This document shows, piece by piece, positions 1 through 64,000 of a stretch of 64,000 bases of DNA. The position numbers and the translations under genes are program-made. Every line of letters starts with the position of its first letter. Position 1 is the first letter of the stretch. Under the pieces are notes generated by a model. The model was given only the letters and a program-made list of their open reading frames with translations, had not been told where the DNA came from and did no database searches. This stretch comes from an uncultured Holophagales bacterium (GTDB taxonomy: Bacteria > Acidobacteriota > Thermoanaerobaculia > Multivoradales > UBA5704), in NCBI GenBank assembly GCA_963842525.1, contig CAWJGT010000034.1, forward strand, positions 160,001 to 224,000, written 5' to 3'.

Positions 1-212
1 CAACTGTGCTCGGCGTCGCCGAAGAGCTCGGGGGAGTAGAGCGGAGAGAGATAGGGGCCGGCGTGGTAGTGCGCGTCCTGGAACGCCGCCCAGGTCGAGT
101 AGACGATGAAGGCGGAGAGCCCGAGGAAGACCACCAAGGGCTGCACCCACCACGCATCGCGGCGCATCGTCTCGCCGAAGGTCCGCCGCTGGAGAACGCC
201 CGTGTGACCCAT
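1..212 (-). CDS. Partial (N-terminus) succinate dehydrogenase membrane-anchor-like protein (Rv0249c/Sdh1 type)
   Basis: Manual translation from ATG at 212: MGHTGVLQRRTFGETMRRDAWWVQPLVVFLGLSAFIVYSTWAAFQ...YLSPLYSP; TM helix plus YLSPxYSP motif; runs off the window edge. Confidence 0.6.
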   Translation of the reverse strand, partial: MGHTGVLQRRTFGETMRRDAWWVQPLVVFLGLSAFIVYSTWAAFQDAHYHAGPYLSPLYSPELFGDAEHS

Positions 213-379
213 GCCTGTTGCCCCCGTAGCGGAGCGGGCCCCGCCTGAGTGAACGCGAAAAGCCGGTCAGGTCGTCCGTAAGAACCGAGGGTATTGAAGC
301 CCAAGCCGGGGGAGGGTGTCAAACCTCGCTCCTGGCCGAAGTCGTGACGCTCGCAGCGACGTCCTGTGCGAGCCTTCCG

Positions 380-1642
380 TCAAGGCTTCGTTGCCGCCTG
401 CGGGTCCCGCCTTTCAGTCCCCAGGCGCGCCCGCAGTCTGCCCGCCGGGTCTTCGAGTCGAAGGACGTAGAGGTTCGAGAAGGTGCATGGGAATACGCTC
501 AGCGCGGCGTTGAGGCTCACCATGCCGGAGAGTCCCGCGAGCTCGCCGGTTCCCCCCTTGATCGGGCCGAAGCCGCCGATCCGGAAGGCCGGCGTGGCGA
601 CTCCCGGCAGGGCGGCGCGGAAGGCGCGCCCCTCGACGAGGTTCGCATGGAGGGAGCCGAGGCTGCTCCCCGCAGGATCGTGGAGGCTGAAGACCCCTCC
701 CGTCGTCTGGAGTGGGATCACCGCTCCCGGGCTCTGGAAATCGCAATAGAACAGCGACGACCTAGTCCCCACCGGCGGACCGATCTCCGTACGGCTGCGC
801 AGCAGGGCGGAGGTCTCGAGGGCGTCGCCGAAGCGGACAAGGCGGAGGTTTTCGGAGATCTGGGCACCGATGAGCCGCCCCTCCGGCCCGAACAGGAGCC
901 GGGCCGGCCGCTGCGGATCGGTCTCTCCGAGCAGGAACAGGGTCATGATCCCCGGATCGGGGAGAACCGGGCTCGGCTCCATGGGGACGAGAGGCTCCTC
1001 GGCAGCGATCCGGCCGGCCGGATCCAGGACGCGGAAAACCAGGTGGAGACGCAGGTCGTCCGGCGGCCGGAGCAGGCCGTCCAGCACCAGCGTGGCCCCG
1101 GGGAAGGTCTCGCCCGGCAGACCAGCAAGGTCGCCGGCTCCCGCCAGGACATCGATCACGGCGCCAATCTTCAAGGCCGGCCGGCCATCGATGGTGGCCG
1201 GGAAGGTGCGCCCGGAGCCGAAGATCTGGATGCTGCTCGCCTTCCGGTCGTGGAAATCCAGCCGTCCATCGAGCAGGGCGAGCCGCTGGGCGCGGAAGGG
1301 GTTGAGGAGTGTGGGAGGAGGCACGAGCCCGGGACCGGGGACGAAGTCGTCCGGGATCGGCGTCAGCCGGCCATGGATCTCGGCGATGGGGAGCCGTCCC
1401 ATCTGGCGGCCGTCGAAACGGTGGAGCGGCGCATCGACGTGGACCGCGACCAGGAGTTGGTCCCGCAGGATCGGGAGGAGCGGGACCGGCTGATTCAGGA
1501 CCGATGGCCCGGGGGCGCTGACCACCGGGAAGCAGGCCGCCGCCGCGAGCAGGCGGGCCACCTCGGCGATCTTGCCGGCGTCCGGCGGCGCGCCGGGCGG
1601 GGTCACCCGAGACACCGTTGGCGTCGTTCTCGATCTGGGCAT
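380..1642 (-). CDS. Hypothetical beta-rich protein, possible dirigent/allene-oxide-cyclase-like barrel at C-terminus
   Basis: 420-aa ORF, last gene of the minus-strand cluster; C-terminal GFGPIKGGTGELAGLSG resembles the GGTG signature of AOC/dirigent folds. Confidence 0.55.
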   Translation of the reverse strand: MPRSRTTPTVSRVTPPGAPPDAGKIAEVARLLAAAACFPVVSAPGPSVLNQPVPLLPILRDQLLVAVHVDAPLHRFDGRQMGRLPIAEIHGRLTPIPDDFVPGPGLVPPPTLLNPFRAQRLALLDGRLDFHDRKASSIQIFGSGRTFPATIDGRPALKIGAVIDVLAGAGDLAGLPGETFPGATLVLDGLLRPPDDLRLHLVFRVLDPAGRIAAEEPLVPMEPSPVLPDPGIMTLFLLGETDPQRPARLLFGPEGRLIGAQISENLRLVRFGDALETSALLRSRTEIGPPVGTRSSLFYCDFQSPGAVIPLQTTGGVFSLHDPAGSSLGSLHANLVEGRAFRAALPGVATPAFRIGGFGPIKGGTGELAGLSGMVSLNAALSVFPCTFSNLYVLRLEDPAGRLRARLGTERRDPQAATKP

Positions 1643-1648
1643 GATCGG

Positions 1649-2053
1649 CTATTTCGACCGGGCCGCCTCGGGAGGCGACGGAACCGGTCCCCACCCGCGG
1701 GCCCCCTGCTGTTGCCGCCAAGCGGTCCCGTTCATCCAGGACGCCGAATCGACACCCAATTGCAGGATCTCGATGCCCAGGTTCCCCGCCTGCGCGACGG
1801 GGCCGCTCGGCGCGTCGTTCTTCGGGCCCAGGCCGACGAAGCTGAACGACAGGTCCACCATTGCCTGCTGCAACCGGTCGCCGGCCCGGAAGGCCGAGCG
1901 CAGCCCCGGCCCGAGCGCCTCTTCCGCGGTGCGGGTCACGGCCCCGAAGGCCTTCACCGCCCGGCGCGGAGACATCAGGTTGGTCATCTGCTCGACGCCG
2001 AACAGGGACATCGCCCACGAGAAGCTCGCCATGGAACGGGCCAATTCACGCAT
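1649..2053 (-). CDS. Small protein consisting mainly of the shared 'SFSWAM' helical module
   Basis: RBS GAGGGAGG before ATG 2053; MRELARSMASFSWAMSLFGVEQM is paralogous to three other cluster proteins. Confidence 0.75.
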   Translation of the reverse strand: MRELARSMASFSWAMSLFGVEQMTNLMSPRRAVKAFGAVTRTAEEALGPGLRSAFRAGDRLQQAMVDLSFSFVGLGPKNDAPSGPVAQAGNLGIEILQLGVDSASWMNGTAWRQQQGARGWGPVPSPPEAARSK

Positions 2054-2109
2054 GGTCGTGCCTCCCTCTTTCAACGCAAGCATAATGAAACAGGCGCTGC
2101 CCGGGGGAT

Positions 2110-2898
2110 TCAAAGAGGATTCAAGAGGAGCCCGGCGTCCCGGGCGCGGACGAGGATTTCCTCTCCCAGGCGGCCGTAGGCATGGGCACCTTTCGACCAG
2201 CCCTCGTAGTGGAAGATGGTGCGGCTGTGGGCCGGCGCCTCGGCGAGGCGGACGTTGATCGGAATCTCGGTCTGGCAGACGCTCGCTCCGTAGGTCCCGC
2301 GGAGCCCCTCCACCACCTTCCCGGTCACCGCCGTGCGGCGGTCGGCCATGGTCACGAGGATGCCCAACAGCTCGGGGATCCGTTCGAGGCGCCCGCGGAC
2401 CTCCTCCAGCGCCTCGAACAGCGCCTCCAGGGCCTCGGTGTTCAGAGGCTGCGGCACGACCGGGACGAGGAAGGCGTCGGCGGCGGCCAGGGCATTGAGG
2501 GTCAGGATCGACAGCCCGGGCGGGCAGTCCACGAGGATGACGTCGTAGTGGCGGCGGATGGGAGCGAGCGCCTCCGCAAGGGCCTTCTCCGGCTCTTTCC
2601 GGCGGGCGAGCGCGACGTCGCTGCTCGCCAGGCGCAGCGAGCCCGGCAGCAGATCGATCCTCTCGACGCCGGTGTCCCAGATCGCCTGGCCGGCAGGGAC
2701 CTTGCCGTTCAGGACTTCGGCCACCGACGGCTCGGCGTCCCGCCGGTGGATGCCGAACGAGTGGGTCGCCGAGGCTTGCGGATCGAGGTCGACGACCAGC
2801 ACCTCGAAGCCGCTCTCGGCGGCGAAGAAGGCCGCCAGATTGACCGCCGTCGTCGTCTTGCCGACGCCTCCCTTGATGTTCACCAGGGCCAGGTTCAT
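2110..2898 (-). CDS. ParA/Soj family ATPase
   Basis: Deviant Walker A KGGVGKTT, VDLDPQ, DCPPG, IPINVRLAEAP. Confidence 0.9.
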   Translation of the reverse strand: MNLALVNIKGGVGKTTTAVNLAAFFAAESGFEVLVVDLDPQASATHSFGIHRRDAEPSVAEVLNGKVPAGQAIWDTGVERIDLLPGSLRLASSDVALARRKEPEKALAEALAPIRRHYDVILVDCPPGLSILTLNALAAADAFLVPVVPQPLNTEALEALFEALEEVRGRLERIPELLGILVTMADRRTAVTGKVVEGLRGTYGASVCQTEIPINVRLAEAPAHSRTIFHYEGWSKGAHAYGRLGEEILVRARDAGLLLNPL

Positions 2899-2921
2899 GC
2901 CATGGATCCGCTCACCGCGGC

Positions 2922-4586
2922 TCACGCAGCCACATCCGGCACCATCCTTTCGGCAATCCTTTCGGCCAGGGCGGAGATCGTGATCAGGGGGTTGACCGCC
3001 AGAGCCATCGGAATGATGGCGCCGTCGACCACGTAGAGCCCCTGGTGCACTCCGCCCTCGCCGTCGAAGACCCGGCCGTCCACATCCACCACCCCGGAGT
3101 CGGCGTCCTCGCCGAGATGGCAGCCGCCCATGGGATGCGCCGTGACCAGGTTGTCGTGGTGCGTCCACGGGTTGAACCGGCCGAGGTGGACGAAGGTCCC
3201 GCCGAGGGTCCGGGCGTGCTCGCGGAGCTCGTCGTCGACCATCTTGTAGACCGGGTCCGTGAGGAGGTCCGGCCATTCGACCTGCAGGCGGTCCTTGTTG
3301 TCGAGCACCATCCTGCCCTGGGCGTTGTCGAGCGCCATGGCCAGGTACACCATCGAATGGTTTGCCGCTCCATCCGGCCGCCAACCCACCAGGTCGTCCT
3401 TGATCCGGCCGAGCTCGCGCAGCTTGTCCCCCTTGTCGGTGTCCGTACCGGTGACGGCGGCCAGCCCGGGCAGGGTGTACCGGAAAAAATCGACCAGCCC
3501 GCTGGGAAAGGTGGTGAAGTCCTGGATGGTGAACCGCTGCCGGATGGGCTGGCCGCGGTGGTACTGGATGCCGCTGACGATGGTCGGACCGGGCTGCACC
3601 TGGGCGCGCGGCGAATCCGGGTGATTGCCGTAGCCCAGGACGTTGGTGCGTTCGTTGGTGTTGTACGCCAGGGCCAGATAGTCGCCGTTGCCGCTGAAGC
3701 CGTCGCCCAGGTGGGACGAGGCGTTCAGGCCCTGCTGGACCGAGCGCAGAAGGATCTCGGTCGAGCCCAGCGTTCCGCCGGACAGGACGACGTTCTTCGC
3801 CCGCAGCCGCCGCGGCGCGCCGAAGCCTTTGAGGTGGTTGTAGCGGTAGTGGACGACGTATCCACCGCTGCCCTTCTCGATCCAGAGCACCTCGATCTGC
3901 GTGAAGATCTCGGCGCCCTTTTGCCGGGCGTAGGGGATGTAGTTCATGTACAGGGTGTTCTTGGCGCCGACGTTGCAGCCGGTGATGCAGTCGTTGCAAT
4001 TGATGCACGGCTTCTGGAGGACGCCGACGTGGTTCGGGCCGTCGACGTCGAAGTTGACGGCGATGGGCATCGGCCAGAACTTGTTGCCGTCCGGGACCTG
4101 CTGGGCCCGCTTTTCGATCATCTGCACCTTGGTGAGCTGCAGGGCGTTCGGGTGGGGCCGCACACGCAGCATCTCCTCGGCCTTCTCGTAGTACTTCCAG
4201 AGCTCGCCCGAAGCCGCCAGGTCGCGGTAGAGCCGCGGCCAGCTCTGGTTGTCGAACAGCTCCGGATCGGGCCGCAACGCGACGTTGGCGTTGATCAGCG
4301 ACGTGCCGCCGAGGCCGCTCCCCTTGAGGACGTCGATGTCGTTGCAGAGGTAGTAGTCGATGTAGCCGAGGGGATGCTTCTTGTTGCGGATGTTGCCGGC
4401 GAGCTTGCGCAGGCTGTCCGGAAAGTCGCCGGGATGCCATTCCTGGCCCCGCTCGAGCAGGCAGACCGGCAGCCCGCGTTCGGCCAGCCGCGCGGCGGTG
4501 ATGGCGCCGCCATAGCCGGAGCCGATGACGACGGTGGGATATTCGTCCTTGAGGGTGCCGCTCGCGTCCGCCAGAAGCTCGCTCAC
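2922..4586 (-). CDS. GMC oxidoreductase, cholesterol-oxidase-like
   Basis: VVIGSGYGG FAD motif, GLGGTSLINANV, CxxCxxCxxGC, HPMGGC, VNPLITISALAER; GTG start after GAGGAG. Confidence 0.88.
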   Translation of the reverse strand: MSELLADASGTLKDEYPTVVIGSGYGGAITAARLAERGLPVCLLERGQEWHPGDFPDSLRKLAGNIRNKKHPLGYIDYYLCNDIDVLKGSGLGGTSLINANVALRPDPELFDNQSWPRLYRDLAASGELWKYYEKAEEMLRVRPHPNALQLTKVQMIEKRAQQVPDGNKFWPMPIAVNFDVDGPNHVGVLQKPCINCNDCITGCNVGAKNTLYMNYIPYARQKGAEIFTQIEVLWIEKGSGGYVVHYRYNHLKGFGAPRRLRAKNVVLSGGTLGSTEILLRSVQQGLNASSHLGDGFSGNGDYLALAYNTNERTNVLGYGNHPDSPRAQVQPGPTIVSGIQYHRGQPIRQRFTIQDFTTFPSGLVDFFRYTLPGLAAVTGTDTDKGDKLRELGRIKDDLVGWRPDGAANHSMVYLAMALDNAQGRMVLDNKDRLQVEWPDLLTDPVYKMVDDELREHARTLGGTFVHLGRFNPWTHHDNLVTAHPMGGCHLGEDADSGVVDVDGRVFDGEGGVHQGLYVVDGAIIPMALAVNPLITISALAERIAERMVPDVAA

Positions 4587-4599
4587 GGTCGTCTCTCCT

Positions 4600-6000
4600 C
4601 TAGAACCTGAAGGTGAAGGAAGCCAGGCCCGAGATGATCTGTTCGGAGATCGTGAACCTGCCACCGGGGACGTTTTGCTGATTCAGTGGCGGCCCCGTGG
4701 TGCGATCCCCCCTCAGGAAGGGACTGAGCAACGGCCCCGAGACCTCGTGGCGGGGCGCGTAGTAGGCGCCCAGGCTCAGCTCGATCTTGTCGGTGGCCCG
4801 CACTCCCAGCCCGAGCGTGTAGTGGTCCTTGAACGTCGGGGGAGTCCCGAGGCTGGTGAACGCCACCTCGCTACGGATCGGCGTCTCGCTGTAGTTGAAG
4901 CCGCCCCGCAGCGTGACTTTCTCCGAGACCTCATACTCCACGCCGATGGCGCCAACCAAGATGTCGGCCCAGCCGATCCCGTTCAGGCTGCGGTCCGTCT
5001 TGAAGCCTCCCGGGCCGCCCGCACCCTCGACGCTGCTGTAGTCCACCCAGCGGGCATCGAACCCAGCCCTCCATTTCCTGCCGGGATCGTAGGCGAATCC
5101 GGCCGAGACGATCTGGGGGCCATCGAGCGCATAGCTGACAACTCTGTGCTCGCCGTAGTGTTCGTTGCGGGTTTGTGCACCGGTATTCGGATCGGTTTCG
5201 TACGGCAGGGAATTGAAGGAGTTCCACTCGTAGTCGGCGAAGTCCTGCGGACTGGTGTACGAGAACCCTACGCTCCAAGCCTCGTTCAGGCGGTAGTGCA
5301 GGCCCACCTGGACGGCCAGCGCGTAGGAGGTCACCACGTTCTCGGCAGGCGCGTAGAAGCAATCGACGACGCGGCCCGACCCAGGCGTCGGCGCGGTGCA
5401 GTCCGGCACTGCCGGTGGCAGAGGAGAGATGGACAATGCACCCTGGTAGACGACGAGACTGCCGCCGAGCGAGAGCTTCGGGCTCACCTCGTAAGCCAGC
5501 GACAGAGGGATCTTCAGGATGGCCAGATTGGTCTTGACCGTGCCAAAGCCGTCCGGCTGCGGCAGGAAGATGGGGTTGCTCGGATCCTGGGGCCAGTCGG
5601 TGCGAAATCCCGCGACTGCAAGGAGGCCGAAGCCGACGGCCCAGGGGCGACCCTGTGGATGGTAGAGCAGACCGATGGCAGGTAGGACGCCCGGCTCGGT
5701 GTCTCCTTCGGTGGTGAAGGGCCCGCGCCCGAACGGTACGTCGCTTGCAAAACTCGCCGTCGCCTTCGGTCCATCCGTGAAGACCTCCACGCCGATGCCG
5801 ACCTGGTAACCGTCGAAGCAGGTCAGCAGCGCCGGATTGACGTGCAGCGTGCCGATCACCTCGACCGGCAGCGCGGTCGACACGCCTCCGAGCGAGCTGT
5901 TGATTGCGCCCACGCCATGCAGGAGGTGCCCGTTGCCGGCCCGGACCGAAACCGTCACGAGCAAGGCCGCGATAGTAAGGAGCCCAATTTTCTTGACCAC
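4600..6000 (-). CDS. OmpP1/FadL family outer-membrane hydrophobic-compound transporter
   Basis: Signal peptide, N-terminal GxG...LGG...NPA hatch motif, alternating beta strands, C-terminal FTFRF. Confidence 0.85.
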   Translation of the reverse strand: MVKKIGLLTIAALLVTVSVRAGNGHLLHGVGAINSSLGGVSTALPVEVIGTLHVNPALLTCFDGYQVGIGVEVFTDGPKATASFASDVPFGRGPFTTEGDTEPGVLPAIGLLYHPQGRPWAVGFGLLAVAGFRTDWPQDPSNPIFLPQPDGFGTVKTNLAILKIPLSLAYEVSPKLSLGGSLVVYQGALSISPLPPAVPDCTAPTPGSGRVVDCFYAPAENVVTSYALAVQVGLHYRLNEAWSVGFSYTSPQDFADYEWNSFNSLPYETDPNTGAQTRNEHYGEHRVVSYALDGPQIVSAGFAYDPGRKWRAGFDARWVDYSSVEGAGGPGGFKTDRSLNGIGWADILVGAIGVEYEVSEKVTLRGGFNYSETPIRSEVAFTSLGTPPTFKDHYTLGLGVRATDKIELSLGAYYAPRHEVSGPLLSPFLRGDRTTGPPLNQQNVPGGRFTISEQIISGLASFTFRF

Positions 6001-6189
6001 GAAGTCCTCCGAGGCGTGAGAAAGACGATGGTACTCTGCCGTATCTTAGAGCTTCTTCTAGAATCCGACCAGCGTGGCCCAGGCGACAATAGATCCACGG
6101 AGCCAATTCGTATTCACCGATCATAAGGGGCGGGGCGGCGACCGCTTGCGGCCGCCGCTGAGCCGCCGGACAGGAATCGGAAAGCTCTC

Positions 6190-7662
6190 TTACGGATGGT
6201 GGGCGCCGGGCAGGGGCGCCTTGAGATACGGGAAGACCTCGTCGAACTGCAGCGCGTTCACCGGCACGCCGTCGGTGAAGGGAAGCGCCCGCGAAGGGGC
6301 CTCCGCGTCCGACAGACCGAAGCCCATCAGCACGCGCAGAGAGTTGTCGACTACGTCGTCACCCGGCCGCCGTCCGTTGGGATAGCCGGCCACATCGCCC
6401 CCCACGACTCCGAGAGGGCTCTGCTCTGCGGCAGGCTTGGGTGGGATCAAGGTGTTCAACCGCATGACCTCGCCCTGCGGGCCTCCCTCGTTGAGGCCCG
6501 GGAGCCCGGTCATGAAACCGACGATCAGGTCCGCCCGTGGGAAGAGGTTCGGCGCCTTCACCCCAAAGCCGCTCAGCAGGATCTCCAGGAGCTCGGGCAG
6601 GACTGGATGTGTGACGTACTGCACGATCTGCTCGTCATCCCGCGGGTGGCTGGCATTGTACAGGTCCTTGTCGGGTAGACCGATCAGGAACTCGCTGACC
6701 AGCGGATTGCCGAGGCGCGAGACCTGAATGAATTCCCCCTCCTGCAGATAGGGCTCACTGAAGGTGGGCTTCTTCTTCAGGATTCGGGTCCGCGGCAGGC
6801 GGGCGGCCGTCCAGGCCGAGACCAGGCCTTTGCCACCGCCGACGAGACACGCTGTCGGCACCTCGAGAGCGATGCTCGTGACGTTCTTCTCCTCGGTATT
6901 GGATGCCTGGCTGGCCGGATTGCCCAGCAGATTCGGCAGGTTCGCCAGATCGAAGAGGGCCCCGATATCCGCCTGGAACGGATCCTTGCGCTGGCCGACA
7001 AAAACCTTGCCATGACCGCATCCCGGTATGTCCACCTCGTGGATGAAGTGGCGGGCATATGCCTCGTAGTCCGGGATCGACTTCTCGCCGATGTTGTCGA
7101 GCGGCGCCGCGAAACGGGCCCTCCCGGTCACCGCGTGCCGGAGAGATACGATCTCGCTGGGATGGCGGAGGTCGCCGCGGATCAGGCGGATGGTGTAGGA
7201 CCGCTTAGCGTTCGTGTTCCCGGGTCTGGCGAGGGGTCCTATATTGATCAAGGGGACGGGGATGTCCACTTGCTCGCCAGGATTCCCGATCTTCAAGCTC
7301 AGCAGGGGGGAAGAATTTGTGAAGCGGAATCGGAACGTCAGATCCTCGACCTCGTCATTGTCGTTGATGATATGGATGTCATAGTTGGCGTCGCTGTCGA
7401 GCGGAAAATAGATGGGCCCGGCGAAGGCGTCCTGGAAAGGGTTGTAGTCGGCGATCAGGGTGACGAAGCCTTCTCTTCCCGCCTCGTAGCTCCGGAACAT
7501 GAAGAAATCGGTGGCATCGACCTTCGGGCTTCCGGTGATGGCGGGTGCCTCACGATGGCTGGACGCGGTCAGGGGAAGCGCCGTCCCGCCGAGCAGGATG
7601 GCAATCCATGCGACGCCGTAGAGGATCGGACGACGGGTCACATCACTGCGAAAAACTCTCAT
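6190..7662 (-). CDS. DUF4331 domain secreted protein
   Basis: Signal peptide, ASSHREAP, VFVGQRKDPF, QVSRLGNP, GYPNGRRPGDDVVD. Confidence 0.9.
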   Translation of the reverse strand: MRVFRSDVTRRPILYGVAWIAILLGGTALPLTASSHREAPAITGSPKVDATDFFMFRSYEAGREGFVTLIADYNPFQDAFAGPIYFPLDSDANYDIHIINDNDEVEDLTFRFRFTNSSPLLSLKIGNPGEQVDIPVPLINIGPLARPGNTNAKRSYTIRLIRGDLRHPSEIVSLRHAVTGRARFAAPLDNIGEKSIPDYEAYARHFIHEVDIPGCGHGKVFVGQRKDPFQADIGALFDLANLPNLLGNPASQASNTEEKNVTSIALEVPTACLVGGGKGLVSAWTAARLPRTRILKKKPTFSEPYLQEGEFIQVSRLGNPLVSEFLIGLPDKDLYNASHPRDDEQIVQYVTHPVLPELLEILLSGFGVKAPNLFPRADLIVGFMTGLPGLNEGGPQGEVMRLNTLIPPKPAAEQSPLGVVGGDVAGYPNGRRPGDDVVDNSLRVLMGFGLSDAEAPSRALPFTDGVPVNALQFDEVFPYLKAPLPGAHHP

Positions 7663-7912
7663 CTGGTGTCCTTTCTGGGCGTTCCACCTTGCCCCGATGT
7701 CGAGTTAGGCGCCCCACGGGAGGCCAGAGTTACATCAGCGTCCTGGCCAGGAAGATCTAAAAGAGATCTATGCCCTGTGAATCCGTTTGCGATGCCAGCG
7801 CCTCGCGCGCGGCTCGCAAGGCTCGTCGCGGCCACAGTTTTGCTAAGGATTACCACGGGGCGGCTAGCGCAGTTCCAGCGACCTTCAAGCAGTAAAGGCT
7901 TTGGACCCGATT

Positions 7913-8092
7913 TCAGGTTCCGTAGCTCCCCGGTTCGGGAACAGACACTACTCCCTTCAGCGATCCGGCAGAAATCCCTTTGTCGAAGAAAAACGTCGCC
8001 TGTACCTGAATCTCCAGGTTTGAGAGAGGCGCATCCTGCTTGAGAATTGCGATTGGACCTTCATATTTCGCACTGAAGTCGAGATCCGCCAT
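7913..8092 (-). CDS. Small hypothetical protein (59 aa), absent from the ORF track
   Basis: Strong RBS AAAGGAGGAGAC-ATG; MADLDFSAKYEGPIAILKQDAPLSNLEIQVQATFFFDKGISAGSLKGVVSVPEPGSYGT*. Confidence 0.55.
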   Translation of the reverse strand: MADLDFSAKYEGPIAILKQDAPLSNLEIQVQATFFFDKGISAGSLKGVVSVPEPGSYGT

Positions 8093-8159
8093 GTCTCCTC
8101 CTTTGAAGTTCGTATCAGCCGACCAGATTCTGACTGCCTTTTAGCAAACCACAAGAGAT

Positions 8160-8777
8160 CTATCGGTTCATATGAGATCCGAGCGCCTCCCGGATCTGGT
8201 CCTGGTGGCGCTCCTCGTGGGCGGCGGTGAGGCGGAGGATCTGCGGCACGTCGTTGACCCCCAGGAAGGGGTGCCGATAGATCATCCGGGTGTAGTCGAG
8301 CTGTGGGCTCGCGGCGAAGAGGGCGCGGGTCGCGGCCACGGAGACGGCGAGCGCTTCGCGCAGCTCCCCGGCAGGCCTCCCGGGCCGCGGCTGCATGCTC
8401 TCCGCGGCGACGGCGGGAAAGAGACGGCTGCGCACCAGCGCCTCGCGCACCCCGGCGGGGATGAACAGGGTCATCAGGCCGACCGGCAGCGACAGGAACG
8501 GCAGCAGGCTCCGCGGCACGAACGCCGGGGCGATTCCCGTGGGCGTGAGCTCGCGCTCGATATAGGGTTCCCGGCCTGAGCGCGCCAGGTCGATCATCCG
8601 CGCAATGTCCTCGCGGTTGGCCGCCTCGGCCTTGAGGAGATGGTCGAGGATCTCCCCCACCGACCAGCCGCCGCGGGCGGGCCGGCGGTCCAGATCCTCT
8701 TGTCCGAGCCCTTCGACCAGGGCCAGCGTGCCGGCGCGGGCGCGCTCGAAGCGCTGCAGCTCCGCCTCGGGGATCAC
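8160..8777 (-). CDS. DinB/DinB_2 family protein
   Basis: GWSVGEILDHL, HPFLG, HEERHQDQI metal-binding His pattern. Confidence 0.85.
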   Translation of the reverse strand: MIPEAELQRFERARAGTLALVEGLGQEDLDRRPARGGWSVGEILDHLLKAEAANREDIARMIDLARSGREPYIERELTPTGIAPAFVPRSLLPFLSLPVGLMTLFIPAGVREALVRSRLFPAVAAESMQPRPGRPAGELREALAVSVAATRALFAASPQLDYTRMIYRHPFLGVNDVPQILRLTAAHEERHQDQIREALGSHMNR

Positions 8778-8795
8778 GTGCTTCCTCCTCTGCGC

Positions 8796-10034
8796 TCAAG
8801 CCGTCACCGGGATCATCGCGTACTGCGCCTGCGGGGCTTCGGGCAGGACGCACTCTTCGTCCAAGCAGTCGTGCAGGGTCGCGTCGGTGAATCCCTTGTC
8901 CATCAGCCGCTCGAGGTGGCCGCGGTTCAGGTTCAGCAGGCCGAGCGCCCCGCCTTCGCTCAGCTCCTCGCACGGGTGATAGCGATGGATCGTCATCGGT
9001 TTGTAGGTGAGGTACCGCTTGAGGCGCGGCACGATCAGGTTCATGCCCTTGGCGAGGGACTCCAGCTCGGGGTCCGCGACCTGCTCGCCCGCCTCGATGC
9101 GCCGCAGGAGGCGGATCCCCTGGTTGATCATGGCCGCGTCCTGGATGTCGTCGTTGACCAGCGCCGCCCAGGCGATCTGCTGCAGGCGGTAGTTGGTGGC
9201 GATGGTGCTGCCGAGGGCGCTGTTGGGGATGGAGGCGACGTCCGGGTCGAGGTAGATGACGTGCAGGACCTCCGCGCCCAGGTGGATCGCCTCGCGCAGC
9301 GGGGTGTTCATCAGGACGCCTCCGTCCACGTAGGGCTCGGCCCCCACGTAGGCCGGCGGGAACACGCCGGGGATGGCGCTCGAGGCGAGGATCGCCTGGG
9401 GCCCCAGAGTCTCGGTCATGTCGCGGTTGCGGAAGTACCTCACCTCCCCCGTCGTCCAGTTCGTCGCGACGACCGAGAGCTGCTTCTCGGTGCGGCGGAT
9501 GGCCTCGAAGTTGATGCTCCCGCGGATCGCTCTCGCCCAAGGGTCGATCGAGATGAAGGTCGGGAAGTTGATCAGCCCGGTGAGCCTCTCCCCCAACGTC
9601 TCGTTGCGCGCCGTCGCCAGGTGCACCATTCGCTGGATCCCGTCCCAGGCGACGGCCGCGCTGTCCCCGGCAAACTGCAGGAACGGGTGCAAGGGGTTCG
9701 GCAGATAGGACCTGGGGTTCAGGTAATAGGTCGGGTCGAAGCGGAACCGGTAGCCGCCGTTCCGGCCCGTGACGTCGGCGGCCAGGGTCTCGAGCCAGAC
9801 CCGCTCGAGGTTGGTGATCGCCGCAGGGCCGTAGGCGTCCCACTGGGAGGCCAGAAAGGACGCGTTGAACGAGCCGATCGAGGTGCCGAGGAAGATGTCC
9901 GGATCGAGCAGTTGGCCGCGGGTCGCCACGGACTTGCCGCTGAACAGCGCCTTGAGGACGCCGACCTCGTAGGCGCCGTTGGCGCCGCCGCCCGAGAGGA
10001 CGAGCGCGACTTTTCTTCCCTGTGGATCGGTCAT
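8796..10034 (-). CDS. Patatin-like phospholipase
   Basis: SGGGANG, GTSIG nucleophile elbow, ASSAIP, DGG; ATGA overlap with upstream patatin. Confidence 0.92.
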   Translation of the reverse strand: MTDPQGRKVALVLSGGGANGAYEVGVLKALFSGKSVATRGQLLDPDIFLGTSIGSFNASFLASQWDAYGPAAITNLERVWLETLAADVTGRNGGYRFRFDPTYYLNPRSYLPNPLHPFLQFAGDSAAVAWDGIQRMVHLATARNETLGERLTGLINFPTFISIDPWARAIRGSINFEAIRRTEKQLSVVATNWTTGEVRYFRNRDMTETLGPQAILASSAIPGVFPPAYVGAEPYVDGGVLMNTPLREAIHLGAEVLHVIYLDPDVASIPNSALGSTIATNYRLQQIAWAALVNDDIQDAAMINQGIRLLRRIEAGEQVADPELESLAKGMNLIVPRLKRYLTYKPMTIHRYHPCEELSEGGALGLLNLNRGHLERLMDKGFTDATLHDCLDEECVLPEAPQAQYAMIPVTA

Positions 10035-11272
10035 CGGGTTGCACCTCCAGCTCTGCCCTGGGGGGGACAGATGCAATCGGATTGATCGCAGTCGTGGTGG
10101 ACCGCGTCCTCATAGCCCTGGGCGATGAGGTTGTCGATGTTCTCCAGGCTGAAGTCGAGGAGGGTGTCAGGCGCTCCCAGGCTCGTCTTCGGCCGGTAAC
10201 GGTGGATCTCCAGCGGGAGATAGGGCGGGCCCGCGGTTGCGGCGGAGCCCTTCTCCATCTTCTGCCGCGCCCGCGCGATGGGCATGGCGCTGCGCGGGGC
10301 CCCCGGGCCGAGCACCGCCAGCTCCTCGTTCACCGTGGCGGCGGTCCGGATGTCGCCGTTGATCTGCGCCGCGAGCAGGATGGTGTAGACGCGGCTGAAG
10401 GTGTCCAGCGTGTTCGGCAGCGGCGGGAACGGGATCTCGGAGGCCAGCGGATCGACGTAGATCACGTGCAGCACCTTGGCCCCGTCACGGATCGCCGGCC
10501 TGAGCGGCGTGTTCATGAGCAACCCGCCGTCGACGCAGATCGTGTTGTCCACCTCGACCGGAGGGAAGATGCCCGGGATGGCGGCCGAGGCCAGGATGGT
10601 GTCGGTCCCCAGCCGGTCGGTGACGTCGGCCTTGCGGAACACCTTGGTCTTGCCGTTGACCCAGTCGGAGGCCACGACGGACAGCGTGCTGGCCGAGGTC
10701 CGCAGGCGGCCCAGGTCGAGCGTGTCCGCCAGCAGCTCGTCAAGCGGCGAGCGCGAGAACAGGGCGGAGAGGTTGAAGGTCTCGAGCAGGCGGATACGCA
10801 CGGGCGCCTCCGAGGTGACGAGCTGCGTCCCGTAGGCGAGCGCATAGGCGCCCCAGAAGGCCGCGTCGCGTCCCATGTCGGCGAGGAGGGCGAGCGGCTT
10901 CTGGAGGCAGCCGGGATCGAGCAGCCGGCTGGGATCGCAACGCAGCCGGTAGACGCCGTTGCCGCAGCTCTGCGCGGTATCGGCGATGCGCCGGCACCAG
11001 ATCTCCTTGAGGTGTCCGATCGTGCCCGGCCCGGCCGCGTCCGCCTGCGCCAGGAAGGCGGCGTTGTAGGCTCCCACCGAGGTGCCGGTGAAGATCCGCA
11101 CCGTGAGCGGCCGGCCGCCGGTGATGGGCGAGGCTCCCTCGAACAACGCCTTCATGACGCCGACCTCGTAGGCGCCGCGGGCTCCCCCGCCCGAGAGGAC
11201 GAGGGCGTGCCGGGCGCCGTCTCCGCCGGCGGGAGGCGCGTTCGCGGCCGGCGAAGAGGCGGTCCTGATCAT
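10031..11272 (-). CDS. Patatin-like phospholipase (paralog)
   Basis: SGGGARG, GTSVG, ASAAIP, DGG. Confidence 0.92.
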   Translation of the reverse strand: MIRTASSPAANAPPAGGDGARHALVLSGGGARGAYEVGVMKALFEGASPITGGRPLTVRIFTGTSVGAYNAAFLAQADAAGPGTIGHLKEIWCRRIADTAQSCGNGVYRLRCDPSRLLDPGCLQKPLALLADMGRDAAFWGAYALAYGTQLVTSEAPVRIRLLETFNLSALFSRSPLDELLADTLDLGRLRTSASTLSVVASDWVNGKTKVFRKADVTDRLGTDTILASAAIPGIFPPVEVDNTICVDGGLLMNTPLRPAIRDGAKVLHVIYVDPLASEIPFPPLPNTLDTFSRVYTILLAAQINGDIRTAATVNEELAVLGPGAPRSAMPIARARQKMEKGSAATAGPPYLPLEIHRYRPKTSLGAPDTLLDFSLENIDNLIAQGYEDAVHHDCDQSDCICPPQGRAGGATR

Positions 11273-11288
11273 CTCGGTCTGTCGGCTC

Positions 11289-12851
11289 CTACGGATTGGG
11301 GTTGGTGTTCCCCGGGAGCGGCGTCAGCAGGTAGGGGAACGCCGAATCGAAATCGGTGGCCTGCACCAGGGACTGGTCGGTCAAGGGGGCGGCGCCGAAA
11401 GGAGCGTCCGCCGGAACGCACAGGCCGAAGGCCTGATAGCAGAGCGCGCCCTCGAGCACCCGCATGGTGATGTCGATCACGTCGTCGCCCGGACGCCGGC
11501 CGTTGGGCCAGCCGGCATTGTCGCCCCCCAGCACGCCGAGCCGGTTCTGCTGCACGGCGGGCACGGCAGTGGTGTTCGTGTTCAGGCGCAGCACCTCGGC
11601 GTTCGAGTTGTCCCGGTTGATCCCCTGCAGGCCGTTCAGGTAGAAGGCCACCAGGTCGTTGCGCGGGATGTTGGTCGGCGGCAGCACCGTCACGCCCGGG
11701 GCCGGCGGGAACAGCAGGCTGACGAGCTGGATGCCCACGGGCACCGTCGGCCGCTCGAAATAGATCTTGAAGAGCGTGTCGTCGTCCTCGGGATGGCTGG
11801 CGTTGAAAAGGTTTTTGTCCTTGAGCGCGATGTTGATCTCGTTGACCGCGGGGTTGCCCAGCCGCGAGACCTGGATGTACGGCCCCTTCTCCAGATAGGG
11901 CTTGTCGAACGTCGGATTGTCCACCAGCGTGCGGTCGCGGGGCAGGCTCGCCGTGGTCCAGCCGGAGATGATGCCGCTGCCGTTGCCGCCGGCCGTGAGG
12001 CAGGAGATCGGCACCTCGAGCTCGAGGGCGGTGATGTTCTTGTTGGCCAGGCTGTTGGGCACGGCCGCCGGGTCGCCGATCACATTGGGGATGTGGACGA
12101 GGTCGAAGAAGTCGCCGAGGTTGAAGACGAAGGGGTCCTTGCGCTGGCCGACGAACATCCGGCCCGTGCCGGTGCAATCGGGGATGTCGACGTCGTAGAG
12201 GTGGAGCGCCGCGTAGGCCTCGTAGTCCGGGAACGAGCGGGTCCCGATGTAGTCGAAGGGCATGCCGAACCGCTGTTGGCCGTTGTCGGCGTGGCTCAGG
12301 AACTTGAACGTCGTCGCCCCGGTGACCCGGCCGCGCAGCAGGCGCACCGTGTAGGTGCGGATCCAGTTGATGCGCTGGTTGAAGGGCGGCGCTCCCCCGA
12401 CGCCTGGCGGCGGCGAGCCCGGGCCGGCCGGGAAGACGTTGCTGATCGCCACCGGGACGAAGACCCCGGGCGGAATCGGGCCCAGCGGCACCGGCACGCC
12501 CAGCCCCACGTCGCCGTTGGACAGCGCATTGTTGAAGCGGAAGCGGAAGGTCAGGTCCTCCACCGCGTCGCCGTCGTTGTCGATGTGGATGTCGTAGGCG
12601 GCGTCCTCGCGCAGCGGATAGAAGTTGGGCGCTCCGAAGGGGTCCTGCATCGGGAAGTAGGTGGCGACCAGGGTGACGAAGCCCTGACGCCCGGCCTCGT
12701 AGCTGCGGAACATGTAGAAGTCGGCGCCATCGACCTGCGGCATCTCGAGAGAGCTCGGCGCTTCGCGATGGCTCGACGCCGCCGCGGGCAGGGCCATGAC
12801 GAGAGCGAGCAGGACGAGGACCGGGACGCAGGCACAGCGGGCTCGTTGCAT
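11289..12851 (-). CDS. DUF4331 domain secreted protein (paralog)
   Basis: ASSHREAP, FVGQRKDPF, QVSRLGNP, WPNGRRPGDDVID. Confidence 0.9.
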   Translation of the reverse strand: MQRARCACVPVLVLLALVMALPAAASSHREAPSSLEMPQVDGADFYMFRSYEAGRQGFVTLVATYFPMQDPFGAPNFYPLREDAAYDIHIDNDGDAVEDLTFRFRFNNALSNGDVGLGVPVPLGPIPPGVFVPVAISNVFPAGPGSPPPGVGGAPPFNQRINWIRTYTVRLLRGRVTGATTFKFLSHADNGQQRFGMPFDYIGTRSFPDYEAYAALHLYDVDIPDCTGTGRMFVGQRKDPFVFNLGDFFDLVHIPNVIGDPAAVPNSLANKNITALELEVPISCLTAGGNGSGIISGWTTASLPRDRTLVDNPTFDKPYLEKGPYIQVSRLGNPAVNEINIALKDKNLFNASHPEDDDTLFKIYFERPTVPVGIQLVSLLFPPAPGVTVLPPTNIPRNDLVAFYLNGLQGINRDNSNAEVLRLNTNTTAVPAVQQNRLGVLGGDNAGWPNGRRPGDDVIDITMRVLEGALCYQAFGLCVPADAPFGAAPLTDQSLVQATDFDSAFPYLLTPLPGNTNPNP

Positions 12852-12872
12852 GCTTTTTCCTCCCTTCCAGTT

Positions 12873-15800
12873 TCAAGGCAAGACGTCTTTTTGGATCGGC
12901 GGCTTGGTGTTGACGTTCGACGTGGCGCCTCCGTCGATCTGGATACCCACAAAGGAAGCGTTCCTGGCGGTGGAGATCTGGACCGTCACCGGCAGCGGGA
13001 AATCCTTTCCGTTCTTGCTCCAGATCCCATAGCCGGCGAAGGCGACGACGTCATAATCGCCTGCCCCGGCGCGGGACGTGAGCGGGTTGGCGAAGTGGAC
13101 CCAGGAGAGGCTGCGCAGCCGGAACTTGCCATTCTGGCTGTGGTTCTCGTATTCGAACGAAGCAGGCAGGCTCCCCGGGTCCGCCGGAATGTCATAGCTG
13201 TAGGAGAAGGAGTCGCCGCTGGAAGCGAGCACCTTGGTGGCGCTGCCTTTCTTCGCGAACTGCGGCGGCGCGGGATCGCCGTCCACGGCCTGGATCCAGA
13301 AGAAGGGGTCGAGCGACGAGCCCGGTCCGGCTGGAAAGCCCACCGCCAGGTTCGGCTGGGGGAAAAGGAAGCCCTCGGGATACGGGATGTGGACCTCGCC
13401 GCAAAAACGGTAGACGGTCTCGCCTCGTGGCGTCTTCTGGAAGCTCGCCGGACCGCGGAAGAGAAACGAGCTGCTCGGAGTGCGCGGCTCGACCCGCAGC
13501 AGGGCGAAGAAGACGTTCTGGCCGATGAAGCCGCGGTGGAGCTGCCCGCCGAGCACCTCGCCGGTGCGCACGTCGACCGCGCCGACGGCCAGGTCGAACG
13601 GATCGCTGACCAGGAAGACGTCGTCCAGATAGAAGGAGCGCCGCGGGAAGCGCAGGAACTCGTTGAACCCGAGCTGCCCGGTCGCGAGCTGGCCGGGGAA
13701 CCCCCCGGCGGAGAGGCCCTGCGAAATCGGTCCCGGCGGCTCCGGGGCGGGAGCCAGGAACCCGCCCGGAGGCATGCCGCTGACGTAGAACGGCACGGTG
13801 TTGCCCTCCCGCTCGCCGAACTGGACGTGCAGCCGCCCCATGAGCTGGGAGCGCCCTGTCCCGGTCCCGCCGAGGAACTCGCCAGTGAGGGTGAAATCGT
13901 CGCCGAAGCTCGTGTTGCGGGCGATGTAGGTGAATTCCCGGACCGTGTTGGTGGGGATCTCCGGCACGCCTTCCGGCGTCTCGATGGGCCCTTCCCGGGT
14001 GCTCAAAAAGATGTGCGGGTGGAGCGCCAGGCCGCGTGTCGGGATGCTCGCGAACTGCGGCATCTGGCCGGCAAGGCTGGCAAAGGGGAGCGGGAAGCGG
14101 ACCGGCTGCGCGCCGAAGACCTGTTGCAGGGGCAGGAAGGTGGTGCCGAAGAGCTCGAAATCGAGCTTGCCGTCCGCCCTCTGGGTGAACTGCGCCACGG
14201 CCGTGCCGTACTGGCCGGGAAAGCTGATGGGCACCCGCGGGAAGTTGGGGTTGACCAGCGCCAGGGCGAAGATCGCCGTATTGGCGAAGGCGAAGTTGAG
14301 GTTCGGCGTCGCGGCAGGAGGCTCGACGAGCTGGCCCGTGGTCAGGTCCAGCAACCCGGTGGAAACCATGCCGGGAAAATCCGTGACCTGCTGCTGCTTG
14401 CCCGGCAGCTTGAAGAACTGCGGCGCGGCGAGGATCCCGTCGTCGCCCTGCAGGCCGTCGAGCACCGAAAGCTCGAACTGGGTCACGTTGTTCACCGGCG
14501 GCGAGAAGCGGATGCGGACCTGCCCGCTGAGGTGGCTGTCCATCAGGGCCAGGCCGCCGAAGAGCACGCCGCCGCAGCCGCCCATCGCCGCATACCTGGG
14601 ATCCTGGCAGTCGACGGCGCGCAGGGCGTCGCCGAAATAGCTGCGCTCCTTGTTGAGCGGCAGGATTTGTTCCAGGCCGGGCGGCAGCTCGAGCGGCTTG
14701 GCGAGCGGCGGCTGGGGACACTGATCGACCGGCCGCCGGACGGCGGCGGACTTGGGCGCCACGGGGCTCGCCGCCGCTCCCCCGGTGGCGGAGGTGCCGA
14801 CCTGGGCCGGCTGGGCCGGCTGGGCCGGAGGAGGCGGCGGGAGCTGCCCGGCCGTCAGCTCAGGTCCCTCGGCGGGCTGGTAGAGGACGACCGGATCGCT
14901 CGCCGCCACCGGGCCGAGGTCGATCAGCGGGAAGGATGCGCCATAGACCTGGTTGAGGAGCTGCAGCGCCTCGTTGGCGATCAGGGCCTGTCCGGTCCGG
15001 CCCGGGTAGTAGCCGTTCAGCGTGTAGAGCCCGCCGAGGAAGCCCGCGGTCAGCCGCCGCGAGCCGGTGCCGGTGCCGACGCCCTCGGCGCGGACGCGGC
15101 GGAAGAGAGCGTGGAGGTCGCAGACGAACGCGCCTTGTTCCCGCGCCAGGTTGGCGAGCTCGGCGTTGATCTCGCGGATGCGGGCGCTGATCCGGCCGGC
15201 GGTCTCGCCGCTCAGCACGCTGCCTTGCGGCAGCGGACCGAGGCCCTGCGAGAGAAACTGGTAGCCGATCTCCACCAGCCCGCGGACGGTGATCAGGTCG
15301 TCCTCGTGCAGGCCGTAGACCTTGAGCAGGATCGCGGGCTCCAGCTTGACGACCTGCGCGGCCGCCGCGATGGAGGAGACGCAGGCGGTGTCCAGGGGAT
15401 CGGGGACGTTCATCACCAGGACCGCGGCGCCCGCCTCGCGCAGCGGCTTGAGCAGCCGGAGGTAGTCGGCGCGGCAGCGCGCGGCATCCGGCAGCCGGCG
15501 GGTGTCGCCGGTGACGACGGCCTCGATGGCCTCCGTGTAACCGAGGGCGACGAGCGCCAGGGTGGGCCTGCGCTGCAGTGCCCGCTGAAGCTGGGTGGGT
15601 AGCTCGCCTGCGGCGCCCTCCAGCATCTCCGGCATGCCCAGGATGAGGTTGGCGGCCGTCTGCCGGGCGTCGTCGCGGTGCACCAGCGGCGGTTGCGGAC
15701 GAAGCTTGAGCGCGTCGGCGATCCGGAAGCCCGGCACCGACAGGTTGCCCACCGCGGCCGGCGGTGGCCACGGCTCGAGGACCGTCGTCTGCATCAGCCC

Positions 15801-16463
15801 CGGAATCACGACCGGCAGCGGCGGGAAGCCCGGCAGATTGCCGATGCCCGGCTGCTGGAGGAGCGGCTGCACGAGATCGGTCTGCATCTGGCAGGCCATC
15901 TGCGCCGGGAAGCTCCAGCGCTGGAAGTCGTCCCAGAGCGCGAAGTCTCCGGCGCCGGCGGCGAGCCCCTCGCCGAGCACGACGAAGACGCCCCGGTCGA
16001 GCCGGCCGGCATCGACAGGCGTGCGCGGCGCGAGCGGCGCCGCGAGGGCCGCGGAGGAGGACATGGACACAGTGGAGCCCGGGGCGGCGGACTGCGGCGT
16101 CCCGGTCGCTCCCATCCCGGGCGGTCCGGCCGCGCCGCCTCCGGCCGCGCCCATCCCGGGCGCGGCGCCGAACATCATGTCGACGAGCCCCCTCTGCATG
16201 CGGTCCCCGGCCTGGAAGAGCGGGCGTAGCCCGTCGCCCAACTGCTCCCCGGTCGCCTGCGCGACCGCGTCGAGCGAGGCGACGGCCTTGTCGGGCGCGA
16301 GCGCGTTGCTCAGGCTCTTGACGCCGAACAGCGACATGGCCCAGGAGAACCCGAGCGTCGATTTCATCAGCTCGCGCAGAGCGCCGACCGGCCCCATGGC
16401 AGATCCGGGGCCCTGCCCGGGCGCGGGCTTGCCGCCCGGCCGGTCGCCTCCCTGTCCGTTCAT
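12873..16463 (-). CDS. Large multidomain protein: SFSWAM module + degenerate SGNH/GDSL domain + beta-rich C-terminal domains
   Basis: ATG 16463 overlaps upstream stop (ATGA); VVLGEGLAAG, NLSVPG, RPTLALVALG, GGLYTLNGYYP match SGNH blocks with catalytic substitutions. Confidence 0.8.
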   Translation of the reverse strand: MNGQGGDRPGGKPAPGQGPGSAMGPVGALRELMKSTLGFSWAMSLFGVKSLSNALAPDKAVASLDAVAQATGEQLGDGLRPLFQAGDRMQRGLVDMMFGAAPGMGAAGGGAAGPPGMGATGTPQSAAPGSTVSMSSSAALAAPLAPRTPVDAGRLDRGVFVVLGEGLAAGAGDFALWDDFQRWSFPAQMACQMQTDLVQPLLQQPGIGNLPGFPPLPVVIPGLMQTTVLEPWPPPAAVGNLSVPGFRIADALKLRPQPPLVHRDDARQTAANLILGMPEMLEGAAGELPTQLQRALQRRPTLALVALGYTEAIEAVVTGDTRRLPDAARCRADYLRLLKPLREAGAAVLVMNVPDPLDTACVSSIAAAAQVVKLEPAILLKVYGLHEDDLITVRGLVEIGYQFLSQGLGPLPQGSVLSGETAGRISARIREINAELANLAREQGAFVCDLHALFRRVRAEGVGTGTGSRRLTAGFLGGLYTLNGYYPGRTGQALIANEALQLLNQVYGASFPLIDLGPVAASDPVVLYQPAEGPELTAGQLPPPPPAQPAQPAQVGTSATGGAAASPVAPKSAAVRRPVDQCPQPPLAKPLELPPGLEQILPLNKERSYFGDALRAVDCQDPRYAAMGGCGGVLFGGLALMDSHLSGQVRIRFSPPVNNVTQFELSVLDGLQGDDGILAAPQFFKLPGKQQQVTDFPGMVSTGLLDLTTGQLVEPPAATPNLNFAFANTAIFALALVNPNFPRVPISFPGQYGTAVAQFTQRADGKLDFELFGTTFLPLQQVFGAQPVRFPLPFASLAGQMPQFASIPTRGLALHPHIFLSTREGPIETPEGVPEIPTNTVREFTYIARNTSFGDDFTLTGEFLGGTGTGRSQLMGRLHVQFGEREGNTVPFYVSGMPPGGFLAPAPEPPGPISQGLSAGGFPGQLATGQLGFNEFLRFPRRSFYLDDVFLVSDPFDLAVGAVDVRTGEVLGGQLHRGFIGQNVFFALLRVEPRTPSSSFLFRGPASFQKTPRGETVYRFCGEVHIPYPEGFLFPQPNLAVGFPAGPGSSLDPFFWIQAVDGDPAPPQFAKKGSATKVLASSGDSFSYSYDIPADPGSLPASFEYENHSQNGKFRLRSLSWVHFANPLTSRAGAGDYDVVAFAGYGIWSKNGKDFPLPVTVQISTARNASFVGIQIDGGATSNVNTKPPIQKDVLP

Positions 16464-17764
16464 GCGAAGCTCCTCCCGTGAAGGGCCCATTGCGGCAGCG
16501 CCTCGGTGTCGAGCCAGTCGGGGACCTGGCGCCAGGTCTCGAGCGAGCCGATCAGGGTCTGAAAGTGCTGCTGGAAGTGGGTGACGAGAAAGTCCCGTTC
16601 CAACTGTTTGAGGGAGATGCAGAAGTCCCGCGCCGCCAGGCCGCCGGTCAACAGGTTGGCCGCCGAGATGGAGAGCGTCACGGGGTCGAAGGTCAGGCCG
16701 CTGCCGGGCAGCCTGTCGAAGGCCCGTTTGACCGGCGCCAGGAGGTAGCGGGAGGTCCCCAGGGTCAGCAGGCTCGCCACCTGGTAGCCCCATTCGACGG
16801 GGTTGAGCGACACGTTGACGATCTGGGTGGGGCGGTTGACCACGAAGATCGCCTCCGCCTTGATCTTCCCCGCCGTGTCGACGGACCACTGGATGATCTC
16901 GATGGCGGCTTCGAACTCGCCGGGGCCGTAGGCGGGGCCAAAGCTGGGCGGCTTGGGGTTCTTGATGAAGGCGTAGCCGAAGCCGTAACGGCCCAGCAGG
17001 TCGGGCGTGGGCTCCTCCTCGTTGACCACGAAGTCGCGGTTCATGATGAGGTAGCTGCCCTCCTTGAGCGGCACGCTCAAGGAGGGGGTGCCGGGCCCGA
17101 ACGGCTGGATGGGCAGGTTGAAGTTGAAGATGTAGACGCGCGGCAGGATCCATTCGTATTTCGGCCCGATCTCGCGCAGGTCGACGATGGCGGAACGGTC
17201 GGTCTCCGGGAAGACGCCGATCCGGTCGCCGGCCGCCAGCTGGTAGAAGATCTGCCGGAAGCCGAAGCCCATGAGCTGGGGGTCCTCCTCCGGGCACCAG
17301 CTCAGGGGGCGCAGGAAGTCGGGGATGGGCTCGCGGTCGCTCGGCGGGATGAACGCCTCGGGCAGCCGGAAGCTGCTGACGCGCATGAAATAGCGCAGCA
17401 CGAACTCGCGGAGCTGATCGCGCATCCACTGCGCCGCGATGCCCTTGCTCGTGCCCGGCGACTTGGGCTGGTCGTAGAACATGGCCTGGTAGTTGCCCAT
17501 GATGGGCATCTGCCGGCCCCCCACCTCCGCGGTGTCGAAGAAGCCGAAGCTCTCCTCGTCATGCCGGTCGAATGTGGTCGTGAGCGGAAACCTCTGGGCG
17601 AAGCTCTTCGTGGCCCAGGCCTGGTCCCACCAGCGCTTGAGGTCGAGCCCCCGCCGCAGATAGGTCCCGGCGCTGGCCAGCGCCGCATCCTGCTCGCCGG
17701 TGGTCCCGAAGTCCGGCGAGGACCTCTCGGCGCCACCACCGCAGCAGCACGGGGAGCCGGTCAT
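16460..17764 (-). CDS. Hypothetical protein
   Basis: ATG 17764 in ATGA overlap; ordered, aromatic-rich sequence from MTGSPCCCGG. Confidence 0.75.
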   Translation of the reverse strand: MTGSPCCCGGGAERSSPDFGTTGEQDAALASAGTYLRRGLDLKRWWDQAWATKSFAQRFPLTTTFDRHDEESFGFFDTAEVGGRQMPIMGNYQAMFYDQPKSPGTSKGIAAQWMRDQLREFVLRYFMRVSSFRLPEAFIPPSDREPIPDFLRPLSWCPEEDPQLMGFGFRQIFYQLAAGDRIGVFPETDRSAIVDLREIGPKYEWILPRVYIFNFNLPIQPFGPGTPSLSVPLKEGSYLIMNRDFVVNEEEPTPDLLGRYGFGYAFIKNPKPPSFGPAYGPGEFEAAIEIIQWSVDTAGKIKAEAIFVVNRPTQIVNVSLNPVEWGYQVASLLTLGTSRYLLAPVKRAFDRLPGSGLTFDPVTLSISAANLLTGGLAARDFCISLKQLERDFLVTHFQQHFQTLIGSLETWRQVPDWLDTEALPQWALHGRSFA

Positions 17765-18666
17765 CGCGGCCTCCTGCGCGGCGGACCGGGGGGACGGTTG
17801 CCACGCCGCGGCCCGACGGGCGGTGCTCCTGCACCGGAGCCGCCCGGCGAGGGTGGCGCCTCCGCAACCGGCGGAGCCGCCTTGCGCGGAGGTCTCGGCC
17901 GGCGTGGGGGTACCGTGACGGCCGGAGTAGGCTCGGCAGTCGGCGCGACCACCGCGGGACCCGGGGCGGGCTCGTAGGCCGGCGGCGGTGCGATTGCCGC
18001 GACCGGCCCTCGGGCCGCAGACGGTTGTGGAGCAGGCGACAAGAGGAGCGGACGGCGGAGCCCGAGCAGAGCGTTCCGGATGCCCTCCAGGGAGTCGCTC
18101 TTGCCGCGGCCGCAGCCGCTTGAAGGCGTGCGCGGCCAACGCTTGAGCACCCCGTACGAGACCCGCAGGTACTTCTTGTCGGCATGCGTGATCTCGTTGC
18201 GGCGGTCCTGCGCCACGGCGGCCTGGTACTCGGGCGACTGCAGATACATGGCCACGATCCAGGTGGCGAAGCCCGCGGCGGTCATCGGGGTGGTCACCAG
18301 GATCACTCCCCCGGTGAGGACTTTTTCGTGGCACCGCCGGATGGAGACGAGGGCGTACTTCACGAGCTGGATCGCGTCGTCGTCGAGGTCTCGCGGCGAG
18401 AGGGTCCGGCTCTCCTGCCGCTCCACGACCACGACCGTGGTGCTGCTGGCCGCGGGCTGCTGCCAGGCAGCGGGCTGCCGGGGGGCGGGCACCGGGAAGG
18501 CGCCGGCGCTCGCCCCGGCTCCTGGCGCGGGAGGCAGCGCCGGCTGCGCCGGCGGTGACATGGCATTCCACGGAGAGCCCTGGTTGCCGGGCCGCGGACC
18601 GCCCAGCATAGTCAACATCTGACCCATCGTGGCATCGAAGAGCCGGCCGAACAGAGTCCAGATCAT
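17761..18666 (-). CDS. Hypothetical protein with 'FATW...KKYLRV' domain and Pro-rich tails
   Basis: ATGA overlaps at both ends; domain paralogous to 19970..20581. Confidence 0.75.
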   Translation of the reverse strand: MIWTLFGRLFDATMGQMLTMLGGPRPGNQGSPWNAMSPPAQPALPPAPGAGASAGAFPVPAPRQPAAWQQPAASSTTVVVVERQESRTLSPRDLDDDAIQLVKYALVSIRRCHEKVLTGGVILVTTPMTAAGFATWIVAMYLQSPEYQAAVAQDRRNEITHADKKYLRVSYGVLKRWPRTPSSGCGRGKSDSLEGIRNALLGLRRPLLLSPAPQPSAARGPVAAIAPPPAYEPAPGPAVVAPTAEPTPAVTVPPRRPRPPRKAAPPVAEAPPSPGGSGAGAPPVGPRRGNRPPGPPRRRPR

Positions 18667-19814
18667 GGCCTGGACACCCCCTTTCCCGGCGGGCAGCGAA
18701 ATAGCGGAGCCATCCCGCCGCTCTGCCGGAGTCGCGGATAGGTGTGCTGGAGCGCCTCCTCGCAAGGTGCCACGACGCGATCGCGCCAGAGCGCGGCCAG
18801 AGCACGGCCGTCCGGGCGATGCGCGAGGAAGGCGTCGAGATGGAAATCGAGCCCTACGATGTCATACCAGACGAGCACGGCCGAGGCGACGCCGTTCGAG
18901 AAAGCCTCGGCCGAGCCGATTTCTCCGTCATGGCGCCGCAGCACGCCGGCGAGGATCGCCGGGTGCCGGAGGTTGACCAGGGTGAGCGCCCAGGCCAGGC
19001 CCGCGGTGGCGTTGCGCCGGCCTGGCTCGTCGGGAGGCTCCCGCCAGGCCTTCTCGAACGCCCGCCCCAGGGCGCCGCTGTGAGGCACTGCATGGGTGGG
19101 TGCGAAATAGAGACCGCGGCCGGCGCCGTGCCAGAGATGCTCGGCGAGAACCGGATCGATCGACCCCAGCAGCTCGCCGAGCCCGGAGAGGAGATAGGGA
19201 TGGAGATTCCTGGCCACCAGCCCCAGCGCCTCGACCGCGATGCAGCCGTACCCGGGTCCGGCGTTCTCCTCCCACGACGCATGCCAGCGGGCGAGGCCCT
19301 CCGGGTTGCGTGCGCCGTCCGCCGCGAGCAGGCGGTCGGCGAAGCACAGGCCGGCTCCGGTGTGGAGCGGCAGGACGGCGCCCAGGGGCAGACCTTCCAG
19401 CCTGAGGTCCGCCAGGAGACGGCCTGGAGCCGCTGCCGCAGCCCAGGCGCTCCGGGCACGAGCGTAGCCGAGCCCTTCCACCGTCCACACCGCACGGTAG
19501 GGACCGAGCGCCGCGGCCCGCAGGACCTGCTCGGCCAACGGCCTCTCGCCGGCCGCCAGGTCCAGCCGTGCGTCCTGAAAGTGCTCGAACGCTTCGAGCT
19601 TGTTGGCGAGCTCGAGCCACTCGAGCCCCACCTCTCCCGGCAGCGCCGTCTGTGCCACCTTCGCCGACTCCTGCAGCAGCCGCAGGGCCGCTCCCAGAGT
19701 CTGCCGAGACGCGGCCTCCCCCAGCACCCCACCAAGCTGGCGGGCGCTGTGCACCATCAGCGAAGAGGACAGGTCCATCATCGGTTCGCCGGCCTCACCG
19801 AACGTACGGAGCAC
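18663..19814 (-). CDS. Hypothetical helical protein, remote DUF1702-like (paralog 1)
   Basis: WTVEGLG, LHTGAGL, LWHGAGRGLYF, GLAWALTLVN, FSNGVASA; start uncertain. Confidence 0.7.
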   Translation of the reverse strand: MLRTFGEAGEPMMDLSSSLMVHSARQLGGVLGEAASRQTLGAALRLLQESAKVAQTALPGEVGLEWLELANKLEAFEHFQDARLDLAAGERPLAEQVLRAAALGPYRAVWTVEGLGYARARSAWAAAAAPGRLLADLRLEGLPLGAVLPLHTGAGLCFADRLLAADGARNPEGLARWHASWEENAGPGYGCIAVEALGLVARNLHPYLLSGLGELLGSIDPVLAEHLWHGAGRGLYFAPTHAVPHSGALGRAFEKAWREPPDEPGRRNATAGLAWALTLVNLRHPAILAGVLRRHDGEIGSAEAFSNGVASAVLVWYDIVGLDFHLDAFLAHRPDGRALAALWRDRVVAPCEEALQHTYPRLRQSGGMAPLFRCPPGKGVSRP

Positions 19815-19969
19815 TCTCCACGCGATCGTTCATCCCTCCTTGCCACGGCGCGAGCCCACAGCACGGGACGAGACGCGTGTCCCCAGGGGCGCCCGGTGCG
19901 CGGCAGATGCGCGCCGCGCGCCCCTGTCGGACGACAGGAGGCTCCGGTCCAGCCGCAGCCGAAGCGGCG

Positions 19970-20581
19970 TCAGCTGACCGCAGTCTCTTCGCGCCGCGAC
20001 CCGGAGAGCTCCCGAATCGCCCTTTCGATCCCGCGCAGGACGTCGACCTGCCGGTCGTCGCAGCAGTCCTTGTCCGGGCGCGGCCACGACTCCAGGACGT
20101 GGTGGTAGACCCGGAGATACTTCTTCTCCTCATGGGGAATCGGCTCGCCGTTCGGGTCCTGCAAGTAGAGCGCGACGACCCAGGTGGCGAAGGACTCGGG
20201 GCTCATGTCGTCCGAGTAGATGATCTCGCCCTTGGTGATGATCCTCTCGGCGCAACGCTTGATCGAGACGATCGTGTACTCCACCAGCTTGACTTCGTGG
20301 TGATCGTTGTCGCAGCAGCAATCCGACATTTTGCGTTCCTCCTTGGCTTGCTTGGTGGCGCCGACCCCCTGCGCCCGTTGGTGGTCCGTATACGTTCCAG
20401 CCCCCGGGAATCCCGTACCCGGAGCATTCGGAGCATTCGGAGCATTGCCAGCCCAGATCGCGCTCTGAGCACTGTGCCCGCCCGGTTGCTGCAGACCCCG
20501 CATCGCCGTGGCGAGCAGGTTGATGCAGCCGGTGAGCATCGAGACCGGCAACCACATCATCTGGCCGAACAACTGCATCAT
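19970..20581 (-). CDS. Hypothetical protein with 'FATW...KKYLRV' domain
   Basis: VKLVEYTIVSIKRC..FATWVVALYLQ..KKYLRV..WPR shared with 17761..18666. Confidence 0.75.
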   Translation of the reverse strand: MMQLFGQMMWLPVSMLTGCINLLATAMRGLQQPGGHSAQSAIWAGNAPNAPNAPGTGFPGAGTYTDHQRAQGVGATKQAKEERKMSDCCCDNDHHEVKLVEYTIVSIKRCAERIITKGEIIYSDDMSPESFATWVVALYLQDPNGEPIPHEEKKYLRVYHHVLESWPRPDKDCCDDRQVDVLRGIERAIRELSGSRREETAVS

Positions 20582-20593
20582 TCGTGCACCTCC

Positions 20594-22219
20594 TCAGCCG
20601 GCGCGGCGCGCAACCCAGAGCAAAAAGCCCCCGAACACCAGGAAGAGGGCTGCGGCGATTTCGTCTCCCCGGCCGGCGAGCGCTCCCGACTCGGCGAGCC
20701 GGCGCAGCACGAGGGCCGCAGCCCCCAGCACCATCAGCAGGGAGGCGACGACCAGAGACGAGCTCCCCTGCGGGCGCGGCCGGCGGCCAGGCTCCGCGAC
20801 GACGGACCGGTCACTCCCTTCGGCGGCCAGGGTGAGCAGCTCGTCGAGCTTCTGCGGCAGCACCGACAGCAGGGCGGCGTAGCGGTCGAGCTGGCCGCCC
20901 CAGTGGTCGGGACGGATCGCGTCCCGCACCTGCGAGAAGCTCGTCAGCACCCGGACCTCCTGGAGGCCTTCGAGGAGCGCATCCATTTCGGGAGCCAGGC
21001 CCCGGGCGGCGGCGGCGGTCGCGAAAAGGCCGCGGTAGAAGACCAGCAGCTGGTAGCGCGGCCGGTAGCCGCAGGAGCGCGCGACGCGCGCATAGACGAA
21101 GAGGTGCTCGGCCAGGCTTTCGCCGCCGGCGCTCCAGGCGCCGTCGCGAAAGGGGACGATCTGCCGTAGCTGCAACCGGAGCTCCTCCTCGGAGGCGGCG
21201 GTCCCCTCCGCGAGCATTTCGGGCAGCAGGCGCGTGCAGGCCTCGTCCGGGTCGCGCGCCGCCACGGCGATCACGAACCCCAGCAGATCGGCCTGCGCCG
21301 CCGCCGGCGGCCGCACGAAAGCGGCGCCCTGCCAGCCGATCCGCCCGTCCGGCAGCACCCGGACGTCCTCGGGGCCCAGCTCGACGGGAAAGGCGCGGCC
21401 CAGGAGGGCCTGTCGCAGCCAGACGGAGCAGAGATGGCGCACGATCTCCCGCCGGTCCGGCCCCCCCAGGCTCCGCGCTCCCACCCGGCCGATCTCGCCG
21501 AGGGACACGCCGCCCAGGTCCGCGGTGGTGAGCAGCCGCGAGGTCGTCAGATCGGGGAACACTGACGGCACGGCCAGGCGCCCGAAGCCTGCCGCATCGC
21601 CAGCCAGCAGCTCCAGGGACCGGGCCACGGACCGGAAGCTCGTCTGCTCCTGGAGGTCCTGCCGGAAGCCGGCGACCGCCTCTTCGGCGGCCAGGGCGCT
21701 CCAGCCGTTGGCGGCCAGGGCCTCGGCGACGCGGGAGAGCATCTCGAGATCGAGCGCGAACGCCTCGTCCTCCTCGGTCCGGACCAGACGCAGGATCACG
21801 GGCTCGCCGCTCGCCAGCCGTCCGCGGTGGACCTGCACCAGCAGGCGGGACTCGTAGGGAGTTTCCTCCAGTGCGGCGAAGGCCTCGGCAGCGGGAGCGC
21901 CGAGCTCGGCCGCGATCCGTTCGCGCACCGCGCCGATCGGCAGCGGCGCCGCCCGGCTGCGGATCGCCGCCAGCGCCAGCCCCTCGCTCGCGGTCACGAG
22001 GTCGATCCGCGAGGCCAGGTAGGCCCCGAAGGCCGTGAAGACCGGCCCCAGCTCCTCGAGGGCCCCCTGCAGACGGTGGACGAGGGACGCGTCGGCGGGC
22101 CCGGCCCCGGGGCGCAACGGGCGGGGGCGGCGCAGCAGCTCCCAGCGGGCGAGGCAGCTCTCGACCTCGCGCCTGCGTTGCTGCGCCGCCGGCCGGCCGG
22201 CTCGCCGCGGCTGCATCAC
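20594..22219 (-). CDS. AarF/ABC1/UbiB-like pseudokinase with C-terminal TM hairpin
   Basis: ABC1 scaffold (LEELGPVF, IAAELG, VQVHRG, LAVPSV) but KxGQ, VKV, HADxHxxN and DFG are all replaced. Confidence 0.75.
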   Translation of the reverse strand: MMQPRRAGRPAAQQRRREVESCLARWELLRRPRPLRPGAGPADASLVHRLQGALEELGPVFTAFGAYLASRIDLVTASEGLALAAIRSRAAPLPIGAVRERIAAELGAPAAEAFAALEETPYESRLLVQVHRGRLASGEPVILRLVRTEEDEAFALDLEMLSRVAEALAANGWSALAAEEAVAGFRQDLQEQTSFRSVARSLELLAGDAAGFGRLAVPSVFPDLTTSRLLTTADLGGVSLGEIGRVGARSLGGPDRREIVRHLCSVWLRQALLGRAFPVELGPEDVRVLPDGRIGWQGAAFVRPPAAAQADLLGFVIAVAARDPDEACTRLLPEMLAEGTAASEEELRLQLRQIVPFRDGAWSAGGESLAEHLFVYARVARSCGYRPRYQLLVFYRGLFATAAAARGLAPEMDALLEGLQEVRVLTSFSQVRDAIRPDHWGGQLDRYAALLSVLPQKLDELLTLAAEGSDRSVVAEPGRRPRPQGSSSLVVASLLMVLGAAALVLRRLAESGALAGRGDEIAAALFLVFGGFLLWVARRAG

Positions 22220-23583
22220 GCCGCGCCCCTCCCGCCCCAGCCCTCGCGCTGGAGCTGCGCCACGAACGCCGGCAGGTCGCGGTACTCGAAGACCTCGCCC
22301 AGCCGGGCGCTCGCCTTGATCACCGGATAGTACACGTCGAGCGCGGCCGTGAACGGCCCGCGCACCAGGTGGTCCCAGAGCTCCACCAGCCGGCGGTTCG
22401 ACGGCTCCGGCTCGTACCGGCGGAAGGCTTCGAGGAGGGGGGCGTCCGGCGTCGTGTCGAAGCGCATGACCGTCGAGGAGGCCACGCCGTTGGCGAAGGC
22501 GCCGTCGCGCGCCAGCTCGTCGCCATAGGGCTCGATCAGCAGCTTGGCGAGGACGTTCGGATCGCGCTGGGAGACCAGCGTGTAGCCCCAGGCCGCGCCG
22601 GCCACCGCGCTCAGGCGGGCCTGTTCGTCCGGGGCTTCCTGCCCCGCCTGTTCGAAGAGCAACCCGTCCGAGCCCGGCAGGAAGTTGATCGCGCCGAAAT
22701 AGATCGCCCGGCCCGCGCCGTGCCAGAAGTAGCCGCGGAACTCGGGAGCGACCTCCTGCACCGCCCGGTCGATGGACTGCGTCAGCTCGGGGTGGAAGGT
22801 GCGGGTCACCAGGCCGAGCGACTCGACGGCGCAGCCGAGGTATCCCGGACGCGAGTTGTCCACGTCGAGCTCGAAGATCTGGCGCACCGTGTCGCGGAGC
22901 TGCTCGAACGAGGTCTGGTTGCTAGCGTTGCTCAGGAGGTGCTGCGCGATGGACAGACCGATGCCCGCATGGAGCATGGTCAGGCTCTTGTCCGGCAGGG
23001 CGCTCGTCCGCTCGTCGTTCAGGATGCGGTGCGGCGTCATGCCGTGATTCCAGAAGCTGTCGCCGTAGTCGTGCCCCAGGCCCTCCACCGCCCAGAGAGC
23101 GCGGAACGGGCCGAGGGCGTAGGACCGGTCGAGCAGCTCGTAGAGGGGGAATGGCAGAGTCGTGGGCACCCCGATCAGCTTGGCCACGTCGAGGACGAGG
23201 CAGAAGACCTCGCCCTTGAAGCGGATCTCCTCCAGGGCGAGCCCCCCGTTGCCCTCCGCGACCAGGCGGGCCGCCACGGCCGACCGCTGCGCCGCCGCCA
23301 TGGAGGCGTTCAGCCAGAGCGTCGGGTCCAACATCTGCGGACTGAGAAGGCTGGGCCCCATCGTCACCAGGGCGTTCTGCAGGCATTGGCCGACCTGGTA
23401 GATCTGCTTCAGCCAGCTCTCCTCGCCGAGCTGGCCCGACATCGCGCCGGTGACCGCACCGAGGCCTCCGGTGGCTTTCTGGCGCTCCCCGGCCGACGAC
23501 GACAGCAGGCGGAGGAGCTGCTGTGTGCCGTACAGCGGTGCCCCCCAGGAGAGGCTGACCGCCGATTTGGTCAGGTCGCGCAT
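22216..23583 (-). CDS. SFSWAM module + DUF1702-like domain (paralog 2)
   Basis: MRDLTKSAVSLSWGAPLYG; LWAVEGLG, LHAGIGL, FWHGAGRAIYF, FANGVASS. Confidence 0.75.
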   Translation of the reverse strand: MRDLTKSAVSLSWGAPLYGTQQLLRLLSSSAGERQKATGGLGAVTGAMSGQLGEESWLKQIYQVGQCLQNALVTMGPSLLSPQMLDPTLWLNASMAAAQRSAVAARLVAEGNGGLALEEIRFKGEVFCLVLDVAKLIGVPTTLPFPLYELLDRSYALGPFRALWAVEGLGHDYGDSFWNHGMTPHRILNDERTSALPDKSLTMLHAGIGLSIAQHLLSNASNQTSFEQLRDTVRQIFELDVDNSRPGYLGCAVESLGLVTRTFHPELTQSIDRAVQEVAPEFRGYFWHGAGRAIYFGAINFLPGSDGLLFEQAGQEAPDEQARLSAVAGAAWGYTLVSQRDPNVLAKLLIEPYGDELARDGAFANGVASSTVMRFDTTPDAPLLEAFRRYEPEPSNRRLVELWDHLVRGPFTAALDVYYPVIKASARLGEVFEYRDLPAFVAQLQREGWGGRGAA

Positions 23584-23599
23584 GGCCGTTTCCTGCCGC

Positions 23600-24169
23600 T
23601 CAAATCCTCGGCGCGGCCGAGGTCCAGCCCGCGGGCACGTCGATCGGGCTACCGGCCGTGCCGCCGAGGGCGGCGTCCGTCGCGCGGGCGGTCGCGTCCG
23701 CGGCACGGTAGGCCACGTCCGTCATGCCGGCGGCGGTCTGGTAGGCGGCCTCGTCCATGACGGCCGCGGTGCGGTAGGCCGCATCTCCGGCGCTCGCGGC
23801 GGCGCGGTCGCCCTGGCCCATGCTCCCCGGCATGACCTGCCCCATGCCGCGCTCCATGCCCCGCATCGAGCGCTGCATCATCTCCGAGCTCATCCGCATC
23901 CAGGAGGTCGGATCGAACGCCTGGACGTTGAAGACGCTGAACATCAGGTCCGTCACGCCGCGCTGGATCTGGTCGCCGGCGTCGAACAGACCGCGCAGGG
24001 TCGGGCCCAGCTCCTTCCTCATCGTGCCGGTCACGGTGTCGAATCCCTCGGCCGCCTTGTCGAAGGGGCGGCTCATGTCCTGCGGCATCGACAGGTTGAG
24101 CATCTGCTTCAGGCCGTAGAGCGGCATCGCCCAGGAGAAACTCAGCATCGACTTGGTCAACTCACGCAT
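23600..24169 (-). CDS. Small SFSWAM-module protein, Met/Ala-rich (phasin-like composition)
   Basis: RBS AGGAG; MRELTKSMLSFSWAMPLYGLKQM; C-terminal 11-aa D/ExAYxxA repeats. Confidence 0.75.
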   Translation of the reverse strand: MRELTKSMLSFSWAMPLYGLKQMLNLSMPQDMSRPFDKAAEGFDTVTGTMRKELGPTLRGLFDAGDQIQRGVTDLMFSVFNVQAFDPTSWMRMSSEMMQRSMRGMERGMGQVMPGSMGQGDRAAASAGDAAYRTAAVMDEAAYQTAAGMTDVAYRAADATARATDAALGGTAGSPIDVPAGWTSAAPRI

Positions 24170-24209
24170 GGGCAGCTCCTTCCTCTCCTGCAGGTCTCTC
24201 ATACAGATC

Positions 24210-25865
24210 TCATACCAACCTGCGCAAACTGTCGACGAACAGGATCAGGGAGGCTGCGGCAATCAGGAGCTCGGCCGTGAACAGGTTGAGCCCGAGAGCA
24301 GCCTGCTCCCCGGTCATCGTGATGAGCAACGAGATTCCGAAAGCGACCGCGGCGAAGCGGAAGGCCCGCTCCGCCGGTACCGGGTCCCTGGCGGCAGGAC
24401 CGATCGCCGTCCGCCGCTCCCGTGACGTCAGCCTCTCGAGAAACCGGGTGGCACGGGCTTGCCCGTCTTGCGCCAGGTGGCCCACCGCCGCCGACCACTG
24501 AACCATGCGGTCGTACGAGACCAGTTGACTCCAGGACTCCTGGCGGAGGTAACGGTCGCATACCAAGGCCAGATACCCGCCGATGTCGAACCCCGGCGCG
24601 AAGCGGGTGATCAGGCCGTCGATGGCGATCGACGAGCGGATGTATTTGATGACGTCCCGCTCAGGCCAGATGCCGGTGGCGCGGGACAGGCGCAGCATGT
24701 CGAGCATCACCAGGGTGAAATTCTTGCGCAGGCGCCGCTCCTGCCCCTGGTAGTCGTACCACTGATCGGCCATCTTCAGCAGCCCCGCCCGGAAGCCGAC
24801 GGGATCGGAGCTCGCGTCCATGGAGGTGACCTTGAAGAAGGCCTGGCACATCCCGTCGAGATCGCCCTGGGTGTAGGAAAGAGTGAGATTGATCAGATGG
24901 CGGCGCGAATAGTGGCTGAGCACGCCGGTGATGCCGAAGTCGATATAGCCGACGACGTTTTCCGGCAGGATCATCAGGTTCGCCGGGTGGAGATCGGCGT
25001 GGAACAGGCCATGCCGGAAGGCATCGCCCAGGAAGTTCTCGATGATGTTGCGCGCGAAGCGCTGCGGGTCGAAGCCCGTCAGCTCCAGGCGGCGGACGGT
25101 GGTCTCGTCTCCCGTCTCCCGCGCCCGCAGATAGCCGAGCAGGGTGGAGCCCTCGAAGAATTCCATGACCAGAATGCGGCGCGTGGTGTGGCGGCACAGG
25201 ACCTCGGGCACCCGCTCCACCGGGTTGTCGCGGGCGTTGATCCGGAGCTGGTCCATGTAGCGGGCCTCGTTCCGGTAGTCGAGCTCCTCGGCGGTCCAGC
25301 CGATGAACTCGGAGAGCGGCTCGATCATCCAGTAGATGGCCTTGATGCGGAGAGCGCGGATCACTCGGATCATCGTCGTCATCAGACGGATGTCACCGGC
25401 GAAGTCCGTCTTCACGCTCGGCCGCTGCACCTTGACAGCGAGCTTGCATCCTTCGAGGTAGGCGATGTGGACCTGGCCGATGGAGGCGGTGGCGATCGGC
25501 TCGGTCTCGAACGACTCGAAGATCGCGGATGGCGGCGCCCCGAGCTCTTCGACGAAGGTCTGCTCGACCTCGGCGTACCCGAAGGGCGCCACGCGGTCGA
25601 GGAGCCGCGACAGCGCGTGGCAATACTCGAAGGGGATCACATCGGTTTGCAGGGCCAGCATCTGGCCAAACTTGATGAACGTGCCGCCGAGGTCCTCGAG
25701 GACGACGCGCGCGCGCTCGGGGCCGGAGAGCCCCACCTCCGGCAGGCGCCGGGCGAGACGGGGCCAGCGGGCCAGGCGCGGCCCCAGCCCGTGCGCGAGC
25801 CCGTGGAGGACGAGCACGCGGACGATCCAGCCCATCCGGCGGAGGTTGAGCCAGAAGACCCTCAT
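24210..25865 (-). CDS. AarF/ABC1/UbiB family atypical kinase
   Basis: FIKFGQ, ASIGQVH, AVKVQRP, EELDY, FHADLHPANL, IDFG intact; C-terminal TM helices. Confidence 0.92.
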   Translation of the reverse strand: MRVFWLNLRRMGWIVRVLVLHGLAHGLGPRLARWPRLARRLPEVGLSGPERARVVLEDLGGTFIKFGQMLALQTDVIPFEYCHALSRLLDRVAPFGYAEVEQTFVEELGAPPSAIFESFETEPIATASIGQVHIAYLEGCKLAVKVQRPSVKTDFAGDIRLMTTMIRVIRALRIKAIYWMIEPLSEFIGWTAEELDYRNEARYMDQLRINARDNPVERVPEVLCRHTTRRILVMEFFEGSTLLGYLRARETGDETTVRRLELTGFDPQRFARNIIENFLGDAFRHGLFHADLHPANLMILPENVVGYIDFGITGVLSHYSRRHLINLTLSYTQGDLDGMCQAFFKVTSMDASSDPVGFRAGLLKMADQWYDYQGQERRLRKNFTLVMLDMLRLSRATGIWPERDVIKYIRSSIAIDGLITRFAPGFDIGGYLALVCDRYLRQESWSQLVSYDRMVQWSAAVGHLAQDGQARATRFLERLTSRERRTAIGPAARDPVPAERAFRFAAVAFGISLLITMTGEQAALGLNLFTAELLIAAASLILFVDSLRRLV

Positions 25866-27091
25866 GCCGCGCCCCGCCGCAGCTGCGCGACATATGCCGC
25901 CAGGTCGCGGTACTCGAAGATGTCACCCATGCGGCCCTGCTGCTTGATTACCGGGTAGTAGTCGTTGAGCGCCGTCTCGGCGGGGATGCGCACCAGCCGG
26001 TCCCACAGCGCAGCGACCCGCCGGTCGGCCGGCCGATAGCGGATGAACGGCTCGATGTACGACGCGTCCGGCGTCGTGTCGAAGCGCATCATCATCGAGG
26101 AGGCGATGCCGTTGGCAAAGCCGCCGTTCTGCGCCAGCTCCTCGCCGTTGAGCCGGAGGAGCAGGTCCGCCATGATCTGCGGGTTTCGCTGGTTGACGAG
26201 CGCGTAGCCCCAGGCCGCTCCGGCCCAGGTGTTGAGGAGCGCCGCCTCGTCGGGAGCCTCGTGCCGTGCCATCTCGAAGATGGTCCAGTCCGAGCAGGGA
26301 AGGAAATTGATGAGCCAGAAATACAGCAACCGGCCCACGCCGTGCCAGAAGTAGCCGCGGACCTCCGGCGCGATCTCGCGCAGCACCTGGTCGACGGCCG
26401 GCACCATGGTCGGACGCAGCAAGCGGGTGGTCAGGCCCAGGTTTTCGTAGACCGCCCCGGCGTAGCCGGGCGTGGCGTTGTCGTGGTCGAGGCGGACGAT
26501 CTCCGCGATCATCCGGCGGATGTCCGCGGCCGGCGTGTCCCAGCGCAGCCCGCCCGGGAACCCGGCGAGATTGCCTTCGTAGGTCTTGCGGGCGATGGAC
26601 AGCCCGATGCCGGCGTTCAGCATGGGCAGGCTGCCGGGCGGCAGGTCCCTGGTGACCTCCGTCGACAGGATGCCATGCGGCGCCGTGCCCTGCTCCCAGA
26701 ATCGGTCCCCGTAGCTGTGCCCCAGACCCTCGATGGCCCAGAGCGAGTAGAACTCGCCGAGCCGCCCATAGGCATTGGCGACCATTTGCGGCAGCGGCAG
26801 GAGACCGTGGGGGGGTGCGCCGATCAGCGGTCCGACCGCCGGCACGAGCACGAAGATCGCGCCCTTGTTCCCGAGCTCCTTGGCGCTGGTCCAGACATTG
26901 CCGCCCGCCAGGAAGAGGCGGAGCCCGGCGGTCGCCCGCGAGATGGGATTCCCCGTCAGGGTGAGCGCCACGAACGGGTTCAGCACCTGGGGCGTGGTAA
27001 GCCCCTTGGCCATGCCGGCCAGCAGCGAGACCACCTCGTTGCCGAATTGGAAGGCGCCTCTGACGATACCGCTAGTCTGCTGTTCGCTCAC
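25862..27091 (-). CDS. DUF1702-like helical protein (paralog 3), first gene of operon
   Basis: LWAIEGLG, LNAGIGL, FWHGVGRLLYF, AAWGYALVN, FANGIASS; RBS GGAGGT. Confidence 0.75.
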   Translation of the reverse strand: MSEQQTSGIVRGAFQFGNEVVSLLAGMAKGLTTPQVLNPFVALTLTGNPISRATAGLRLFLAGGNVWTSAKELGNKGAIFVLVPAVGPLIGAPPHGLLPLPQMVANAYGRLGEFYSLWAIEGLGHSYGDRFWEQGTAPHGILSTEVTRDLPPGSLPMLNAGIGLSIARKTYEGNLAGFPGGLRWDTPAADIRRMIAEIVRLDHDNATPGYAGAVYENLGLTTRLLRPTMVPAVDQVLREIAPEVRGYFWHGVGRLLYFWLINFLPCSDWTIFEMARHEAPDEAALLNTWAGAAWGYALVNQRNPQIMADLLLRLNGEELAQNGGFANGIASSMMMRFDTTPDASYIEPFIRYRPADRRVAALWDRLVRIPAETALNDYYPVIKQQGRMGDIFEYRDLAAYVAQLRRGAA

Positions 27092-27222
27092 AATACCTCC
27101 CCACCTTGCGGCTCTCCGACGCCTGTCTGGGCGTGATCCTCGCGCAAGATCCAGGCCTGCGCAGAGCTGCGCCCTTTGTCAGAGTACGGTTTAGCTCTGC
27201 TTTACGCAAGGAGCGCGGGGGT

Positions 27223-27898
27223 TCAAAAGAGATCCAACGCCTCCCGCGGCTCGCGCAGGAGGCCCATCTCGTAGGCGAGGCGCACGGCGTCGCGGCGCCG
27301 GTGGACCCGCAGCTTCCCGAGGATGTTGTGCACGTGATTCTTCACCGTCTGCACGGTGATGTGGAGCGCGTGGGCAATCTCCTTGTTGCGCAGACCGCGG
27401 GCCATGAGAGAGAGGGTCTCGAGCTTCCCGAGCGGTGAGCGGATCGCAGCCCTCGGGCAGCGCGATGACCCGGCGGTCCTTCTCGAGGGCGGCGATCCGG
27501 TCCAGGACGGCGGCTGTGATCCGCGGCGAGGAGTGGACCTGGCCGTCGCGCAGGAAGCGGAGCGCCTCGATCAGCCGGTCGGGCGAGGCGCTCTGGAGGA
27601 GGTAGGCTGCCGCGCCCGCCTCGATGAACTCGAGGACGCTTTCGTCCTCGCGCTCCAGCCCGAGGACCATGATCTGGGCTTCAGGAAACCGCTCGCGCGC
27701 GGACCAGGTCAGAGAGAGGGCCTCTGCCGGGCTGTACGACGCGTCGATCAGGATGATCGAGGGAGGGTCCTGGCTTTCCGCGGAAGTGGCACAGAGGCGG
27801 AGCCCCTTCTCCGCCGGCAGAACCGCCTCCAATGCTTCGACGAAAACCCGATCCCCTCCCAGGATCATCACGGAGATGGTCGGCTCCACTTCCTCCAT
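27223..27898 (-). CDS. NarL/LuxR family response regulator with apparent +1 frameshift near 27425
   Basis: REC-like N-terminus in one frame; LTARE continues as LETLSLMARGLRNKEIA...TVKNHVHNIL in another. Confidence 0.85.
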
Positions 27899-27900
27899 GA

Positions 27901-28578
27901 CTACGAGCCCCGCCGCCCCTCTTGCAGCCAACCCTTGGCAAAGGCGTGCCGTACGGCTGCCCAGCGGTTCGGAACGCCGAGCGTCTCCAGGATCTTGTGG
28001 ACGTGGTTCTTGACCGTATGGACGGACAGGAAGAGGCGCTGGGCGATCTCCTGGTTGCTCAGGCCCCCGGCCATCAGGTGCAGGATTTCCATCTCCCGCG
28101 CCGTGAGCTCCAGCACGTCGAGCCGCTCGCGCCGCCGCCGCTCGCGGCCGAGCTCGCCCAGGCGGGAGAACAGGATGTGCGCCACCCGCGGCGAGCAGGC
28201 CATCTCGCCGCGCTCGACCAGCTCCAGGGACGACAGCAGATCCGACAGCGGCTGATTGCGAAAGAGAAAACCCTTCGCTCCGCTCTGCAGGTATTCGAGA
28301 ATCTGCTCCTCGGAATCGTTACGTCCCAGGAGCAGCAGCTTGACGTCCGGGAAGCGGTCCCGCAGGCTCCGGATCCTCTGCGGACCCTCCCCATCAAAGA
28401 GATCGAGGCTCGCCACCAGGATGCCAGGACCCTGCGCCGCGAGCAGGCCCGACATCTGTTCCCAGCTCCCGGCTTCGCCGACCGCCTCGAAACGGCCGTG
28501 CTGGCAGAGCGCCGAAGCGAGCGATTTGCGGAAGAGCTCGTAAGGATCGGCGATCAGGAGCCATAGAGGTCTCCGCAT
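27901..28578 (-). CDS. NarL/LuxR family response regulator (atypical receiver)
   Basis: LTAREMEIL...GLSNQEIA..L.LSVHTVKNHV HTH. Confidence 0.9.
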   Translation of the reverse strand: MRRPLWLLIADPYELFRKSLASALCQHGRFEAVGEAGSWEQMSGLLAAQGPGILVASLDLFDGEGPQRIRSLRDRFPDVKLLLLGRNDSEEQILEYLQSGAKGFLFRNQPLSDLLSSLELVERGEMACSPRVAHILFSRLGELGRERRRRERLDVLELTAREMEILHLMAGGLSNQEIAQRLFLSVHTVKNHVHKILETLGVPNRWAAVRHAFAKGWLQEGRRGS

Positions 28579-28737
28579 TACGACAATTCCCCCCTTTTTC
28601 CCAGAATTTCCTCCAGCAATCTAAAGCGCCGGAGCGCAATACAAAAGAGGCTCCGCAGCCGGAGCGCGTGCAGGGAACACACTCACTTTAGTGCACCCCA
28701 AGCGTTATGGACAAGGGCGCCCTGGGAATGGTCGCGT

Positions 28738-29541
28738 TCATTCTTGATCGATGTCGCGAGGATGCGCCAAATCGTGGCGGAAGACCTGAAAAATTCTCTC
28801 GATCAGGAAAACTATTTCCGCTGCGAGCCGCAGCAGCCCCGCCACGATCAATCCTGCCCCCTCGACCAGGAGCTTCGCCAACGCCAGCAGGCCCACCGCG
28901 CCGGTCCAGGCGAGCAGCCAGACCAGCACGACAGGAGCGAACAGCGGCACGACCCATGGCGACCGGACCGCCCGGCTCCCCGGTGTGCTCGTCGCCAGCT
29001 TGCGCCAGAAGCGCAGGCCGCTCGTCTCGACCGATACGCATCCGGGGGCTCCGCCCGCGCACTCGAAGAGGCTCCGGCCCCTCCCGGCAATGCGATAGGC
29101 GTCGCGCTCCATCGGATGGCGGTGATACTGGAATCCATTGCCGGCCGCACAGGCGAGATAGAGGACGATGAAGGGACGGAGGAGACCGAGCCCCGGGCCG
29201 GCCTCCTGCATCTGCAGGGCGTGGAAGGCCTCGTGGACGAGGAGCCCGAGACCGTCGACCGAGGCGGTGTCCAACCTGCGTGGCTGGATGTAGATGCGGC
29301 ACCCGAAGGGCGAGAGCACTGCCGACAGCGTAATGCCGTGGGCGGCCCACCGCAGCAGATGCGGCAGGCCGCGGTGGAAGCTCACCCGGCGGAGATCGAG
29401 GGTCGGGTAGGACACGGCGAGCAGGCGCCGCACCTCCTCAGGCAGCTCCACCCGCGGCGGGAAGAGCCACTCCCACAGGCGCCGGGCACGCCACCGGAGC
29501 CGCTGCCCGAGGCCTCTGCCGGGGGGACGAGGGTCTCTCAA
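28738..29541 (-). CDS. DUF4157-like (HExxH) membrane-associated protein
   Basis: LDLRRVSFH, AHGITL, LLVHEAFHALQ, HPMERDAY; C-terminal hydrophobic segments; start uncertain. Confidence 0.6.
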   Translation of the reverse strand: MRDPRPPGRGLGQRLRWRARRLWEWLFPPRVELPEEVRRLLAVSYPTLDLRRVSFHRGLPHLLRWAAHGITLSAVLSPFGCRIYIQPRRLDTASVDGLGLLVHEAFHALQMQEAGPGLGLLRPFIVLYLACAAGNGFQYHRHPMERDAYRIAGRGRSLFECAGGAPGCVSVETSGLRFWRKLATSTPGSRAVRSPWVVPLFAPVVLVWLLAWTGAVGLLALAKLLVEGAGLIVAGLLRLAAEIVFLIERIFQVFRHDLAHPRDIDQE

Positions 29542-30718
29542 CCGGCCTTGCCGTAGGTGATCCGGTAGATGGCGCCCGCCTCGTCGTCGGACACCAGCAA
29601 CGCCCCGTCCGGCATCACCAGCACGTCGGCCGGACGCCCCCAGGCCTTGCCGTTCCTGCGCAGCCACCCCTCGGCAAAGGGCTCGTAGGAGACGGCCCGG
29701 CCGTCCTTCAGGCGGACGAGCATGACGCGGTAGCCGATCGGCTCGCTGCGGTTCCACGAGCCGTGCTCGGCAATGAAGATCTGGTTGCGGTACTCGGCCG
29801 GAAACATCGACCCGGTGTAGAAGCGCATCCCGATCGCCGCCACATGCGGTCCGAGCTCCTCTCCGGCCCGACAAACTGGTCGCAGCTCCTCTTCTTACCG
29901 AATTCCGGGTCCGGGATGGCGTTGCCGTGGCAGTATGGGTACCCGAAATGGAGCCCGGGCCGGGGGACCCGGTTCAGCTCGTCCGGAGGCTGGTTGTCCC
30001 CCATCATGTCGCGGCCGTTCTCGGCAAACCAGAGCTCCCTGGTCTGCGGATGCCAGTCGAAGCCCACCGTGTTGCGGACGCCGCGGGCGACGATCTCGGG
30101 AGCCGAGGCCGTGCCGTTCGGATTCACCTTGATCCGCGTGATCGAGGCGTAGATCGGCTTCTCGCTCTCGCAGATGTTGCACGGCGCCCCCACCGGCACA
30201 TAGAGGAGGCCGTCGGGACCGAAGGCGATGAACTTCCAGCCATGGTGGCGGTCGCTCGGAAAGGCCTCCGAAACCACCTTGGGCTCCGGGGGATTCTTCA
30301 GCCGGTCGTCGATGCCGTCCCAGCGCAGCACCCGCGACACGTCGCCGACATAGAGGGCGCCGTCGCGGAAGGCCAGGCCGCTCGGCATCTTCAGGCCGCG
30401 GGCGATGGTGAAGACCTGGTCTGCGCGGCCGTCCTTGTTGGCGTCGACGACCGCATAGACCTTCCCTTCGCTACGCGAGCCCGCATAGAGGATGCCGCGC
30501 GGCGACAGCGCCATCTGGCGGGAATTGGGGACCTGGTCGGAGAAGACCTCGATCTTGAACCCGGCAGGCAGGCGGATCTCGCCAAGCGGCAGCCGCGAAG
30601 AGGCCTGCGCCGCCGGTGCCTGGGGGGCGGCGGACGCCTCCCGGGCCTCCCCGCCCCCGCCAGGAGCGCAGGAGAGGAGGAGCCAAAGAGCCAGGGGGAT
30701 CTGGAAGAGCGCTCGCAT
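29538..30718 (-). CDS. PQQ-dependent glucose/sorbosone dehydrogenase family lipoprotein, frameshift near 29860
   Basis: Lipobox LLSC; HHGWK, GAPCNIC, GVRNTVG, HFGYPYC; C-terminal HGSWNR..GRPADV in another frame. Confidence 0.88.
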
Positions 30719-30757
30719 GAACGCAGTGTAGCGTACCGAGGCGGGCGCTCGTGGCCT

Positions 30758-31141
30758 TCACACCCGGGGAATCTGGGGCAGATGATCGAAATGACGATCG
30801 CGATCGCAGAGGACGAGAGCGTGCTGCAGGACCAGCGCGGCAATCCACACATCGTTGGTCGGAATCGGCGTTCCTTGCCGCCGTAGCTGGCGAAAGACAG
30901 CAGCGTAGTGATGCGTGGTCTGGTCGTCGGCGAACAGGACGGCCACTCCTGGTTTCATCAGGAAACGGCGCAACATGCGTTCGTTCTCGGCTCCCCTCTT
31001 CCCGAGGGAGAAGCCGGCCCTCAGCTCGCCAAGCACAGCAAAGGGAAGAAAGACGGCCTCCGCATGCTCGATGAGCTCGACCACCTCGTCCACGCCGCGG
31101 CCCAGGTCGGTATAGCGGTTGGTGTCGAGGGCGAGCCTCAT
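30758..31141 (-). CDS. vapC: VapC family PIN toxin
   Basis: LALDTN, VLGEL, IPTNDVWIAA, DRHF. Confidence 0.9.
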   Translation of the reverse strand: MRLALDTNRYTDLGRGVDEVVELIEHAEAVFLPFAVLGELRAGFSLGKRGAENERMLRRFLMKPGVAVLFADDQTTHHYAAVFRQLRRQGTPIPTNDVWIAALVLQHALVLCDRDRHFDHLPQIPRV

Positions 31142-31380
31142 CGCCACAGCCGTTCGTCGATCTGGTCCTGCTCCGCAATCGCCTGGTCGAAGTCGGGGTC
31201 CTCCTGCCAAGTCCCGGCGATATCGCCGAGATCGCGTTGGCGGACCGGGGTCTCGCCCAAACCCGCGCCACGGATCAGAGCTTCGATGGCCACGGTATTG
31301 AGGCTTCTGCCTTCTGCCTTCGCGCGCCGGCGAAGCTCGGCGTCCACAGTTGACGGGATGTCTCTGAGGGTATACTGCAT
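31138..31380 (-). CDS. FitA-like ribbon-helix-helix antitoxin
   Basis: YTLRDIP..VDAELRRRAKAEGRSLN; ATGA overlap with vapC. Confidence 0.85.
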   Translation of the reverse strand: MQYTLRDIPSTVDAELRRRAKAEGRSLNTVAIEALIRGAGLGETPVRQRDLGDIAGTWQEDPDFDQAIAEQDQIDERLWR

Positions 31381-31438
31381 GCAAACATCATAGGCAATGC
31401 ATGCACAGGGCACAAGCGGCGCCGGTTCCCGAACGACT

Positions 31439-31644
31439 GAGCTACACTTCCCCTCGTATGACGCTCACCCCCGACCTCGTCGCAGACATCCTGGTGCGCC
31501 AGAAGCACATCACCCCGGAACAGGGCGAGATGATCAAGCAGGAGGCGAAGCTCCTGCCGAGCCGCATGCGGACCGGCAGCGCCTACGAGCAGAAGTCCGT
31601 CGCCTACGAGATCATCATCCGGCTCAACCTGCGCGACCTGCGCG
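31439..31644 (+). pseudogene. Duplicated 5' end (upstream bases + ~62 codons) of the GspE/PilB gene
   Basis: Near-identical to 33367..33572 with mostly synonymous differences, then diverges. Confidence 0.9.
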
Positions 31645-31770
31645 GGAACTGGCCACCAGGGGTCTTCTCCGAGGACATTGATCTCGCGAGAGAGATCATC
31701 CAGACGTGCCGGGAGCGAGCCAAAGCGTCGTCCGGCCGGTCCCTTGAACCAAGCTCAAGAGAGCTATTTA

Positions 31771-33312
31771 TTACGAGGGCTTCTGCTCAACCTCCAGAAA
31801 CATTGGGTTAGAGGCCTCGCCGTCGGGCGGCTTGTTGAAGACTACCACTTGAACCTTGCCGGGTTTCTCGATGTCCCTTGGATCAAGCGGGACGACGAGC
31901 TTCGTCTCCGTCACGGGCTCCTGGGGCTTGCGCAAATCCGACCCAACCATCACTTGGCACGATGGCGCGAAGCCGCTGCCATGAATCGTGAGAACGGTCA
32001 CCGTAGCCTTCTCGGTCACCTTGTCCGGCTCCAGACGCTCGATCTTTGGCCCTGCGTTCTTCGCCTTGCCGGCTTCGTCCTTGCGCGGGTCGTTGCGCGG
32101 CGTGAAGAGCGTCTCGAAAATGTCCTTGAGCTTGAGGGTGGCCGGCTCGTGGAAGAGCCCGATCAGTCCCGCGAAGGCGGCGACTCGGAGACAGTCAGCG
32201 CCGGCCAGGGAGAAACTGCCCACGCCGAAACCAGCCCGGAAAACCAGGAACACGACTATGGCGACGAGCGCCGCGAGAAACGGCTTGAAGATGTACCACC
32301 ATAACCAACTCGGGAGGAACTCTCGGTTTCCGACAAAGGTGGTGAACGACGAGATACCATGAATCATGCCCCCCAGAGCACCCATGAGGGCGAGCAGCAG
32401 GAGTAGCGACGCGACGTTGGTTCGGCCGTCCTGGGTGCAGGAATCCGCAGCGTGGGAATCCGGCAGCACGGTGACCCAGGCCCCGGCGACCGCAGTGCCT
32501 TCGAGGGTTCTGGCCAGGATCTTGACGGCCACGGGGCGCTCGATCCCGGCGGCCTCCACGCTGAACCGGGCCGTCTTCCCGGTCGGGTCGAGAGGCGTGA
32601 GCGAGCCGAGCTCGGGGTCCAGCCACTCCACCTCCGGTCTGGCCTCTGCGCCCGCTGCGTCTGGCGTACGTAATCGGCTGAGCCTCGCCGTCAGATCCAC
32701 GCTCCCGCCCGCAGGCACGCTCACGTTGACCGGCTGGATCGACAAGCCCAGATCGGGCGACAGGAAGACCTCAGCACGCCCGACCTTCGCAAGCTCTCCC
32801 TCGGATCGGGTCTTGATCACGACTTTGCCGGGCGCTTGCAGAGGGCGAGGAGCCGTGTAGATTCCAAGCTTCGGCGACACCGTCGTGTTGGCGCTGAAGG
32901 CCTGGGCCTCCCCTGGCGTGAGAGTCACCACGGGAGGGCTCAACCGCACCTCGTCCGGCTCGCAGCGCGGGCAGAGCTTGTGCCAGCAGGAGGTGACGAA
33001 GATCAAGAGGATCAGAAATACAGCCAGAAGGTAGCCACCCAGGAACTGGACCCAGAAGGAGTGCGGAGTCAGCTCGATGGCCGCGACCGCCGACTCACCG
33101 TCGGCCTTGGCGATCACGGTTACCTTCCGGCTGCGGAAGATCCGGGACGGAGCCGCGTAGACCCCCTCCTGGCTGAGTGCACCAGCCGAGCTCGGAATGT
33201 GAGACCACGTCACCCCTGCCTGGAGGCGTTTCCCGTCCTTGAAAGCTTCGAAGCTCTGGGTCTGGCCGGCGGAGATCGAGACACTCTTGGGACTGATCTG
33301 GAGCTCGGACAT
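31771..33312 (-). CDS. Membrane protein with Ig-like repeats, multi-TM module and C-terminal IPT/TIG domain
   Basis: ISPKSVSISAGQTQSF-type Ig repeats; GALGGMIH..GNREF..SWLWWYIFKPF TM block; PKIERLEP..LTIHGSGF IPT. Confidence 0.7.
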   Translation of the reverse strand: MSELQISPKSVSISAGQTQSFEAFKDGKRLQAGVTWSHIPSSAGALSQEGVYAAPSRIFRSRKVTVIAKADGESAVAAIELTPHSFWVQFLGGYLLAVFLILLIFVTSCWHKLCPRCEPDEVRLSPPVVTLTPGEAQAFSANTTVSPKLGIYTAPRPLQAPGKVVIKTRSEGELAKVGRAEVFLSPDLGLSIQPVNVSVPAGGSVDLTARLSRLRTPDAAGAEARPEVEWLDPELGSLTPLDPTGKTARFSVEAAGIERPVAVKILARTLEGTAVAGAWVTVLPDSHAADSCTQDGRTNVASLLLLLALMGALGGMIHGISSFTTFVGNREFLPSWLWWYIFKPFLAALVAIVVFLVFRAGFGVGSFSLAGADCLRVAAFAGLIGLFHEPATLKLKDIFETLFTPRNDPRKDEAGKAKNAGPKIERLEPDKVTEKATVTVLTIHGSGFAPSCQVMVGSDLRKPQEPVTETKLVVPLDPRDIEKPGKVQVVVFNKPPDGEASNPMFLEVEQKPS

Positions 33313-33385
33313 GTAAGGCCTCCTGCGGGCATAGACGGACCGGAACTCCAGATTCCCCTTCACTCCGAGTTACACTTCCCCTCGT

Positions 33386-35149
<1,764 letters not shown>

Positions 35150-35256
35150 CGCTGAGAACAATATCTATACATCCAATTGTCGATCCGTCGCGTAACCCCT
35201 TGTGAACCCGAACGCCGGACGGCGTCCGGGCAACTCACAGAAAGGGGTTAACTCCA

Positions 35257-35814
35257 ATGAATGGAAAGAAAATGCTTGGCGCCCTGCTGGCTCTGGCGGT
35301 GATGGTGGTACCGATGCAGCTCCTGGCGAAAGACAACCCGATGGTCGGCGGTGCAGCCATGTACACCACCAAGGACATCATCGACAATGCCGTCAACTCG
35401 GCCGACCATACAACCCTCGTCGCCGCGGTCAAGGCGGCCGGCCTGGTGGATACCCTCAAGGGCAAGGGGCCGTTCACCGTCTTCGCACCGACCAATGCCG
35501 CCTTCGGCAAGCTGCCGGCCGGCACCGTCGACACTCTGCTCAAGCCCGAGAACAAGCAGACCCTCACCAAGATCCTGACGTATCACGTGGTCCCCGGCAA
35601 CGTCGACTCCGCCGCGCTCGCCAAGATGATCAAGGCCGGCAACGGCAAGGCCACCCTCAAGACTGTCGAGGGCGAAACCCTGACCGCCATGATGACTGGC
35701 AAGAACGTCGCTCTCAAGGATGCGAAGGGCGGCACCTCCACCGTGACGACCGCCGATGTGTATCAGTCGAACGGCGTGATCCATGTCATCGACAGCGTCG
35801 TGATGCCGAAGTAG
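35257..35814 (+). CDS. Secreted fasciclin (FAS1) domain protein
   Basis: Signal peptide; FTVFAPTNAAF, ILTYHVV, NGVIHVID. Confidence 0.95.
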   Translation: MNGKKMLGALLALAVMVVPMQLLAKDNPMVGGAAMYTTKDIIDNAVNSADHTTLVAAVKAAGLVDTLKGKGPFTVFAPTNAAFGKLPAGTVDTLLKPENKQTLTKILTYHVVPGNVDSAALAKMIKAGNGKATLKTVEGETLTAMMTGKNVALKDAKGGTSTVTTADVYQSNGVIHVIDSVVMPK

Positions 35815-35908
35815 TCGGCTTCCCGCCAACACTCTCCCAGCTACACCAGGCAGACGGCAGCAGGGTGCGAGTAGGTCACCCTTGGCTGTTGCTTTGAGCG
35901 ACGGCACT

Positions 35909-35967
35909 GTGGGCTCGCGTCAAGGGCCTCCCCCGGCGACTGCGTGGGCCTCTTGACGCGGGCCCAC
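35909..35967. repeat. Inverted repeat / REP-like hairpin
   Basis: GTGGGCTCGCGTCAAG ... CTTGACGCGGGCCCAC between convergent genes. Confidence 0.6.
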
Positions 35968-36090
35968 GCCTTCAGCCACTGGATCCACAGAGTGGTCTCC
36001 GAGGGCGTATGGCTGGTTCGCGGCGAGCCAATGACCATTCTGCCTGGCGGAGTGTTACGTCTCCAAGCGGCTATTGATTGATAGATGCCG

Positions 36091-36963
36091 TCAGTGCGGC
36101 TCAGGCTGCCGTTCTCTCTCTGGGACCTGGATCGCGTGGATCAACCTGGCGATGCTACTCTCGAAGCTTTCCTTCCTGAGATCCAGGGTCAGGTGCTCCT
36201 TCAGCCGCAAAAGGATCTCGCCGAGGTTGTTGCGCAGCTTGAAGAGACGCGATTTCTCGCTATTCAACTCGACCGGATCGAGCTTCTCTTCGGCGTACCG
36301 CGGCAGCAGCTCATCGATTTCACCGATTCTTGCATCGATCTCCTGCGTCGCGGTCAACCTGAAGCCTGGCTGGAAGAACCCATCATCAAGGTAGCAGGCG
36401 ATGAATTGCCTTCCTCGATCGAATCTCCCATGCTCGAATGCCTGAATCGTCTCCATGGCCACCCAGGCTGAAAGCAGGCTCGTCCTCGAAACCAGCGAGA
36501 CGGTGACATCGGCCTTGGCAATGGAATCCTTGATGAAGCTCTCGATCCCTTCGCCGGCTCTCATCGCCTTGTCGTCGATGAGCACGACGACTCCGGCCGA
36601 TCGGAGGGCCTGCGCCAGCCTCTCGGCAGCCTCACGATCGTGGTGGCTGTACGAAATGAATGCCTGCTTGGCGCCAGTAGTTTCCTGAGTAGGTGGGGCG
36701 TTGGCATCCGGCGCTTCCAGGATTTCAGGGAGCAGGTCCAGAAGCGCATAAGCTACCTTCGTGCGGATCAGGCTCTCCTCGGTGCCGGCGAGGAGCCCCC
36801 GTCGCACCTGCTTCCGGCTGCGCTCGAGGGTCCTACCATGCTCGGTGAGCTCCGCAATGAGCTCGGGATCCCGCTTCCCCAGAAAGGCGAGCAGACGGTC
36901 CACCGTGCCCTCCAGCTTGTCGGCACGAATCAACGCTGTAACTTCGTCTCGCAGGTCGGCCAT
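36091..36963 (-). CDS. EAD11-like domain + TIR domain protein
   Basis: N-terminal helical domain (..VRRGLL..EE...R.K...ALL); TIR AFISYSHHD, SAWVAME with the catalytic-position Glu. Confidence 0.8.
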   Translation of the reverse strand: MADLRDEVTALIRADKLEGTVDRLLAFLGKRDPELIAELTEHGRTLERSRKQVRRGLLAGTEESLIRTKVAYALLDLLPEILEAPDANAPPTQETTGAKQAFISYSHHDREAAERLAQALRSAGVVVLIDDKAMRAGEGIESFIKDSIAKADVTVSLVSRTSLLSAWVAMETIQAFEHGRFDRGRQFIACYLDDGFFQPGFRLTATQEIDARIGEIDELLPRYAEEKLDPVELNSEKSRLFKLRNNLGEILLRLKEHLTLDLRKESFESSIARLIHAIQVPERERQPEPH

Positions 36964-38487
36964 TCAGACCTCGGCTGAAGGTTGTTTCTGGGCGGCTCGC
37001 AACCGCCTCCACTTCGCCATGAGACTCTCTTCCGTGACGTACTCGTGAATCAGATAGAGGGGTGCGAGCAGTGAGAGCACCGTATAGACCATAATTGGAA
37101 TAAATAATAACGAGAACCATCCACTCGTTCCCCATAAAAGAATACCGCTGATCAACCCCGAGACAGTTAGCGTGCCGCAGCCGGTTCCTAAACGTAACGC
37201 CTTTCTTTTCTTGAACCTTATCTTCTCCTGCCTTTTTCCCTCCTCATGTTCCAGCAACTCCGCTTCCAGGCGCCTTTGCTTGGCCCGCAGTATAGGGATC
37301 ACCAGGCTGTCATGGCTCACTTCGTAAGCGTAGCCGCCGCCGGCGTGAGGCTCGGCACGAATCAGATGGGTGTCCACGAGACTGCGGAGGAGGTCGGCTC
37401 CAATCTGATAATTCCTCTGAATTTGGCCCTCATACAGGCTCAGACGACGCTTGTCGTCTTCGAACACCAATCCATCCTCGATCAGTATCCTTGCCGCTTT
37501 CTGCGCATTGGCGGGCAGCTTCTGGATACTGCGTTCGTAATAGCTCTTATAGATCTCCTCCAGGTCCCCGATGTCAGAGGATTCTATATAGGAATCATTT
37601 TGCCTAAGGACGATCTCCTCCTCTACGTGCTGGCAGAGGATCTGAAGCTGAAAGGATTCGATATCCGTGGCCCCGTCCTTGGAGAGGAAGCTCAGTATTC
37701 TGCCGAGGGATTCCTGCTCGTAGGAGAAAGGCGGCGACAGGAAATCACCCTGCTGTGCCGCCGGAAAAATGATCGCCTTCTCGGCCTCGTTGCGAGACAA
37801 GTTGTTGAGCTCAAAACAGTTGCGTAAAATATTCGGCAGCCAGGCAGACAGAGATTCGATATGGCTCATCTTGTCCGAGCGGATGGAAAGGAGAGCCATC
37901 ACAGGGGGCCCGGCCTTGAGAAGCGCCCATTCCTCTTCGGTGAGAAGGGTCGGATCGTAGCGCGTGCGGAGCTGAAGCGACCGGCGGAAACTTTCGGGCA
38001 TGCGGTCGTAGAGCAGATCGGCGAGTGCTTCAGCAAAGTCGCCGACTCCCTGGGGAAATGAGAAAAGCTCCTCGAATTGATCGAACACCAGGAGAATCGC
38101 GCGCTTGTCGGGGTTATCGAGCTGAATTCCCTTGAAGCACTGCCAGATGGAGGGAACCTCCTCGACTCGGGAGAGAAAGTTGTCGCCAGAAGAGATCTGC
38201 AGGAGTCTCTGCTCAAAAATTACTTCGGGCCGCGGCGTGACTCGGGGTATGTAGCTGGTGAAGCGAATCGGAATGGTCAGATAGTTGTGCTCTCTCCCGA
38301 GCAGGGGCACCACGCCGGCGTTGATGAGGGACGACTTGCCGAGGCCGGACCGCCCGTAGAGCACTGTCAGCGGCTCGACCCGAATCTGGGTGGCGAGCTT
38401 CCGGATATCCTCATCGCGGCCGAAGAAGACAGAGCTGTCGTCCGATGTAAAGGGTCGCGAGCCTGGGTAGCGGGGACGTTTCTCCAT
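36964..38487 (-). CDS. STAND (nSTAND1-like) NTPase with C-terminal TM helices
   Basis: YPGSRPF..FFGR, GRSGLGKSS, LVFDQFEE, SIRSD, YEVSHD; two TM segments. Confidence 0.85.
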   Translation of the reverse strand: MEKRPRYPGSRPFTSDDSSVFFGRDEDIRKLATQIRVEPLTVLYGRSGLGKSSLINAGVVPLLGREHNYLTIPIRFTSYIPRVTPRPEVIFEQRLLQISSGDNFLSRVEEVPSIWQCFKGIQLDNPDKRAILLVFDQFEELFSFPQGVGDFAEALADLLYDRMPESFRRSLQLRTRYDPTLLTEEEWALLKAGPPVMALLSIRSDKMSHIESLSAWLPNILRNCFELNNLSRNEAEKAIIFPAAQQGDFLSPPFSYEQESLGRILSFLSKDGATDIESFQLQILCQHVEEEIVLRQNDSYIESSDIGDLEEIYKSYYERSIQKLPANAQKAARILIEDGLVFEDDKRRLSLYEGQIQRNYQIGADLLRSLVDTHLIRAEPHAGGGYAYEVSHDSLVIPILRAKQRRLEAELLEHEEGKRQEKIRFKKRKALRLGTGCGTLTVSGLISGILLWGTSGWFSLLFIPIMVYTVLSLLAPLYLIHEYVTEESLMAKWRRLRAAQKQPSAEV

Positions 38488-38497
38488 GACAGTTGAC

Positions 38498-39568
38498 TCA
38501 CTCGCCGGGCGGCGGCAGTGCCTCATCGATGATGGATGTCAGTTTCTCAGTCGTCCGGGCGCACTCGACGTCTATGTCCTCCTGCTTGATCTGCCCTCTT
38601 CTCCTGTCTTGCAAGAACCGGTTGTAGTGTCCGGACAGAGTGATGACCTCATTGAAGAGACTCCGATCCCCCATCTCTTCGAGGTGGTCCGCCAACGGCT
38701 CGAATAGGCCCTCTATTTTCCCCTGCTTGAGAAGATCGAGAAGGCGCTCGCGTAAGGAGAGGAGGGGCGCCTCCCTGATCTCGCGAAGCTGACCGGCACT
38801 CTCGCAGTGCCTGTAGAGGCTGTCGACGTACTGGACTACACCGGAATCGATGAACTCCAATCCGTAGTTTCGTCCGTAGAAGTCGCGGAGCTGGGCAGGT
38901 GTAAGGTTCTCGGGCTCGGCGGCCTGGGAAGGTTTCTCGCGGCTGAGGCGGAACAAGTTGAGGAGAAGATGGAGATACCACTTCTGGAAGTCGAAGCCCA
39001 AGAAGATGAAGTAGCTCGCCTCTGATATGACCGTCCGCAGCTCATCGGGGAGCTTGAAGTCGCGGATGACGGAAAAGACGAACTGGATGAGATCGGTGTG
39101 AGTCAGGATGAGTGAGGCGTCATCCTCGATGCTGCCAAAAAGGTTGTAAAGCAGGGGGCATTCCTTGGATGGCCGGCCAACGGGTTCCGGAGTGCTCTGC
39201 TTGGCGTAGTATGCAAATTCGTGATCGATCCCGAGCTCGGAGAATGCCGCGGGCAGGACCAGGTCGGGAGTAAGGGAGATGATCAGGTGGGCGGGAATCC
39301 GAGCGAGTTGCCGGTGGAAGTCATTGGGACCGGAGCTCGCGCTGTAGTATTTCTTGATCGGGGTGTAGAGCCGGCGCCTGGTGGCCTCGTCGCAGCGGTA
39401 GAGACCGTCGACATCCTCCGAGACTTGCAGGCGCTGATCGATTAGATGGGCCAGCAAGGCGGTCTGAATCGGCTCGCCCGCTCTGTTGGTGCCGACGTTG
39501 GGACCAAGCAGAATGACGCATCGCTCTTCGGCAAGGTTCTCGGCGATCTCGTCAATTGGTATAGCCAT
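38498..39568 (-). CDS. SIR2-like (SIR2_2) domain + C-terminal EAD11-like domain
   Basis: ILLGP, IISLTPD, LYNLFGS..SLILT, IFLGFDF; C-terminal NEVITLS..YN...RRG.I..ED helical domain. Confidence 0.75.
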   Translation of the reverse strand: MAIPIDEIAENLAEERCVILLGPNVGTNRAGEPIQTALLAHLIDQRLQVSEDVDGLYRCDEATRRRLYTPIKKYYSASSGPNDFHRQLARIPAHLIISLTPDLVLPAAFSELGIDHEFAYYAKQSTPEPVGRPSKECPLLYNLFGSIEDDASLILTHTDLIQFVFSVIRDFKLPDELRTVISEASYFIFLGFDFQKWYLHLLLNLFRLSREKPSQAAEPENLTPAQLRDFYGRNYGLEFIDSGVVQYVDSLYRHCESAGQLREIREAPLLSLRERLLDLLKQGKIEGLFEPLADHLEEMGDRSLFNEVITLSGHYNRFLQDRRRGQIKQEDIDVECARTTEKLTSIIDEALPPPGE

Positions 39569-39594
39569 TTCCGCATGTTCCAACTGGTCCAAGA

Positions 39595-39687
39595 GGCTAA
39601 CAACGCTCCGGAGGCTGCTCCCCTTGGCCGAGAAGATCGAGTCTACTCACGCCGTGCGACGAGCAGCACCGGAATTACCAGTTGACT
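39595..39687 (-). other. attC-like recombination site candidate upstream of the SIR2 gene
   Basis: Minus strand AGTCAAC..TTCCGGTGCTGCTC..GAGCAGCCTCCGGA..GTTAGCC. Confidence 0.35.
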
Positions 39688-39794
39688 TTATCAGCTCTGT
39701 CCTGTTGTTGCAAGGCGGCCCCGCTTCGTGCGCAGCCTTTTACACCTGCCGAGCTTCGGCTGGCGGTACGGCGCGTTATCAATTCGGCTCGCGC

Positions 39795-39905
39795 AGTGAA
39801 GGCTGCTTCGAATACGTAAGGAACAGCATGCGGGCGCTGCGCCAGTCGGCGCTGGCAAGATGGCGGAGGGAGTAACGCCGTTTGAAGAGGTGGTGCTGGT
39901 GACGA
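39795..39905 (+). pseudogene. Degenerate duplicate of the GspE/PilB 3' end
   Basis: GAAGGCTGCTTCGA and GCATGCGG.CGCTGCGCCAGTCGGCGCTG..GAAGAGGTGGTGC.GGTGACG match 34919..35140 with an internal deletion. Confidence 0.75.
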
Positions 39906-39984
39906 GCCTTTTACGAAGGAGCGTTTGGGTGTTCGGAGTCGTCGCCAGCGAACGAGATCGACCGGCCAGGTATCCGTTCCGTCG

Positions 39985-40088
39985 TGTCATCCTGAGCGTA
40001 GCGAAGGATCTGGAGGCAGGGCCTGCGAATCCGTTGCGGTCGTGCTTCCGGGACCCGCCACCGCCCAGATCCTTCGCTCAGGATGTCA
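39985..40088. repeat. Palindromic intergenic repeat (GTCATCCTGAGC..GCGAAGGATC family)
   Basis: TGTCATCCTGAGCGTAGCGAAGGATCTG ... CAGATCCTTCGCTCAGGATGTCA. Confidence 0.75.
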
Positions 40089-40558
40089 GCTCGCTAGGTC
40101 CATCCTTGTCTTCCCCGGCGCAATCGCGATGGCGACCGCGCCTCCGCATCATTCGTCTCGTCCTCAGCAACATCGGCTCCGGAGTCCCGTCTATTTGTCT
40201 GTCCAAACCGATTTTTCTGCCAGGCTGAGTAGTTTTTCAGGCTACAACACCAAACATTCAGCTCTTCGGAGGAAAGATTCCGAGATGCCTCCGTGTGCGC
40301 GGTTGTGGCCTCGGAATCTTTCGTCTTGAGGCCCCAATCATTGGGAGCTCGACGCGAAAGGGGCGTCAGCCGGTCTCAATGAGGCGGAGCCCAGGTCTAA
40401 TGGCACGCCAGGGGCTCCTGAATGCGCAGGAATGTGCTTGAATGGCGCGGACGCAGGTCCCTATGCGCGGAAGGCATTCGCTTGAACCTTCGGCAGGAAG
40501 GAGAATGCTCCGGAGACCCGGACCGGCATCGCGCAGCCGGCTTCTGATGTGAAGGAGC

Positions 40559-40999
40559 TCAGGGCGAATCGTCGCCGCCAGCCTTCCGATAGATCGTGGC
40601 CCTCTGGCCGGCGCCGAGAGACTCGTGCTTCAAAATGTTCTCGCGGATGAGCTCCTCGAGGCATCGGTACAAGGTGCCTCGGTCCGGCTCGTAGCCGAGT
40701 GCCTCGCAAACCTCGGTCCGGGTGAACGTCTCCGGCAGTCGCGACAGCGCTGCGCGGACATCGGCATTCACCTCGGGTGCGCTCCGCCGGCGGGGTTGCT
40801 TGGGCGGAGGGAGTGGCGCGGCGAGTTGGGGAACGGAAGCCGGCACGGCCCCGGTGCTGCCATCCTCCTCCTCCTGGAGCATCCAGACCAGATCGAGGGC
40901 CCGCACCTGGGCCCGGAAGGCCGTCTCCAGAAGCTCGATGCCGGACCGAAGCTGCTCTTCCAGCCGTCGTTTGCGCTGCTCGTACTCATTCCTGGTCAT
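40559..40999 (-). CDS. Hypothetical protein, N-terminal coiled coil + putative winged helix
   Basis: MTRNEYEQRKRRLEEQL..; FTRTEVCEALGYEPDRGTLYRCLEEL. Confidence 0.65.
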   Translation of the reverse strand: MTRNEYEQRKRRLEEQLRSGIELLETAFRAQVRALDLVWMLQEEEDGSTGAVPASVPQLAAPLPPPKQPRRRSAPEVNADVRAALSRLPETFTRTEVCEALGYEPDRGTLYRCLEELIRENILKHESLGAGQRATIYRKAGGDDSP

Positions 41000-41066
41000 T
41001 GTGCACGATTAGACCGGAATGCACGGAGCATTGCAAGAGGGACCGCCATCAGCCGGGAGAGAGCCC

Positions 41067-41489
41067 TTACGAAGGAGCTTTTCCCGCAGGCCAACGCTCC
41101 ACGGCCAAGATCCCGCTGGCAAGAATGATCTCCAGATCTCGGTCACGGACCAGAATGGAGCACCCATGCTCCTCAGCGAGCACTGCGATCAGACAGTCGA
41201 TCGTCGACCGGATCGTCTTTCCCTGCTGACGTAACGCTCGATAGAGATCAGCAGCCCGGAAATACAGCTCGATGCTCGCAGGCTCCAGGAATGTGAGATC
41301 CCGGAACAACTCAGCGAGCCGTTTTCGCCCCTTGTCTCTGCGCAATCCTTGGAAGACTTCCGCGACCACGACGCCACAGGTGCAGATCTCGTGATCGCTT
41401 GGGAACAGCTCAGCCAAAGCCCGCCGCTCAAGAGACGGATAGTCGTTGAAAAAGTCGACCCAGACAGAGGTATCGACGAGAACCTTCAA
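41067..41489 (-). CDS. vapC: VapC family PIN toxin
   Basis: VLVDTSVWV, VVAEVFQG, STIDCLIA, DRDL. Confidence 0.9.
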   Translation of the reverse strand: MKVLVDTSVWVDFFNDYPSLERRALAELFPSDHEICTCGVVVAEVFQGLRRDKGRKRLAELFRDLTFLEPASIELYFRAADLYRALRQQGKTIRSTIDCLIAVLAEEHGCSILVRDRDLEIILASGILAVERWPAGKAPS

Positions 41490-41689
41490 GCTTCCCGTCT
41501 CCGCCCTCGTAAGTCGTCCAGATCTCCCTCCCAGTGGACTTTCCCCTCAAATTCCAAGAATTTCTGCAAACGCCGACGCCGGGCGTATTCCCGGAGCGCT
41601 TCGTTGATGATGTCCGTCTTTGTCTTCCCAGGCGCGACCTTCATGGCGCTCGCGAGTGCTTCGGTATCGAGGTTGAGCGTGGTCCTCAT
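41486..41689 (-). CDS. vapB: VapB antitoxin
   Basis: MRTTLNLD..TKTDIINEALREY..WEGDLDDLR; overlaps vapC start. Confidence 0.88.
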   Translation of the reverse strand: MRTTLNLDTEALASAMKVAPGKTKTDIINEALREYARRRRLQKFLEFEGKVHWEGDLDDLRGRRREA

Positions 41690-41756
41690 CGTTACCTCCG
41701 ATGCAGATCATAGGCTTCTATCATCTGCATCGCAAGACGTTGAGGGGCCTCCCGGC

Positions 41757-42644
41757 TCAAAAGGCATACCGGAGCTGGGCGAGGATGTTCCAGCGGCTCG
41801 CCAGCTCTCCGCGGCTCACCTCTTCCCAGACCGGAACCTGGATGGACAGGTCGAGGAAGAGGCGCTCCGTCGCGACGTACTGGACGCCGGGCGCGAGGAG
41901 GAACGCCGAGCGATCCGTCCCCTGGAGGGGCGCCCCGCGGAGGCGGTCTTTCCCTGCGTCCACGAACGTACCCTCGACAACGGCGAACACTTCGTGCCCG
42001 GGCTGGGTGTAGGCCCGTGGGAAGAGCACATACTGTGCGCTCAGGTTGAGCTGGGCTTCGTTTCCCCGGCGGTAGTCCCCGTCCCCTTCCGTGTTGTAGC
42101 GGTAGCCGGCATCCGCCGCGAAGACGAAGCGGCGGCGAGCCTGCTGGTAGACGAGATCGACCAGCCCGTCGGTCGAACCTGTCCCCGGTTGGAGCCGGGT
42201 CCGCAGGGCGACCGGCAAGCCAGGATCGACCGGCCGGTCGGTGGCTCCGCTGGGGAGCTTGAGCCCCACCTCGATCGCCGCGTGCCGGTCCGCCCACGGC
42301 CCCACCCAACGGTAGAAGCGGTGTTTGACCGAAACGACGACATCTCCCAACCCCGAGGCGGTTTCTGTCGGGGCTCCTGGCCGCTTGACGCGGCTCTCCA
42401 CCAGGTAGGGCACCCGCACGCCGAGCACCCAGTGGGTCGCCGGGGTGTAGCGCAGCTCCACGAACGAGGACAGCGTGAGGAGCTCGGTGTCGCCGCTCTC
42501 CTTCCGGTCCGCGATGACACCCGCCAGGAGGCCGCTCCGCTGGAAAACGCCCGTGCCCGGGGTGTTGGCCCGGATCGGGTTCGCCCCGGCGGCCCGCACA
42601 ACGAGCAAGGACAGGAGGAGGACGCCCCAGATGGCCGTCTTCAT
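41757..42644 (-). CDS. Outer-membrane beta-barrel transporter (Phenol_MetA_deg-like)
   Basis: Signal peptide; SGLGDV, GLKLPSG, LQPGTGSTD, LAPGVQY, C-terminal YAF. Confidence 0.75.
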   Translation of the reverse strand: MKTAIWGVLLLSLLVVRAAGANPIRANTPGTGVFQRSGLLAGVIADRKESGDTELLTLSSFVELRYTPATHWVLGVRVPYLVESRVKRPGAPTETASGLGDVVVSVKHRFYRWVGPWADRHAAIEVGLKLPSGATDRPVDPGLPVALRTRLQPGTGSTDGLVDLVYQQARRRFVFAADAGYRYNTEGDGDYRRGNEAQLNLSAQYVLFPRAYTQPGHEVFAVVEGTFVDAGKDRLRGAPLQGTDRSAFLLAPGVQYVATERLFLDLSIQVPVWEEVSRGELASRWNILAQLRYAF

Positions 42645-43159
42645 GGGCGTTTCTCCTCGGCCCGCGGCTCTTCGAGCAGGATGACCTCCTGCCGGTCCGC
42701 CGCTTTCCAGGACCCCGCCGCGGTCACCGGGCCGGCGGCATCGGCCTTCTCCCGCAGCATGCGAAGCCGTTGCTCTCCTTCGAGGCGAAAGACCTGTCCG
42801 GACTCCGGGACAAGCAGCCGCCCGTCCGGAGTCAGCGTGCCGGAGACTTCGATCCAGGTCCCTTCGATCTCATAGCCAGCCTTGGTGATCGCCGTTCGCA
42901 GGTCTTCAAGGAATACCGGCTTGCCCGGGCGCGGCCGGAAGGCGAAACGCCCGTTGGTGATGTCCTTGACCTCCATTTCCTTGGGGTCCGGGGCATATTC
43001 GAGACGGCGCACGGCCGCCTTGATCCCGTAGACTCAAAGGCCGCACAGATAGCCCGCCACATCGATCTCGATACGCCGCACCTCGGCCATTCCCGGAGCC
43101 GATCCGACGACGAAGGCAACCCCCGCGAGCGTAAGGATCTGACGAAACGTGTTCTTCAT
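42641..43159 (-). CDS. Secreted heavy-metal-associated (HMA) domain protein with in-frame TGA (putative selenocysteine, CxxU)
   Basis: RBS AAGGAGG; MKNTF..signal..IEIDVAGYLCGL[TGA 43034-43036]VYGIKAAVRRL..LRTAITKAGY, in frame with ORF 42641..43012. Confidence 0.75.
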
Positions 43160-43237
43160 GACTTGGCCTCCTTATGGAACGGACACGGCTTCCCCGCCGC
43201 TACGAAGCGGCAGACGAAGTGTTGCTGCGAGCGGGTG

Positions 43238-43537
43238 CTATGTCAGGAACGCTCGCGGGACATGGAGGATGTCCCGGGGGTGCGGAGGCGGATTGCCGTT
43301 TTCATCCGCCAAGGCAAGACGGGCGCCTTCGACCGGCGTGAAGCCCGACCTGAGCAGGTCTGGAAGGGTCGAGACGGAGTGCAGGCAGCAGAGGGAAAAG
43401 CCGGTGGTCGCAGTGCCACAGGTGCCCGTCCGTCCCGCGCAGCAGTCCCCGCAGGAGACCGCCCCGGCCACGACCGGCCAGAGGACGCCGAGCACGACGA
43501 GGCTCAGGAAGAGCCATGCGAAGCGACCACGCCACAT
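43238..43537 (-). CDS. Small Cys-rich exported leader-type protein
   Basis: Signal/TM segment, SCGDCC..CC, ends PPPHPRDILHVPRA. Confidence 0.65.
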   Translation of the reverse strand: MWRGRFAWLFLSLVVLGVLWPVVAGAVSCGDCCAGRTGTCGTATTGFSLCCLHSVSTLPDLLRSGFTPVEGARLALADENGNPPPHPRDILHVPRAFLT

Positions 43538-43643
43538 GCCGCCGATAGAGTACACCACTCAGCGTGAAGAATGCGTTCGAAGGGTTTGCCGCCGCCTCGG
43601 AGCGCAGCCTACCCGCCTTGACGGAGGTCCGAAGCAATCCCAA

Positions 43644-43817
43644 TCAGGGCGGGTCGTCCATCGCGCAGCCCAGCGCGGTCGTGTTGCAGGTGCAGGAACC
43701 AATGCAGGTGAGACCCGTGCCCTCCAAAGCTGCCGCGACCTGCCTCAGCTTCGGGTCGTCGAGGATTCTGAGGGTCTCGATCGACAGAACCAACTTCCCG
43801 GTCCGCTCCTTTCGCAT
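43644..43817 (-). CDS. Lanthipeptide-like RiPP precursor
   Basis: RBS AAAGGAGG; leader KLVLSIETLRILD..LRQVAAA; core with 4 Cys and 6 Ser/Thr. Confidence 0.65.
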   Translation of the reverse strand: MRKERTGKLVLSIETLRILDDPKLRQVAAALEGTGLTCIGSCTCNTTALGCAMDDPP

Positions 43818-44027
43818 ACCGCCCTCCTTTCGACATATTCGCACGGCAGTGGCAGGCCTATGAGCCCACCGTTGCTCCCTTTTGCCGCAGACGAGTATAT
43901 TCCCCGGTCAGCGCCCCTACCATACCTGAACCAAGAGAAGGAGAAGAGACACAGCCACAAGGATCCACCTCGACCCACTCCGCGATCTGCTGCAACGGGC
44001 TCTCGCTGACGAAGAGCCGCGTGGCTC

Positions 44028-44765
44028 CTACCCGTACGTCGGCTTCTGGGGCCAGCCGGGAGGCGAGTCCTCGAAGTCCTCTTGCCGGCCGTAGGGCGTC
44101 ACGTCGAGGAGGCCGTAGGCGGTGGTGAGCCCTTCGACGCCTCGGGCGTAGGCCGAGTAGGTGTGGAAGACGTTGTCGTCGAGGTGAAAGAAGACGCTCA
44201 GGCCGTGCCCTTCTCCTTCCGCGAAGTAATGCTCGCTCCTCGCTTCGAGCTCGGACTTGTCTCGAAAGTTGTACATGATGGGCGCGACCTTCTCGTCCAA
44301 CGTGACATGGAAGTCATAGTTGAAGTCGCTGCCGTAGGACGAGAGCCACGGCAGGCTCCACCCCATGCGCGCCTTGTAGGCCTCCAGCTTGGCCAGCGGT
44401 GCCCGGGAGATGAGCACCACCGTGGTGTCGCGTTCGTGCAGCAGCGACAGGTCCCCCAGGTCGTTCACAAAGGCTGTGCAGCCCTGGCAGCCTTCGTCCC
44501 AATCCGGGTCGAACATGAAGTGGTAGACGATGAGCTGGCGGCGGCCGTCGAAGAGGTCGAGGAGGCTCGCCTTGCCGTTGGGGCCCTCGAAGACGTAGTC
44601 CTTGTCGATCCTGACCATCGGCTGCCGGCGACGTTCCGCGTTCAGCGCATCGCGGCGATGGGTGAGCTCTTTCTCCTTGGTGAGCAGCGCTTTGCGCGCA
44701 GCAAGCCATTCGTCTTGCGAGACGATGTCCGGATGTGCGATTTGGGTCTCTGTCATGACTGCCAT
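44028..44765 (-). CDS. DUF899 family thioredoxin-like protein
   Basis: [50 protein letters not shown]. Confidence 0.92.
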
Positions 44766-44867
44766 GATGATTCCTCCTTGGCTTTTCAAGGACATACATA
44801 GGCAAAATCTGTGCCCCTCGGGCGGGGTGCTCCGCCTGGCACCCTACTTGCAAAATCGCTCGGAGGC

Positions 44868-47087
44868 ATGTCTGAAGCCGCCATTCGCCTGGGTTGGCCG
44901 GCCGCCTGGCTCGGTCCTTCGCTGCTGGTCACCAACGAGCAGGGGGAGTGCGGGTCCGCCCAGCCGCTCACCGGATTCTATGTCCGCGAGACCCGGCACC
45001 TCTGCACCCTGCGCCTCGAAATCGACGGCGTACCGCCCTGGTGCTGCGAGCGGTCGCGTTCCGAGGCCGCGCAGCTCGCCTTCGTCTTCGCCCACCCCGA
45101 GCTCACCCGCTTCGGCGGCGGCGGCAGCGGGGTCTCCGGCGACGAGGTGACCACCGACGAGCACGGCATCCCCTACCGCGCTCTCGATCTCCGGCTGATC
45201 TACCGTCTCGAGCCCCACCGTCTGCACGTCACCTTGCGGCTTCACAACCGCTCACGCGCCCGGATCGCTCCCGAGGTGGCCTTTATCGTCGCCGCCGACT
45301 ATGCGGACCTGCTCGAGGCGTCCGAGGACCGGCGCCAGCAGGAGGCCCCGGTCACGGCCACAGCCGCCGAAGGCGTCATCCGGCTCCGCTACGAGCACCC
45401 GCGGCTCGCCTTCAGCACCGCCATCCAGGGCTGGGGCAGCGGCCGGATCACCGTGGAGCCCCACCGGTGGGCGAGCCGGGTCGAGCTGGCGCCGCAGGCA
45501 GGGGCGACGTTCGAGCTGCAGGTCGACGCCTTCGACCCCGACCAGGAGATGGACGAGACCGCCCGCGCGGCGCGCCTCCACCACCATCGGCAATGGAGCG
45601 AGGGCCTCACCCGGGTCGTGGTGCCAGGCAACCCCCTCGCCGAGCGCATCCTCGGCCGCGCCAGCGCCGACCTGGCCTCGTTCCCGAGCCTCGAAGGAGA
45701 ACGCGACGAGTGGCTGGCCTTGCAGGCGGGCATCCCGCTCTACCCCGCCTTCTTCGGCCGCGACGCCCTTACCGCCGGCTGGCAGGGCGCGCTCCTTGAC
45801 CGCGGCGCGATGCTCGACGCGGCCCTCACCCGGCTGGGCAGGTTGCAGTCGGACCGGGACTTTGCCTGGCGGGACGAGGAGCCGGGCAGGATCCCGTACC
45901 AGGTGCGCTCGGGCCCGCTCGCCAGGCTCGGGGTCAACCCCTTTTCCGCCTACTACGCGGACTTCGCCAGCCCGTTGATGTACGTCATCTCCGTCGCCAA
46001 CCTCTACGCCTGGACGGGAGAGCGCACCGACATCGAGCGGCATTGGGGAACCGCCTGCCGCATCCTGGAGTGGGCCGGCACCTATGGCGACCGCGACGGC
46101 GACGGCTACCTGGAGTACCTGACCCGCTCCCCCGCCGGCACCAAGAACCAGGGCTGGAAGGACAGCGGCGATGCCATCGTCTACGAGGACGGACAAACGG
46201 TCCCGCCGCCGATCGCCACCTGCGAGCTCCAGGGGTACTGGTATGCGGCCCAGCAGCTCATGGCCGTGCTCGCCTGGGTGATCGGCGAGCGCCGCCGCGC
46301 CCGCGAGTTGTGGCGCTCCGCCCGCGCGCTCAAGCGGCGGTTCAACCGCGACTTCTGGGATCCGGAGGAGCGCTTCTACGGCCTCGCGCTCGATCCCGAC
46401 AAGCGGCTCGTGCGCACCGCGACCTCCAACGTCGGCCACTGCCTGGCAACCGGCATCATCGCCCGCGAGCACCTGCGGGACGTCGCCGACCGCCTCCTCG
46501 CTCCCGACATGTTCAGCGGTTGGGGCATCCGCACGCTGACGGCCCGGCATCCGGCCTACAATCCCCTGGGCTACCACCTCGGCTCGGTATGGCCGGTCGA
46601 GAACGCGACCATCTGCTTCGGCCTGAGGCGGATGGGGTTCGGCGCCGAGGCGTTGCGCGTGGCCGATGCGCTCTTTCGACTGTCGGAGCTCTACACGGGC
46701 GACCGGATACCCGAGTGCGTGGGCGGCTATGCGCCCGACGAGCACCCCACCCCAGGGTCCTACCCGCGGTCGAACAGCCCGCAGATGTGGAACGCCAGCG
46801 CCCTGCCGCTGGTCCTGCAGTCACTCCTCGGGCTCATGCCCTACGCCGCCCGGCACATCCTTCTCGTCGATCCGCTCCTGCCGCCCTGGCTCCCAACGGT
46901 CGAGCTGCACGGGCTCCGGATCGGCCGTGCCACCGCCTCGCTGCGCTTCTGGCGCGACGAGAAGGACCGCACGCATACCCGGGTCCTCGAACAGGACGGG
47001 CCGCTCCACGTCATCCGGCAGCCACCACCCGAGGCGGTCGGCGTGGGGCTGGGGCAGAGGCTCCGTGCGCTTCTGCCCTCCAGGTGA
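44868..47087 (+). CDS. Amylo-alpha-1,6-glucosidase / glycogen-debranching family protein
   Basis: AGIP..FGRD, EEPGRI, NQGWKDSGD, SGWGIRTL, YHLGSVWP, PQMW. Confidence 0.9.
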   Translation: MSEAAIRLGWPAAWLGPSLLVTNEQGECGSAQPLTGFYVRETRHLCTLRLEIDGVPPWCCERSRSEAAQLAFVFAHPELTRFGGGGSGVSGDEVTTDEHGIPYRALDLRLIYRLEPHRLHVTLRLHNRSRARIAPEVAFIVAADYADLLEASEDRRQQEAPVTATAAEGVIRLRYEHPRLAFSTAIQGWGSGRITVEPHRWASRVELAPQAGATFELQVDAFDPDQEMDETARAARLHHHRQWSEGLTRVVVPGNPLAERILGRASADLASFPSLEGERDEWLALQAGIPLYPAFFGRDALTAGWQGALLDRGAMLDAALTRLGRLQSDRDFAWRDEEPGRIPYQVRSGPLARLGVNPFSAYYADFASPLMYVISVANLYAWTGERTDIERHWGTACRILEWAGTYGDRDGDGYLEYLTRSPAGTKNQGWKDSGDAIVYEDGQTVPPPIATCELQGYWYAAQQLMAVLAWVIGERRRARELWRSARALKRRFNRDFWDPEERFYGLALDPDKRLVRTATSNVGHCLATGIIAREHLRDVADRLLAPDMFSGWGIRTLTARHPAYNPLGYHLGSVWPVENATICFGLRRMGFGAEALRVADALFRLSELYTGDRIPECVGGYAPDEHPTPGSYPRSNSPQMWNASALPLVLQSLLGLMPYAARHILLVDPLLPPWLPTVELHGLRIGRATASLRFWRDEKDRTHTRVLEQDGPLHVIRQPPPEAVGVGLGQRLRALLPSR

Positions 47088-47142
47088 AGCGGGCGCTTCG
47101 AACGAGACTGGCCTACCACCCTGGCCCCCTAAATTGCCGCAC

Positions 47143-47730
47143 GCCAGCCCCGCAGGGGCGGTCGGCCTCGTTGGGGTGAGGGTGCCGTGCCATGCCCCAC
47201 ATTCTACCCCCTTCCACGCGCAGTGGTCCCGCGGGACCGGCAACGCACACCGCGGGAGCAGCTACATCCCACCGCGGGGAGTCGAATCGCTGCCGCGGCA
47301 GCGGCAACGCCCACCGCGGCAGCAGCCACATCCACCGCGGAGAGTTCGAACCGCCGCCGCGGCAGCGGCAACGCCCACCGCGGCAGCAGCTACATTCCTC
47401 GCGGGGAGTTCGAACCGGTCCCGCGGGACCGGCAACGCCCACCGCGGGACCAGCTACATCCACCGCAGGGAGTCGAATCGCTGCCGCGGCAGCGGCAACG
47501 CCCACAGCGAGAGCAGCTCCATCCACCGCGGGGAGTTCGAACCGCCGCCGCGGCAGCGGCAACGCCCACCGCGGCAGCAGCCACATCCACCGCGGAGAGT
47601 TCGAACCGCTACCGCGGCAGCGGCAACGCCCACCGCGGGAGCAGCTACATCCACTGCGGGGAGTTGAACCGCTCCCGCAGGACCAGGTTCGAAATCCCGG
47701 GCTAATTCCGACCGCCTCTGCGGGGCTGGC
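47143..47730. repeat. Composite repeat element: 23-bp terminal inverted repeats enclosing ~7 tandem units of 63-64 bp
   Basis: GCCAGCCCCGCAG(G/A)GGCGGTCGG at 47143-47165 and inverted at 47708-47730; units CGCGG..CGGCAACGCCCACCGCGG..CAGCTACATCCACCGCGG..AGTTCGAACCG at ~47230-47675. Confidence 0.8.
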
Positions 47731-47763
47731 AATGTACCGCCGAGGCAGTCTGACAAAGTAGAA

Positions 47764-48282
47764 TCAGGCTGAGGGTGGCTTCTGAGGCCAGCGAGCGAAG
47801 TAGCCGTCGAGCCACACAAGATCGCGGTCGAAGTCTTCAGGGTCGAATGGTCCAGTTCGGTATGAGGTACCCTCAAAGACGCCGTCGCGACCAGGGCTGC
47901 GGATGCCGATCACGTTTTCGTTGCGAAGAGTGTCCTTGCGCTCGAGACAGAACTCGTAGGGGTTGCCCCAGGGATCTCGCTCCGGAAGTACCTTGATGTA
48001 CTGAGGCACGAGAACGGCTTGGAGCTCCTCGAACGAGGCCCGCGGACAGGATGGCCAGTCGATGGGCTGCTGCGCATCGTCGGCAGCGAGCGCAAGTGCG
48101 CCGGCCGGAGGCGCCTCAGAGATCTGGTCCACCAGCCACGCCATCATTGCGGTTCCGATGTACCGCATATCTGCGATGGCGCCTTTCTGGGCTGCGCCAT
48201 TGTCGGCAGGTCTTTCAGCGGCAGATGAGAGGCCGGGGATCGCCAGGCACCAACTCAATGCGAGGAGCGTAACTCTATTCAT
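47764..48282 (-). CDS. Secreted protein with GspG (T2SSG)-like globular domain
   Basis: Sec signal; LVPQYIKVLPERDPWGNPYEF..IRSPGRDG. Confidence 0.65.
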   Translation of the reverse strand: MNRVTLLALSWCLAIPGLSSAAERPADNGAAQKGAIADMRYIGTAMMAWLVDQISEAPPAGALALAADDAQQPIDWPSCPRASFEELQAVLVPQYIKVLPERDPWGNPYEFCLERKDTLRNENVIGIRSPGRDGVFEGTSYRTGPFDPEDFDRDLVWLDGYFARWPQKPPSA

Positions 48283-48368
48283 AGTGCATCTCCTATAGCC
48301 ACGATGTGAGGTGAGCTCTAGCGATTATCGCGCCGCCTAGCAGAGAAACGCTATCACGCCGCCTCGGA

Positions 48369-48664
48369 CGCTCGACCTAGGTGCCATGCAGGTCGAGGAC
48401 CAGGAGCGGCAGGAGGCCGAGGATGGCGCAGCCTGCGGTCATCAGCTTCGGGCGGACGCGGCCGATGCTCGCTTCGCGCAGCGCGTCTTCGAAAGGCCTC
48501 CCCTCGGCGAGGAGCGATCGGGTCTGGGCCACCAGGACGAGGCCGTTCTGGACCGCGATGCCGAAGAGGCCGATCAGCCGACCAGGGAGGAGACCGCCCC
48601 CGGAGGCGGTCGGCGTAGGGTTGGGGCAGCGGCTCCGCGCGCTTCTGGCCCCCAGGTGAAGCGG
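48369..48664. pseudogene. Chimeric remnant: cusA fragment fused to debranching-gene 3' end
   Basis: 48369-48594 matches 50942-51168; 48595-48664 matches 47024-47093. Confidence 0.85.
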
Positions 48665-48722
48665 GACGGAGAGAGGGGTCCGCGGGGCTTGCTTGACCAG
48701 CCCGTCGGGTTATACTTGCGGT

Positions 48723-48959
48723 ATGAAGACGGCAATCTCAATTCCCGACGACGTGTTCGAAGAGGCCGAGCGCCTCGCCACCGAGTTGCAGACCTCTCGC
48801 AGCCAGCTCTACAGCCGTGCGCTGCGGGAGTTCGTGGCCAGGCATTCCACCGATCGCCTGACCGAAGCGATGAACCGAGTGGTCGACGAGGTGGGACCGG
48901 AGATCGACGAGTTTAGCCAGAAAGCCGCCTATCTAGTTTTGGAGCAAGTCGAGTGGTGA
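48723..48959 (+). CDS. RHH antitoxin (MazE/ChpI-like)
   Basis: MKTAISIPDDVFEEAE..SRSQLYSRALREF. Confidence 0.85.
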   Translation: MKTAISIPDDVFEEAERLATELQTSRSQLYSRALREFVARHSTDRLTEAMNRVVDEVGPEIDEFSQKAAYLVLEQVEW

Positions 48960-49297
48960 TCAGCCAAGGCGAGATCTGGTGGGCCGACTTGAGGGAGCCA
49001 ACCGGATCAGGCCCTGGGTATCGGCGGCCAGTCGCCGTCGTACAGTGCGATGCGTTGAATCAAAGCCGGGTGGGCACGGTCGTATGTGTGCCGCTCACGA
49101 CTAATTTGAAGTGGGCAGACGCACCCGGAAATGTGCTCCTGACGGCAAGAGTGACGGGACTTTCAAAGGACTCATTCGCGAATGTCTCGCTGATTGTCGC
49201 CGTCGACAGACGGCAGATGACCGAATGCGTCGGCAAGCTGCCGCGGCGCCAATTGGAACTGGTGCTCGCAGGTATCGACACCGTTCTCGGGCGATAG
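48953..49297 (+). CDS. mazF: MazF/PemK family toxin
   Basis: GEIWWADL.EP.GS.PGYRRPV.VVQ.D..N.S, VPLTTN. Confidence 0.9.
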   Translation: MVISQGEIWWADLREPTGSGPGYRRPVAVVQCDALNQSRVGTVVCVPLTTNLKWADAPGNVLLTARVTGLSKDSFANVSLIVAVDRRQMTECVGKLPRRQLELVLAGIDTVLGR

Positions 49298-49347
49298 GCT
49301 ACACCTCACTGCCTCCTGATGAACGATGACGCTGGGCAAGCGTGCCC

Positions 49348-49428
49348 GGCGAACGTTACGGTTGTGTTACGGTTGATCAGCGGCACGTGGGCGCGAGTCC
49401 ACGTGTCCTTTGTATCATCGTGTTATGC
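49348..49428 (-). other. Integron attC-like site downstream of AbiV
   Basis: Minus strand GCATAAC-ACGAT-GATACAAAGGAC-ACGTGG..CCACGT-GCCGCTGATC..GTTCGCC. Confidence 0.55.
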
Positions 49429-49571
49429 GGCGTCTCCTCCAGTACGTGTGCTGCTCCTTCTGGCAAAACCTGAGATCTCTTGAAACTCGCGCTCCAAGAG
49501 CCTCTCTAATAGCCCGGCACCTTTCCGCCTTTTCCGGTCGCAGGCACTTTTTTGGGAACAGCAGCGGCCGT

Positions 49572-50342
49572 TCATGTCGGATCGGTCGTCAAGTTCGCGA
49601 AAAGGGCCGGTAGCACCTCCTTCAGTGCCAGGTATTCATCTGAGAACGTCACAGGGATCTCCTGGAGGCGCTCGGCCCGTTCTATGGCTTCGGCTGCTTG
49701 TTCGCGCGTGACGAGGCCGGGATGCAGACCAACTTCGCCGGTCTTTGTGATATGGACGTACAAGGCTGACTGCTTCTTGCGGTCGAGCGAGCCGTCGGCG
49801 ATTTTGCGCGCTTGTCCGGTCGACCAATCCGCATCCCTCCAAGGATAACCGCGCCCGAAGCGCTCGATTTCCTCGTGGCGGTAGATATTCAGCGCCGTCG
49901 CGACATCTGACGGAAACGAGACATCCGGTTCGACCGGCTCAGGGTCGTTCGGGTCGGGCGCGAAGTTGCCCTGCTTGTAACGGTCGATACACCTCTGCAG
50001 CCACGCCATTTTCTGCTCATGCCACTCCCCGCGGCGCTTGGATAGCTCCGCAAGAGCGGGCGAGTCCCAGGGCGGCAGCCATTCCATGACAAGGCCGAGC
50101 AGATGCTTGCATTCGTGCCGTGCCATCGACCGCTGCACTTCACGCACCCACGGCAGGGCGCCATCGGCGACGAGTTGCAGGAGGAAGGCCTTAGCGAACT
50201 CCTCCTGGGCGAGAATGGCTAAAGCAAGCGCTGTCGAGAATCGATCCCAATCGAACAGGAATTTCGCGTCTTCGAGAAGCTCTTTACCGTTCTTGGTCGT
50301 CGCGGAGATCGAGGCCTGCAGGACTTTGGGTTTCGGCTGCAT
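49572..50342 (-). CDS. AbiV family abortive infection protein
   Basis: NGKELLEDA..L.....A.ALAILAQEEFAKA, RHECK, KQSALYV. Confidence 0.75.
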   Translation of the reverse strand: MQPKPKVLQASISATTKNGKELLEDAKFLFDWDRFSTALALAILAQEEFAKAFLLQLVADGALPWVREVQRSMARHECKHLLGLVMEWLPPWDSPALAELSKRRGEWHEQKMAWLQRCIDRYKQGNFAPDPNDPEPVEPDVSFPSDVATALNIYRHEEIERFGRGYPWRDADWSTGQARKIADGSLDRKKQSALYVHITKTGEVGLHPGLVTREQAAEAIERAERLQEIPVTFSDEYLALKEVLPALFANLTTDPT

Positions 50343-50516
50343 AGTTGACAATTCCAAGAAAGGGCGGAGCCCCATAAGTGCCACCTGATTCTACAACTCG
50401 GAGCCCCCTGTGATCCACACCCATACGCATAAGAGCTACGAGGAACGACAGCCTTTAGGGCTTCTACCTACCCGCCGCATAATTCTACTTTGTCAGATTG
50501 AGCCCGGCTTGCGACT

Positions 50517-50733
50517 GCCCCGAAGGGGCAAAGGCGTAAAGCCTGGGGTTTCAACCCCAGGGACCTCGGCCCCCATCCAATCCTCAGCCCCGAAGGGGCG
50601 ACGGCATGGGCGAGGGGCGCGAGCCCCGCCTGCGGGTGGATGGAATGCCTGCGCCCCTTCAGGGCTCCAGAAAATTTGAGGGCGCCAACCTGGCGCTGAA
50701 GCGCCAGGCTTTATGCCCAGGCCCCTTTGGGGC
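50517..50733. repeat. REP/REPIN-like palindromic cluster
   Basis: GCCCCGAAGGGGC, CCTGGGGTTTCAACCCCAGG, CTGGCGCTGAAGCGCCAG, GCCCCTTTGGGGC. Confidence 0.7.
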
Positions 50734-50793
50734 CTCTCCAACCGAAGCCGAGCGAATCTGACGGGACGCCCGCGCTCCCAGGGAGAAACGCGG

Positions 50794-53700
50794 TCACGCC
50801 GCCTCCCGCCGCAGCCGTGCGGTCATCCACCCGCCCAGCCGTTCCTGCATCTGGTGCACCCATTGATAGAAGGTCGGCAGCGCCAGCAGGGTGAACAGGG
50901 TCGATGTGATCAGCCCGCCGATCATCACCACCGCCAGGGGGCGCTCGATCTCGGTGCCGTGCAGGTCGAGGACCAGGAGCGGCAGGAGGCCGAGGATGGC
51001 GCAGCCCGCGGTCATCAGCTTCGGGCGGACGCGGCCGATGCTCGCCTCGCGCAGCGCCTCCTCGAAAGGCCTGCCCTCGGCGAGCAGCGATCGGGTCTGC
51101 GCCACCAGGACGAGGCCGTTCTGAACTGCGATGCCGAAGAGGCCGATCAGCCCGACCAGGGAGGAGACGTTCCAGCTCTCTCCGGCGATCAGCAGGGCCA
51201 GGATGCCGCCCACGAAGGCGTCCGGCAGGGTGGCCAGGATGACGAGCGTCTCGGCGAGCGAGCCCAGGGCCAGGTAGAGGAGCAGGAAGACCGCCAGGAT
51301 CGCGGTGGCAATCGCCAGGGTGAGCGCGCGCGCCGCGCGCGCCTGGCTCTCCACCTTGCCGCCGATGTCGAAGAAATAGCCGGTCGGGAGGTCGAGCTCC
51401 CGACGCCAGCCGCTCGCGCACCTCCGCCGCGGTGCTTCCGAGGTCCCGCCCGGTGACGCTCGCCTCGACGGCGATCCGCCGGCTGCCGGCCTCGCGCTGG
51501 ATCGCCGCCGGCCCCACGGTCTCCTCGATCCGGGCGAGCTGGCCGAGCGGGATGCGCTCACCGTCGTGCCCATCGACGAGCAGGGAGCGCAGCGCATTGA
51601 CGTCGCCCCGGCGGTCGTCCTGCAGCCGCACGACCAGATCGTAGCGTCGCTGGCCGATCCAGATCTGTGACAGCTCCTCCCCCGCCAGCCCGATGCGAAC
51701 GGCTTCGATGACGTCCCCCGGCTGGAGCCCGGCCCGGGCGGCGCTCTGCCGGTCGACCTCGATGCGGATCTGCGGCAGGCCGGTGAGCTGCTCGGCCCGC
51801 AGGTCGGCGATGCCCTCGATGGGCTGCATGATCTCGCGGGCTTGGGCGGCGAGGCCGGCCAACCGCTCGAGGTCGGGGCCGAAGATGCGGACCTGGAGGT
51901 CGGCCGGCGTGCCGCCCAGGCCTTCGTCGATGCGCATGCCGAGGGGTGTGGTGAAGAGGACGGCGACTCCGGGCACGGGCTCCAGGCGCTCGCGCATGTC
52001 CGCCTCGATCTCTTCGAGCGAGCGGTCGCGGTCGCGCTTCAGGACCACCAGGACGTCGGACACCGTGTGGGGCATCGGGTCTTCGGTGCTCTCCGCCCGC
52101 CCGGTGCGGCGCACCACGTCCTCGACCTCCGGGACCTCGCGCAGGATCTCCTCGGCGCGGTGGTTCAGCCGGTCCACCTCCTGGAGGGACGCCTCGGCCG
52201 GCACCACGGTCTGGAGGAGGAAGGCCCCCTCGTCGAGCCGGGGCATGAAGTCGGAGCCGATGAAGAAGGCGAGGGCCAGGGCGGGGACCGTCACCGCCAG
52301 CGAGAGCACGCGCACCAGGCCCGCCCGGCGCATGCAGGCGTCGAGCACGGGGGCGTAGAACGCCTTGAGGCGGCGGATGAGCCAGACGTCCTCCGCGGCT
52401 CCGGGCGGTCTCGGCCGCAGGAACAGCGCCGCGAGGACGGGCACGACGGTCAGCGCCAGGACGAGGGCCGCGGCCACGGCGGCGACCACGGCGGCGGCCA
52501 GGGGCCGGTACATGCGGCCTTCGATGCCGGACATGGCGAAGAGCGGCGTGAAGACCGCGATCACGATCAGGGTGGCGAAGGCGATGGGCCGCCCCACTTC
52601 GAGCGCCGCGGCGAGCGCCTGCTGCCGGCGGGCCTCGCGAGCCGCCGCCGTCATCCGGTGCATGCGGTGGAGGATGTTCTCGGTCATGATGATTGCGGCA
52701 TCGACCAGCAGCCCCACCGCGATCGCCAGCCCCCCCAGGGTCATGGTGTTGATGCCGACGCCGAGCGGCTCGAGGATCAGCCCCGAGAGGGCGATCGACA
52801 GCGGCAGGGTCAGGGTCACCAGGAGGGCCGCGCGCAGGTTGCCGAGCAGGGCGAAGAGCACGCCCATGACCAGCACGGCCCCCAGCAGGACGGCGCGGCC
52901 GACCCCTCCCAGGGCGAGGGCAACCAGCTCGGACTGGTCGTAGACGAGGCGGAGCTGTACCCCTGGCGGGAAGGTCGGCTCCAGGTCGCGGAGCACCTGC
53001 CGCGCCTGCGCCGCCACTTCGACCGTGTCGGCCCCGAACTGCTTGACCAGCCGGCAGCTCACCACCTCGCCGGCGAGGCGGTGGGCGAGGCCGCGGCGCA
53101 CCGCGGGGGCCTCCCGCACCTCGGCCACGTCGCCGAGCAGGACCGGCGTGCCGCCGCGGACCGCGACGACCGTCGAGCGCAGGTCGTCGAGCGTCTGTGC
53201 GCGGCCCACGGCGCGAACGGTCCACTCGATCGGCCCCTGGACGACGAAACCGCCGGCAGCGCTGCGGTTCGCGCCCTCGGCGGCGTGCAGGACCTCTCCG
53301 AGGCTGATCGACCGCGCCACCATCCGCTCGGGGTCGAGTTGGATCTGGAACTGCCGCAGGTAGCCCCCCAGGACCTCGACGGCCGCGATCCCCGGCACGG
53401 CGAGCAGGCGGTTGCGGACCTCGAATTCCGCGAGGTCGCGCAGGGTCATGGGATCGGCGGCCCCGGGCTCGGCCTCCAGGGTGAATTCGAGGATCTCGTT
53501 GAGCCGGCCCGTCAGGCTGGACACGAGGGGTGTGTCGGTGCCGGGAGGCAGCTCCCGCGCCGCCTGGTTGACCCGCTCGCCGACGAGCTGGCGGGCGCGG
53601 TAGTAGTCGGCGTCGGGCTCGAATTCGACGCGGACCTGCGCCACGCCGAGCTGCGAGGTGGAGCGGACGCGGCGGACCTCGGGCAGCCCGGCGAGCGCCA

Positions 53701-53911
53701 ACTCCAGGGGGACGGCAACGCCGGTCTCGAGCTCTTCGGCGCCCATGGCCGGGTTCTGGACGATGACGCTGAAGACCGGCGTCGAGAGGTCGGGAAAGAC
53801 GTCCCGGGGCAGTCCCTGGAGCCAGACCGCGCCGAGGCCGGCGGCGGCCAGCACCAGGAGGAGCGCCAGCCCGGAGCGGGCGAACGAGCCGCGGAGGATG
53901 CGTTCGATCAT
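50794..53911 (-). CDS. CusA/CzcA family heavy-metal RND permease, frameshift near 51403
   Basis: DVFPDL, NTMTLGGLAIAVGLLVDAAI, EGRMYRPL, FMPRLDEG; C-terminal GRVRPKLMT..IERPLAVVMIGGL in another frame. Confidence 0.92.
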
Positions 53912-53920
53912 CGGCGCCTC

Positions 53921-55156
53921 CTAGTGATGGTGGTGCTCGCCGCCGCCGTGGGCCTTGTCGGCCTCGGCCTTGAGCAGGAAGGCCCCGTCCACCACGACGG
54001 TGATGCCCGGCGGGAGCCCCGAGAGGATCTCGATTTCGCCGCCGAGGTCGCGTCCGCGGCCCACGGCGCGGACCTCGAACGTCCCCGCGCTGCGCGGCAG
54101 GAAGACGACCCACTGCTCCTCGATGCGCTGGAGCGCCGCCGCGGGGACGGTCACCACGGTGCCGGTCGAGTCCGTGAGCGGCAGCCAGGCGGTGGCCGAC
54201 ATCCCCGGCCGCATCACCCCTCCCTGGTTGGTCAGATCGATCCGGACCGGCACCGTGCGCGAATCCGTGGCCACCTCCTTCCCCACCCGGGCGACGGTGC
54301 CCTGGAAGGTGCTCCCCGGCAGGGCGGCCAGGCTGACGTCGGCGACCGAGCCCTCGGCGACGCGCACGGCGTCGCGCTCGAAGGCATGGACGACCAGCCA
54401 GAGGCGCGACAGGTCGGCGATGCGGAACAGGGGCTCTGACGGATCGGCGGTCTCGCCGCGCAGGGCCTTCCTTTCGAGGACCGTGCCGCCGAGCGGCGCC
54501 AGGAGGGGGAAGCGGGACGGATCGCCGCCTCCGGCGTCCCGGGAGACGCCGAAGGAGGCGAGCGTGGCCCGGGTAGCCCCAAGGTCCGCCTCGGCCTCGG
54601 CCATCGCGGCCTCGGCCTGCTGCAGCTCGCCCTGGGAGACGATGCGTTCGGCCGCCAGGCTGCGCTTGCGCTCCAGGGTCTTGCGGGCCAGCCCGGCGCG
54701 CGCCGCGGCGGCCTCGTGGCCGGCCCGCGCCCGGCCCAGCTCCACGCTCTGCAGCTCGGCGAGGACCTGCCCGGACCGCACGCCCTGCCCCGCCTCGGCC
54801 CGCAGGGTGGCGACGCGGGCCGGGATCGGCGTCGACACGGCGGCGTAGGCGTTCTCGTTCACCTGCAGCTCTCCGAGGACCGAGACGGTCTGCTTCGCCT
54901 CCCGGGCTTCGGCCCGCGCCGTGGTCAGCTTGAGGTCGCGGAGCATCTCCGGGGCGATCCGGACGAGGCCGTCTTCCTCGGCTTCCCTTTCCCCTTCCCC
55001 GTGCGCGTGCTCCTCGCCTTCGGCGTGCTCCGCGCTTCCGGCTTCCACCGGCGTGTGCCCGGGCTCGTCCCCGGCGTGCTCCGTCGCGGGCTTGCCGCAG
55101 GCCGCGAGCAGGAAGAGGGTGATCAGCCAACAGAAACAGCGGATTCTGGTCGTCAT
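53921..55156 (-). CDS. CzcB/CusB family RND periplasmic adaptor
   Basis: Lipobox LAAC, His/Glu-rich N-terminus, LLAPLGG.V, IADLSRLW, RPGM, C-terminal HHHH. Confidence 0.9.
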   Translation of the reverse strand: MTTRIRCFCWLITLFLLAACGKPATEHAGDEPGHTPVEAGSAEHAEGEEHAHGEGEREAEEDGLVRIAPEMLRDLKLTTARAEAREAKQTVSVLGELQVNENAYAAVSTPIPARVATLRAEAGQGVRSGQVLAELQSVELGRARAGHEAAAARAGLARKTLERKRSLAAERIVSQGELQQAEAAMAEAEADLGATRATLASFGVSRDAGGGDPSRFPLLAPLGGTVLERKALRGETADPSEPLFRIADLSRLWLVVHAFERDAVRVAEGSVADVSLAALPGSTFQGTVARVGKEVATDSRTVPVRIDLTNQGGVMRPGMSATAWLPLTDSTGTVVTVPAAALQRIEEQWVVFLPRSAGTFEVRAVGRGRDLGGEIEILSGLPPGITVVVDGAFLLKAEADKAHGGGEHHHH

Positions 55157-56367
55157 CGCGAGGCTCCCGCCCTCGTCTCCAGCTCGAGGGCCGTCAGACG
55201 CGCCGCGAGCAGGAGGTCGTGGTAGGAAAGGCGGGTCTCCAGGATCTCGCGGCGGACCAGGAGCAGCTCGCCCAGGTTGATCTCGCCCACCTCAAAGCTC
55301 CGCTCGGCGAGCGCTTCGTTGTCCACGACGGCAGGCAGGGCCGTGCGCTCCATCTCCTCGACCGCCTGGAGGCGCCGCTGGTAGGCCTCGAACGCCGCCC
55401 GGACCTCAGACTCCGCGGCGCGCCGGGATGCCTCCAGTTGCGCCCGGAGGCTGCTCGCCCGCGCCTGGCCGGCGGCCCGCTCCACCTGCCCCCGCTGGAC
55501 CAGCGGCAAGGCGATGGCGAGGCCCGCCGAGACCACGTCAGCCCCCTCCTCCCGCTGGTAGCCGGTGCGCAGCCCGAAGCCCGGCCGCGCCAGCGCCTCC
55601 CCGAGACGGGCTTCGGCCTCGGCCTCCCGCACCCCGGCGGCGAGGGCACGAAGATCCGGCCGCTCGCCAATCCGGGCGAGGAGCGCGTCCAGGTCGTAGC
55701 CGGGAAGCTCCCGTAGAGGTCCCACGGGGTCGAGGCCCTCGCTCGCGTCGAGCCCGAGGAACGCCCGGAGCTCTCCGAGCGCGCCGAGGCGGTCCCCTTC
55801 CGCCACCCTCTGTCCAGCCCTTGCGCGCGCCGCGGCGATGCGTGCCCGGTTGAGGTCGAGCGCGGTGGCCTCGCCCAGCTCGTAGCGGCGCTCCGTGGTG
55901 GCGAGAAGGCGGCCTGCCAGCTCCCCCTCCTGCGCGGCAAGGACCAGGCGCTCCCCCGCCGCCACAGCCTGAAGGAAGGCCGCGGCGACCTCGCCCAGGT
56001 AGACCCGCCGCGTCTCGTCGAGCTCGGCCTGGGCGACCTCCAGGGTGGCCTCGGCGCCGGCGACCCGCGCGCGGCGGTGCGCGGCAGGCTCGAAGCCCTG
56101 GCTGACCGCGACCTCGTAGTCGGTGAAGGTTTTTTCAGCCTGCCGCCGGCCGCCGCCCCATTCGACCACCGGGTTCTCGCGCAGGCGGCGGGAGGCCGGG
56201 AGGAGCCGCGCCCGCGCCTCCTCCACCCGGCCCACGGCCGCGATCACCCGCGCCGCCCTTGCCCGGGCAATGTCGAGGGCTTCCGCCAGCGGCAGGGGAC
56301 GTCCCTGGGCGACCGCGCCGGGGACGAGCAGAAAGGCGGCGGCGCACACCGCCAGAACGTGCTTCAT
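55153..56367 (-). CDS. CzcC/TolC family outer-membrane efflux protein
   Basis: Signal peptide; RRYELGE, RPDL, LPL..R..G, SFEVGEI. Confidence 0.88.
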   Translation of the reverse strand: MKHVLAVCAAAFLLVPGAVAQGRPLPLAEALDIARARAARVIAAVGRVEEARARLLPASRRLRENPVVEWGGGRRQAEKTFTDYEVAVSQGFEPAAHRRARVAGAEATLEVAQAELDETRRVYLGEVAAAFLQAVAAGERLVLAAQEGELAGRLLATTERRYELGEATALDLNRARIAAARARAGQRVAEGDRLGALGELRAFLGLDASEGLDPVGPLRELPGYDLDALLARIGERPDLRALAAGVREAEAEARLGEALARPGFGLRTGYQREEGADVVSAGLAIALPLVQRGQVERAAGQARASSLRAQLEASRRAAESEVRAAFEAYQRRLQAVEEMERTALPAVVDNEALAERSFEVGEINLGELLLVRREILETRLSYHDLLLAARLTALELETRAGASR

Positions 56368-56452
56368 GACGGACCTCCCACACGATCGGCGCACCGACTG
56401 TCGCCGGTGCGCACGTCAGAACGACGGATGGAGTGTCAGCGTGGAAACGCCG

Positions 56453-56731
56453 TCAGGCGGCTTTGGGAACGTGGAAGACGCCGCGAGGCTCGCAGAACCG
56501 GGGAGCTTCCTCGGCGAGGGCGAGGAACGGCATCGCGCTCAGGTCGGGCGTCCTCTGCGACCGGATGGGCAGCGAGGCTCCGATCGGACAGCACGAGCAG
56601 GAGACGCAGACCCAGGAACAGAGGCCGGAGCACGGAGAGCACTCGTCATCGCAGCTCTCGAAGGCCTCGGCCGAGGCGGCCATCCCGAGGCCCACCAGGA
56701 GCAGCAGCGCGAACGCGATCCCTCTCCGCAT
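56453..56731 (-). CDS. Small Cys-rich exported leader-type protein
   Basis: MRRGIAFALLLL signal; CDDECSPCSGLCSWVCVSCSCC; ends PRGVFHVPKAA. Confidence 0.7.
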   Translation of the reverse strand: MRRGIAFALLLLVGLGMAASAEAFESCDDECSPCSGLCSWVCVSCSCCPIGASLPIRSQRTPDLSAMPFLALAEEAPRFCEPRGVFHVPKAA

Positions 56732-56857
56732 GCTGCGGGTTATATCACGGCCGGCGCGGCGCGTCGGCGAGCCCGGCTCGCTCCAGGTGAAGCCTGGCTC
56801 AGAAGTGCTAAATTCAAGGCCTCGGTTCACCGGCCGGAGCCAGCTTCGAGGTTCCAG

Positions 56858-58399
56858 ATGCCCGTCATCTTCATCAGCTATCGCCGCGAGGACAGCGCGG
56901 GCCACGCCGGCCGGCTCTTCGACCGGCTGCGGGAGCGCTTCGGCAAGGACCGCGTGTTCCTCGACGTGGTCGGGATCGCGGCCGGGGTGGACTTCGTCGA
57001 GACCATCGACAAGGCGGTCAGCTCCTGCGACGTGCTGCTCGCGGTGATCGGCCGCGAGTGGCTGACCTGCTGCGACAAGCAGGGCCGGCGGCGGCTCGAC
57101 GACCCGAACGACTTCATCCGGGCGGAAATCAACTCCGCGCTCAAACGGAATGTACGGGTCGTCCCCGTGCTGGTGGAAGGGGCGGAGATGCCGCCGACGG
57201 ACGAGCTGCCCGAAGAGCTGAAGCGCCTCACCCGGCGCCAGGCCGTGGAGCTCCGGGACAGCCGCTGGGACGCCGACGTCGAAGCCCTGATGACGACGCT
57301 GGAGGGAGACACGGCTGTGCCCGCAGCGCCGCCGCAGGCTCGCGGCGAGCCCGCCAGGCCGGAGGAGCAGCGAAGGCCGCGTCCCGCGCTGCTCTGGGGG
57401 ATCTGCGCTCTCGTCGCAGCGCTGCTTGCCGCCTGGGTGGCCTGGTCCTTCTGGCCGTCGCGGGAGCCGAAGGTGCAGCCGGCCGAGCCAGCCCGGGAAG
57501 CTGTGCGGCCACGGGAGCCCGAGCCAACGCCGGCCGAGCCAACGCCGGCCGAGCCATCGCCACAGCAGGAGCTCGCCAGCGGGCCGGCTCAGGAGCACCA
57601 GAGGCCGGAGGTCAAGCCGGAGCGGCGGACGGTCCGCGCGCCCCACCTGGTTGGGCTCTCCCTGGAGACGGCGACCGCACGGCTCCGGGGGTCCGGCCTC
57701 GCCGTCGGCGAGCGGGAGGCCCGGCAGACCGCCGAGGCGCCCGCAAGGCAGGTGCTCAGCCAGTGGCCACGAGCCGGCAAGCAGCTCGACCCGGGGACTG
57801 CGATCGACCTGGTCTACGCAGAGCCACCGCCGGATCGAAGGATCACAGTCCCCGACGTGGTCGGGACTCATTCGAAGACGGCCTTGGACATCCTCCTTCG
57901 CGTGGGCCTCGGCTACACCGGCGAGCCGGAGCCGAGCAAAAAAGAGCCGCACACAGTGCTCCGTCAGAAGCCGCCGGCCGGGAGCCGCGTCGAGAAGGGG
58001 GCGCAGGTCCACCTGGTCTTCGCCGCACCGGTCGAAAAGATCGAGGTCACGGAGGTTAACCCGATCCCGGTCGAGGTGCCTGACACCGTCGCCCCAACGA
58101 TCGTCTACATCTTCTACTCCGGCGAGGCCGATCAGGACACGGCCAGGCAACTGATGAGCTTCCTGCAAGGCCTCAAGCTGCAGAAAGCCCGTTACGTGAT
58201 CTCGCGGTCCAGACCTGAGCGGAAGCCGGGCAAGCTCCTCTATGGCTCGGAAAAACATGCCGAACTGGCCAAGGCGATCGCGCACCATGCCGGCTCCTGG
58301 CTGTGGAAGACCTACAACCGCGAGGTGCGCCTCGAAATGGAGCTCGACACTCGTCTCAAGGAGGACGAGCTGGCGCTTACGATGCCCAGCTCGCGGTGA
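56858..58399 (+). CDS. TIR-TM-PASTA(x2) protein
   Basis: IFISYRREDS, LLAVIGREW, DFIRAEI; TM; APHLVGLS..VLSQ.P.AG and VPDVVG..VLRQKP.AG. Confidence 0.85.
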   Translation: MPVIFISYRREDSAGHAGRLFDRLRERFGKDRVFLDVVGIAAGVDFVETIDKAVSSCDVLLAVIGREWLTCCDKQGRRRLDDPNDFIRAEINSALKRNVRVVPVLVEGAEMPPTDELPEELKRLTRRQAVELRDSRWDADVEALMTTLEGDTAVPAAPPQARGEPARPEEQRRPRPALLWGICALVAALLAAWVAWSFWPSREPKVQPAEPAREAVRPREPEPTPAEPTPAEPSPQQELASGPAQEHQRPEVKPERRTVRAPHLVGLSLETATARLRGSGLAVGEREARQTAEAPARQVLSQWPRAGKQLDPGTAIDLVYAEPPPDRRITVPDVVGTHSKTALDILLRVGLGYTGEPEPSKKEPHTVLRQKPPAGSRVEKGAQVHLVFAAPVEKIEVTEVNPIPVEVPDTVAPTIVYIFYSGEADQDTARQLMSFLQGLKLQKARYVISRSRPERKPGKLLYGSEKHAELAKAIAHHAGSWLWKTYNREVRLEMELDTRLKEDELALTMPSSR

Positions 58400-58571
58400 A
58401 CGGCTGCGCTTCCAGGAAGATGACCGATCCTGTCACCTTTTCCCCGCCTGCGGTACCTAGGGGAGTAGAGGGCTCCGAAAGATTCTCTTGTGGCCCTTAC
58501 GGCCCAATCGCCACTGTTCCGCCGATGGCCGGCGGTGACTCTCTGGTGTCCGCAAGGACGAGGAGGTTTGC

Positions 58572-59123
58572 ATGAAGCGACTGGTATCCATGGCTCTCCT
58601 GCTGCTGGTTCTCGTGGGGATCCAAGCCGGGGCGTCGACCTTCCTGGCGATGAGCCAGCGAGACCTGATCCAGGCCTCGCAGGCGGTCGTCCAGGGCCAG
58701 GTCCTCAAGGTCAGCTCGTTCTGGGAACCCTCGGGACGGATCATCGTCACCGAGGCGCTCGTCAAGGTGGACGAGGCGATCGTCGGCAAGAGCCCCTCAG
58801 TGGTGATCGTCCGGACGTTCGGCGGCACCGTGGGCGGCTACACGGTCGAGGCGCACGGGTTCCCGACCTTCCAGAAGAACGATCGGGTCCTCCTCTTCCT
58901 CGAGCCCGAGCAGAACGGCCTCAACCGCGTCACCGGCTATCAGCAGGGCCAGTTCCGGCTCGTCCGGAGCAAGGCGGGCCAGGAGATCGCGGTGCCGGCA
59001 ATGGAGCTCGGTACGCGCGTCATCACCCGGGACGGCCGCTCCATCGCCGCCCCCAGGCCGATCGCGCTCGACACGCTCAAGGGTCAGATCCGGGCCGAGG
59101 CGGCGCGCCTCGGACGCGACTGA
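58572..59123 (+). CDS. Secreted hypothetical protein (matrixin-associated)
   Basis: RBS AGGAGG; signal peptide; AVVQGQV, VRTFGGTVG, P.F...DRVLLFL. Confidence 0.7.
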   Translation: MKRLVSMALLLLVLVGIQAGASTFLAMSQRDLIQASQAVVQGQVLKVSSFWEPSGRIIVTEALVKVDEAIVGKSPSVVIVRTFGGTVGGYTVEAHGFPTFQKNDRVLLFLEPEQNGLNRVTGYQQGQFRLVRSKAGQEIAVPAMELGTRVITRDGRSIAAPRPIALDTLKGQIRAEAARLGRD

Positions 59124-59160
59124 GGAACGGACCGAGGACTCTTCCGGAGAGGAATGAACC

Positions 59161-59784
59161 ATGAAGCGGATCAACTTCCAACTCATCATCGCCCTCGCCC
59201 TCCTGCTCTGCATGGCCGCCGGCACCCTGTCGGCCTACGTGCTCCTCAGCCCCCGCCGGACCTGGGACGCCGATCCCAACATCATCGTCGACAACCGCGG
59301 CCAGGCGAGCATCTCCGACGGCGACCTCGGCCGTACGCGGACGCGTAATGCCATCGTGTCGAGCAGCGCCTGGAACGGCGCGGGCTCCGGGACGGTCGTC
59401 AATGCCACGGTCGGCTCGATCTCGAGCTTCCGGCTGGGTGACAACCGTCCGATGCTGAACTTCCGCGACCCCACCGGGGCCTGCTCGGGCAACTGCCTGG
59501 CGGCCACCTTCACCGGCTACTACTCGTCGCGCGGCAACGGCACCTATCGCATCAACGACGCCGACATCGTGACCAACACGGCTCACGCCTGGGCGTCGCT
59601 GGGCGAGTCCTGCTCCGGCGAGTTCTACATCGAGGGCGTGATGGTCCATGAGGTGGGGCATCTCCTCGGCCTGGGCCACACCAGCGTCGGAGGCGCCACG
59701 ATGTACCCGTCGGTCAGCTCCTGCAACAACGGTCCGGCCTCGACCGAGGCGGACGACGAGAACGGCATCAACAACCTCTACTAG
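59161..59784 (+). CDS. Matrixin-like (M10) zinc metalloprotease
   Basis: HEVGHLLGLGH and Met-turn ATMYP. Confidence 0.9.
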   Translation: MKRINFQLIIALALLLCMAAGTLSAYVLLSPRRTWDADPNIIVDNRGQASISDGDLGRTRTRNAIVSSSAWNGAGSGTVVNATVGSISSFRLGDNRPMLNFRDPTGACSGNCLAATFTGYYSSRGNGTYRINDADIVTNTAHAWASLGESCSGEFYIEGVMVHEVGHLLGLGHTSVGGATMYPSVSSCNNGPASTEADDENGINNLY

Positions 59785-59802
59785 GCCGCTCTGCATCCTT
59801 CT

Positions 59803-59833
59803 CCGCGGGGGCTCCCACGAGCCCCCGCGGTTT
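59803..59833 (+). terminator. Rho-independent terminator-like hairpin
   Basis: CCGCGGGGGCTC-CCAC-GAGCCCCCGCGG-TTT after the matrixin stop. Confidence 0.65.
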
Positions 59834-60011
59834 GCCTGTCACGCTTCCCGCCCCCCCGGCACCACAATTGTTAGGGAATAGTGCTCTTCTCTCCCTGATG
59901 CTTCGGCTGATATCGAGATGATTCCAGGGCGGCCTATGGTGGGCTCGCCCTCGCAGTCCCTTACAGGGCGCCGGCGGTGGGGCCGGGTCCGAACACGGAA
60001 GGAGTTCACAG

Positions 60012-63000
60012 ATGAATGCCTCAGAGTTGTCTCGGAGGTTGTGCAGGAAGGTGGGCCTGCTCGCCCTGCTCCTGGGAGCCGCGATGGCCAGCGGGCTCTG
60101 GGCGGTCGAGCCCAAGGAGCCTGCCTCGTACCTGGACCAGAAGGCGTTCTTCAAACCGGAGCTGTACATCAGCAGCTCGCAGGTGCCTGTCGAGCAGATC
60201 CTGCAGGCTCTGCCCAACCGCACGGCATGGACGCGCTTCCTGGCGGACGAAGAGGTCCGGTTCGCCGGCGTCTCCTCCCGGGGCAAGGCCAAGGCCTTCA
60301 TCGACCCCCGGTCGGGAGCCGCCACCAGCATCGTGGCTGCATTTCCCCTCATCCCGGGCCGCGGCGTCGGCAACACCATCAGGCTGGCGGACATGTCCGC
60401 GACCCTCGGGCGCCCCGTCCGCAAGGTCGACGCTCCGGCGGTTTCCGACGTCGTGCTCGCCTTCATCCGCCAGAACCTCGGTCTGCTCGGCATTGAAGAA
60501 GCCCAGCTCGGCAGCATCAAGACCGTCGAGGTCACGCCCGAGCTCTGGCAGGTCCGCATCCCCCAGAGCTATAAGGGGGTCCCGGTGCGTCACGGGCACC
60601 TGGTGGCTTCGCTCAACCACGGCAACCTGGTCTTGATCGGCACCGAGACCTGGGGCAACGTCCGGGGCCTCAACACGAAGCCGGCCCTCGATGCGGCGGC
60701 GGCCGTCGCCGCCGGCTATCAGCACGTGGGCGGCGCCTCGTCCATGGATGAGGTCAAGCGACCGCCGGTCCTGGAGATCATCCCCGTGGCGGCCAGCACC
60801 GGCGGCCCGGGAGGCGCCGGCTACGGTCACGTTCTGGCCTGGACCTTCTCGTTCCGCCGTCCGCCGGACGAGGCCGTCTGGGAAATGATCGTCAACGCCC
60901 ACACCGGCGAGGTGCTCTCCTTCCAGGACACCAACCACTACGTCAACCACCAGATCACCGGCGGCGTCTATCCGATCACCAGCACGGAGATCTGCCCGAC
61001 CAACGGCTCCTGCGGCATCATGCAGAGCGGCTGGCCGATGCCGTTCGCCGACACCGGCCTGGCGTCGCCCAACAACTTCACCAACAGCGCCGGCATCTTC
61101 GACTGGACCAGCGGCACGACGGCGACGACGCTGACCGGCCGTTACGTGGACATCGTCGACTCCTGCGGCGCCGTCAACAACACCTCGACGACCGGCTCGA
61201 TCAGCCTCGGGGGCACCAACGGCCAGCACGACTGCACCACGGGCGGCGGCAGCGCCGGCAACACCGCGGCCTCGCGCACGGCGTTCTACGAGACCAACAA
61301 GCTCGCGGAGATGGCGCGCGGCTGGCTGCCGAGCAACACCTGGCTGCAGGCGCGGCTGACCACCAACGTCAACCTGAACCTGACCTGCAACGCCTTCTGG
61401 AACGGCTCGTCGATCAACTTCTACCGCTCGGGCGGCGGCTGCCGGAACACCGGCGAGATCGCCGGCGTGTTCGACCACGAGTGGGGGCATGGCATGGACG
61501 ACAACGACAGCGGCGGGTCGCTGTCCAGCTCGAGCGAGGCCTATGCCGACGTGGCCGCGATCTACCGCCTGCAGGCCTCCTGCGTCGGCCACGGCTTCTT
61601 CTGGACGAGCAACCGCGGCTGCGGCCAGACGGCGGACGGCACGGGCTTCAACAACAACGAGGCGCTGACCGGCGCCGCCTACTGCGCCACCGACTGCTCG
61701 GGCGTGCGCGACGCCGACTGGGTGAAGCACAACCCGAGCACGCCGGCCACGGCGCTCGGCTTCGTCTGCGGCCAATGCACCACCGGCCCCGGCCCGTGCG
61801 GACGCCAGGTGCACTGCTCCGCGGCGCCGTCGCGCCAGGCGGCCTGGGACTTCGCGGCGCGCGACCTGCAGGCCGCGCCGTTCAACCTCGACAGCCAGAC
61901 GGCCTTCATCGTCGCCAACCGGATCTTCTACCACGGCAGCGGCAACATCGGAGCCTGGCACGCCTGCACCTGCGGCTCCTCGTCCAGCGGCTGCGGTGCG
62001 ACGAACGCCTACATGCAGTGGCTCACGGCGGACGACGACAACGGCAACCTGAACGACGGCACGCCGCACATGACGGCGCTTTTCGCCGCCTTCAACCGCC
62101 ATGGCATCGCCTGCGCCACGCCGACGGCGGTCAACAGCGGCTGCGGCAGCGGGCCGACCGTGGCGCCCACCCTCTCCGCCACGGCAGGCAACTTCCAGGC
62201 CTCTCTGTCGTGGAACACGGTCGCCGGAGCGACCCGGTACTGGGTCTTCCGCTCCGAGGGGCACGCCGGCTGCGACTTCGGCAAGACCAAGATCGCGGAG
62301 GTGACCGGCACGTCCTTCATCGACACCCAGGTGGCGAACGGCCGCAACTACTACTACAACGTGGTGGCCGCGGGAGCCTCCAACGCCTGCTCCGGCCGGG
62401 CCAGCAACTGCACGACCGTGACTCCGGCGGGATCGGTCACGCCGGACTTCTCGGTCGCCTGCAGCCCGTCAGGCCTCTCCTCCGGCCAGGGCGGCACTGC
62501 CACGAGCACCTGCACGGTCTCCTCGCAGAACGGCTTCAACAGCGCCGTCACCCTGTCGTGCACGGGCCTGCCGAGCGGCGCGAGCTGCGGCTTCGTCGCC
62601 AACCCGGTGACTCCGCCGGCCAACGGCAGTGTCAACAGCACGCTGACCGTGACGGTGTCCGGCTCGACGGCGACCGGCACCTTCCCCTTCACAGTCCAGG
62701 GCGTGGGCGGCTCGCTCACCCGCACCACCAGCCTTTCCCTCACCGTGACGCCTCCGGGCCCGACGACCGTCTTCTTCGACAACTTCGAAACGAGCCAGGG
62801 CTGGACCACCAACCCGAACAGCACGGACACGGCCACCACGGGCCTGTGGGAGCGGGGTGACCCCGAGACCACGACCTCCAGCGGCACGAAGCAGCTCGGC
62901 ACCGCCTTCAGCGGCACCAACGACCTGGTGACCGGCCGGCTGGCCGGCGCCTCGGCGGGCGACCACGACATCGACAGCGGCGTGACCAGGATCCAGTCCC

Positions 63001-63302
63001 CCGCCATCACCCTGCCCTCGACAGGCAACCTCACCCTGACGTTCTCCTACTACCTGGCGCACGGCACCAACTCCTCGACCGCCGACTTCCTGCGCGTCAG
63101 CGTGGTCGGCAGCACGACCTCACAGGTCCTCCAGGAGCTGGGCGCCGCCAACGACGACGACGCGGTCTGGGCAGCCTCGCCGGCCATCAGCCTCAACAGC
63201 TTCGCCGGCCAGACGGTCCGCATCCTCATCGAGGCGGCGGACGCCTCCACGGCCAGCCTGGTGGAGGCCGCCGTCGACGACGTGAGGATCACCCAGCAGT
63301 AG
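60012..63302 (+). CDS. Large secreted gluzincin (M4/M36-like) protease with propeptide, Cys-rich catalytic region, FN3/Ig-like and C-terminal beta-sandwich domains
   Basis: QSYKGVPV and VNAHTGEVL propeptide; CNAFW, HEWGHG, SEAYAD. Confidence 0.85.
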
Positions 63303-63327
63303 CGGGCGGTCCCATCTCCTCTCCCCG

Positions 63328-63356
63328 CCCCTCTCCTCCAGCACGGAGGAGAGGGG
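63328..63356 (+). terminator. GC-rich hairpin after the protease gene
   Basis: CTCTCCTCC-AGCAC-GGAGGAGAG. Confidence 0.45.
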
Positions 63357-63402
63357 CCCCTCCCTTTACTCGGCCTCGCGGGTCGAGCTAGATTCTCCCG
63401 CC

Positions 63403-64000
63403 ATGGGACGCATCTTCGAAACCAGAAAGCACACGATGTTCGCCCGCTGGGACCGGATGGCGAAGCAGTTCGCCCGGATCGGCAAGGAGATCGTCATCGC
63501 CGTCCGGGCGGGCGGACCCGACCCGGTGAGCAATCCGCTGTTGCGACGCGTCGTCCAGAACGCGCGCGCCGTCAACATGCCCAAGGACAAGGTGGATGCG
63601 GCGATCCGGCGCGCCTCGGGCAAGGAGGCGGAAAGCTATGAAGAAATCGTCTACGAGGGCTACGGCCCGCACGGCATCGCCGTCCTCGTCGAGACCGCGA
63701 CCAACAACACGACACGCACTGTCTCGAATGTGCGCTCTCACTTCAACAAGGGCGGCGGCAACCTCGCGACGTCCGGCAGCGTCAGCTTCCTGTTCAAGCG
63801 GATGGGCGTCTTCCGGCTGAACCCGGAGGGCCTCGACCCCGACGAGCTGGAGATGGAGCTGATCGACCACGGGCTCGAGGAGATGGGCGAGAGCACGGGC
63901 GAAAAAGGCGAGCCGCAGCTCGTGATCCGCGTCGCGTTCGGCGACTTCGGCACGATGCAGAAGACGCTGGAAGACCGCGGCATCACGCCCCTCTCGGCCG
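63403..64000 (+). CDS. yebC: YebC/PmpR family protein (partial)
   Basis: [41 protein letters not shown]...F.KGGG. Confidence 0.9.

Follow-up and report, generated by a model that had tools for sequence, protein, structure and literature searches.

The window is a 64,000-nucleotide stretch of DNA from an uncultured soil Holophagales bacterium. GC3 frame analysis and ORF listing place 22 close-packed genes at positions 380..28578 (Table 1), every one on the minus strand; the spacing between them ranges from -65 to +497 bases. An earlier, sequence-only reading had counted about 22 co-oriented genes, which is the case, and six ATGA start/stop overlaps. Five of these are exact (10031, 16460, 17761, 18663, and 25862), but the overlap at 22216-19 is GTGA; an additional 4-base overlap, TTGA, occurs at 2110.

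Table 1. Genes of the cluster, in the direction of transcription.
Gene	Coordinates	Strand	Assignment and supporting matches
g22	27901..28578	-	NarL/LuxR-type response regulator; Pfam GerE 9.1e-18, Response_reg 3.8e-9; upstream cluster edge
g21	27191..27931	-	Second response regulator, frameshifted
g20	25862..27091	-	T family, 409 aa, all-alpha, without SFS module; BLASTP 48% to g17, 34% to g14
g19 (ABC1b)	24210..25865	-	UbiB-family atypical kinase/ATPase; Pfam ABC1 183 bits
g18	23600..24202	-	Small SFS protein, 200 aa; BLASTP to g02, g11, g17
g17	22216..23583	-	SFS module fused to T domain, 455 aa counted from Met at 23583 (open frame extends to 23706)
g16 (ABC1a)	20594..22219	-	Degenerate UbiB-like protein; Pfam ABC1 77 bits
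g15	19970..20581	-	KKY protein, 203 aa
g14	18663..19814	-	T family, 383 aa; BLASTP 37% to g17, 34% to g20
g13	17761..18666	-	Second KKY protein, 301 aa; proline-rich tail
g12	16460..17764	-	START/Bet v 1-like, putatively lipid-binding, 434 aa; anchors the conserved cluster
g11	12873..16463	-	Giant protein, 1196 aa; SFS module, linker, and weak SGNH/GDSL-like region
g10	11289..12851	-	DUF4331, accessory; Pfam 384 bits; hydrophobic signal-peptide-like N-terminus
g09	10031..11272	-	Patatin-like phospholipase B; Pfam Patatin 106 bits
g08	8796..10076	-	Patatin-like phospholipase A; Pfam Patatin 120 bits
g07	8160..8777	-	DinB_2 superfamily, accessory but recurrent; Pfam DinB_2 1.2e-16
g06	6190..7662	-	DUF4331, accessory; Pfam 405 bits; signal-peptide-like N-terminus; no PDB sequence match
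g05	4600..6000	-	FadL/TodX-type outer-membrane channel for hydrophobic compounds, accessory; Pfam Toluene_X 96 bits
g04	2922..4664	-	GMC flavoprotein, accessory; Pfam GMC_oxred_N and GMC_oxred_C
g03	2110..2898	-	ParA/MinD-type P-loop ATPase, accessory; Pfam AAA_31 158 bits
g02	1649..2113	-	Small SFS protein, 154 aa; BLASTP to g11, g18, g17
g01	380..1642	-	Tandem allene-oxide-cyclase/dirigent-like beta-barrel protein, 420 aa

The cluster contains genuine paralog sets. By BLASTP, identity is 48% between the DUF4331 proteins (g06/g10), 40% between the patatins (g08/g09), 27% between the ABC1 proteins (g16/g19), 39% across 122 aa between the KKYLRV-domain (KKY) proteins (g13/g15), and 34-48% among the T-family trio (g14, g17, and g20). 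The SFSWAM (SFS) module recurs in four proteins (g02, g11, g17, and g18; E 1e-7 to 8e-20). Together with the Pfam matches, this paralogy bears out the earlier inventory of two patatins, two DUF4331, two ABC1, two KKYLRV-domain, and four SFSWAM-module proteins plus single FadL, GMC, DinB, and ParA proteins. Two of its entries needed amending. The supposed pair of LuxR genes comprises one intact regulator, g22, whose NCBIfam MadR/NarL-like matches all fall under the cut-offs, and one broken one, g21, in which the receiver domain and the LuxR helix-turn-helix (27244-27426 by tblastn) lie in different frames; the g21 ortholog in genome G010 is intact (220 aa). The three proteins called DUF1702-like are indeed paralogs, but the label reflects a remote profile similarity, and the T family has no Pfam match to DUF1702.

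Among the single genes, the closest kind to g04 is the cholesterol oxidases (top PDB sequence matches at E about 1e-28), although its score against the NCBIfam cholesterol oxidase model, 186 bits, is under the cut-off of 850. Likewise, g03 scores 108 bits against ParA_partition, under the cut-off of 180. A defence-island-like stretch (TIR, nSTAND1, SIR2, AbiV) lies within the window, 8-21 kb from the cluster.

Conserved core and local insert

Synteny was assessed in 72 g12-anchored loci from metagenome-assembled genomes (MAGs), 41 of them with full 10-kb flanks. Because loci were chosen via g12 and the genomes are related, these samples are not independent. Within the 41 full loci, the families found near g12 were patatin (30), ABC1 (28), SFS (28), T (27), g01 (24), KKY (18), and g11 (17), and the neighbours of g12 relatives recur in near-identical order across loci. 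Cluster families surround g12 in 9/9 other genomes examined, mostly in the same order. Two loci, L041 and L042, match the window's gene order minus the accessory insert, including a T gene between two KKY genes, as g14 is in the window. A small SFS gene directly follows ABC1b in 8 of the 9 genomes (ABC1a instead in G010), and in G001, G002, G010, G011, L041, and L042 a small SFS gene precedes a g01-like one. Orthologs of g11 with 37-50% identity occur in G002, G014, G019, and G030. The sequence-only reading had staked its cluster on such co-occurrence, and the families do recur, in order, in other genomes.

The distribution of the cluster is patchy: 9/18 genomes within the family and 6/301 across the phylum. 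Among 31 related genomes, g12 and SFS are each present in 13, with 12 shared, and KKY is present in 12, each g12-positive. All SFS, T, and KKY matches in the window's own genome fall either in the window or in a second copy on another contig (C2). A search of 1.84 billion representative proteins yielded 337 relatives of g12. PlsC-type acyltransferase genes lie beside the cluster in 23/72 loci and occur in 13/13 g12-positive relatives. The regulator pair adjoins the cluster in G002 and G010 but occurs in only 2/41 full loci.

Searches of Pfam, NCBIfam, PADLOC, and the literature found no named pathway of matching content, in agreement with the sequence-only reading, and literature searches found no published description of the cluster. 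The 22-gene stretch is a copy of a conserved, undescribed acidobacterial operon-like cluster. Its core includes g01, g12, and the body of g11, three large unnamed genes that the sequence-only reading had left off its list.

The conserved unit is only about half of the stretch. DUF4331 lies near g12 in 0/41 full loci (2/72 loci overall), ParA in 1/41 (3/72 overall), a cholesterol-oxidase-like GMC in 1/41, and FadL in 3/41; the combination of FadL with GMC recurs in L043, L070, L072, and G014. These four families are local additions outside the conserved core, and the genes on which the earlier reading based uptake and the positioning of a body do not belong to that core. DinB was found near g12 in 9/41 full loci.

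Folds, modules, and active-site motifs

Neither g12 nor g01 has a Pfam match, and their folds were read from P0131, a metagenome fusion protein, rather than from the window's own proteins. The C-terminal half of P0131 is 42% identical to g12 and its N-terminal half 37% identical to g01 (E 9e-72). Other natural g01-g12 fusions are P0128 and P0183, and P0223 fuses g12 to an alpha/beta-hydrolase. The g12-like half (pLDDT 90) matched START domains, with Z 12.3 for MLN64 (1em2_A; 205/214 residues aligned), 12.1 for 6l1m_A, and 12.0 for 3p0l_A; the three matches cover 194-205 residues of 200-214-residue targets. Aromatase/cyclases (ARO/CYC) scored Z 9.0 (4xrt_B, 4xrw_A) and 8.6 (3tfz_A). The g01-like half was predicted to form beta barrels resembling dirigent proteins (8th2_B, 6ooc_A; Foldseek probability 1.00, TMt 0.56), allene oxide cyclase (AOC; 1z8k_A, Z 8.5), and the Diels-Alderase-type PloI4 (Z 7.8). 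These models suggest that g12 adopts a large START-like fold and g01 paired AOC/dirigent-like barrels, and that the unnamed core is lipid in character, which strengthens the lipid theme of the sequence-only reading. AOC, PloI4, and dirigent proteins are enzymes. Since START-like and AOC/dirigent-like folds also serve cyclases, catalysis and carriage are equally compatible with these predictions.

The SFS module, about 85 aa long and N-terminal, occurs on otherwise unrelated proteins and was found in 145 ORFs of four length classes. Profile alignment (hhalign) matched it to residues 1-101 of the T protein g17 with a probability of 99.5% and to residues 26-105 of g11 with 99.2%. The small SFS proteins g02 and g18 belong to a family alignment of 17 sequences. 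In g18, a linker of variable sequence connects the N-terminal module to a tail at the C-terminus, and the protein matched neither Pfam nor PDB. In g02, the internal Met of MRELARSM is the probable start of the module. Among long SFS fusions tested from relatives, 8/15 carry Abhydrolase_1. The AlphaFold model of g17 (pLDDT 88.9) is all-alpha, with three N-terminal helices followed by a helical domain; the three helices of the SFS module itself were modelled with modest confidence (pLDDT 40-78).

No PDB fold match was found for the T domain, nor a Pfam or PDB sequence match for g20. For g20, 145 relatives were found; all 120 listed lack a Pfam domain, and those listed with names come from Acidobacteriota/Thermoanaerobaculia MAGs. 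The invariant polar residues of the T family (E167, E254, W287-H288, and R292) look catalytic. Profile comparison of the family with DUF1702 gave a collinear alignment of 236 columns (E 2.7e-4, probability 41%), which is to be read as remote similarity only. The KKY domain had no Pfam or PDB match; 23 sequences were aligned, including g13 and g15, and g15 begins with a hydrophobic helix, followed by a low-complexity linker and a conserved ~110-aa domain that ends in KYLRV. In g11, the SFS module is followed by a Pro/Gly/Ala-rich linker, the weak SGNH/GDSL-like region, and an unassigned C-terminal part of ~600 aa, and no PDB sequence match was found for the protein, including that part. Its SGNH-like region scores 19.6 bits against Lipase_GDSL_2, under the cut-off of 32.9. 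In its putative block I, G-[ED]-G-L, Gly takes the place of the nucleophile Ser in 18/19 sequences, and the region therefore seems to lack the nucleophile serine.

The two ABC1 proteins differ in their active sites. Of 33 ABC1b orthologs, 28-33 retain the KxGQ, AxASxGQV, VAVK, HADLHPAN, and DFG motifs, whereas the positions of ABC1a equivalent to KxGQ, the A-rich loop, HxDxHPxN, and DFG are unconserved across 42 orthologs. ABC1a is thus likely a pseudo-enzyme, judging by its motifs. Each protein has two C-terminal hydrophobic segments, giving transmembrane-like regions at residues 501-540 of ABC1b and 485-536 of ABC1a. Against the UbiB model TIGR01982, ABC1b scores 240 bits and ABC1a 121, both under the equivalog cut-off of 487.

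The patatins retain their Ser-Asp dyads: serine in 44/46 and aspartate in 46/46 orthologs of patatin A (g08), and the GxSxG serine in 20/24 and the DGG aspartate in 19/24 orthologs of patatin B (g09). Patatins could act as membrane-destroying effectors under kinase-like control in an anti-phage defence or conflict system. Consistent with this are their weak matches to the CBASS/defence phospholipase model NF041079 (44-49 bits) and to PADLOC Effector models (E 1e-11 to 1e-12), the patchy distribution of the cluster among relatives, the nearby TIR/nSTAND1/SIR2/AbiV stretch, and TIR-AAA genes in 8/72 related loci. We nevertheless consider a defence role very improbable. The NF041079 scores are far under the equivalog cut-off of 200 bits and cover the model only partly, and the other cluster proteins showed only generic kinase/P-loop similarity to 5027 PADLOC models. 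Moreover, known defence systems do not resemble a conserved set of ~12 genes that combines lipid-binding folds with acyltransferase and hydrolase fusions.

Proposed lipid handling and its alternatives

We propose, with about even confidence, that the cluster handles a hydrophobic membrane molecule by means of a UbiB-plus-START type machine that extracts, carries, and remodels lipid. Its engine would be the membrane-anchored UbiB-family pair, one partner having complete catalytic motifs and the other lacking them. By analogy with published COQ8/UbiB, the pair may draw on ATP to extract a lipid or isoprenoid from the inner membrane. The lipid would be bound by and handed over to soluble carriers, START-like g12 and double-barrelled g01, after which the patatins and the T family might hydrolyse or modify it. 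Fusions of the SFS module to diverse proteins suggest a shared tag that gathers tagged proteins at one site, with KKY proteins as possible adaptors. The lipid theme also draws on the g01-g12 and g12-hydrolase fusions, the Abhydrolase_1 domains on SFS proteins, the retained patatin residues, and the PlsC-type neighbours. In the window's copy, the local insert (FadL, two putatively secreted DUF4331 proteins, GMC, DinB, and ParA) suggests coupling of the pathway to the traffic of hydrophobic compounds across the envelope. The two LuxR-type response regulators, one broken, lie upstream.

The same genes could instead make and tailor a specialised small molecule, lipid-derived or polyketide-like. 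An acyl or isoprenoid precursor would then be provided or loaded by patatins or acyltransferases, g12 and g01 would be cyclases, and T, GMC, and DinB proteins would tailor the product, joined in relatives by halogenase, RPE65 oxygenase, amine-oxidase-like, and ABM enzymes. FadL and DUF4331 would provide export or uptake, and the ABC1 pair only substrate supply or regulation. The ARO/CYC, AOC, PloI4, and dirigent matches fit such a pathway, as do the catalytic-looking residues of the T family, the patchy distribution typical of secondary metabolism, and an ABM monooxygenase fused to 2/15 SFS-hydrolases tested. PMC7692728 gives DUF1702, with which the T family remotely aligns, the label of an enediyne biosynthesis protein. 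Tailoring-type neighbours recur in the 72 related loci (halogenase-like 14, RPE65 12, amine-oxidase-like 8, GMC 7, and FG-GAP/UnbV_ASPIC 18), and the RPE65, halogenase-like, and amine-oxidase-like enzymes beside relatives' clusters lean toward a metabolite pathway. However, PKS, NRPS, fatty-acid synthase, and terpene synthase were absent from the 22 genes and the 18 recurrent neighbour families scanned. The halogenase, RPE65, amine-oxidase, and acyltransferase genes of the window's genome are 455 kb distant, so this cluster works without them as neighbours. The duplicated, non-enzymatic-looking parts (four SFS and two KKY) and a pseudo-kinase also better fit a handling or structural machine. 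On balance, we regard a metabolite pathway as somewhat unlikely.

A third possibility is a discrete neutral-lipid body, a bacterial plastoglobule or lipid-droplet counterpart, for which the cluster would encode coat and enzymes. Amphipathic helices would attach SFS and KKY proteins to the surface as a coat, patatins, ABC1 kinases, and enzymes with an SFS tag would reside there, and ParA would position the body in the window's genome. One N-terminal module on unrelated proteins does resemble a surface-targeting signal, and a wax-ester/diacylglycerol acyltransferase (WS/DGAT) gene in the window's genome and 23/31 relatives makes neutral lipid synthesis plausible. However, WS/DGAT is untied to the cluster (11/13 cluster-positive and 12/18 cluster-negative genomes), ParA is rare near g12, fibrillin, phasin, and other known droplet families were unmatched in all cluster proteins, and the SFS module was modelled, with modest confidence, only as three helices. 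We find a lipid body doubtful. From the sequence-only proposal of a body for lipid uptake, storage, or remodelling, the lipid theme survives on the predicted folds, and the compartment is unsupported as stated.

Published systems bear on two of these readings. In favour of a lipid body, the gene content parallels the plastoglobule proteome, which according to PMC12587418 includes six of eight Arabidopsis ABC1 kinases, an esterase, and plentiful structural proteins that bind lipids and bring in enzymes. The RPE65-family enzyme CCD4 is among the plastoglobule proteins too, and genes for RPE65 lie in 12/72 related loci. In favour of the UbiB-plus-START reading, PMC13418538 describes COQ8 as an ATPase delivering insoluble lipid intermediates, and a preprint ties UbiB/Coq8 to the START proteins RatA/Coq10, with ratA deletion partly rescued by ubiB overexpression (bioRxiv 10.64898/2026.05.04.722385).

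Gene content of the putatively lipid-associated cluster

The first 28 kb of the window are G+C-rich (62-72%), and third-position GC analysis placed all genes of the cluster on the minus strand. We resolved 22 genes, g01 to g22, with intergenic gaps of -65 to +497 bases. Five of the six ATGA overlaps quoted in the sequence-only reading were exact, whereas the one at 22216-19 reads GTGA; a further 4-base start/stop overlap (TTGA) lies at 2110. The families named in that reading were confirmed with Pfam, namely two patatins, two DUF4331 proteins, two ABC1 proteins, FadL, a GMC enzyme, DinB_2, a ParA-type ATPase and a LuxR regulator, and every paralog set was borne out by BLASTP. It had counted two LuxR regulators, of which one is the Pfam-confirmed gene and the second, a LuxR-type response regulator, is frameshifted, with its receiver domain and helix-turn-helix (LETLSLMARGLRNKEIA...) in different frames. 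This second gene has either decayed to a pseudogene or been misassembled; its ortholog in a related genome, G010, is intact.

No Pfam or NCBIfam family was found for ten proteins: g01, g02, g18, g11 (apart from a sub-threshold GDSL match), g12, g13 and g15 (the KKY family), and g14, g17 and g20 (the T family). An N-terminal module of ~85 aa, here called SFS, is shared by g02, g18, g17 and g11.

Coordinates of features in the window, in its own genome and in related genomes (window positions unless a contig is named)
Feature	Position	Strand	Description
Cluster	380-28578	-	g01 to g22
g02	1649-2113	-	Small SFS protein
Second LuxR-type response regulator	27191-27931	-	Frameshifted
Secretion ATPase and fasciclin genes	33386-35811	+	Just past the cluster's regulators: type II/IV secretion ATPase (T2SSE, MshEN), then fasciclin-domain protein
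Defence-island-like trio	36094-39592	-	TIR_2 + EAD11, nSTAND1 NTPase, SIR2_2 + EAD11; G+C lower (57-59%)
HEPN protein	49575-50384	-	AbiV-type
RND efflux operon	50714-56394	-	AcrB-type pump, HlyD-type adaptor, OEP outer-membrane factor
TIR protein	56123-58396	+	758 aa, TIR_2 domain and PASTA repeats
Enzyme group, own genome	C34:641.9-667.6 kb		455 kb away: RPE65, halogenase-like, amine-oxidase-like, PlsC-type acyltransferase, several FG-GAP/UnbV_ASPIC
Tandem g12 paralogs, own genome	C24:183691-186125		Loci L024 and L037, 37-40% identity
DUF1702 gene, own genome	C9:346064-346972		Genuine DUF1702, away from the cluster
Acyltransferase locus without g12, relative G016	C4:137299-140901		Acyltransferase with T-domain or SFS gene nearby
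Acyltransferase locus without g12, relative G012	C285:2271-4303		Acyltransferase with T-domain or SFS gene nearby

Conservation of the unit and its neighbours

We used g12 as the anchor gene for a survey of conservation. Many of the families grouped in the sequence-only reading also co-occur elsewhere. The anchor g12 was present in 13 of 31 related genomes, and it lay inside the same kind of cluster in all nine other genomes whose surroundings were fetched. Among the same 31 relatives, SFS occurred in 13 (12 also with g12), KKY in 12 (all with g12) and the T domain in 13 (10 also with g12). Phylum-wide, g12 is rare, being found in 6 of 301 genomes in an even sample, with four of these matches full-length. 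With one genome taken per species, a pattern scan yielded 72 g12 loci, almost all from Acidobacteriota MAGs; Zixibacteria, Planctomycetota and Verrucomicrobiota contributed one record each. All named relatives of g20 came from Acidobacteriota/Thermoanaerobaculia MAGs.

Neighbours were counted by tblastn (E <= 1e-5) in the 41 loci having full 10-kb flanks. Patatin (30/41), ABC1 (28/41), SFS (28/41), the T family (27/41), g01 (24/41), KKY (18/41) and g11 (17/41) headed the list, followed by DinB (9/41), FadL (3/41), LuxR regulators (2/41), GMC (1/41), ParA (1/41) and DUF4331 (0/41), with counts that are too low for small divergent proteins and that come from loci picked via g12, among which kin are not independent. 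Two loci (L041 and L042) share the order ABC1-SFS-T-ABC1-KKY-T-KKY-g12-patatin-g11-SFS-g01, which is the window order minus the DUF4331/patatin/DinB/DUF4331/FadL/GMC/ParA insert.

Within the window's own genome (9.95 Mb, 34 contigs), SFS, T and KKY matches were confined to the window and to contig C2 (10,947 bases; locus L039). This contig carries a second colinear copy, g12-KKY-T-KKY-ABC1a-T-SFS-ABC1b plus an acyltransferase adjoining ABC1b, at 45-69% identity. Its frames are broken, with tblastn matches divided over frames; paralog decay, poor assembly or a contaminant strain (the genome has 3.4% contamination) could each account for this copy. Separately, no other cluster family was found within ~20 kb on either side of two tandem g12 paralogs on contig C24; tandem g12 pairs adjoin patatins in relatives G002 and G014.

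When the remaining ORFs of the 72 loci were clustered without bias, families emerged that recur around the relatives' clusters but are missing from the window. These were a PlsC-type acyltransferase (23/72 loci), FG-GAP/UnbV_ASPIC proteins (18/72), a halogenase-like flavoprotein (14/72), an RPE65 oxygenase (12/72), a redoxin (9/72) and an amine-oxidase-like enzyme (8/72). The acyltransferase is present in 13/13 g12-positive relatives, usually adjoining ABC1b (g19), and also in 10 g12-negative relatives. Most of these families are grouped elsewhere in the window's own genome, on contig C34, and in many relatives the families grouped on C34 lie immediately beside the cluster, at its ABC1b end. 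In four relatives without g12 (G006, G012, G016 and G027), a T-domain or SFS gene lies close to the acyltransferase. Because the acyltransferase and T or SFS genes occur there without g12 or KKY, these arrangements suggest a smaller, wider-spread base module that later gained g12, g01, KKY and patatin.

Predicted folds and catalytic motifs

An exhaustive HMMER search of 1.84 billion representatives returned 337 relatives of g12, several of them 750-870 residues long, and three of the long relatives are g01-g12 fusions. One such metagenome fusion, P0131, matched g01 in its N-terminal half (37% identity, E 9e-72) and is 42% identical to g12 in its C-terminal half. Structure prediction followed by Foldseek, which the sequence-only reading had proposed for the unnamed proteins, was informative on this relative (61-row alignment, pLDDT 90.0). 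The best matches of its g12-like half were START domains, over their whole length: residues ~460-846 aligned with MLN64 (1em2_A; Z 12.3, rmsd 4.1, 205/214 residues), and STARD4 (6l1m_A; Z 12.1), StAR (3p0l_A; Z 12.0) and a carotenoid-binding START protein (Z 11.3) were similar, with Bet v 1-type proteins and aromatase/cyclases next (Z ~9). The g01-like half was modelled as a pair of beta barrels resembling the dirigent proteins 8th2_B and 6ooc_A (Foldseek probability 1.00, TMt 0.56, E 3.5e-3 and 6.5e-3) and, over model residues 30-311, allene oxide cyclase 1z8k_A (VIA Z 8.5).

By way of this relative, g12 is predicted to belong, at the level of its helix-grip fold, to the START/Bet v 1-like (SRPBCC) superfamily, and g01 to be an allene oxide cyclase (AOC)/dirigent-like eight-stranded barrel. 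Pfam gave no match for g01 and no START, Polyketide_cyc or similar match for g12 even at E up to 10, and a g12 profile of 18 members found nothing among PDB sequences. The protein carries a REIGPKY motif. An Atlas assignment of g12 as a phage portal protein (score 0.93) was rejected as chance, with only 123 shared features, and is disfavoured because the modelled relative has a START fold.

Both ABC1 proteins scored well above the cut-off of PF03109 (22.9 bits), g19 (ABC1b) with 183.2 bits and g16 (ABC1a) with 77.4 bits. In ABC1b, the KxGQ motif, Ala-rich loop, VAVK lysine, HxDxHPxN and DFG, named as in the COQ8 literature, are retained by 28-33 of 33 orthologs; in ABC1a, the equivalent positions are degenerate across 42 orthologs. 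Two hydrophobic segments lie at each C-terminus. The UbiB equivalogs were not reached by g19 and g16, respectively, under either TIGR01982 (240 and 121 bits versus a cut-off of 487.55) or NF003404 (182 and 89 bits versus 667). Judged by these scores, the pair are members of the ABC1/UbiB family but not UbiB orthologs.

The patatins exceeded the PF01734 cut-off of 27.7 bits with 120.3 and 105.6 bits. Orthologs of the first, PatA (g08), keep the GxSxG serine in 44/46 sequences and the DGG aspartate in 46/46, and those of PatB (g09) in 20/24 and 19/24, respectively. Only 19.6 bits were obtained for g11 with SGNH/GDSL (PF13472; cut-off 32.9); in its putative block I, G-[ED]-G-L, by our own block assignment, the nucleophile-serine position is glycine in 18 of 19 sequences, and its C-terminal half resembled none of the recurrent neighbour families. 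The GMC enzyme (g04) has GMC N and C domains and its closest PDB sequences are cholesterol oxidases (E ~1e-28), yet it fell short of the cholesterol oxidase model NF058674 (186 bits versus 850). Likewise, g03 matched the generic ParA/MinD P-loop family AAA_31 (158 bits) but not the ParA partition model NF041546 (108 bits versus 180). A search of PADLOC-DB 2.0 returned no defence system, only generic similarities to a patatin 'Effector', a kinase (PD-T4-6) and P-loop proteins, with 16 of 20 scanned proteins lacking any match; it is unlikely that the cluster acts in anti-phage defence.

An SFS HMM identified 145 ORFs in the window and 92 loci. Four classes can be told apart: small proteins, fusions with T, proteins having a tail of 500-630 residues (~9) and giants of the g11 type (14). 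Among 15 long SFS fusions scanned, an alpha/beta-hydrolase domain was present in eight, two of which also have an ABM monooxygenase. Most small SFS proteins, including g02, end after a variable linker in a GWGPxP motif that looks like a short docking motif; g18 is without it. Searches of PDB sequences with the KKY alignment profile, or with g20, g11 and the cluster protein g06 as single sequences, returned nothing meaningful, and hhalign found no links among the unnamed families except the SFS module.

The model of g17 (41 rows, pLDDT 88.9) is all-alpha, with three N-terminal helices, which correspond to the SFS module (pLDDT 40-78), and then a helical domain. Foldseek matched this T domain to no PDB entry at E <= 0.001, and in two VIA searches no PDB fold stood out (best Z 7.3-7.6); most of the matches listed covered residues 1-80 and 1-140, in the N-terminal helices, so that these searches hardly reached the T domain. 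The T proteins had been called DUF1702-like, which may hold as a remote profile similarity but not as a match to Pfam PF08012. None of 41 T-family members matched PF08012 at E up to 0.1, and when the whole genome was searched (E up to 10) the T proteins stayed unmatched, the sole match being the genuine DUF1702 gene on contig C9. A T profile aligned collinearly over 236 columns with 14 genuine DUF1702 proteins from relatives (E 2.7e-4, probability only 41%) and with a single DUF1702 sequence at 42% probability; the two families have Gly-centred motifs in common, and 11-13% of members of the Atlas clusters nearest T carry PF08012. Given the missing Pfam match, the weak collinear alignment and this share of Atlas members, T is possibly a distant relative of DUF1702 rather than a member.

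These similarities bear on a live alternative, in which the cluster encodes a pathway for a lipid-derived metabolite. The cyclase-type folds predicted for g12 and g01 favour it, as do the tailoring enzymes beside the cluster in relatives, and if correct it would add a new class of pathway for lipid-derived natural products. One paper labels DUF1702 (PF08012) an 'enediyne biosynthesis protein' (PMC7692728). The possible T-DUF1702 relationship and the FG-GAP/UnbV_ASPIC genes of related loci are points of resemblance to enediyne-type cassettes, but the window contains neither an enediyne PKS nor a thioesterase.

A UbiB-plus-START reading compared with known systems

The mode of action of UbiB/ABC1 proteins has long been in question, and few of their partners are well defined. 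The best-supported reading is that the cluster encodes machinery of the UbiB-plus-START type for extracting and remodelling a lipid. In this model, the membrane-anchored ABC1b/ABC1a pair would use ATP to draw a hydrophobic molecule out of the membrane, the START-like (g12) and AOC-barrel (g01) proteins would take it over, and patatins, SFS-tagged hydrolase-like proteins and T enzymes would process it. Anything that the model implies about substrate, direction and physical assembly is inference. One operon would thereby list candidate partners of an intact UbiB-family protein: its degenerate twin, a START-fold protein, paired AOC-like barrels that some organisms carry fused to it, lipases and a shared targeting-like tag. 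With this list in one operon, the 'extract and hand over' model of lipid handling is directly testable with few proteins.

The cluster also defines protein families outside Pfam, namely SFS, KKY, g01, g12, the T family and g11. They are largely restricted to uncultured Acidobacteriota of soils, and this phylum is noted for its unusual membrane lipids; all carriers of the cluster are uncultured MAGs. A literature search, with subscription journals and bioRxiv supplements outside its reach, found no published description of the cluster or its new families.

A true lipid body, which would be a new bacterial organelle, is also a live alternative. The plastoglobule proteome is described as comprising ABC1K kinases, fibrillins, esterases/acyltransferases and CCD4 (PMC12587418). 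The cluster parallels this content with several ABC1 proteins, predicted lipid-binding barrels and lipases/acyltransferases, along with an RPE65-family oxygenase in relatives. The resemblance is one of content and not of orthology, in a cluster that is rare in its own phylum and would act in a bacterial cytoplasm. Nor are known droplet proteins encoded: fibrillin/PAP, phasin, oleosin and perilipin Pfam families were absent from the matches of every cluster protein. ParA is rare near g12, and a WS/DGAT gene does not separate cluster-positive from cluster-negative relatives, which both count against a lipid body.

The SFS tag common to several proteins counts in its favour. Droplet- and membrane-targeting helices, as in phasins and perilipins, are short helical modules found on diverse proteins. 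The predicted N-terminal SFS helices, common to small proteins and diverse lipid-active enzymes, may be functionally analogous to those of phasins, perilipins and oleosins, an analogy extending to the KKY N-terminus, although the SFS module has no similarity to any Pfam or PDB entry by sequence or profile. We regard as rather improbable the fullest version of this alternative, in which the cluster is the complete set for an unseen plastoglobule-like neutral-lipid/isoprenoid organelle, with SFS coat or targeting helices recruiting hydrolases, T proteins and START/AOC carriers, UbiB and pseudo-UbiB loading it from the inner membrane, and ParA positioning it in some genomes.

The UbiB-plus-START model draws on published work, in which ubiB is linked functionally and genetically to RatA/Coq10, a START protein (bioRxiv 10.64898/2026.05.04.722385), and COQ8 is described as an ATPase delivering insoluble lipid intermediates (PMC13418538). 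There are clear differences from the accessory pair of coenzyme Q biosynthesis. The cluster has no ubiquinone biosynthesis gene and both of its ABC1 proteins fall below the UbiB equivalog cut-offs; its putatively active ABC1 is partnered with a degenerate paralog; g12 is ~430 aa long and without a Pfam START or polyketide-cyclase match; and patatins, AOC-like barrels and four or five Pfam-less families are added. Nevertheless, like UbiB/COQ8 with Coq10/RatA, the cluster pairs a motif-intact UbiB-family protein with a predicted START-fold protein, and by analogy its core most likely works as that pair does.

Follow-up and report, generated by a model that had tools for sequence, protein, structure and literature searches.

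The gene cluster

The window, by which we mean the whole 64,000-nucleotide stretch of DNA analysed here, contains a gene cluster in which four proteins have an N-terminal module of about 75 amino acids in common. All four are encoded on the minus strand, as are the other genes of the window described below. Two of them are stand-alone copies. S1 (23600..24169; 189 amino acids) consists of the module (residues 1-78), a fourth helix and a low-complexity tail, and its gene lies between the two ABC1 genes of the cluster. S2 (1649..2053; 134 amino acids) ends in a GWGPVP motif and is encoded directly upstream of the gene at 380..1642, an order that recurs in loci L022, L028, L030 and L040. The other two are fusions. 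In a 455-residue protein (22216..23583) the module is joined to domain X, an all-helical, remote relative of DUF1702. In a protein of 1196 residues (12873..16463) it occupies residues 28-100 (about 16382-16160) and is followed by a linker, a pseudo-SGNH domain and a C-terminal region without an assigned family.

The four copies are 32.5-50% identical in pairwise comparisons over 70-103 amino acids (BLAST E 1e-6 to 4e-19). Smith-Waterman z scores for the six pairs range from 15.5 to 32.2, and none of 1000 shuffles matched the score of any pair. An earlier note on this DNA had placed copies at these four positions, which the comparisons bear out; the consensus that it offered, R[ED]LxKSxxxFSWAMxL[FY]G..KA...D/G.V......LG..LR..F.AGD..Q...VD..F, matches our alignments A1 and A2. 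Contig C2 holds a second, frameshifted cluster with two further copies.

What surrounds the module? K1 (24210..25865; PF03109, E 6e-54) is an ABC1/UbiB kinase in which the motifs KFGQ, HADLHPAN (catalytic) and DFG are present and the C-terminus is hydrophobic. K2 (20594..22219; PF03109, E 1e-21) is an ABC1-like pseudokinase: in alignment with K1, its KxGQ, beta-3 lysine, catalytic loop and DFG are lost. The ABC1/UbiB protein of the cluster falls below the UbiB equivalog cut-off. The C-terminal segments of K1 and K2 are of transmembrane strength (Kyte-Doolittle 2.1-2.4) and, judged from their sequences, would suit a bilayer better than a monolayer. Two patatin lipases (8796..11272; PF01734) have intact GxSxG and DGG motifs; neither they nor the acyltransferase of the cluster carries the module. 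At the head of the cluster stand two response regulators (27191..28578), presumably of the LuxR type, and similar pairs lie upstream in L018, L023, L026, L027 and L038. The protein at 380..1642 is conserved, has two GxGxLAGL-type repeats and matches no family; we take it to resemble an allene-oxide-cyclase/dirigent barrel. Another conserved protein without an assigned family (16460..17764) occurs in 18 of 34 locus sets. Y1 (19970..20581) joins a different conserved N-terminal segment through a linker to a domain without an assigned family, and sequence comparison identifies Y2 (17761..18666) as its paralogue. That the N-terminus of the Y proteins might be the module is ruled out by a profile test, which shows no homology.

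Two paralogues of the module-X protein retain complementary halves of the module. The protein at 25862..27091, 48% identical to that at 22216..23583, retains helix 3 only. The earlier note had remarked that its start resembles the second half of the module. Pairwise, this likeness is weak (best z 3.3), but it is supported when profiles are compared: N-termini of this type (24 proteins) align with the helix-3 part of a profile built from 120 stand-alone sequences, with an E of 0.001 and a score of 21.1, against 6.3-14.4 in 30 column shuffles. The protein at 18663..19781 has a degenerate remnant of helix 1 (E 6e-4; score 23.7 against 5.9-13.7 shuffled, with a template of only five sequences). 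This remnant and both copies on C2 were overlooked in the earlier note.

Relation of the module to known families

No Pfam family reached its cut-off on the module in either of two sequence sets (0/57 and 0/41). Below threshold, Phasin_2 matched 1/57 and 3/41 sequences, and ApoLp-III matched one of the 41 (E 0.042; 14 bits against a cut-off of 36) and none of the 57. A Pfam scan of module sequences gave no Csm family, NCBIfam held no family for the module, and a sequence search of PDB chains returned nothing significant. Foldseek found no match at E ≤0.001 for models of the module, which are of low confidence, or of X; with the module-X model, the best VIA-align Z was 4.9. An Atlas search with the module returned only Acidobacteriota clusters lacking family names (scores 0.90-0.91). 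The earlier suggestion of a phasin- or apolipoprotein-like module is not supported as homology: against a 22-sequence PF05597 profile, hhalign scored 11.4, within the range of shuffled controls (6.6-13.4). The same profile comparison led us to reject a likeness between helix 1 and the phasin segment 'IWLAGLG'.

Domain X had been called DUF1702-like. None of 19 X members reaches the cut-off of PF08012, and the PF08012 match of this genome is another gene. What stands is a remote profile homology, with an hhalign E of 4e-4 over 197 columns against 0.065 for the reversed profile (probability 34%; five-sequence template); in the Atlas clusters nearest X, PF08012 is found on 11-13% of members. Sequence searches of the PDB with X, the 380-1642 family, the 16460-17764 family and the cargo domain Z gave nothing significant.

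Structure of the module

As anticipated, the module is predicted to be helical: the model consists of three loosely packed helices (monomer pTM 0.33). In an AF2 model of the module-X fusion, pLDDT is mostly above 90 in X and 38-77 in the module. The expected amphipathicity is confined to helices 2 and 3, whose mean hydrophobic moment is 0.38 (0.35 for phasins). Over profile positions 34-76 the hydrophobic period peaks at 98 degrees, with 96 and 100 degrees scoring nearly as high, and only 32 of 57 copies exceed their own shuffles. Amphipathicity cannot separate lipid binding from bundle packing, because moments of 0.39-0.45 occur in helices of X as well, a globular domain.

Helix 1 is different. 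It is hydrophobic but not amphipathic (moment 0.17), and it is the best-conserved part of the module, on every face; this suggests that it packs against protein in addition to binding lipid. W13, A14, G19, Q22, G63 and Q67 are conserved at 90% or more, and the GDxxQ motif is, like helix 1, strongly conserved. Conservation of helix 1 and these residues exceeds what a pure lipid-surface helix needs. Neither a Sec signal nor a transmembrane helix is found in the module: the Kyte-Doolittle maximum over a 19-residue core is at most 1.38 in all 57 copies, whereas two signal peptides from the same genome reach 2.4-2.6. Mean-field covariation over 365 sequences brings out no distinct pattern of contacts (top z 4.2). 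The stand-alone copies carry long low-complexity tails, which are lysine-rich in a few divergent ones (5/142).

Fusion partners

The module is found alone and on at least five unrelated types of cargo, in Acidobacteriota and a second phylum, which supports the portability implied by the earlier note. Among 125 distinct matches from metagenome and genome loci, 77 stand alone, 23 are on X, eight on Z and/or an alpha/beta hydrolase, three on SGNH and one on another unassigned domain. BLAST left four unassigned (by eye, two are X and two a further helical domain), and nine are cut by contig ends. This list is a lower bound, because the search for longer homologues scored only 8000 candidates. Two fusions bear an intact haloalkane dehalogenase, with scores of 348 and 363 bits where NCBIfam sets its cut-off at 241. 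An apparent ABC1-module-X fusion, P0028, was set aside, since its sequence looks like a frameshifted read-through.

Most fusions join module and cargo through linkers whose composition suggests flexibility: in eight fusions measured, they are 32-80 residues long and 56-84% G/P/A/S/Q. The G/P/A/S/Q linker of the 12873..16463 protein has 54 residues. In its pseudo-SGNH domain, a label that proves apt, GEG and NGYYP replace GDS and DGVHP. An SGNH homologue in the same genome has an intact triad and a Sec-type signal; the window copy has a dead triad and, in place of the signal, the module.

A tree of 57 modules, with every row kept and 29 of 54 inner branches open, groups copies with like cargo (15 changes, as opposed to 31.8 on shuffling). 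Hydrolase fusions lie in three places on it, which suggests repeated recruitment. Among X homologues, 86 of 120 carry the full module.

Gene neighbourhood

The module is confined to genomes, and mostly also to loci, that have the ABC1 pair. Of 42 stand-alone copies in metagenome loci that extend at least 700 nucleotides upstream, 36 have an ABC1 kinase as their immediate upstream neighbour. Each cluster has two distinct stand-alone copies, and the stand-alone gene usually lies between K1 and K2. The neighbours handle lipids (the ABC1 pair, a PlsC/DGAT-like acyltransferase, patatins). In 34 locus sets, which differ in length, we counted K1 in 28, K2 in 26, an SDR-PlsC/DGAT-like protein in 20, patatin in 13, an HMG-CoA-reductase-like protein in 10, a carotenoid-oxygenase-like protein in seven, and START and ArsA in three each; START proteins and ArsA-like ATPases are additions of divergent versions of the cluster. 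The PHA synthase family PF07167 was found in none of six module-bearing genomes searched (93-100% complete); some PHA synthase classes may lack PF07167. The literature searched, which takes in little of the subscription journals, yielded no description of the module or the cluster, and its accessible part records no lipid body for module-bearing organisms.

Function of the module

How might these observations be read together? The reading that we favour, at about even odds (roughly 0.5), is that the module acts as a portable tag at the N-terminus, docking proteins of the cluster on a predicted intracellular lipid body. KS/ACP, HMG-CoA-reductase-like, desaturase-like and PlsC/DGAT-like enzymes would produce an acyl lipid, neutral or pigment-like, for storage in a monolayer-bound globule. 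Helices 2 and 3, with helix 4 where present, would rest on the monolayer, and the conserved helix 1 would pack on other copies or on the K1/K2 pair. Stand-alone copies would form the coat, and it would be through the fusions that hydrolases and scaffolds (X, pseudo-SGNH, dehalogenase) reach it. Binding may be under the control of K1, which could, for instance, phosphorylate a conserved serine or threonine in helix 1, and the patatins would mobilise the stored lipid. The range of cargo, the linkers, the exchange of Sec signal for module in SGNH, the gene neighbourhood and the parallels with cyanoglobules, Rhodococcus MLDS and the phasin operon of this genome speak for this reading. Against it stand the lack of phasin homology, the ambiguity of the amphipathicity, the strong conservation of helix 1, the C-termini of K1 and K2, the missing module on patatins and acyltransferase, and the lack of any lipid body in the literature found. 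We put forward more tentatively the idea that the cluster as a whole is a self-contained bacterial lipid organelle, not previously described, with its own lipid, a coat of stand-alone modules, control by an ABC1 kinase and pseudokinase, and enzymes recruited by fusion to the tag of about 75 residues. An operon would then encode a counterpart of the plastoglobule whose address code can be transplanted.

Could the module instead be a protein-protein docking domain, its copies co-oligomerising into a soluble lipid-handling metabolon? We consider this, the main alternative, rather unlikely. The conservation of helix 1 and GDxxQ, the poorly packed monomer model, the complementary halves on two X paralogues and the presence of ABC1 and START among the neighbours would suit it, and there is a precedent: in the accessible account of the E. 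coli Ubi metabolon, UbiB works with the non-enzymatic lipid-binding factors UbiJ and UbiK, which organise hydrophobic chemistry (PMC10470549). The module likewise adjoins an ABC1/UbiB protein. Unlike the Ubi metabolon, however, its cluster pairs a kinase with a pseudokinase and fuses the tag to cargo; no SCP2/UbiJ, UbiK or ubiquinone-pathway family reached its cut-off in 20 window proteins and selected neighbours, covariation lacks clear contacts, and the presence of patatins and of a DGAT-like enzyme suggests that lipid is stored.

Anchoring of cargo at the inner membrane, on the bilayer or with K1/K2 as receptor and with no separate organelle, seems to us improbable. It would agree with the position of the stand-alone gene beside K1 and with the hydrophobic C-termini of K1 and K2, but leaves it hard to see why a cluster should have two different stand-alone copies, or why these have long tails. 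Short terminal modules also address enzymes to one compartment in bacterial microcompartment (BMC) encapsulation, encapsulin cargo-loading peptides and chlorosome Csm motifs. The module, alone or fused, is N-terminal and takes the Sec-signal position within the SGNH family, and PF06841, the phage-tail tube family, is matched 10 times in genome G000, as might be expected if the module marked proteins for loading into, or export by, a contractile injection system, microcompartment or encapsulin. This we judge very improbable: the cargo is metabolic, BMC or encapsulin shell peptides have only a fraction of the module's length (the difference is several-fold), and the cluster proteins scanned, with part of the neighbours, include no device or shell gene. 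PF06841 was not found in three of five module-bearing genomes searched; encapsulin was not found in four of five, among them G000, in which (96% complete) BMC was not found either. That the copies merely arose as genes of a tandem operon duplicated locally, and have no common function, is scarcely credible; they are clustered and some are truncated or degenerate, but the full module is kept on most X homologues, the module persists in two phyla, and the window paralogues, with unrelated cargo, are still 32.5-50% identical.

Comparison with lipid-body proteins

A lipid-body tag would have partial counterparts. In Rhodococcus, the accessible account of MLDS describes an N-terminal domain that targets droplets alongside another function (PMC5504291), and perilipin-type 11-mer helices are described as stabilised by lateral contacts (PMC8064757, in part). 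The module shares the 98-degree period with Rhodococcus MLDS/JLP and the perilipin 11-mer helices. It does not match these proteins in sequence, the tails of module proteins inspected lack PAKKA repeats, and here the putative targeting domain is common to a set of metabolic cargo. Cyanoglobules are reported, in the accessible text, to contain three ABC1 kinases, a DGAT2-like enzyme, a START-like protein and carotenoid enzymes (PMC12223511), and plastoglobule-type targeting to use an amphipathic helix (bioRxiv 10.1101/2023.09.28.559984, in part). Module clusters have ABC1 kinases, a DGAT-like acyltransferase, carotenoid enzymes and START in common with these bodies. The coat of the latter, as far as the accessible sources go, is the fibrillin beta-barrel, and those sources gave no common homologous tag; no cluster protein scanned matched fibrillin.

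Little is settled about the rules by which proteins are targeted to plastoglobules and bacterial lipid droplets, or about what ABC1/UbiB kinases do. The accessible portions of two reports call the role of UbiB elusive (PMC10470549) and the determinants of plastoglobule targeting hitherto not identified (bioRxiv 10.1101/2023.09.28.559984). A candidate tag, natural fusions to haloalkane dehalogenase, a well-characterised enzyme, and a candidate cognate kinase/pseudokinase pair, all in one cluster, put both questions within reach of experiments in a heterologous host. If the lipid-body reading is true, enzymes could be directed to lipid bodies by means of the tag; under the docking reading too, it would be a new assembly domain of abundant soil bacteria.

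Phasins (PF05597 of the PhaF/PhaI type, and PF09361) are likewise small, amphipathic and helical, with a similar mean hydrophobic moment. Unlike them, the module recurs across many enzymes of a single cluster, and homology is undetectable. The same genome has a true phasin in a separate operon (two ArsA genes, a PHB regulator, the phasin and a patatin), which adjoins an HMG-CoA reductase and an ABC1 kinase. Its neighbours resemble those of the module (patatin, ArsA pair, ABC1): the gene set is similar, but with a phasin.

Results

The module in the window and its genome

The earlier note described one N-terminal segment on four proteins of the window, and all four copies are found where it placed them, on the minus strand. 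Two stand alone (S1, 23600-24169; S2, 1649-2053), one precedes an all-helical cargo domain, X (22216-23583), and one precedes a pseudo-SGNH domain (12873-16463). Any two of them are 32.5-50% identical (z 15.5-32.2), and 0 of 1000 shuffles equalled any of the six pair scores. Against the 9.9-Mb genome, a four-copy profile gave just two further strong matches, both within a second, frameshifted version of the cluster on contig C2; the best match after these had E 0.54. The start of the X paralogue at 25862-27091, previously likened to the module's second half, is indeed a helix-3 remnant (E 0.001), and a degenerate helix 1 opens the paralogue at 18663-19781 (E 6e-4 from a 5-sequence template); each scores above 30 shuffled controls.

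AlphaFold2, given a 57-row alignment, predicts three helices (2-26, 35-53 and 56-81) at low confidence (pLDDT 59.6, pTM 0.33). Was the module rightly called amphipathic? Helices 2-3 are (muH 0.38, against 0.35 in 22 phasins; peak period 98 degrees), but helix 1 is hydrophobic (mean H 0.59) and non-amphipathic (muH 0.17). Conservation peaks at helix 1 and at the GDxxQ of helix 3 (365 sequences, Neff 247 at 80%); covariation analysis of the module was uninformative. In stand-alone and X-fused copies a conserved proline and a fourth helix follow. None of 57 copies has a core hydrophobic enough for a transmembrane helix or signal peptide (Kyte-Doolittle threshold 1.6). A model of the 455-residue fusion is confident for X but not for the module, which would thus behave as an appendage. 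Of 142 module proteins, mostly stand-alone ones, 47 have a GWG[PAST] motif among their final 45 residues (1649-1700 in the window).

Family and range

The module has no significant match in Pfam, NCBIfam, PDB sequences or fold searches, and the closest Atlas clusters are unnamed. The proposed likeness to phasins does not extend to detectable kinship: profile comparison with PF05597 was negative. We predict that the module works like a droplet- or granule-targeting domain, yet it belongs to none of the families tested. Searches recovered it from 7 of 201 genomes in the class (one match, marginal at E 4e-4, being discounted), from 11 of 401 in the phylum and from 2 of 17 in a second phylum; five additional genomes hold 3-6 matches each. 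GTDB match titles name Thermoanaerobaculia, Holophagales, Blastocatellia, other Acidobacteriota, one Nitrospinota and one unclassified bacterium. Of 280 matching metagenome stretches, 80 were kept.

Gene context

The conserved core runs acyltransferase, K1 (an ABC1/UbiB kinase, 24210-25865), module, K2 (an ABC1-like pseudokinase, 20594-22219). K1 retains the ABC1 catalytic motifs, which are lost in K2, and it is the gene immediately upstream of 36 of 42 stand-alone copies. Among 34 locus sets of 3-26 kb, for which all counts are lower bounds, we found K1 in 28, K2 in 26, an SDR-PlsC/DGAT-like protein in 20, the 16460-17764 family in 18, X in 16, Y (19970-20581 and 17761-18666 in the window) in 15, the 380-1642 family in 14, patatin (8796-11272) in 13, HMG-CoA-reductase-like and SGNH proteins in 10 each, desaturase-like in 9, halogenase-like in 8, carotenoid-oxygenase-like in 7, FabF in 6, and START and ArsA in 3 each. 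From 27091 to 8160 the window's genes mostly overlap or lie within 40 bases of one another; the one larger gap is 188, and the arrangement would fit a single transcription unit.

Several loci vary this plan. The second cluster (L001, C2:1-10947) carries SDR-PlsC, K1, S1, module-X, K2, Y, X2, Y2 and a 16460-like gene; its many frameshifts may reflect assembly error, decay or bin contamination. In four divergent clusters (L151-L153, L158) two START/polyketide-cyclase proteins and an ArsA/Get3-like ATPase pair follow K2; these ATPases could be chaperones of hydrophobic helix 1. The window's cluster also includes (2110-7662 and 11289-12851) a ParA-like ATPase, a GMC oxidoreductase, a FadL-like outer-membrane channel and two DUF4331 proteins with signal-peptide-like starts, a set similar in L032 and L042.

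Cargo

Of the 125 distinct module matches, 77 stand alone, at least one of them through a frameshift artefact. The cargo is X in 23, a further domain, Z, and/or an alpha/beta hydrolase in 8, pseudo-SGNH in 3 and another unknown domain in 1; 4 could not be assigned, and 9 are cut by contig ends. X itself is remotely related to DUF1702 and scores under the Pfam cut-off. Among the 120 X homologues listed of 452, 86 have the module in full and 4 in part; the HMM finds none in the other 30, which are mostly of the helix-3-only type. Two of the fused hydrolases score above the NCBIfam cut-off for haloalkane dehalogenase. The window's SGNH domain has a homologue in the same genome, 28% identical, with a Sec-type signal and an intact triad; in the window copy the module takes the place of that signal, and the triad is lost. 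Linkers, measured in eight fusions, span 32-80 residues rich in G, P, A, S and Q. The Y proteins (19970-20581 and relatives) carry at the N-terminus a conserved segment of their own, GQMxxLP..., which is unrelated to the module and leads into a low-complexity linker; this segment is possibly another tag.

Discussion

The module is real, unnamed and repeatedly recruited, and the lipid cluster around it is undescribed: open-access literature yielded no description of either. There is good support for the module being a portable tag for localisation or assembly (probability about 0.85-0.9). On the tree, copies group by cargo beyond chance, and hydrolase fusions fall in three places, one adjoining a stand-alone copy of its own genome; over the few columns available, this would fit old fusions with repeated new recruitment. 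In four genomes module-X and the K1-module-K2 core are on separate contigs (L159:9026-10387; L131-L133), suggesting that the tag works in trans. A segment devoid of function is the least credible reading of all.

Where does the tag lead? We favour a lipid body, at about even odds. The gene set has lipases and an acyltransferase, and it overlaps the cyanoglobule proteome, which likewise has ABC1 kinases, DGAT2-like and START-like proteins and carotenoid enzymes (PMC12223511); N-terminal droplet-targeting domains do exist in bacteria (PMC5504291). Against a lipid body count the unspecific nature of amphipathicity, the transmembrane-strength segments that end K1 and K2, the patatins and acyltransferase that go untagged, and helix 1, conserved as a protein interface might be. 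Less probably, the module may instead gather a soluble Ubi-like metabolon (PMC10470549). The two readings are not exclusive, since a coat on lipid may itself depend on lateral contacts (PMC8064757). Judging only from conservation, K1 may phosphorylate Ser/Thr of helix 1. An inner-membrane anchor or a K1/K2 ligand is improbable, and an export signal more improbable still. Returning to the lipid body, we put the chance that the module marks a new operon-encoded lipid organelle at about one in three.

Other loci of the genome and window

PHA synthase (PF07167) was not found in any of six module-bearing genomes, the host included, where a separate operon (L160:2578-15037, contig C34 ~485500-498000) holds two ArsA genes, a PHB regulator, a true phasin and a patatin, adjoining HMG-CoA reductase and an ABC1 kinase. 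A WS/DGAT gene is present on C3. BMC was not found in the host genome, and encapsulin was found in just one of five genomes. Some 450 kb from the window's cluster (L043:7903-17882, C34 ~641900-651900) lies the upstream half known from relatives' clusters: a FabF pair and HMG-CoA-reductase-like, SDR-PlsC, phytoene-desaturase-like, halogenase-like FAD and carotenoid-oxygenase-like genes, behind SnoaL and several ASPIC/UnbV genes. In another locus, L020, the catalytic Cys is missing from the second FabF, as in KS/CLF pairs. Two module-free paralogues of the 16460-17764 protein adjoin a Ser/Thr-kinase-like ORF (C24:183673-186269), and the phage-tail tube family PF06841 has ten matches on C3, C9, C19 and C30, which suggest several contractile-injection loci.

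Elsewhere in the window, the first ~60 codons of a gene that we take to be PilB/GspE-like (33386-35149) are repeated ~2 kb upstream (31401-31811), flanking an opposite-strand 530-residue ORF; this looks like an insertion with duplication. A low-GC stretch (36091-39592, 0.57-0.59) has three ORFs, presumably TIR/NTPase defence-type proteins, and 30758-31413 holds what we assume to be a small antitoxin-like ORF and a PIN-domain-like ORF.

Follow-up and report, generated by a model that had tools for sequence, protein, structure and literature searches.

The three-gene operon at 36091–39568 of the window (the whole 64,000-nucleotide stretch of DNA that was analyzed, from an uncultured Holophagales bacterium) appears, judging from its domain content and from its relatives, to belong to a widespread, as yet unnamed pseudo-SIR2/nSTAND1 module of the EAD/STAND conflict systems, as a variant that is bridged by EAD11 and has no sensor. 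The open reading frame (ORF) list gives three minus-strand ORFs, in the order g1-g2-g3, with start codons set from homologue alignments and verified by translation:

38498-39568, minus strand: g1, predicted pseudo-SIR2 plus EAD11 protein, 356 aa, start MAIPIDE (ORF, Pfam; homologues share the start Met)
38774..39568, minus strand: g1 SIR2-like domain, aa 1-265, predicted catalytically dead (Phe144 and Thr100 compared with ThsA)
38522..38755, minus strand: g1 EAD11 (“a” type), aa 272-349 (Pfam PF19964, 44.8 bits, cut-off 26; four predicted helices, 272-350)
36964-38487, minus strand: g2, nSTAND1 NTPase with C-terminal membrane hairpin, 507 aa, start MEKRPRYPG (Pfam, AF2)
38332..38355, minus strand: g2 Walker A, GRSGLGKS, Lys51 (translation)
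38068..38094, minus strand: g2 Walker B, LLVFDQFEE (translation)
37042..37179, minus strand: g2 hydrophobic hairpin, aa 437-482, predicted to form two membrane helices around a WGTSGW turn (hydropathy scan, AF2)
36091-36963, minus strand: g3, EAD11 plus TIR protein, 290 aa (ORF; Pfam TIR_2 and EAD11)
36724..36954, minus strand: g3 EAD11 (“b” type), aa 4-80 (Pfam and family profile)
36328..36660, minus strand: g3 TIR domain, aa 102-212, with the Glu171 codon at 36451-36453 (Pfam, alignments)

The genes are tightly packed, with 10 nt between the g1 stop and the g2 ATG and 0 nt between the g2 stop and the g3 ATG, and the GC content of the operon is 0.576 compared to 0.673 for the window, as the preliminary description of a compact, low-GC operon had indicated. 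The locus is accessory and island-like: in addition to the low GC, an orthologue is absent from 40 related genomes (the best match is 29% identical), and a VapBC pair adjoins the operon. Two copies of a direct repeat of about 90 nt were found, the right one just upstream of the operon:

35050..35140, plus strand: 3' end of a GspE/PilB-like ATPase gene, the left repeat copy (repeat families D2, D4)
39815..39904, plus strand: orphan, frame-broken copy of the 3' end of the GspE/PilB-like gene, the right repeat copy (GspE-like C-terminal ORF fragments)

The two copies are 86–90% identical, and homology to five same-genus genomes breaks off at 35104-35150.

The N-terminal domain of g1 has a SIR2 fold without the catalytic His and is, by prediction, a pseudo-enzyme, a property that seems to extend across the family. 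Pfam assigns it to SIR2_2 (31.2 bits, cut-off 24.5); the top Foldseek match of the AF2 model (pLDDT 86.7) is ThsA (6lhx, E 7.6e-11), and the SIR2 domains of KomC, DSR2, and EfAvs5 (PDB 9jap, rank 45, E 3.9e-7) are matched as well. In the alignment with ThsA, “SLTPD” takes the place of “TTNYD,” with Thr100 (codon 39269-39271) at the position of ThsA Asn112, and “YNLFG” takes the place of “YKMHG,” with Phe144 (codon 39137-39139) at the position of ThsA His152. Among 150 family representatives, none has His in the latter column, which is occupied by F (105), L (27), M (7), C (4), I (3), V (2), T (1), or A (1), and 31 have Asn in the former. These replacements uphold the earlier impression of inactivity (TNYD to LTPD, HG to FG): the domain has the fold in common with the active SIR2 NADases of the ThsA, DSR2, and Avs5 type, but both the catalytic His and the Asn are replaced.

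Conservation around the lost His is very strong, with P138, Y141, N142, G145, and S152 (near-)invariant in the g1 family, and in most loci no other effector adjoins the SIR2-like/STAND pair. Both observations are compatible with a SIR2-like domain that has remained enzymatic through a non-canonical active site, in which case the operon would encode two NAD-targeting effectors. We consider this scenario distinctly unlikely. The exclusive presence of F, L, M, C, I, V, T, and A in the His column is what would be expected of a buried structural rather than a catalytic position, and “LLGP” stands in place of the Rossmann GxG. ThsA and DSR2 require both the equivalent Asn and the equivalent His. Furthermore, TIR, CHAT, or cyclase domains are added in relatives, suggesting that the output does not come from the SIR2-like part.

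The g2 protein is an nSTAND1 NTPase (PF20703, 109.9 bits, cut-off 27.1) in which Walker A residues S47, G48, G50, K51, and S53 and Walker B residues D136, Q137, F138, and E139 are invariant across 31 STAND homologues. The fold of its AF2 model (mean pLDDT 91.9) matches ORC/Cdc6, NB-ARC, CED-4, and NOD2; at the sequence level, no similarity of g2 to solved STANDs was detected beyond the P-loop. Downstream of the NTPase module, Pfam and hydropathy analysis detect neither a repeat domain nor any recognizable sensor but only the hairpin, a 46-residue hydrophobic stretch modeled by AF2 as two helices (393-454 and 462-501), so that g2 is indeed, as initially proposed, a STAND with a transmembrane hairpin and no repeat sensor. 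A hydrophobic helix is located at most 130 aa past the NTPase module in 61 of the 66 complete STAND homologues; the 15 residues flanking it contain 382 K+R before the helix vs 182 after, with the excess before it in 58 of the 61, although this positive-inside count may partly stem from a conserved basic juxtamembrane motif. Hydropathy, the AF2 hairpin, and the K+R bias together support the prediction that the STAND is membrane-anchored. In the relatives, the transmembrane helix is usually followed by a WD40, TPR, or FGE sensor that is predicted to reside outside the cytoplasm. The short two-helix form, along with an EAD11-TIR gene, recurs in three further species-level genomes (L002, L003, and L030), the STANDs of which are 46–47% identical and have in common a conserved amphipathic C-terminal tail; in the STAND of locus L001, an insert of about 960 aa sits between the two helices.

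Transmembrane effectors are frequent in CBASS, Thoeris, and Avs, and the window copy and its closest relatives (L002, L003, and L030) retain just the two helices and the amphipathic tail, without a sensor. This architecture would suit a hairpin that itself kills, with STAND oligomers gathering the hairpins into a membrane lesion and g1 and g3 modulating or amplifying the effect. This possibility appears improbable, given that, in the 61 of 66 relatives with the helix, large WD40, TPR, or FGE domains or a separate sensor gene come beyond it, so that the helix looks topological rather than effector, and that an intact TIR is already present in the operon. The absence of a sensor domain, together with the orphan broken gene fragment just upstream, could also be read as a sign of decay, the copy in the window being a remnant whose STAND has lost its sensor and no longer works. 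We deem this very improbable: none of the three reading frames is broken; both Walker motifs and the TIR Glu are retained; the same short form recurs in the three genomes named above; and full-length metagenome homologues exist for both g1 (74–79% identity) and g3 (82%).

The C-terminal part of g3 is recognized by TIR_2 (68.8 bits, cut-off 28). Its Glu171, in the motif “SAWVAMET,” is kept in all 19 aligned g3 homologues (23 homologues are among the matches listed, query included) and aligns with the WxxxE Glu of PdTIR (3h16) and TcpB (4lzp), in agreement with the earlier observation that the TIR keeps its Glu. Thus, by its fold profile and conserved Glu, the domain bears the marks of a catalytic TIR and is predicted to cleave NAD+.

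The combination of SIR2-fold and TIR proteins in one operon resembles type I Thoeris, where ThsA (SIR2-SLOG), to which g1 is closest in both sequence and fold, is paired with ThsB (TIR). A Thoeris-like alternative would have the g3 TIR make a cyclic ADP-ribose-type signal that is received by g1, through its dead SIR2 pocket, or by an unlinked effector, with EAD11 merely tethering producer and receiver; on balance, this is unlikely. The g3 TIR does match ThsB_TIR (Pfam, 22.5 bits) and several PADLOC ThsB models, and the SIR2-like pocket keeps the TNYD Asp (138/150) and the Gly next to the lost His (150/150), which is compatible with non-catalytic ligand binding; a recent report (10.64898/2025.12.03.692087) describes many new TIR signaling systems with unexpected effectors. 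However, Pfam detects none of the known signal-binding domains (SLOG, Macro, SAVED, and others) in g1-g3, the best PADLOC match of g3 is the CBASS TIR-SAVED effector model rather than ThsB, and the operon has an NTPase switch whereas Thoeris has none. In addition, the SIR2-like and TIR domains occur on a single polypeptide in relatives, which would be odd for a diffusible signal. Compared to type I Thoeris, then, the operon differs in the absence of SLOG, the replacement of His152 and Asn112, and the presence of the NTPase, and the link between its SIR2-like and TIR components is apparently a protein adaptor pair, not a diffusible nucleotide.

This link is provided, in the reading we prefer, by the two EAD11 domains. 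The Pfam score of the g3 copy, 22.8 bits, is slightly below the cut-off of 26, but a profile made solely of the EAD11 tails found on 69 further SIR2-like proteins gives it 38.5 bits, so that the relatedness of the terminal helical domains of g1 and g3, first noticed from the sequence alone, holds. In g2, EAD11 is absent by Pfam, and the EAD11-tail profile reports no match even at E<=10; likewise, no STAND ORF in the 80 loci examined carries EAD11. The entire 9.95 Mb genome contains two EAD11 matches only, g1 and g3; the genomes of L002 and L011 also contain two each, and the count reaches 19, 20, and 43 in some relatives. The g1 and g3 copies share about 22% identity (in BLASTP, 29% across 58 aligned residues). 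EAD11 copies cluster by carrier, “a” on SIR2-like proteins and “b” on effectors, and that of g3 groups with the copies of other effectors, not with that of g1: identity is 19–28% inside operons vs 34–74% between “b” copies. A prediction of the g1/g3 EAD11 complex yielded a median score of 0.48 over three runs, with at least 95% contact agreement and partner pLDDT of at least 81, whereas the best of 3 controls scored 0.02. Of 80 solved complexes, 58 pass the mark applied, as do 2 of 110 mismatched pairs, but those passing at a score of 0.60 or less comprise just 7 of the 80 solved complexes plus both mismatches. The predicted pairing falls in the weak band and hints at EAD11-EAD11 contact.

Gene order and fusions in the relatives support the wiring first proposed. 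In the best 80 of 175 g1 relatives, sampled at one genome per species, a same-strand nSTAND1 gene is directly downstream of the g1-like gene in 72 loci, that is, in 72 of the 76 with room for it (of the 8 loci without this neighbor, 4 end less than 600 nt from the SIR2-like gene and 4 have room). Combined with the complete lack of His in the 150 representatives, this arrangement favors the proposed role of g1 as a STAND-associated pseudo-sirtuin adaptor. An EAD11 tail is present on 69 of the 82 SIR2-like ORFs in these loci and on 133 of the 150 representatives. A second EAD11 protein near the SIR2-like/STAND pair is seen in only 7 of the 80 loci; therefore, in most relatives, the output is encoded elsewhere or is not an EAD11-tagged effector. 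The 460-aa protein P0052 matches g1 residues 1-263 (44% identity, E 6e-81) and g3 residues 80-279 (49% identity, E 2e-65) and lacks EAD11, with the SIR2-like/TIR junction falling exactly at the EAD11 position of the window proteins. This comparison supports the view that the EAD11 pair replaces the covalent SIR2-like/TIR link of P0052 and, together with the confinement of EAD11 to g1 and g3, lends credence to the suggestion that EAD11-EAD11 contact would couple the pseudo-sirtuin to the TIR. A TIR is present on 6 of the 10 longer relatives scanned, C-terminal in P0052, P0097, P0135, P0190, and L015 and N-terminal in L049; in the fusions L015 and L049, the STAND gene is still next. In L027, the third gene encodes CHAT with a C-terminal EAD11 that is 43–50% identical to the TIR-linked “b” copies and 22–30% to the “a” copies. 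The effector thus seems to be swappable on a constant EAD11 tag, TIR here and CHAT in L027. The partner domains found in relatives include TIR, CHAT, putAbiC, SEFIR, and cyclase.

A search against PADLOC-DB 2.0.0 leaves g1 unmatched, finds for g2 only matches of P-loop length (best E 2.3e-4), and yields for g3 generic TIR matches spread over several systems, such that the operon matches no single described system in this database; literature searches likewise retrieved no description of a pseudo-SIR2/nSTAND1 module. Avs5 (AVAST type 5) combines an active SIR2 NADase, a STAND NTPase, and a cytoplasmic sensor in a single polypeptide, with the SIR2 fold N-terminal to the NTPase. Here the SIR2 fold is encoded just ahead of the STAND, but as a separate, His-less protein, with a separate TIR output and a STAND that is predicted to be membrane-anchored. 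More generally, the single-chain effector-STAND-sensor plan of Avs contrasts with three genes here and a g2 that lacks sensor repeats. The layout is therefore unlike Thoeris or single-gene Avs, as originally claimed, having no signal-binding domain, an NTPase, and three separate genes. Close parallels are modules in which a pseudo-SIR2-TIR fusion accompanies nSTAND1, with the same SIR2-like family, the same clade of nSTAND1 with a transmembrane helix, and the same gene order; these have one chain and usually an ectodomain sensor, whereas the window has two EAD11-tagged proteins and the hairpin only. Hence, of the original claim of a candidate new conflict system, the lack of a prior description in PADLOC and the literature searched stands, but the operon is not isolated, being one variant of a widespread family.

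That family fits among the EAD systems of Kaur and colleagues (Kaur, Burroughs, Iyer, Aravind: eLife 2020, PMC7159879; eLife 2021, PMC8195603, in which nSTAND1 was named). Going by the main texts of these papers, the likeness extends to a small helical, non-enzymatic EAD at a terminus of two operon proteins, one of them an effector, the nSTAND1 core, the swappable effectors, and relatives with FGE/FGS, WD40, and TPR sensors. In the systems described there, one EAD copy sits on the core NTPase, whereas here EAD11 is on the dead SIR2-fold protein and none is on the NTPase; neighboring EAD copies are each other's closest relatives according to the main text of PMC7159879, whereas the two copies in this operon are not; and here the STAND is predicted to be membrane-inserted, with the window copy being sensor-less. 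EAD11 is absent from the main texts of the two papers, as is any pairing of SIR2 with an nSTAND1 partner; the supplements may list it.

The role of the module could also lie outside of phage defense, in envelope-stress, kin-recognition, or programmed-death signaling of social or multicellular bacteria. EAD systems are tied to a multicellular habit in PMC7159879; relatives are found above all in Saprospiraceae, Cytophagales, and Acidobacteriota, some of them with a huge expansion of EAD11 per genome (the counts given above); and the sensors are predicted to face outward from the cytoplasm. Nevertheless, low GC, patchy distribution, and a toxin-antitoxin neighbor are the usual signature of defense islands, and the partners TIR, CHAT, putAbiC, and SEFIR are effectors typical of immunity, so we assign a low probability to a non-phage role.

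With modest confidence, we favor the interpretation of the operon as a three-part NLR-like conflict system, most likely of the anti-phage abortive-infection type, with g1 as the adaptor, g2 as the switch, and g3 as the effector. In outline, such a system would work much like the death-fold adaptor signaling of animal innate immunity (Myddosome, apoptosome), in which a switch or receptor acts through paired helical adaptors that are not enzymes on a TIR or a caspase as the output (an analogy that is drawn in PMC8195603); the TIR, a scaffold in MyD88, is a predicted enzyme here. The two-helix hairpin would hold g2, an NTP-driven switch, in the inner membrane with the NTPase in the cytoplasm; g1, its constant companion, would bind it and serve as a non-enzymatic pseudo-SIR2 scaffold or adaptor. 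The C-terminal EAD11 of g1 would then engage the N-terminal EAD11 of g3 and bring the TIR to the activated STAND assembly, where clustering, if activation proceeds by oligomerization, would trigger NAD+ cleavage via Glu171. The g2 protein may respond to disturbance of the membrane or envelope, or else sensing may run through g1 or the STAND core. The output would be NAD+ depletion and, given the domain content and genomic context, the probable role in the bacterium would be defense.

An ORF scan of the window identified three minus-strand ORFs between positions 36091 and 39568, listed here in the order of transcription.

38498-39568, minus strand: g1, 356 aa, SIR2-like domain with a C-terminal EAD11 (Pfam SIR2_2, 31.2 bits, cut-off 24.5; EAD11, 44.8 bits, cut-off 26)
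36964-38487, minus strand: g2, 507 aa, nSTAND1 NTPase with a membrane hairpin (Pfam nSTAND1, 109.9 bits, cut-off 27.1)
36091-36963, minus strand: g3, 290 aa, EAD11 followed by TIR (Pfam EAD11, 22.8 bits, slightly below the cut-off; TIR_2, 68.8 bits)

The starts of g1 (MAIPIDE at 39568) and g2 (MEKRPRYPG at 38487) were taken from homologue alignments, and the stops and starts were confirmed by translation; with the ORFs and Pfam domains at these coordinates, the three-gene anatomy proposed in the preliminary description is correct. Its account of a lower-GC, tightly packed operon also holds: g1 and g2 are separated by 10 nt, g2 and g3 by none, and the GC content is 0.576 compared with 0.673 for the whole window (0.54–0.60 at the operon against 0.62–0.72 on both flanks in a sliding profile). 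A scan of 35800-40600 returned no promoter-like sites, against 1.4 expected, and two terminator-like sites, against 3.8 expected, both of them on the wrong strand. Residues 196–290 of g3 (window 36094-36378) form a conserved helical extension past the TIR domain that is also present in the fused relative P0052 and matches no Pfam family.

The SIR2-like domain had been described as inactive, and the alignment of a 21-sequence family profile to ThsA chains agrees. The motif ‘SLTPD’ aligns under ‘TTNYD’ of ThsA and ‘YNLFG’ under ‘YKMHG’, so that Asn112 and His152 of ThsA correspond to Thr100 and Phe144 of g1, respectively. Both the asparagine and the histidine are required for NADase activity in ThsA and DSR2. 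A search with the g1 family against a library clustered at 50% identity produced 1417 matches at E ≤ 1e-3, 956 at E ≤ 1e-10, and 218 at E ≤ 1e-30. Among the 150 best representatives from this library, none has histidine in the catalytic column, which is occupied by F (105), L (27), M (7), C (4), I (3), V (2), T (1), and A (1); the asparagine column contains S in 63, T in 46, and N in 31 of the 150. The Rossmann glycine motif of the family is ‘LLGP’, and the AlphaFold model of g1 (pLDDT 86.7) matches ThsA (E 7.6e-11), KomC, DSR2, and the SIR2-STAND protein EfAvs5. Judging from the sequence, the g1 domain is a predicted pseudo-enzyme with the defence-sirtuin fold; an unlikely rival interpretation is a SIR2 enzyme of a non-canonical type.

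The other two proteins look catalytically competent, as predicted from their motifs. The TIR domain was expected to keep its glutamate, and Glu171 of g3, in ‘SAWVAMET’, is invariant in all 19 EAD11-TIR homologues and aligns with the WxxxE glutamate of PdTIR (3h16) and TcpB (4lzp). The Walker A (GRSGLGKS) and Walker B (DQFEE) motifs of g2 are both invariant in 31 homologues, and the g2 model (pLDDT 91.9) resembles ORC/Cdc6, NB-ARC, CED-4, and NOD2. Decay of the window copy, an alternative explanation for its reduced form, has to be set beside these invariant residues. Searches of g2 against solved structures, with the single sequence and with the 31-sequence profile, returned P-loop matches only, so there is no solved close relative.

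A one-genome-per-species scan yielded 175 g1 relatives, and the best 80 of these 175 loci were examined. Bacteroidota (Saprospiraceae, Lewinellaceae, Cytophagales, and Chitinophagales) account for most of them, with other hosts among Acidobacteriota, Gemmatimonadota, and Rhodothermales. An nSTAND1 gene directly follows the g1-like gene on the same strand in 72 of these 80 best loci, so that the pairing of the two genes is conserved; four loci end too early to judge, and four have room but lack a following STAND, namely L018, L033, L036 (STAND upstream), and L080 (TPR-cyclase next). EAD11 is present on 69 of the 82 SIR2-like ORFs in the loci and on 133 of the 150 representatives. A second EAD11 protein occurs inside the fetched flanks of only 7 of the 80 loci:

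L001, L002, L003, L030: EAD11-TIR
L027: CHAT-EAD11
L064: EAD11-SH3
L011: EAD11 with an unassigned region

 Partners can have their genes at other places in the genome: among five locus-bearing genomes searched for EAD11, two have 2 matches each, and the domain is expanded in three Saprospiraceae or Lewinellaceae genomes, those of L029 (19 matches), L021 (43), and L022 (20) (G042, G043, and G044). The fusion partners in 25 sampled EAD11 proteins from the expanded genomes include TIR (4), CarboxypepD_reg (3), and, once each, AAA_35, FGE, SEFIR, GTPase, SH3, TPR, putAbiC, and a receiver domain. In these organisms, a single family of adaptors may be shared by many effectors.

Some members of the family depart from the common layout. 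A guanylate/adenylate cyclase domain is fused to the N terminus of the SIR2-like protein in L047:2268-3971, and the TPR-cyclase gene L080:7154-8821 occupies the usual place of the STAND, which hints at a cyclic-nucleotide branch. The 1235-aa protein L018:4780-8487 carries two tandem SIR2-like units behind an extra N-terminal region, and P0045, a 1158-aa relative, has its SIR2-like unit at residues 410–751, likewise behind an extra N-terminal region.

The preliminary description further held that the helical domains at the end of g1 and the start of g3 are related. Direct BLASTP comparison is marginal (E 0.039, 29% identity across 58 residues), and we therefore built an EAD11 profile from the tails of 69 SIR2-like proteins of other genomes, with effector-type copies excluded. 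The first 80 residues of g3 score 38.5 bits with this g1-type profile, which bears out the relationship, and g2 is not reported by it even at E ≤ 10. The only EAD11 matches in the entire genome (9.95 Mb in 34 contigs, 96% complete) are the two in g1 and g3. An identity matrix shows that the copies on effectors (‘b’), including the CHAT-linked one, are 34–74% identical among themselves, whereas the copy on the SIR2-like protein (‘a’) and the ‘b’ copy within the same operon are 19–28% identical. The copies sort by carrier and not by operon, which makes the a/b pair an old one whose members belong to different subfamilies (a heterotypic pair in this sense), with effectors being exchanged on a constant ‘b’ tag. 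Recent duplication as the origin of both copies was rejected on the same matrix.

These features can be compared with the EAD-coupled STAND systems predicted by Kaur and colleagues (PMC7159879; PMC8195603), for which genome analysis led to the proposal that EADs connect switches with effectors in the manner of animal Death domains (PMC8195603). In the accessible parts of these papers, the core component bears one EAD copy, and copies that lie side by side tend to be mutual closest relatives (PMC7159879; PMC8195603). The window locus works alike in predicted outline but differs in both respects: its NTPase has no EAD, and the two copies are the distant a/b pair.

Additional information on how the parts fit together comes from ten g1 relatives picked for above-usual length. 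In five of these, EAD11 is replaced by a C-terminal TIR; of the rest, one has an N-terminal TIR, one an N-terminal guanylate cyclase, two EAD11 plus an N-terminal extension, and one nothing further. In P0052, residues 1–264 match g1 residues 1–263 (44% identity, E 6e-81), residues 260–458 match g3 residues 80–279 (49% identity, E 2e-65), and neither EAD11 copy is present; g1 and g3 are thus two halves of a chain that is single elsewhere. The split point falls exactly where each window protein bears EAD11. This fusion is the strongest evidence here that EAD11-EAD11 contact would stand in for the peptide bond.

Complex prediction lends weak support to the same contact. The EAD11-EAD11 model has a median score of 0.48, compared with 0.02 for the best of three controls, at least 95% of its contacts agree between runs, and the partner pLDDT is at least 81. 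Of 80 solved complexes, 58 pass the mark for this score, as do 2 of 110 mismatched pairs; the band from the mark up to 0.60, where our value lies, holds only 7 of those 80 solved complexes together with both passing mismatches. The EAD-EAD contact assumed in the preliminary description is accordingly favored over the controls, at a score confined to the weak band.

Past the NTPase module, g2 continues with a basic stretch and 46 hydrophobic residues with a WGTSGW turn, modelled by AlphaFold as two long antiparallel helices; as had been noted from the sequence, this nSTAND1 protein has a transmembrane hairpin and no repeat sensor. Of the 66 complete STANDs beside g1-like genes in other genomes, 61 have a hydrophobic helix in the 130 residues that follow the module. 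Lysine and arginine in the 15 residues flanking that helix total 382 before and 182 after, with the excess before it in 58 of the 61 proteins, a bias that, under the positive-inside rule, would put the NTPase in the cytoplasm and the part that follows on the outside. The C-terminal tails of ten longer STANDs comprise WD40 propellers in 7 (one also with TPR), an FGE-sulfatase domain in 1, an IgGFc-binding-like region in 1, and nothing recognised in 1. Short STANDs are often followed by a gene that supplies sensor-type domains: ten genes downstream of a STAND encode WD40 in 5 cases (one with ankyrin), FGE, CHAT-EAD11, and GNAT in one each, and no identifiable domain in 2. The STAND L001:7154-11557 has predicted membrane helices at 426–444 and 1408–1426 flanking about 960 residues that include the IgGFc_binding-like region, and is likely the ectodomain-bearing counterpart of the window hairpin form. 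Since the C-terminal tail past the second helix is conserved in L001, in the hairpin-only L002, L003, and L030, and in the window, g2 looks like the same receptor type with the outside part removed, a form recurrent in several species. The competing and less likely possibility, that the hairpin is itself an effector, has to accommodate these ectodomain-bearing relatives.

The operon has no orthologue in 40 related genomes (5 of the same genus and 19 more of the same family), the best match being 29% identical (E 1.5e-22). Homology with all five same-genus genomes stops at the stop of a GspE/PilB-like ATPase gene (35104-35150; compared window 33386-35149, sequences L121-L126), and the next 1.5 kb of those genomes has no match anywhere in the 64-kb window, indicating that the end of this gene is a variable spot in the genus. 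The surrounding features are:

35050-35140 and 39815-39904: direct repeat of about 90 nt, 86–90% identical, with a 1-nt offset
41067-41689, minus strand: toxin-antitoxin pair, VapC (PIN) with VapB, some 1.5 kb upstream of the operon

The copy at 39815-39904 corresponds to the last ~90 nt of the ATPase gene, an orphaned 3′ end with a broken frame, and the repeat accordingly brackets a fasciclin gene and the operon. In sequence, the repeat resembles the scar of an integration at the 3′ end of the ATPase gene. No integrase was found between the copies. A clean repeat-bounded insertion was considered and set aside: same-genus homology ends exactly at the end of the ATPase gene, and the downstream 1.5 kb is unmatched, so that no empty site could be demonstrated. 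At 31458-31632, 175 nt share 80–83% identity with the 5′ end of the ATPase gene region in the relatives; this stretch may represent another partial copy, lying upstream of the intact gene. A 146-aa ORF at 40559-40999, assigned to no family, adjoins the VapBC pair.

The operon was contrasted from the outset with Thoeris and single-gene Avs layouts, and the contrast stands. Membership in Thoeris is ruled out by the presence of an NTPase and the lack of a signal-binding domain; a Thoeris-like signal received in the dead SIR2 pocket is the rival reading here. Membership in Avs5 is ruled out by the three chains, the dead SIR2 domain, and the membrane anchor. For g1, no model exists in PADLOC 2.0.0, and neither PADLOC nor NCBIfam gave a system-level match for the operon, so that a described system under another name is unsupported; a role other than defence is a further alternative. 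The literature searched gave no description of the module and no experimental test of an EAD11 pair; EAD11 architectures may be listed in the supplements of PMC7159879 and PMC8195603. The one passage that comes near names ‘transmembrane STAND ATPases’, in passing, as sensors fused to Pepco-associated proteases (10.1101/2025.11.14.688446). The operon is a variant within a well-supported, substantial and unnamed family of predicted function, which at E ≤ 1e-30 counts 218 clusters at 50% identity, and not a new category.

The wiring put forward in the preliminary description remains the best reading, with the identities, residues, coupling, co-occurrence, fusion, and membrane segment computed; we infer the binding, activation by assembly, chemistry, and biological role. 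Under this scheme, which we consider somewhat probable, g2 would be a membrane-anchored NTP switch, the dead sirtuin g1 would serve as a scaffold and the fixed partner of g2, and the EAD11 bridge would tie this scaffold to the TIR of g3, which would cleave NAD+ once clustered. A bolder version, which we regard as rather unlikely, is a minimal closed bacterial version of adaptor-type innate immunity, in which an NLR-like membrane ATPase without an ectodomain would read membrane disturbance (for example, entry of a phage genome, holin action, or a lost membrane potential) and signal via the pseudo-enzyme scaffold and a dedicated heterotypic EAD11a-EAD11b pair to the TIR.

With one adaptor pair per genome, one NTPase, one effector with a clear catalytic residue, and a natural fusion that predicts which parts touch, the operon is exceptionally well suited to testing EADs, and the window copy is the most compact form of the family for experiments. 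On the bolder reading, and with no other adaptor pair in the genome, the three genes could serve to demonstrate the EAD principle as well as STAND signalling from the outside in or at the level of the membrane. The g1 family combines a sirtuin fold turned pseudo-enzyme with an NLR-like ATPase that crosses the membrane, which raises the possibility that bacterial STANDs sense invaders at or outside the membrane. If confirmed, it would be a new defence family for annotation tools and an instance of a pseudo-enzyme serving as scaffold in the immunity of prokaryotes.
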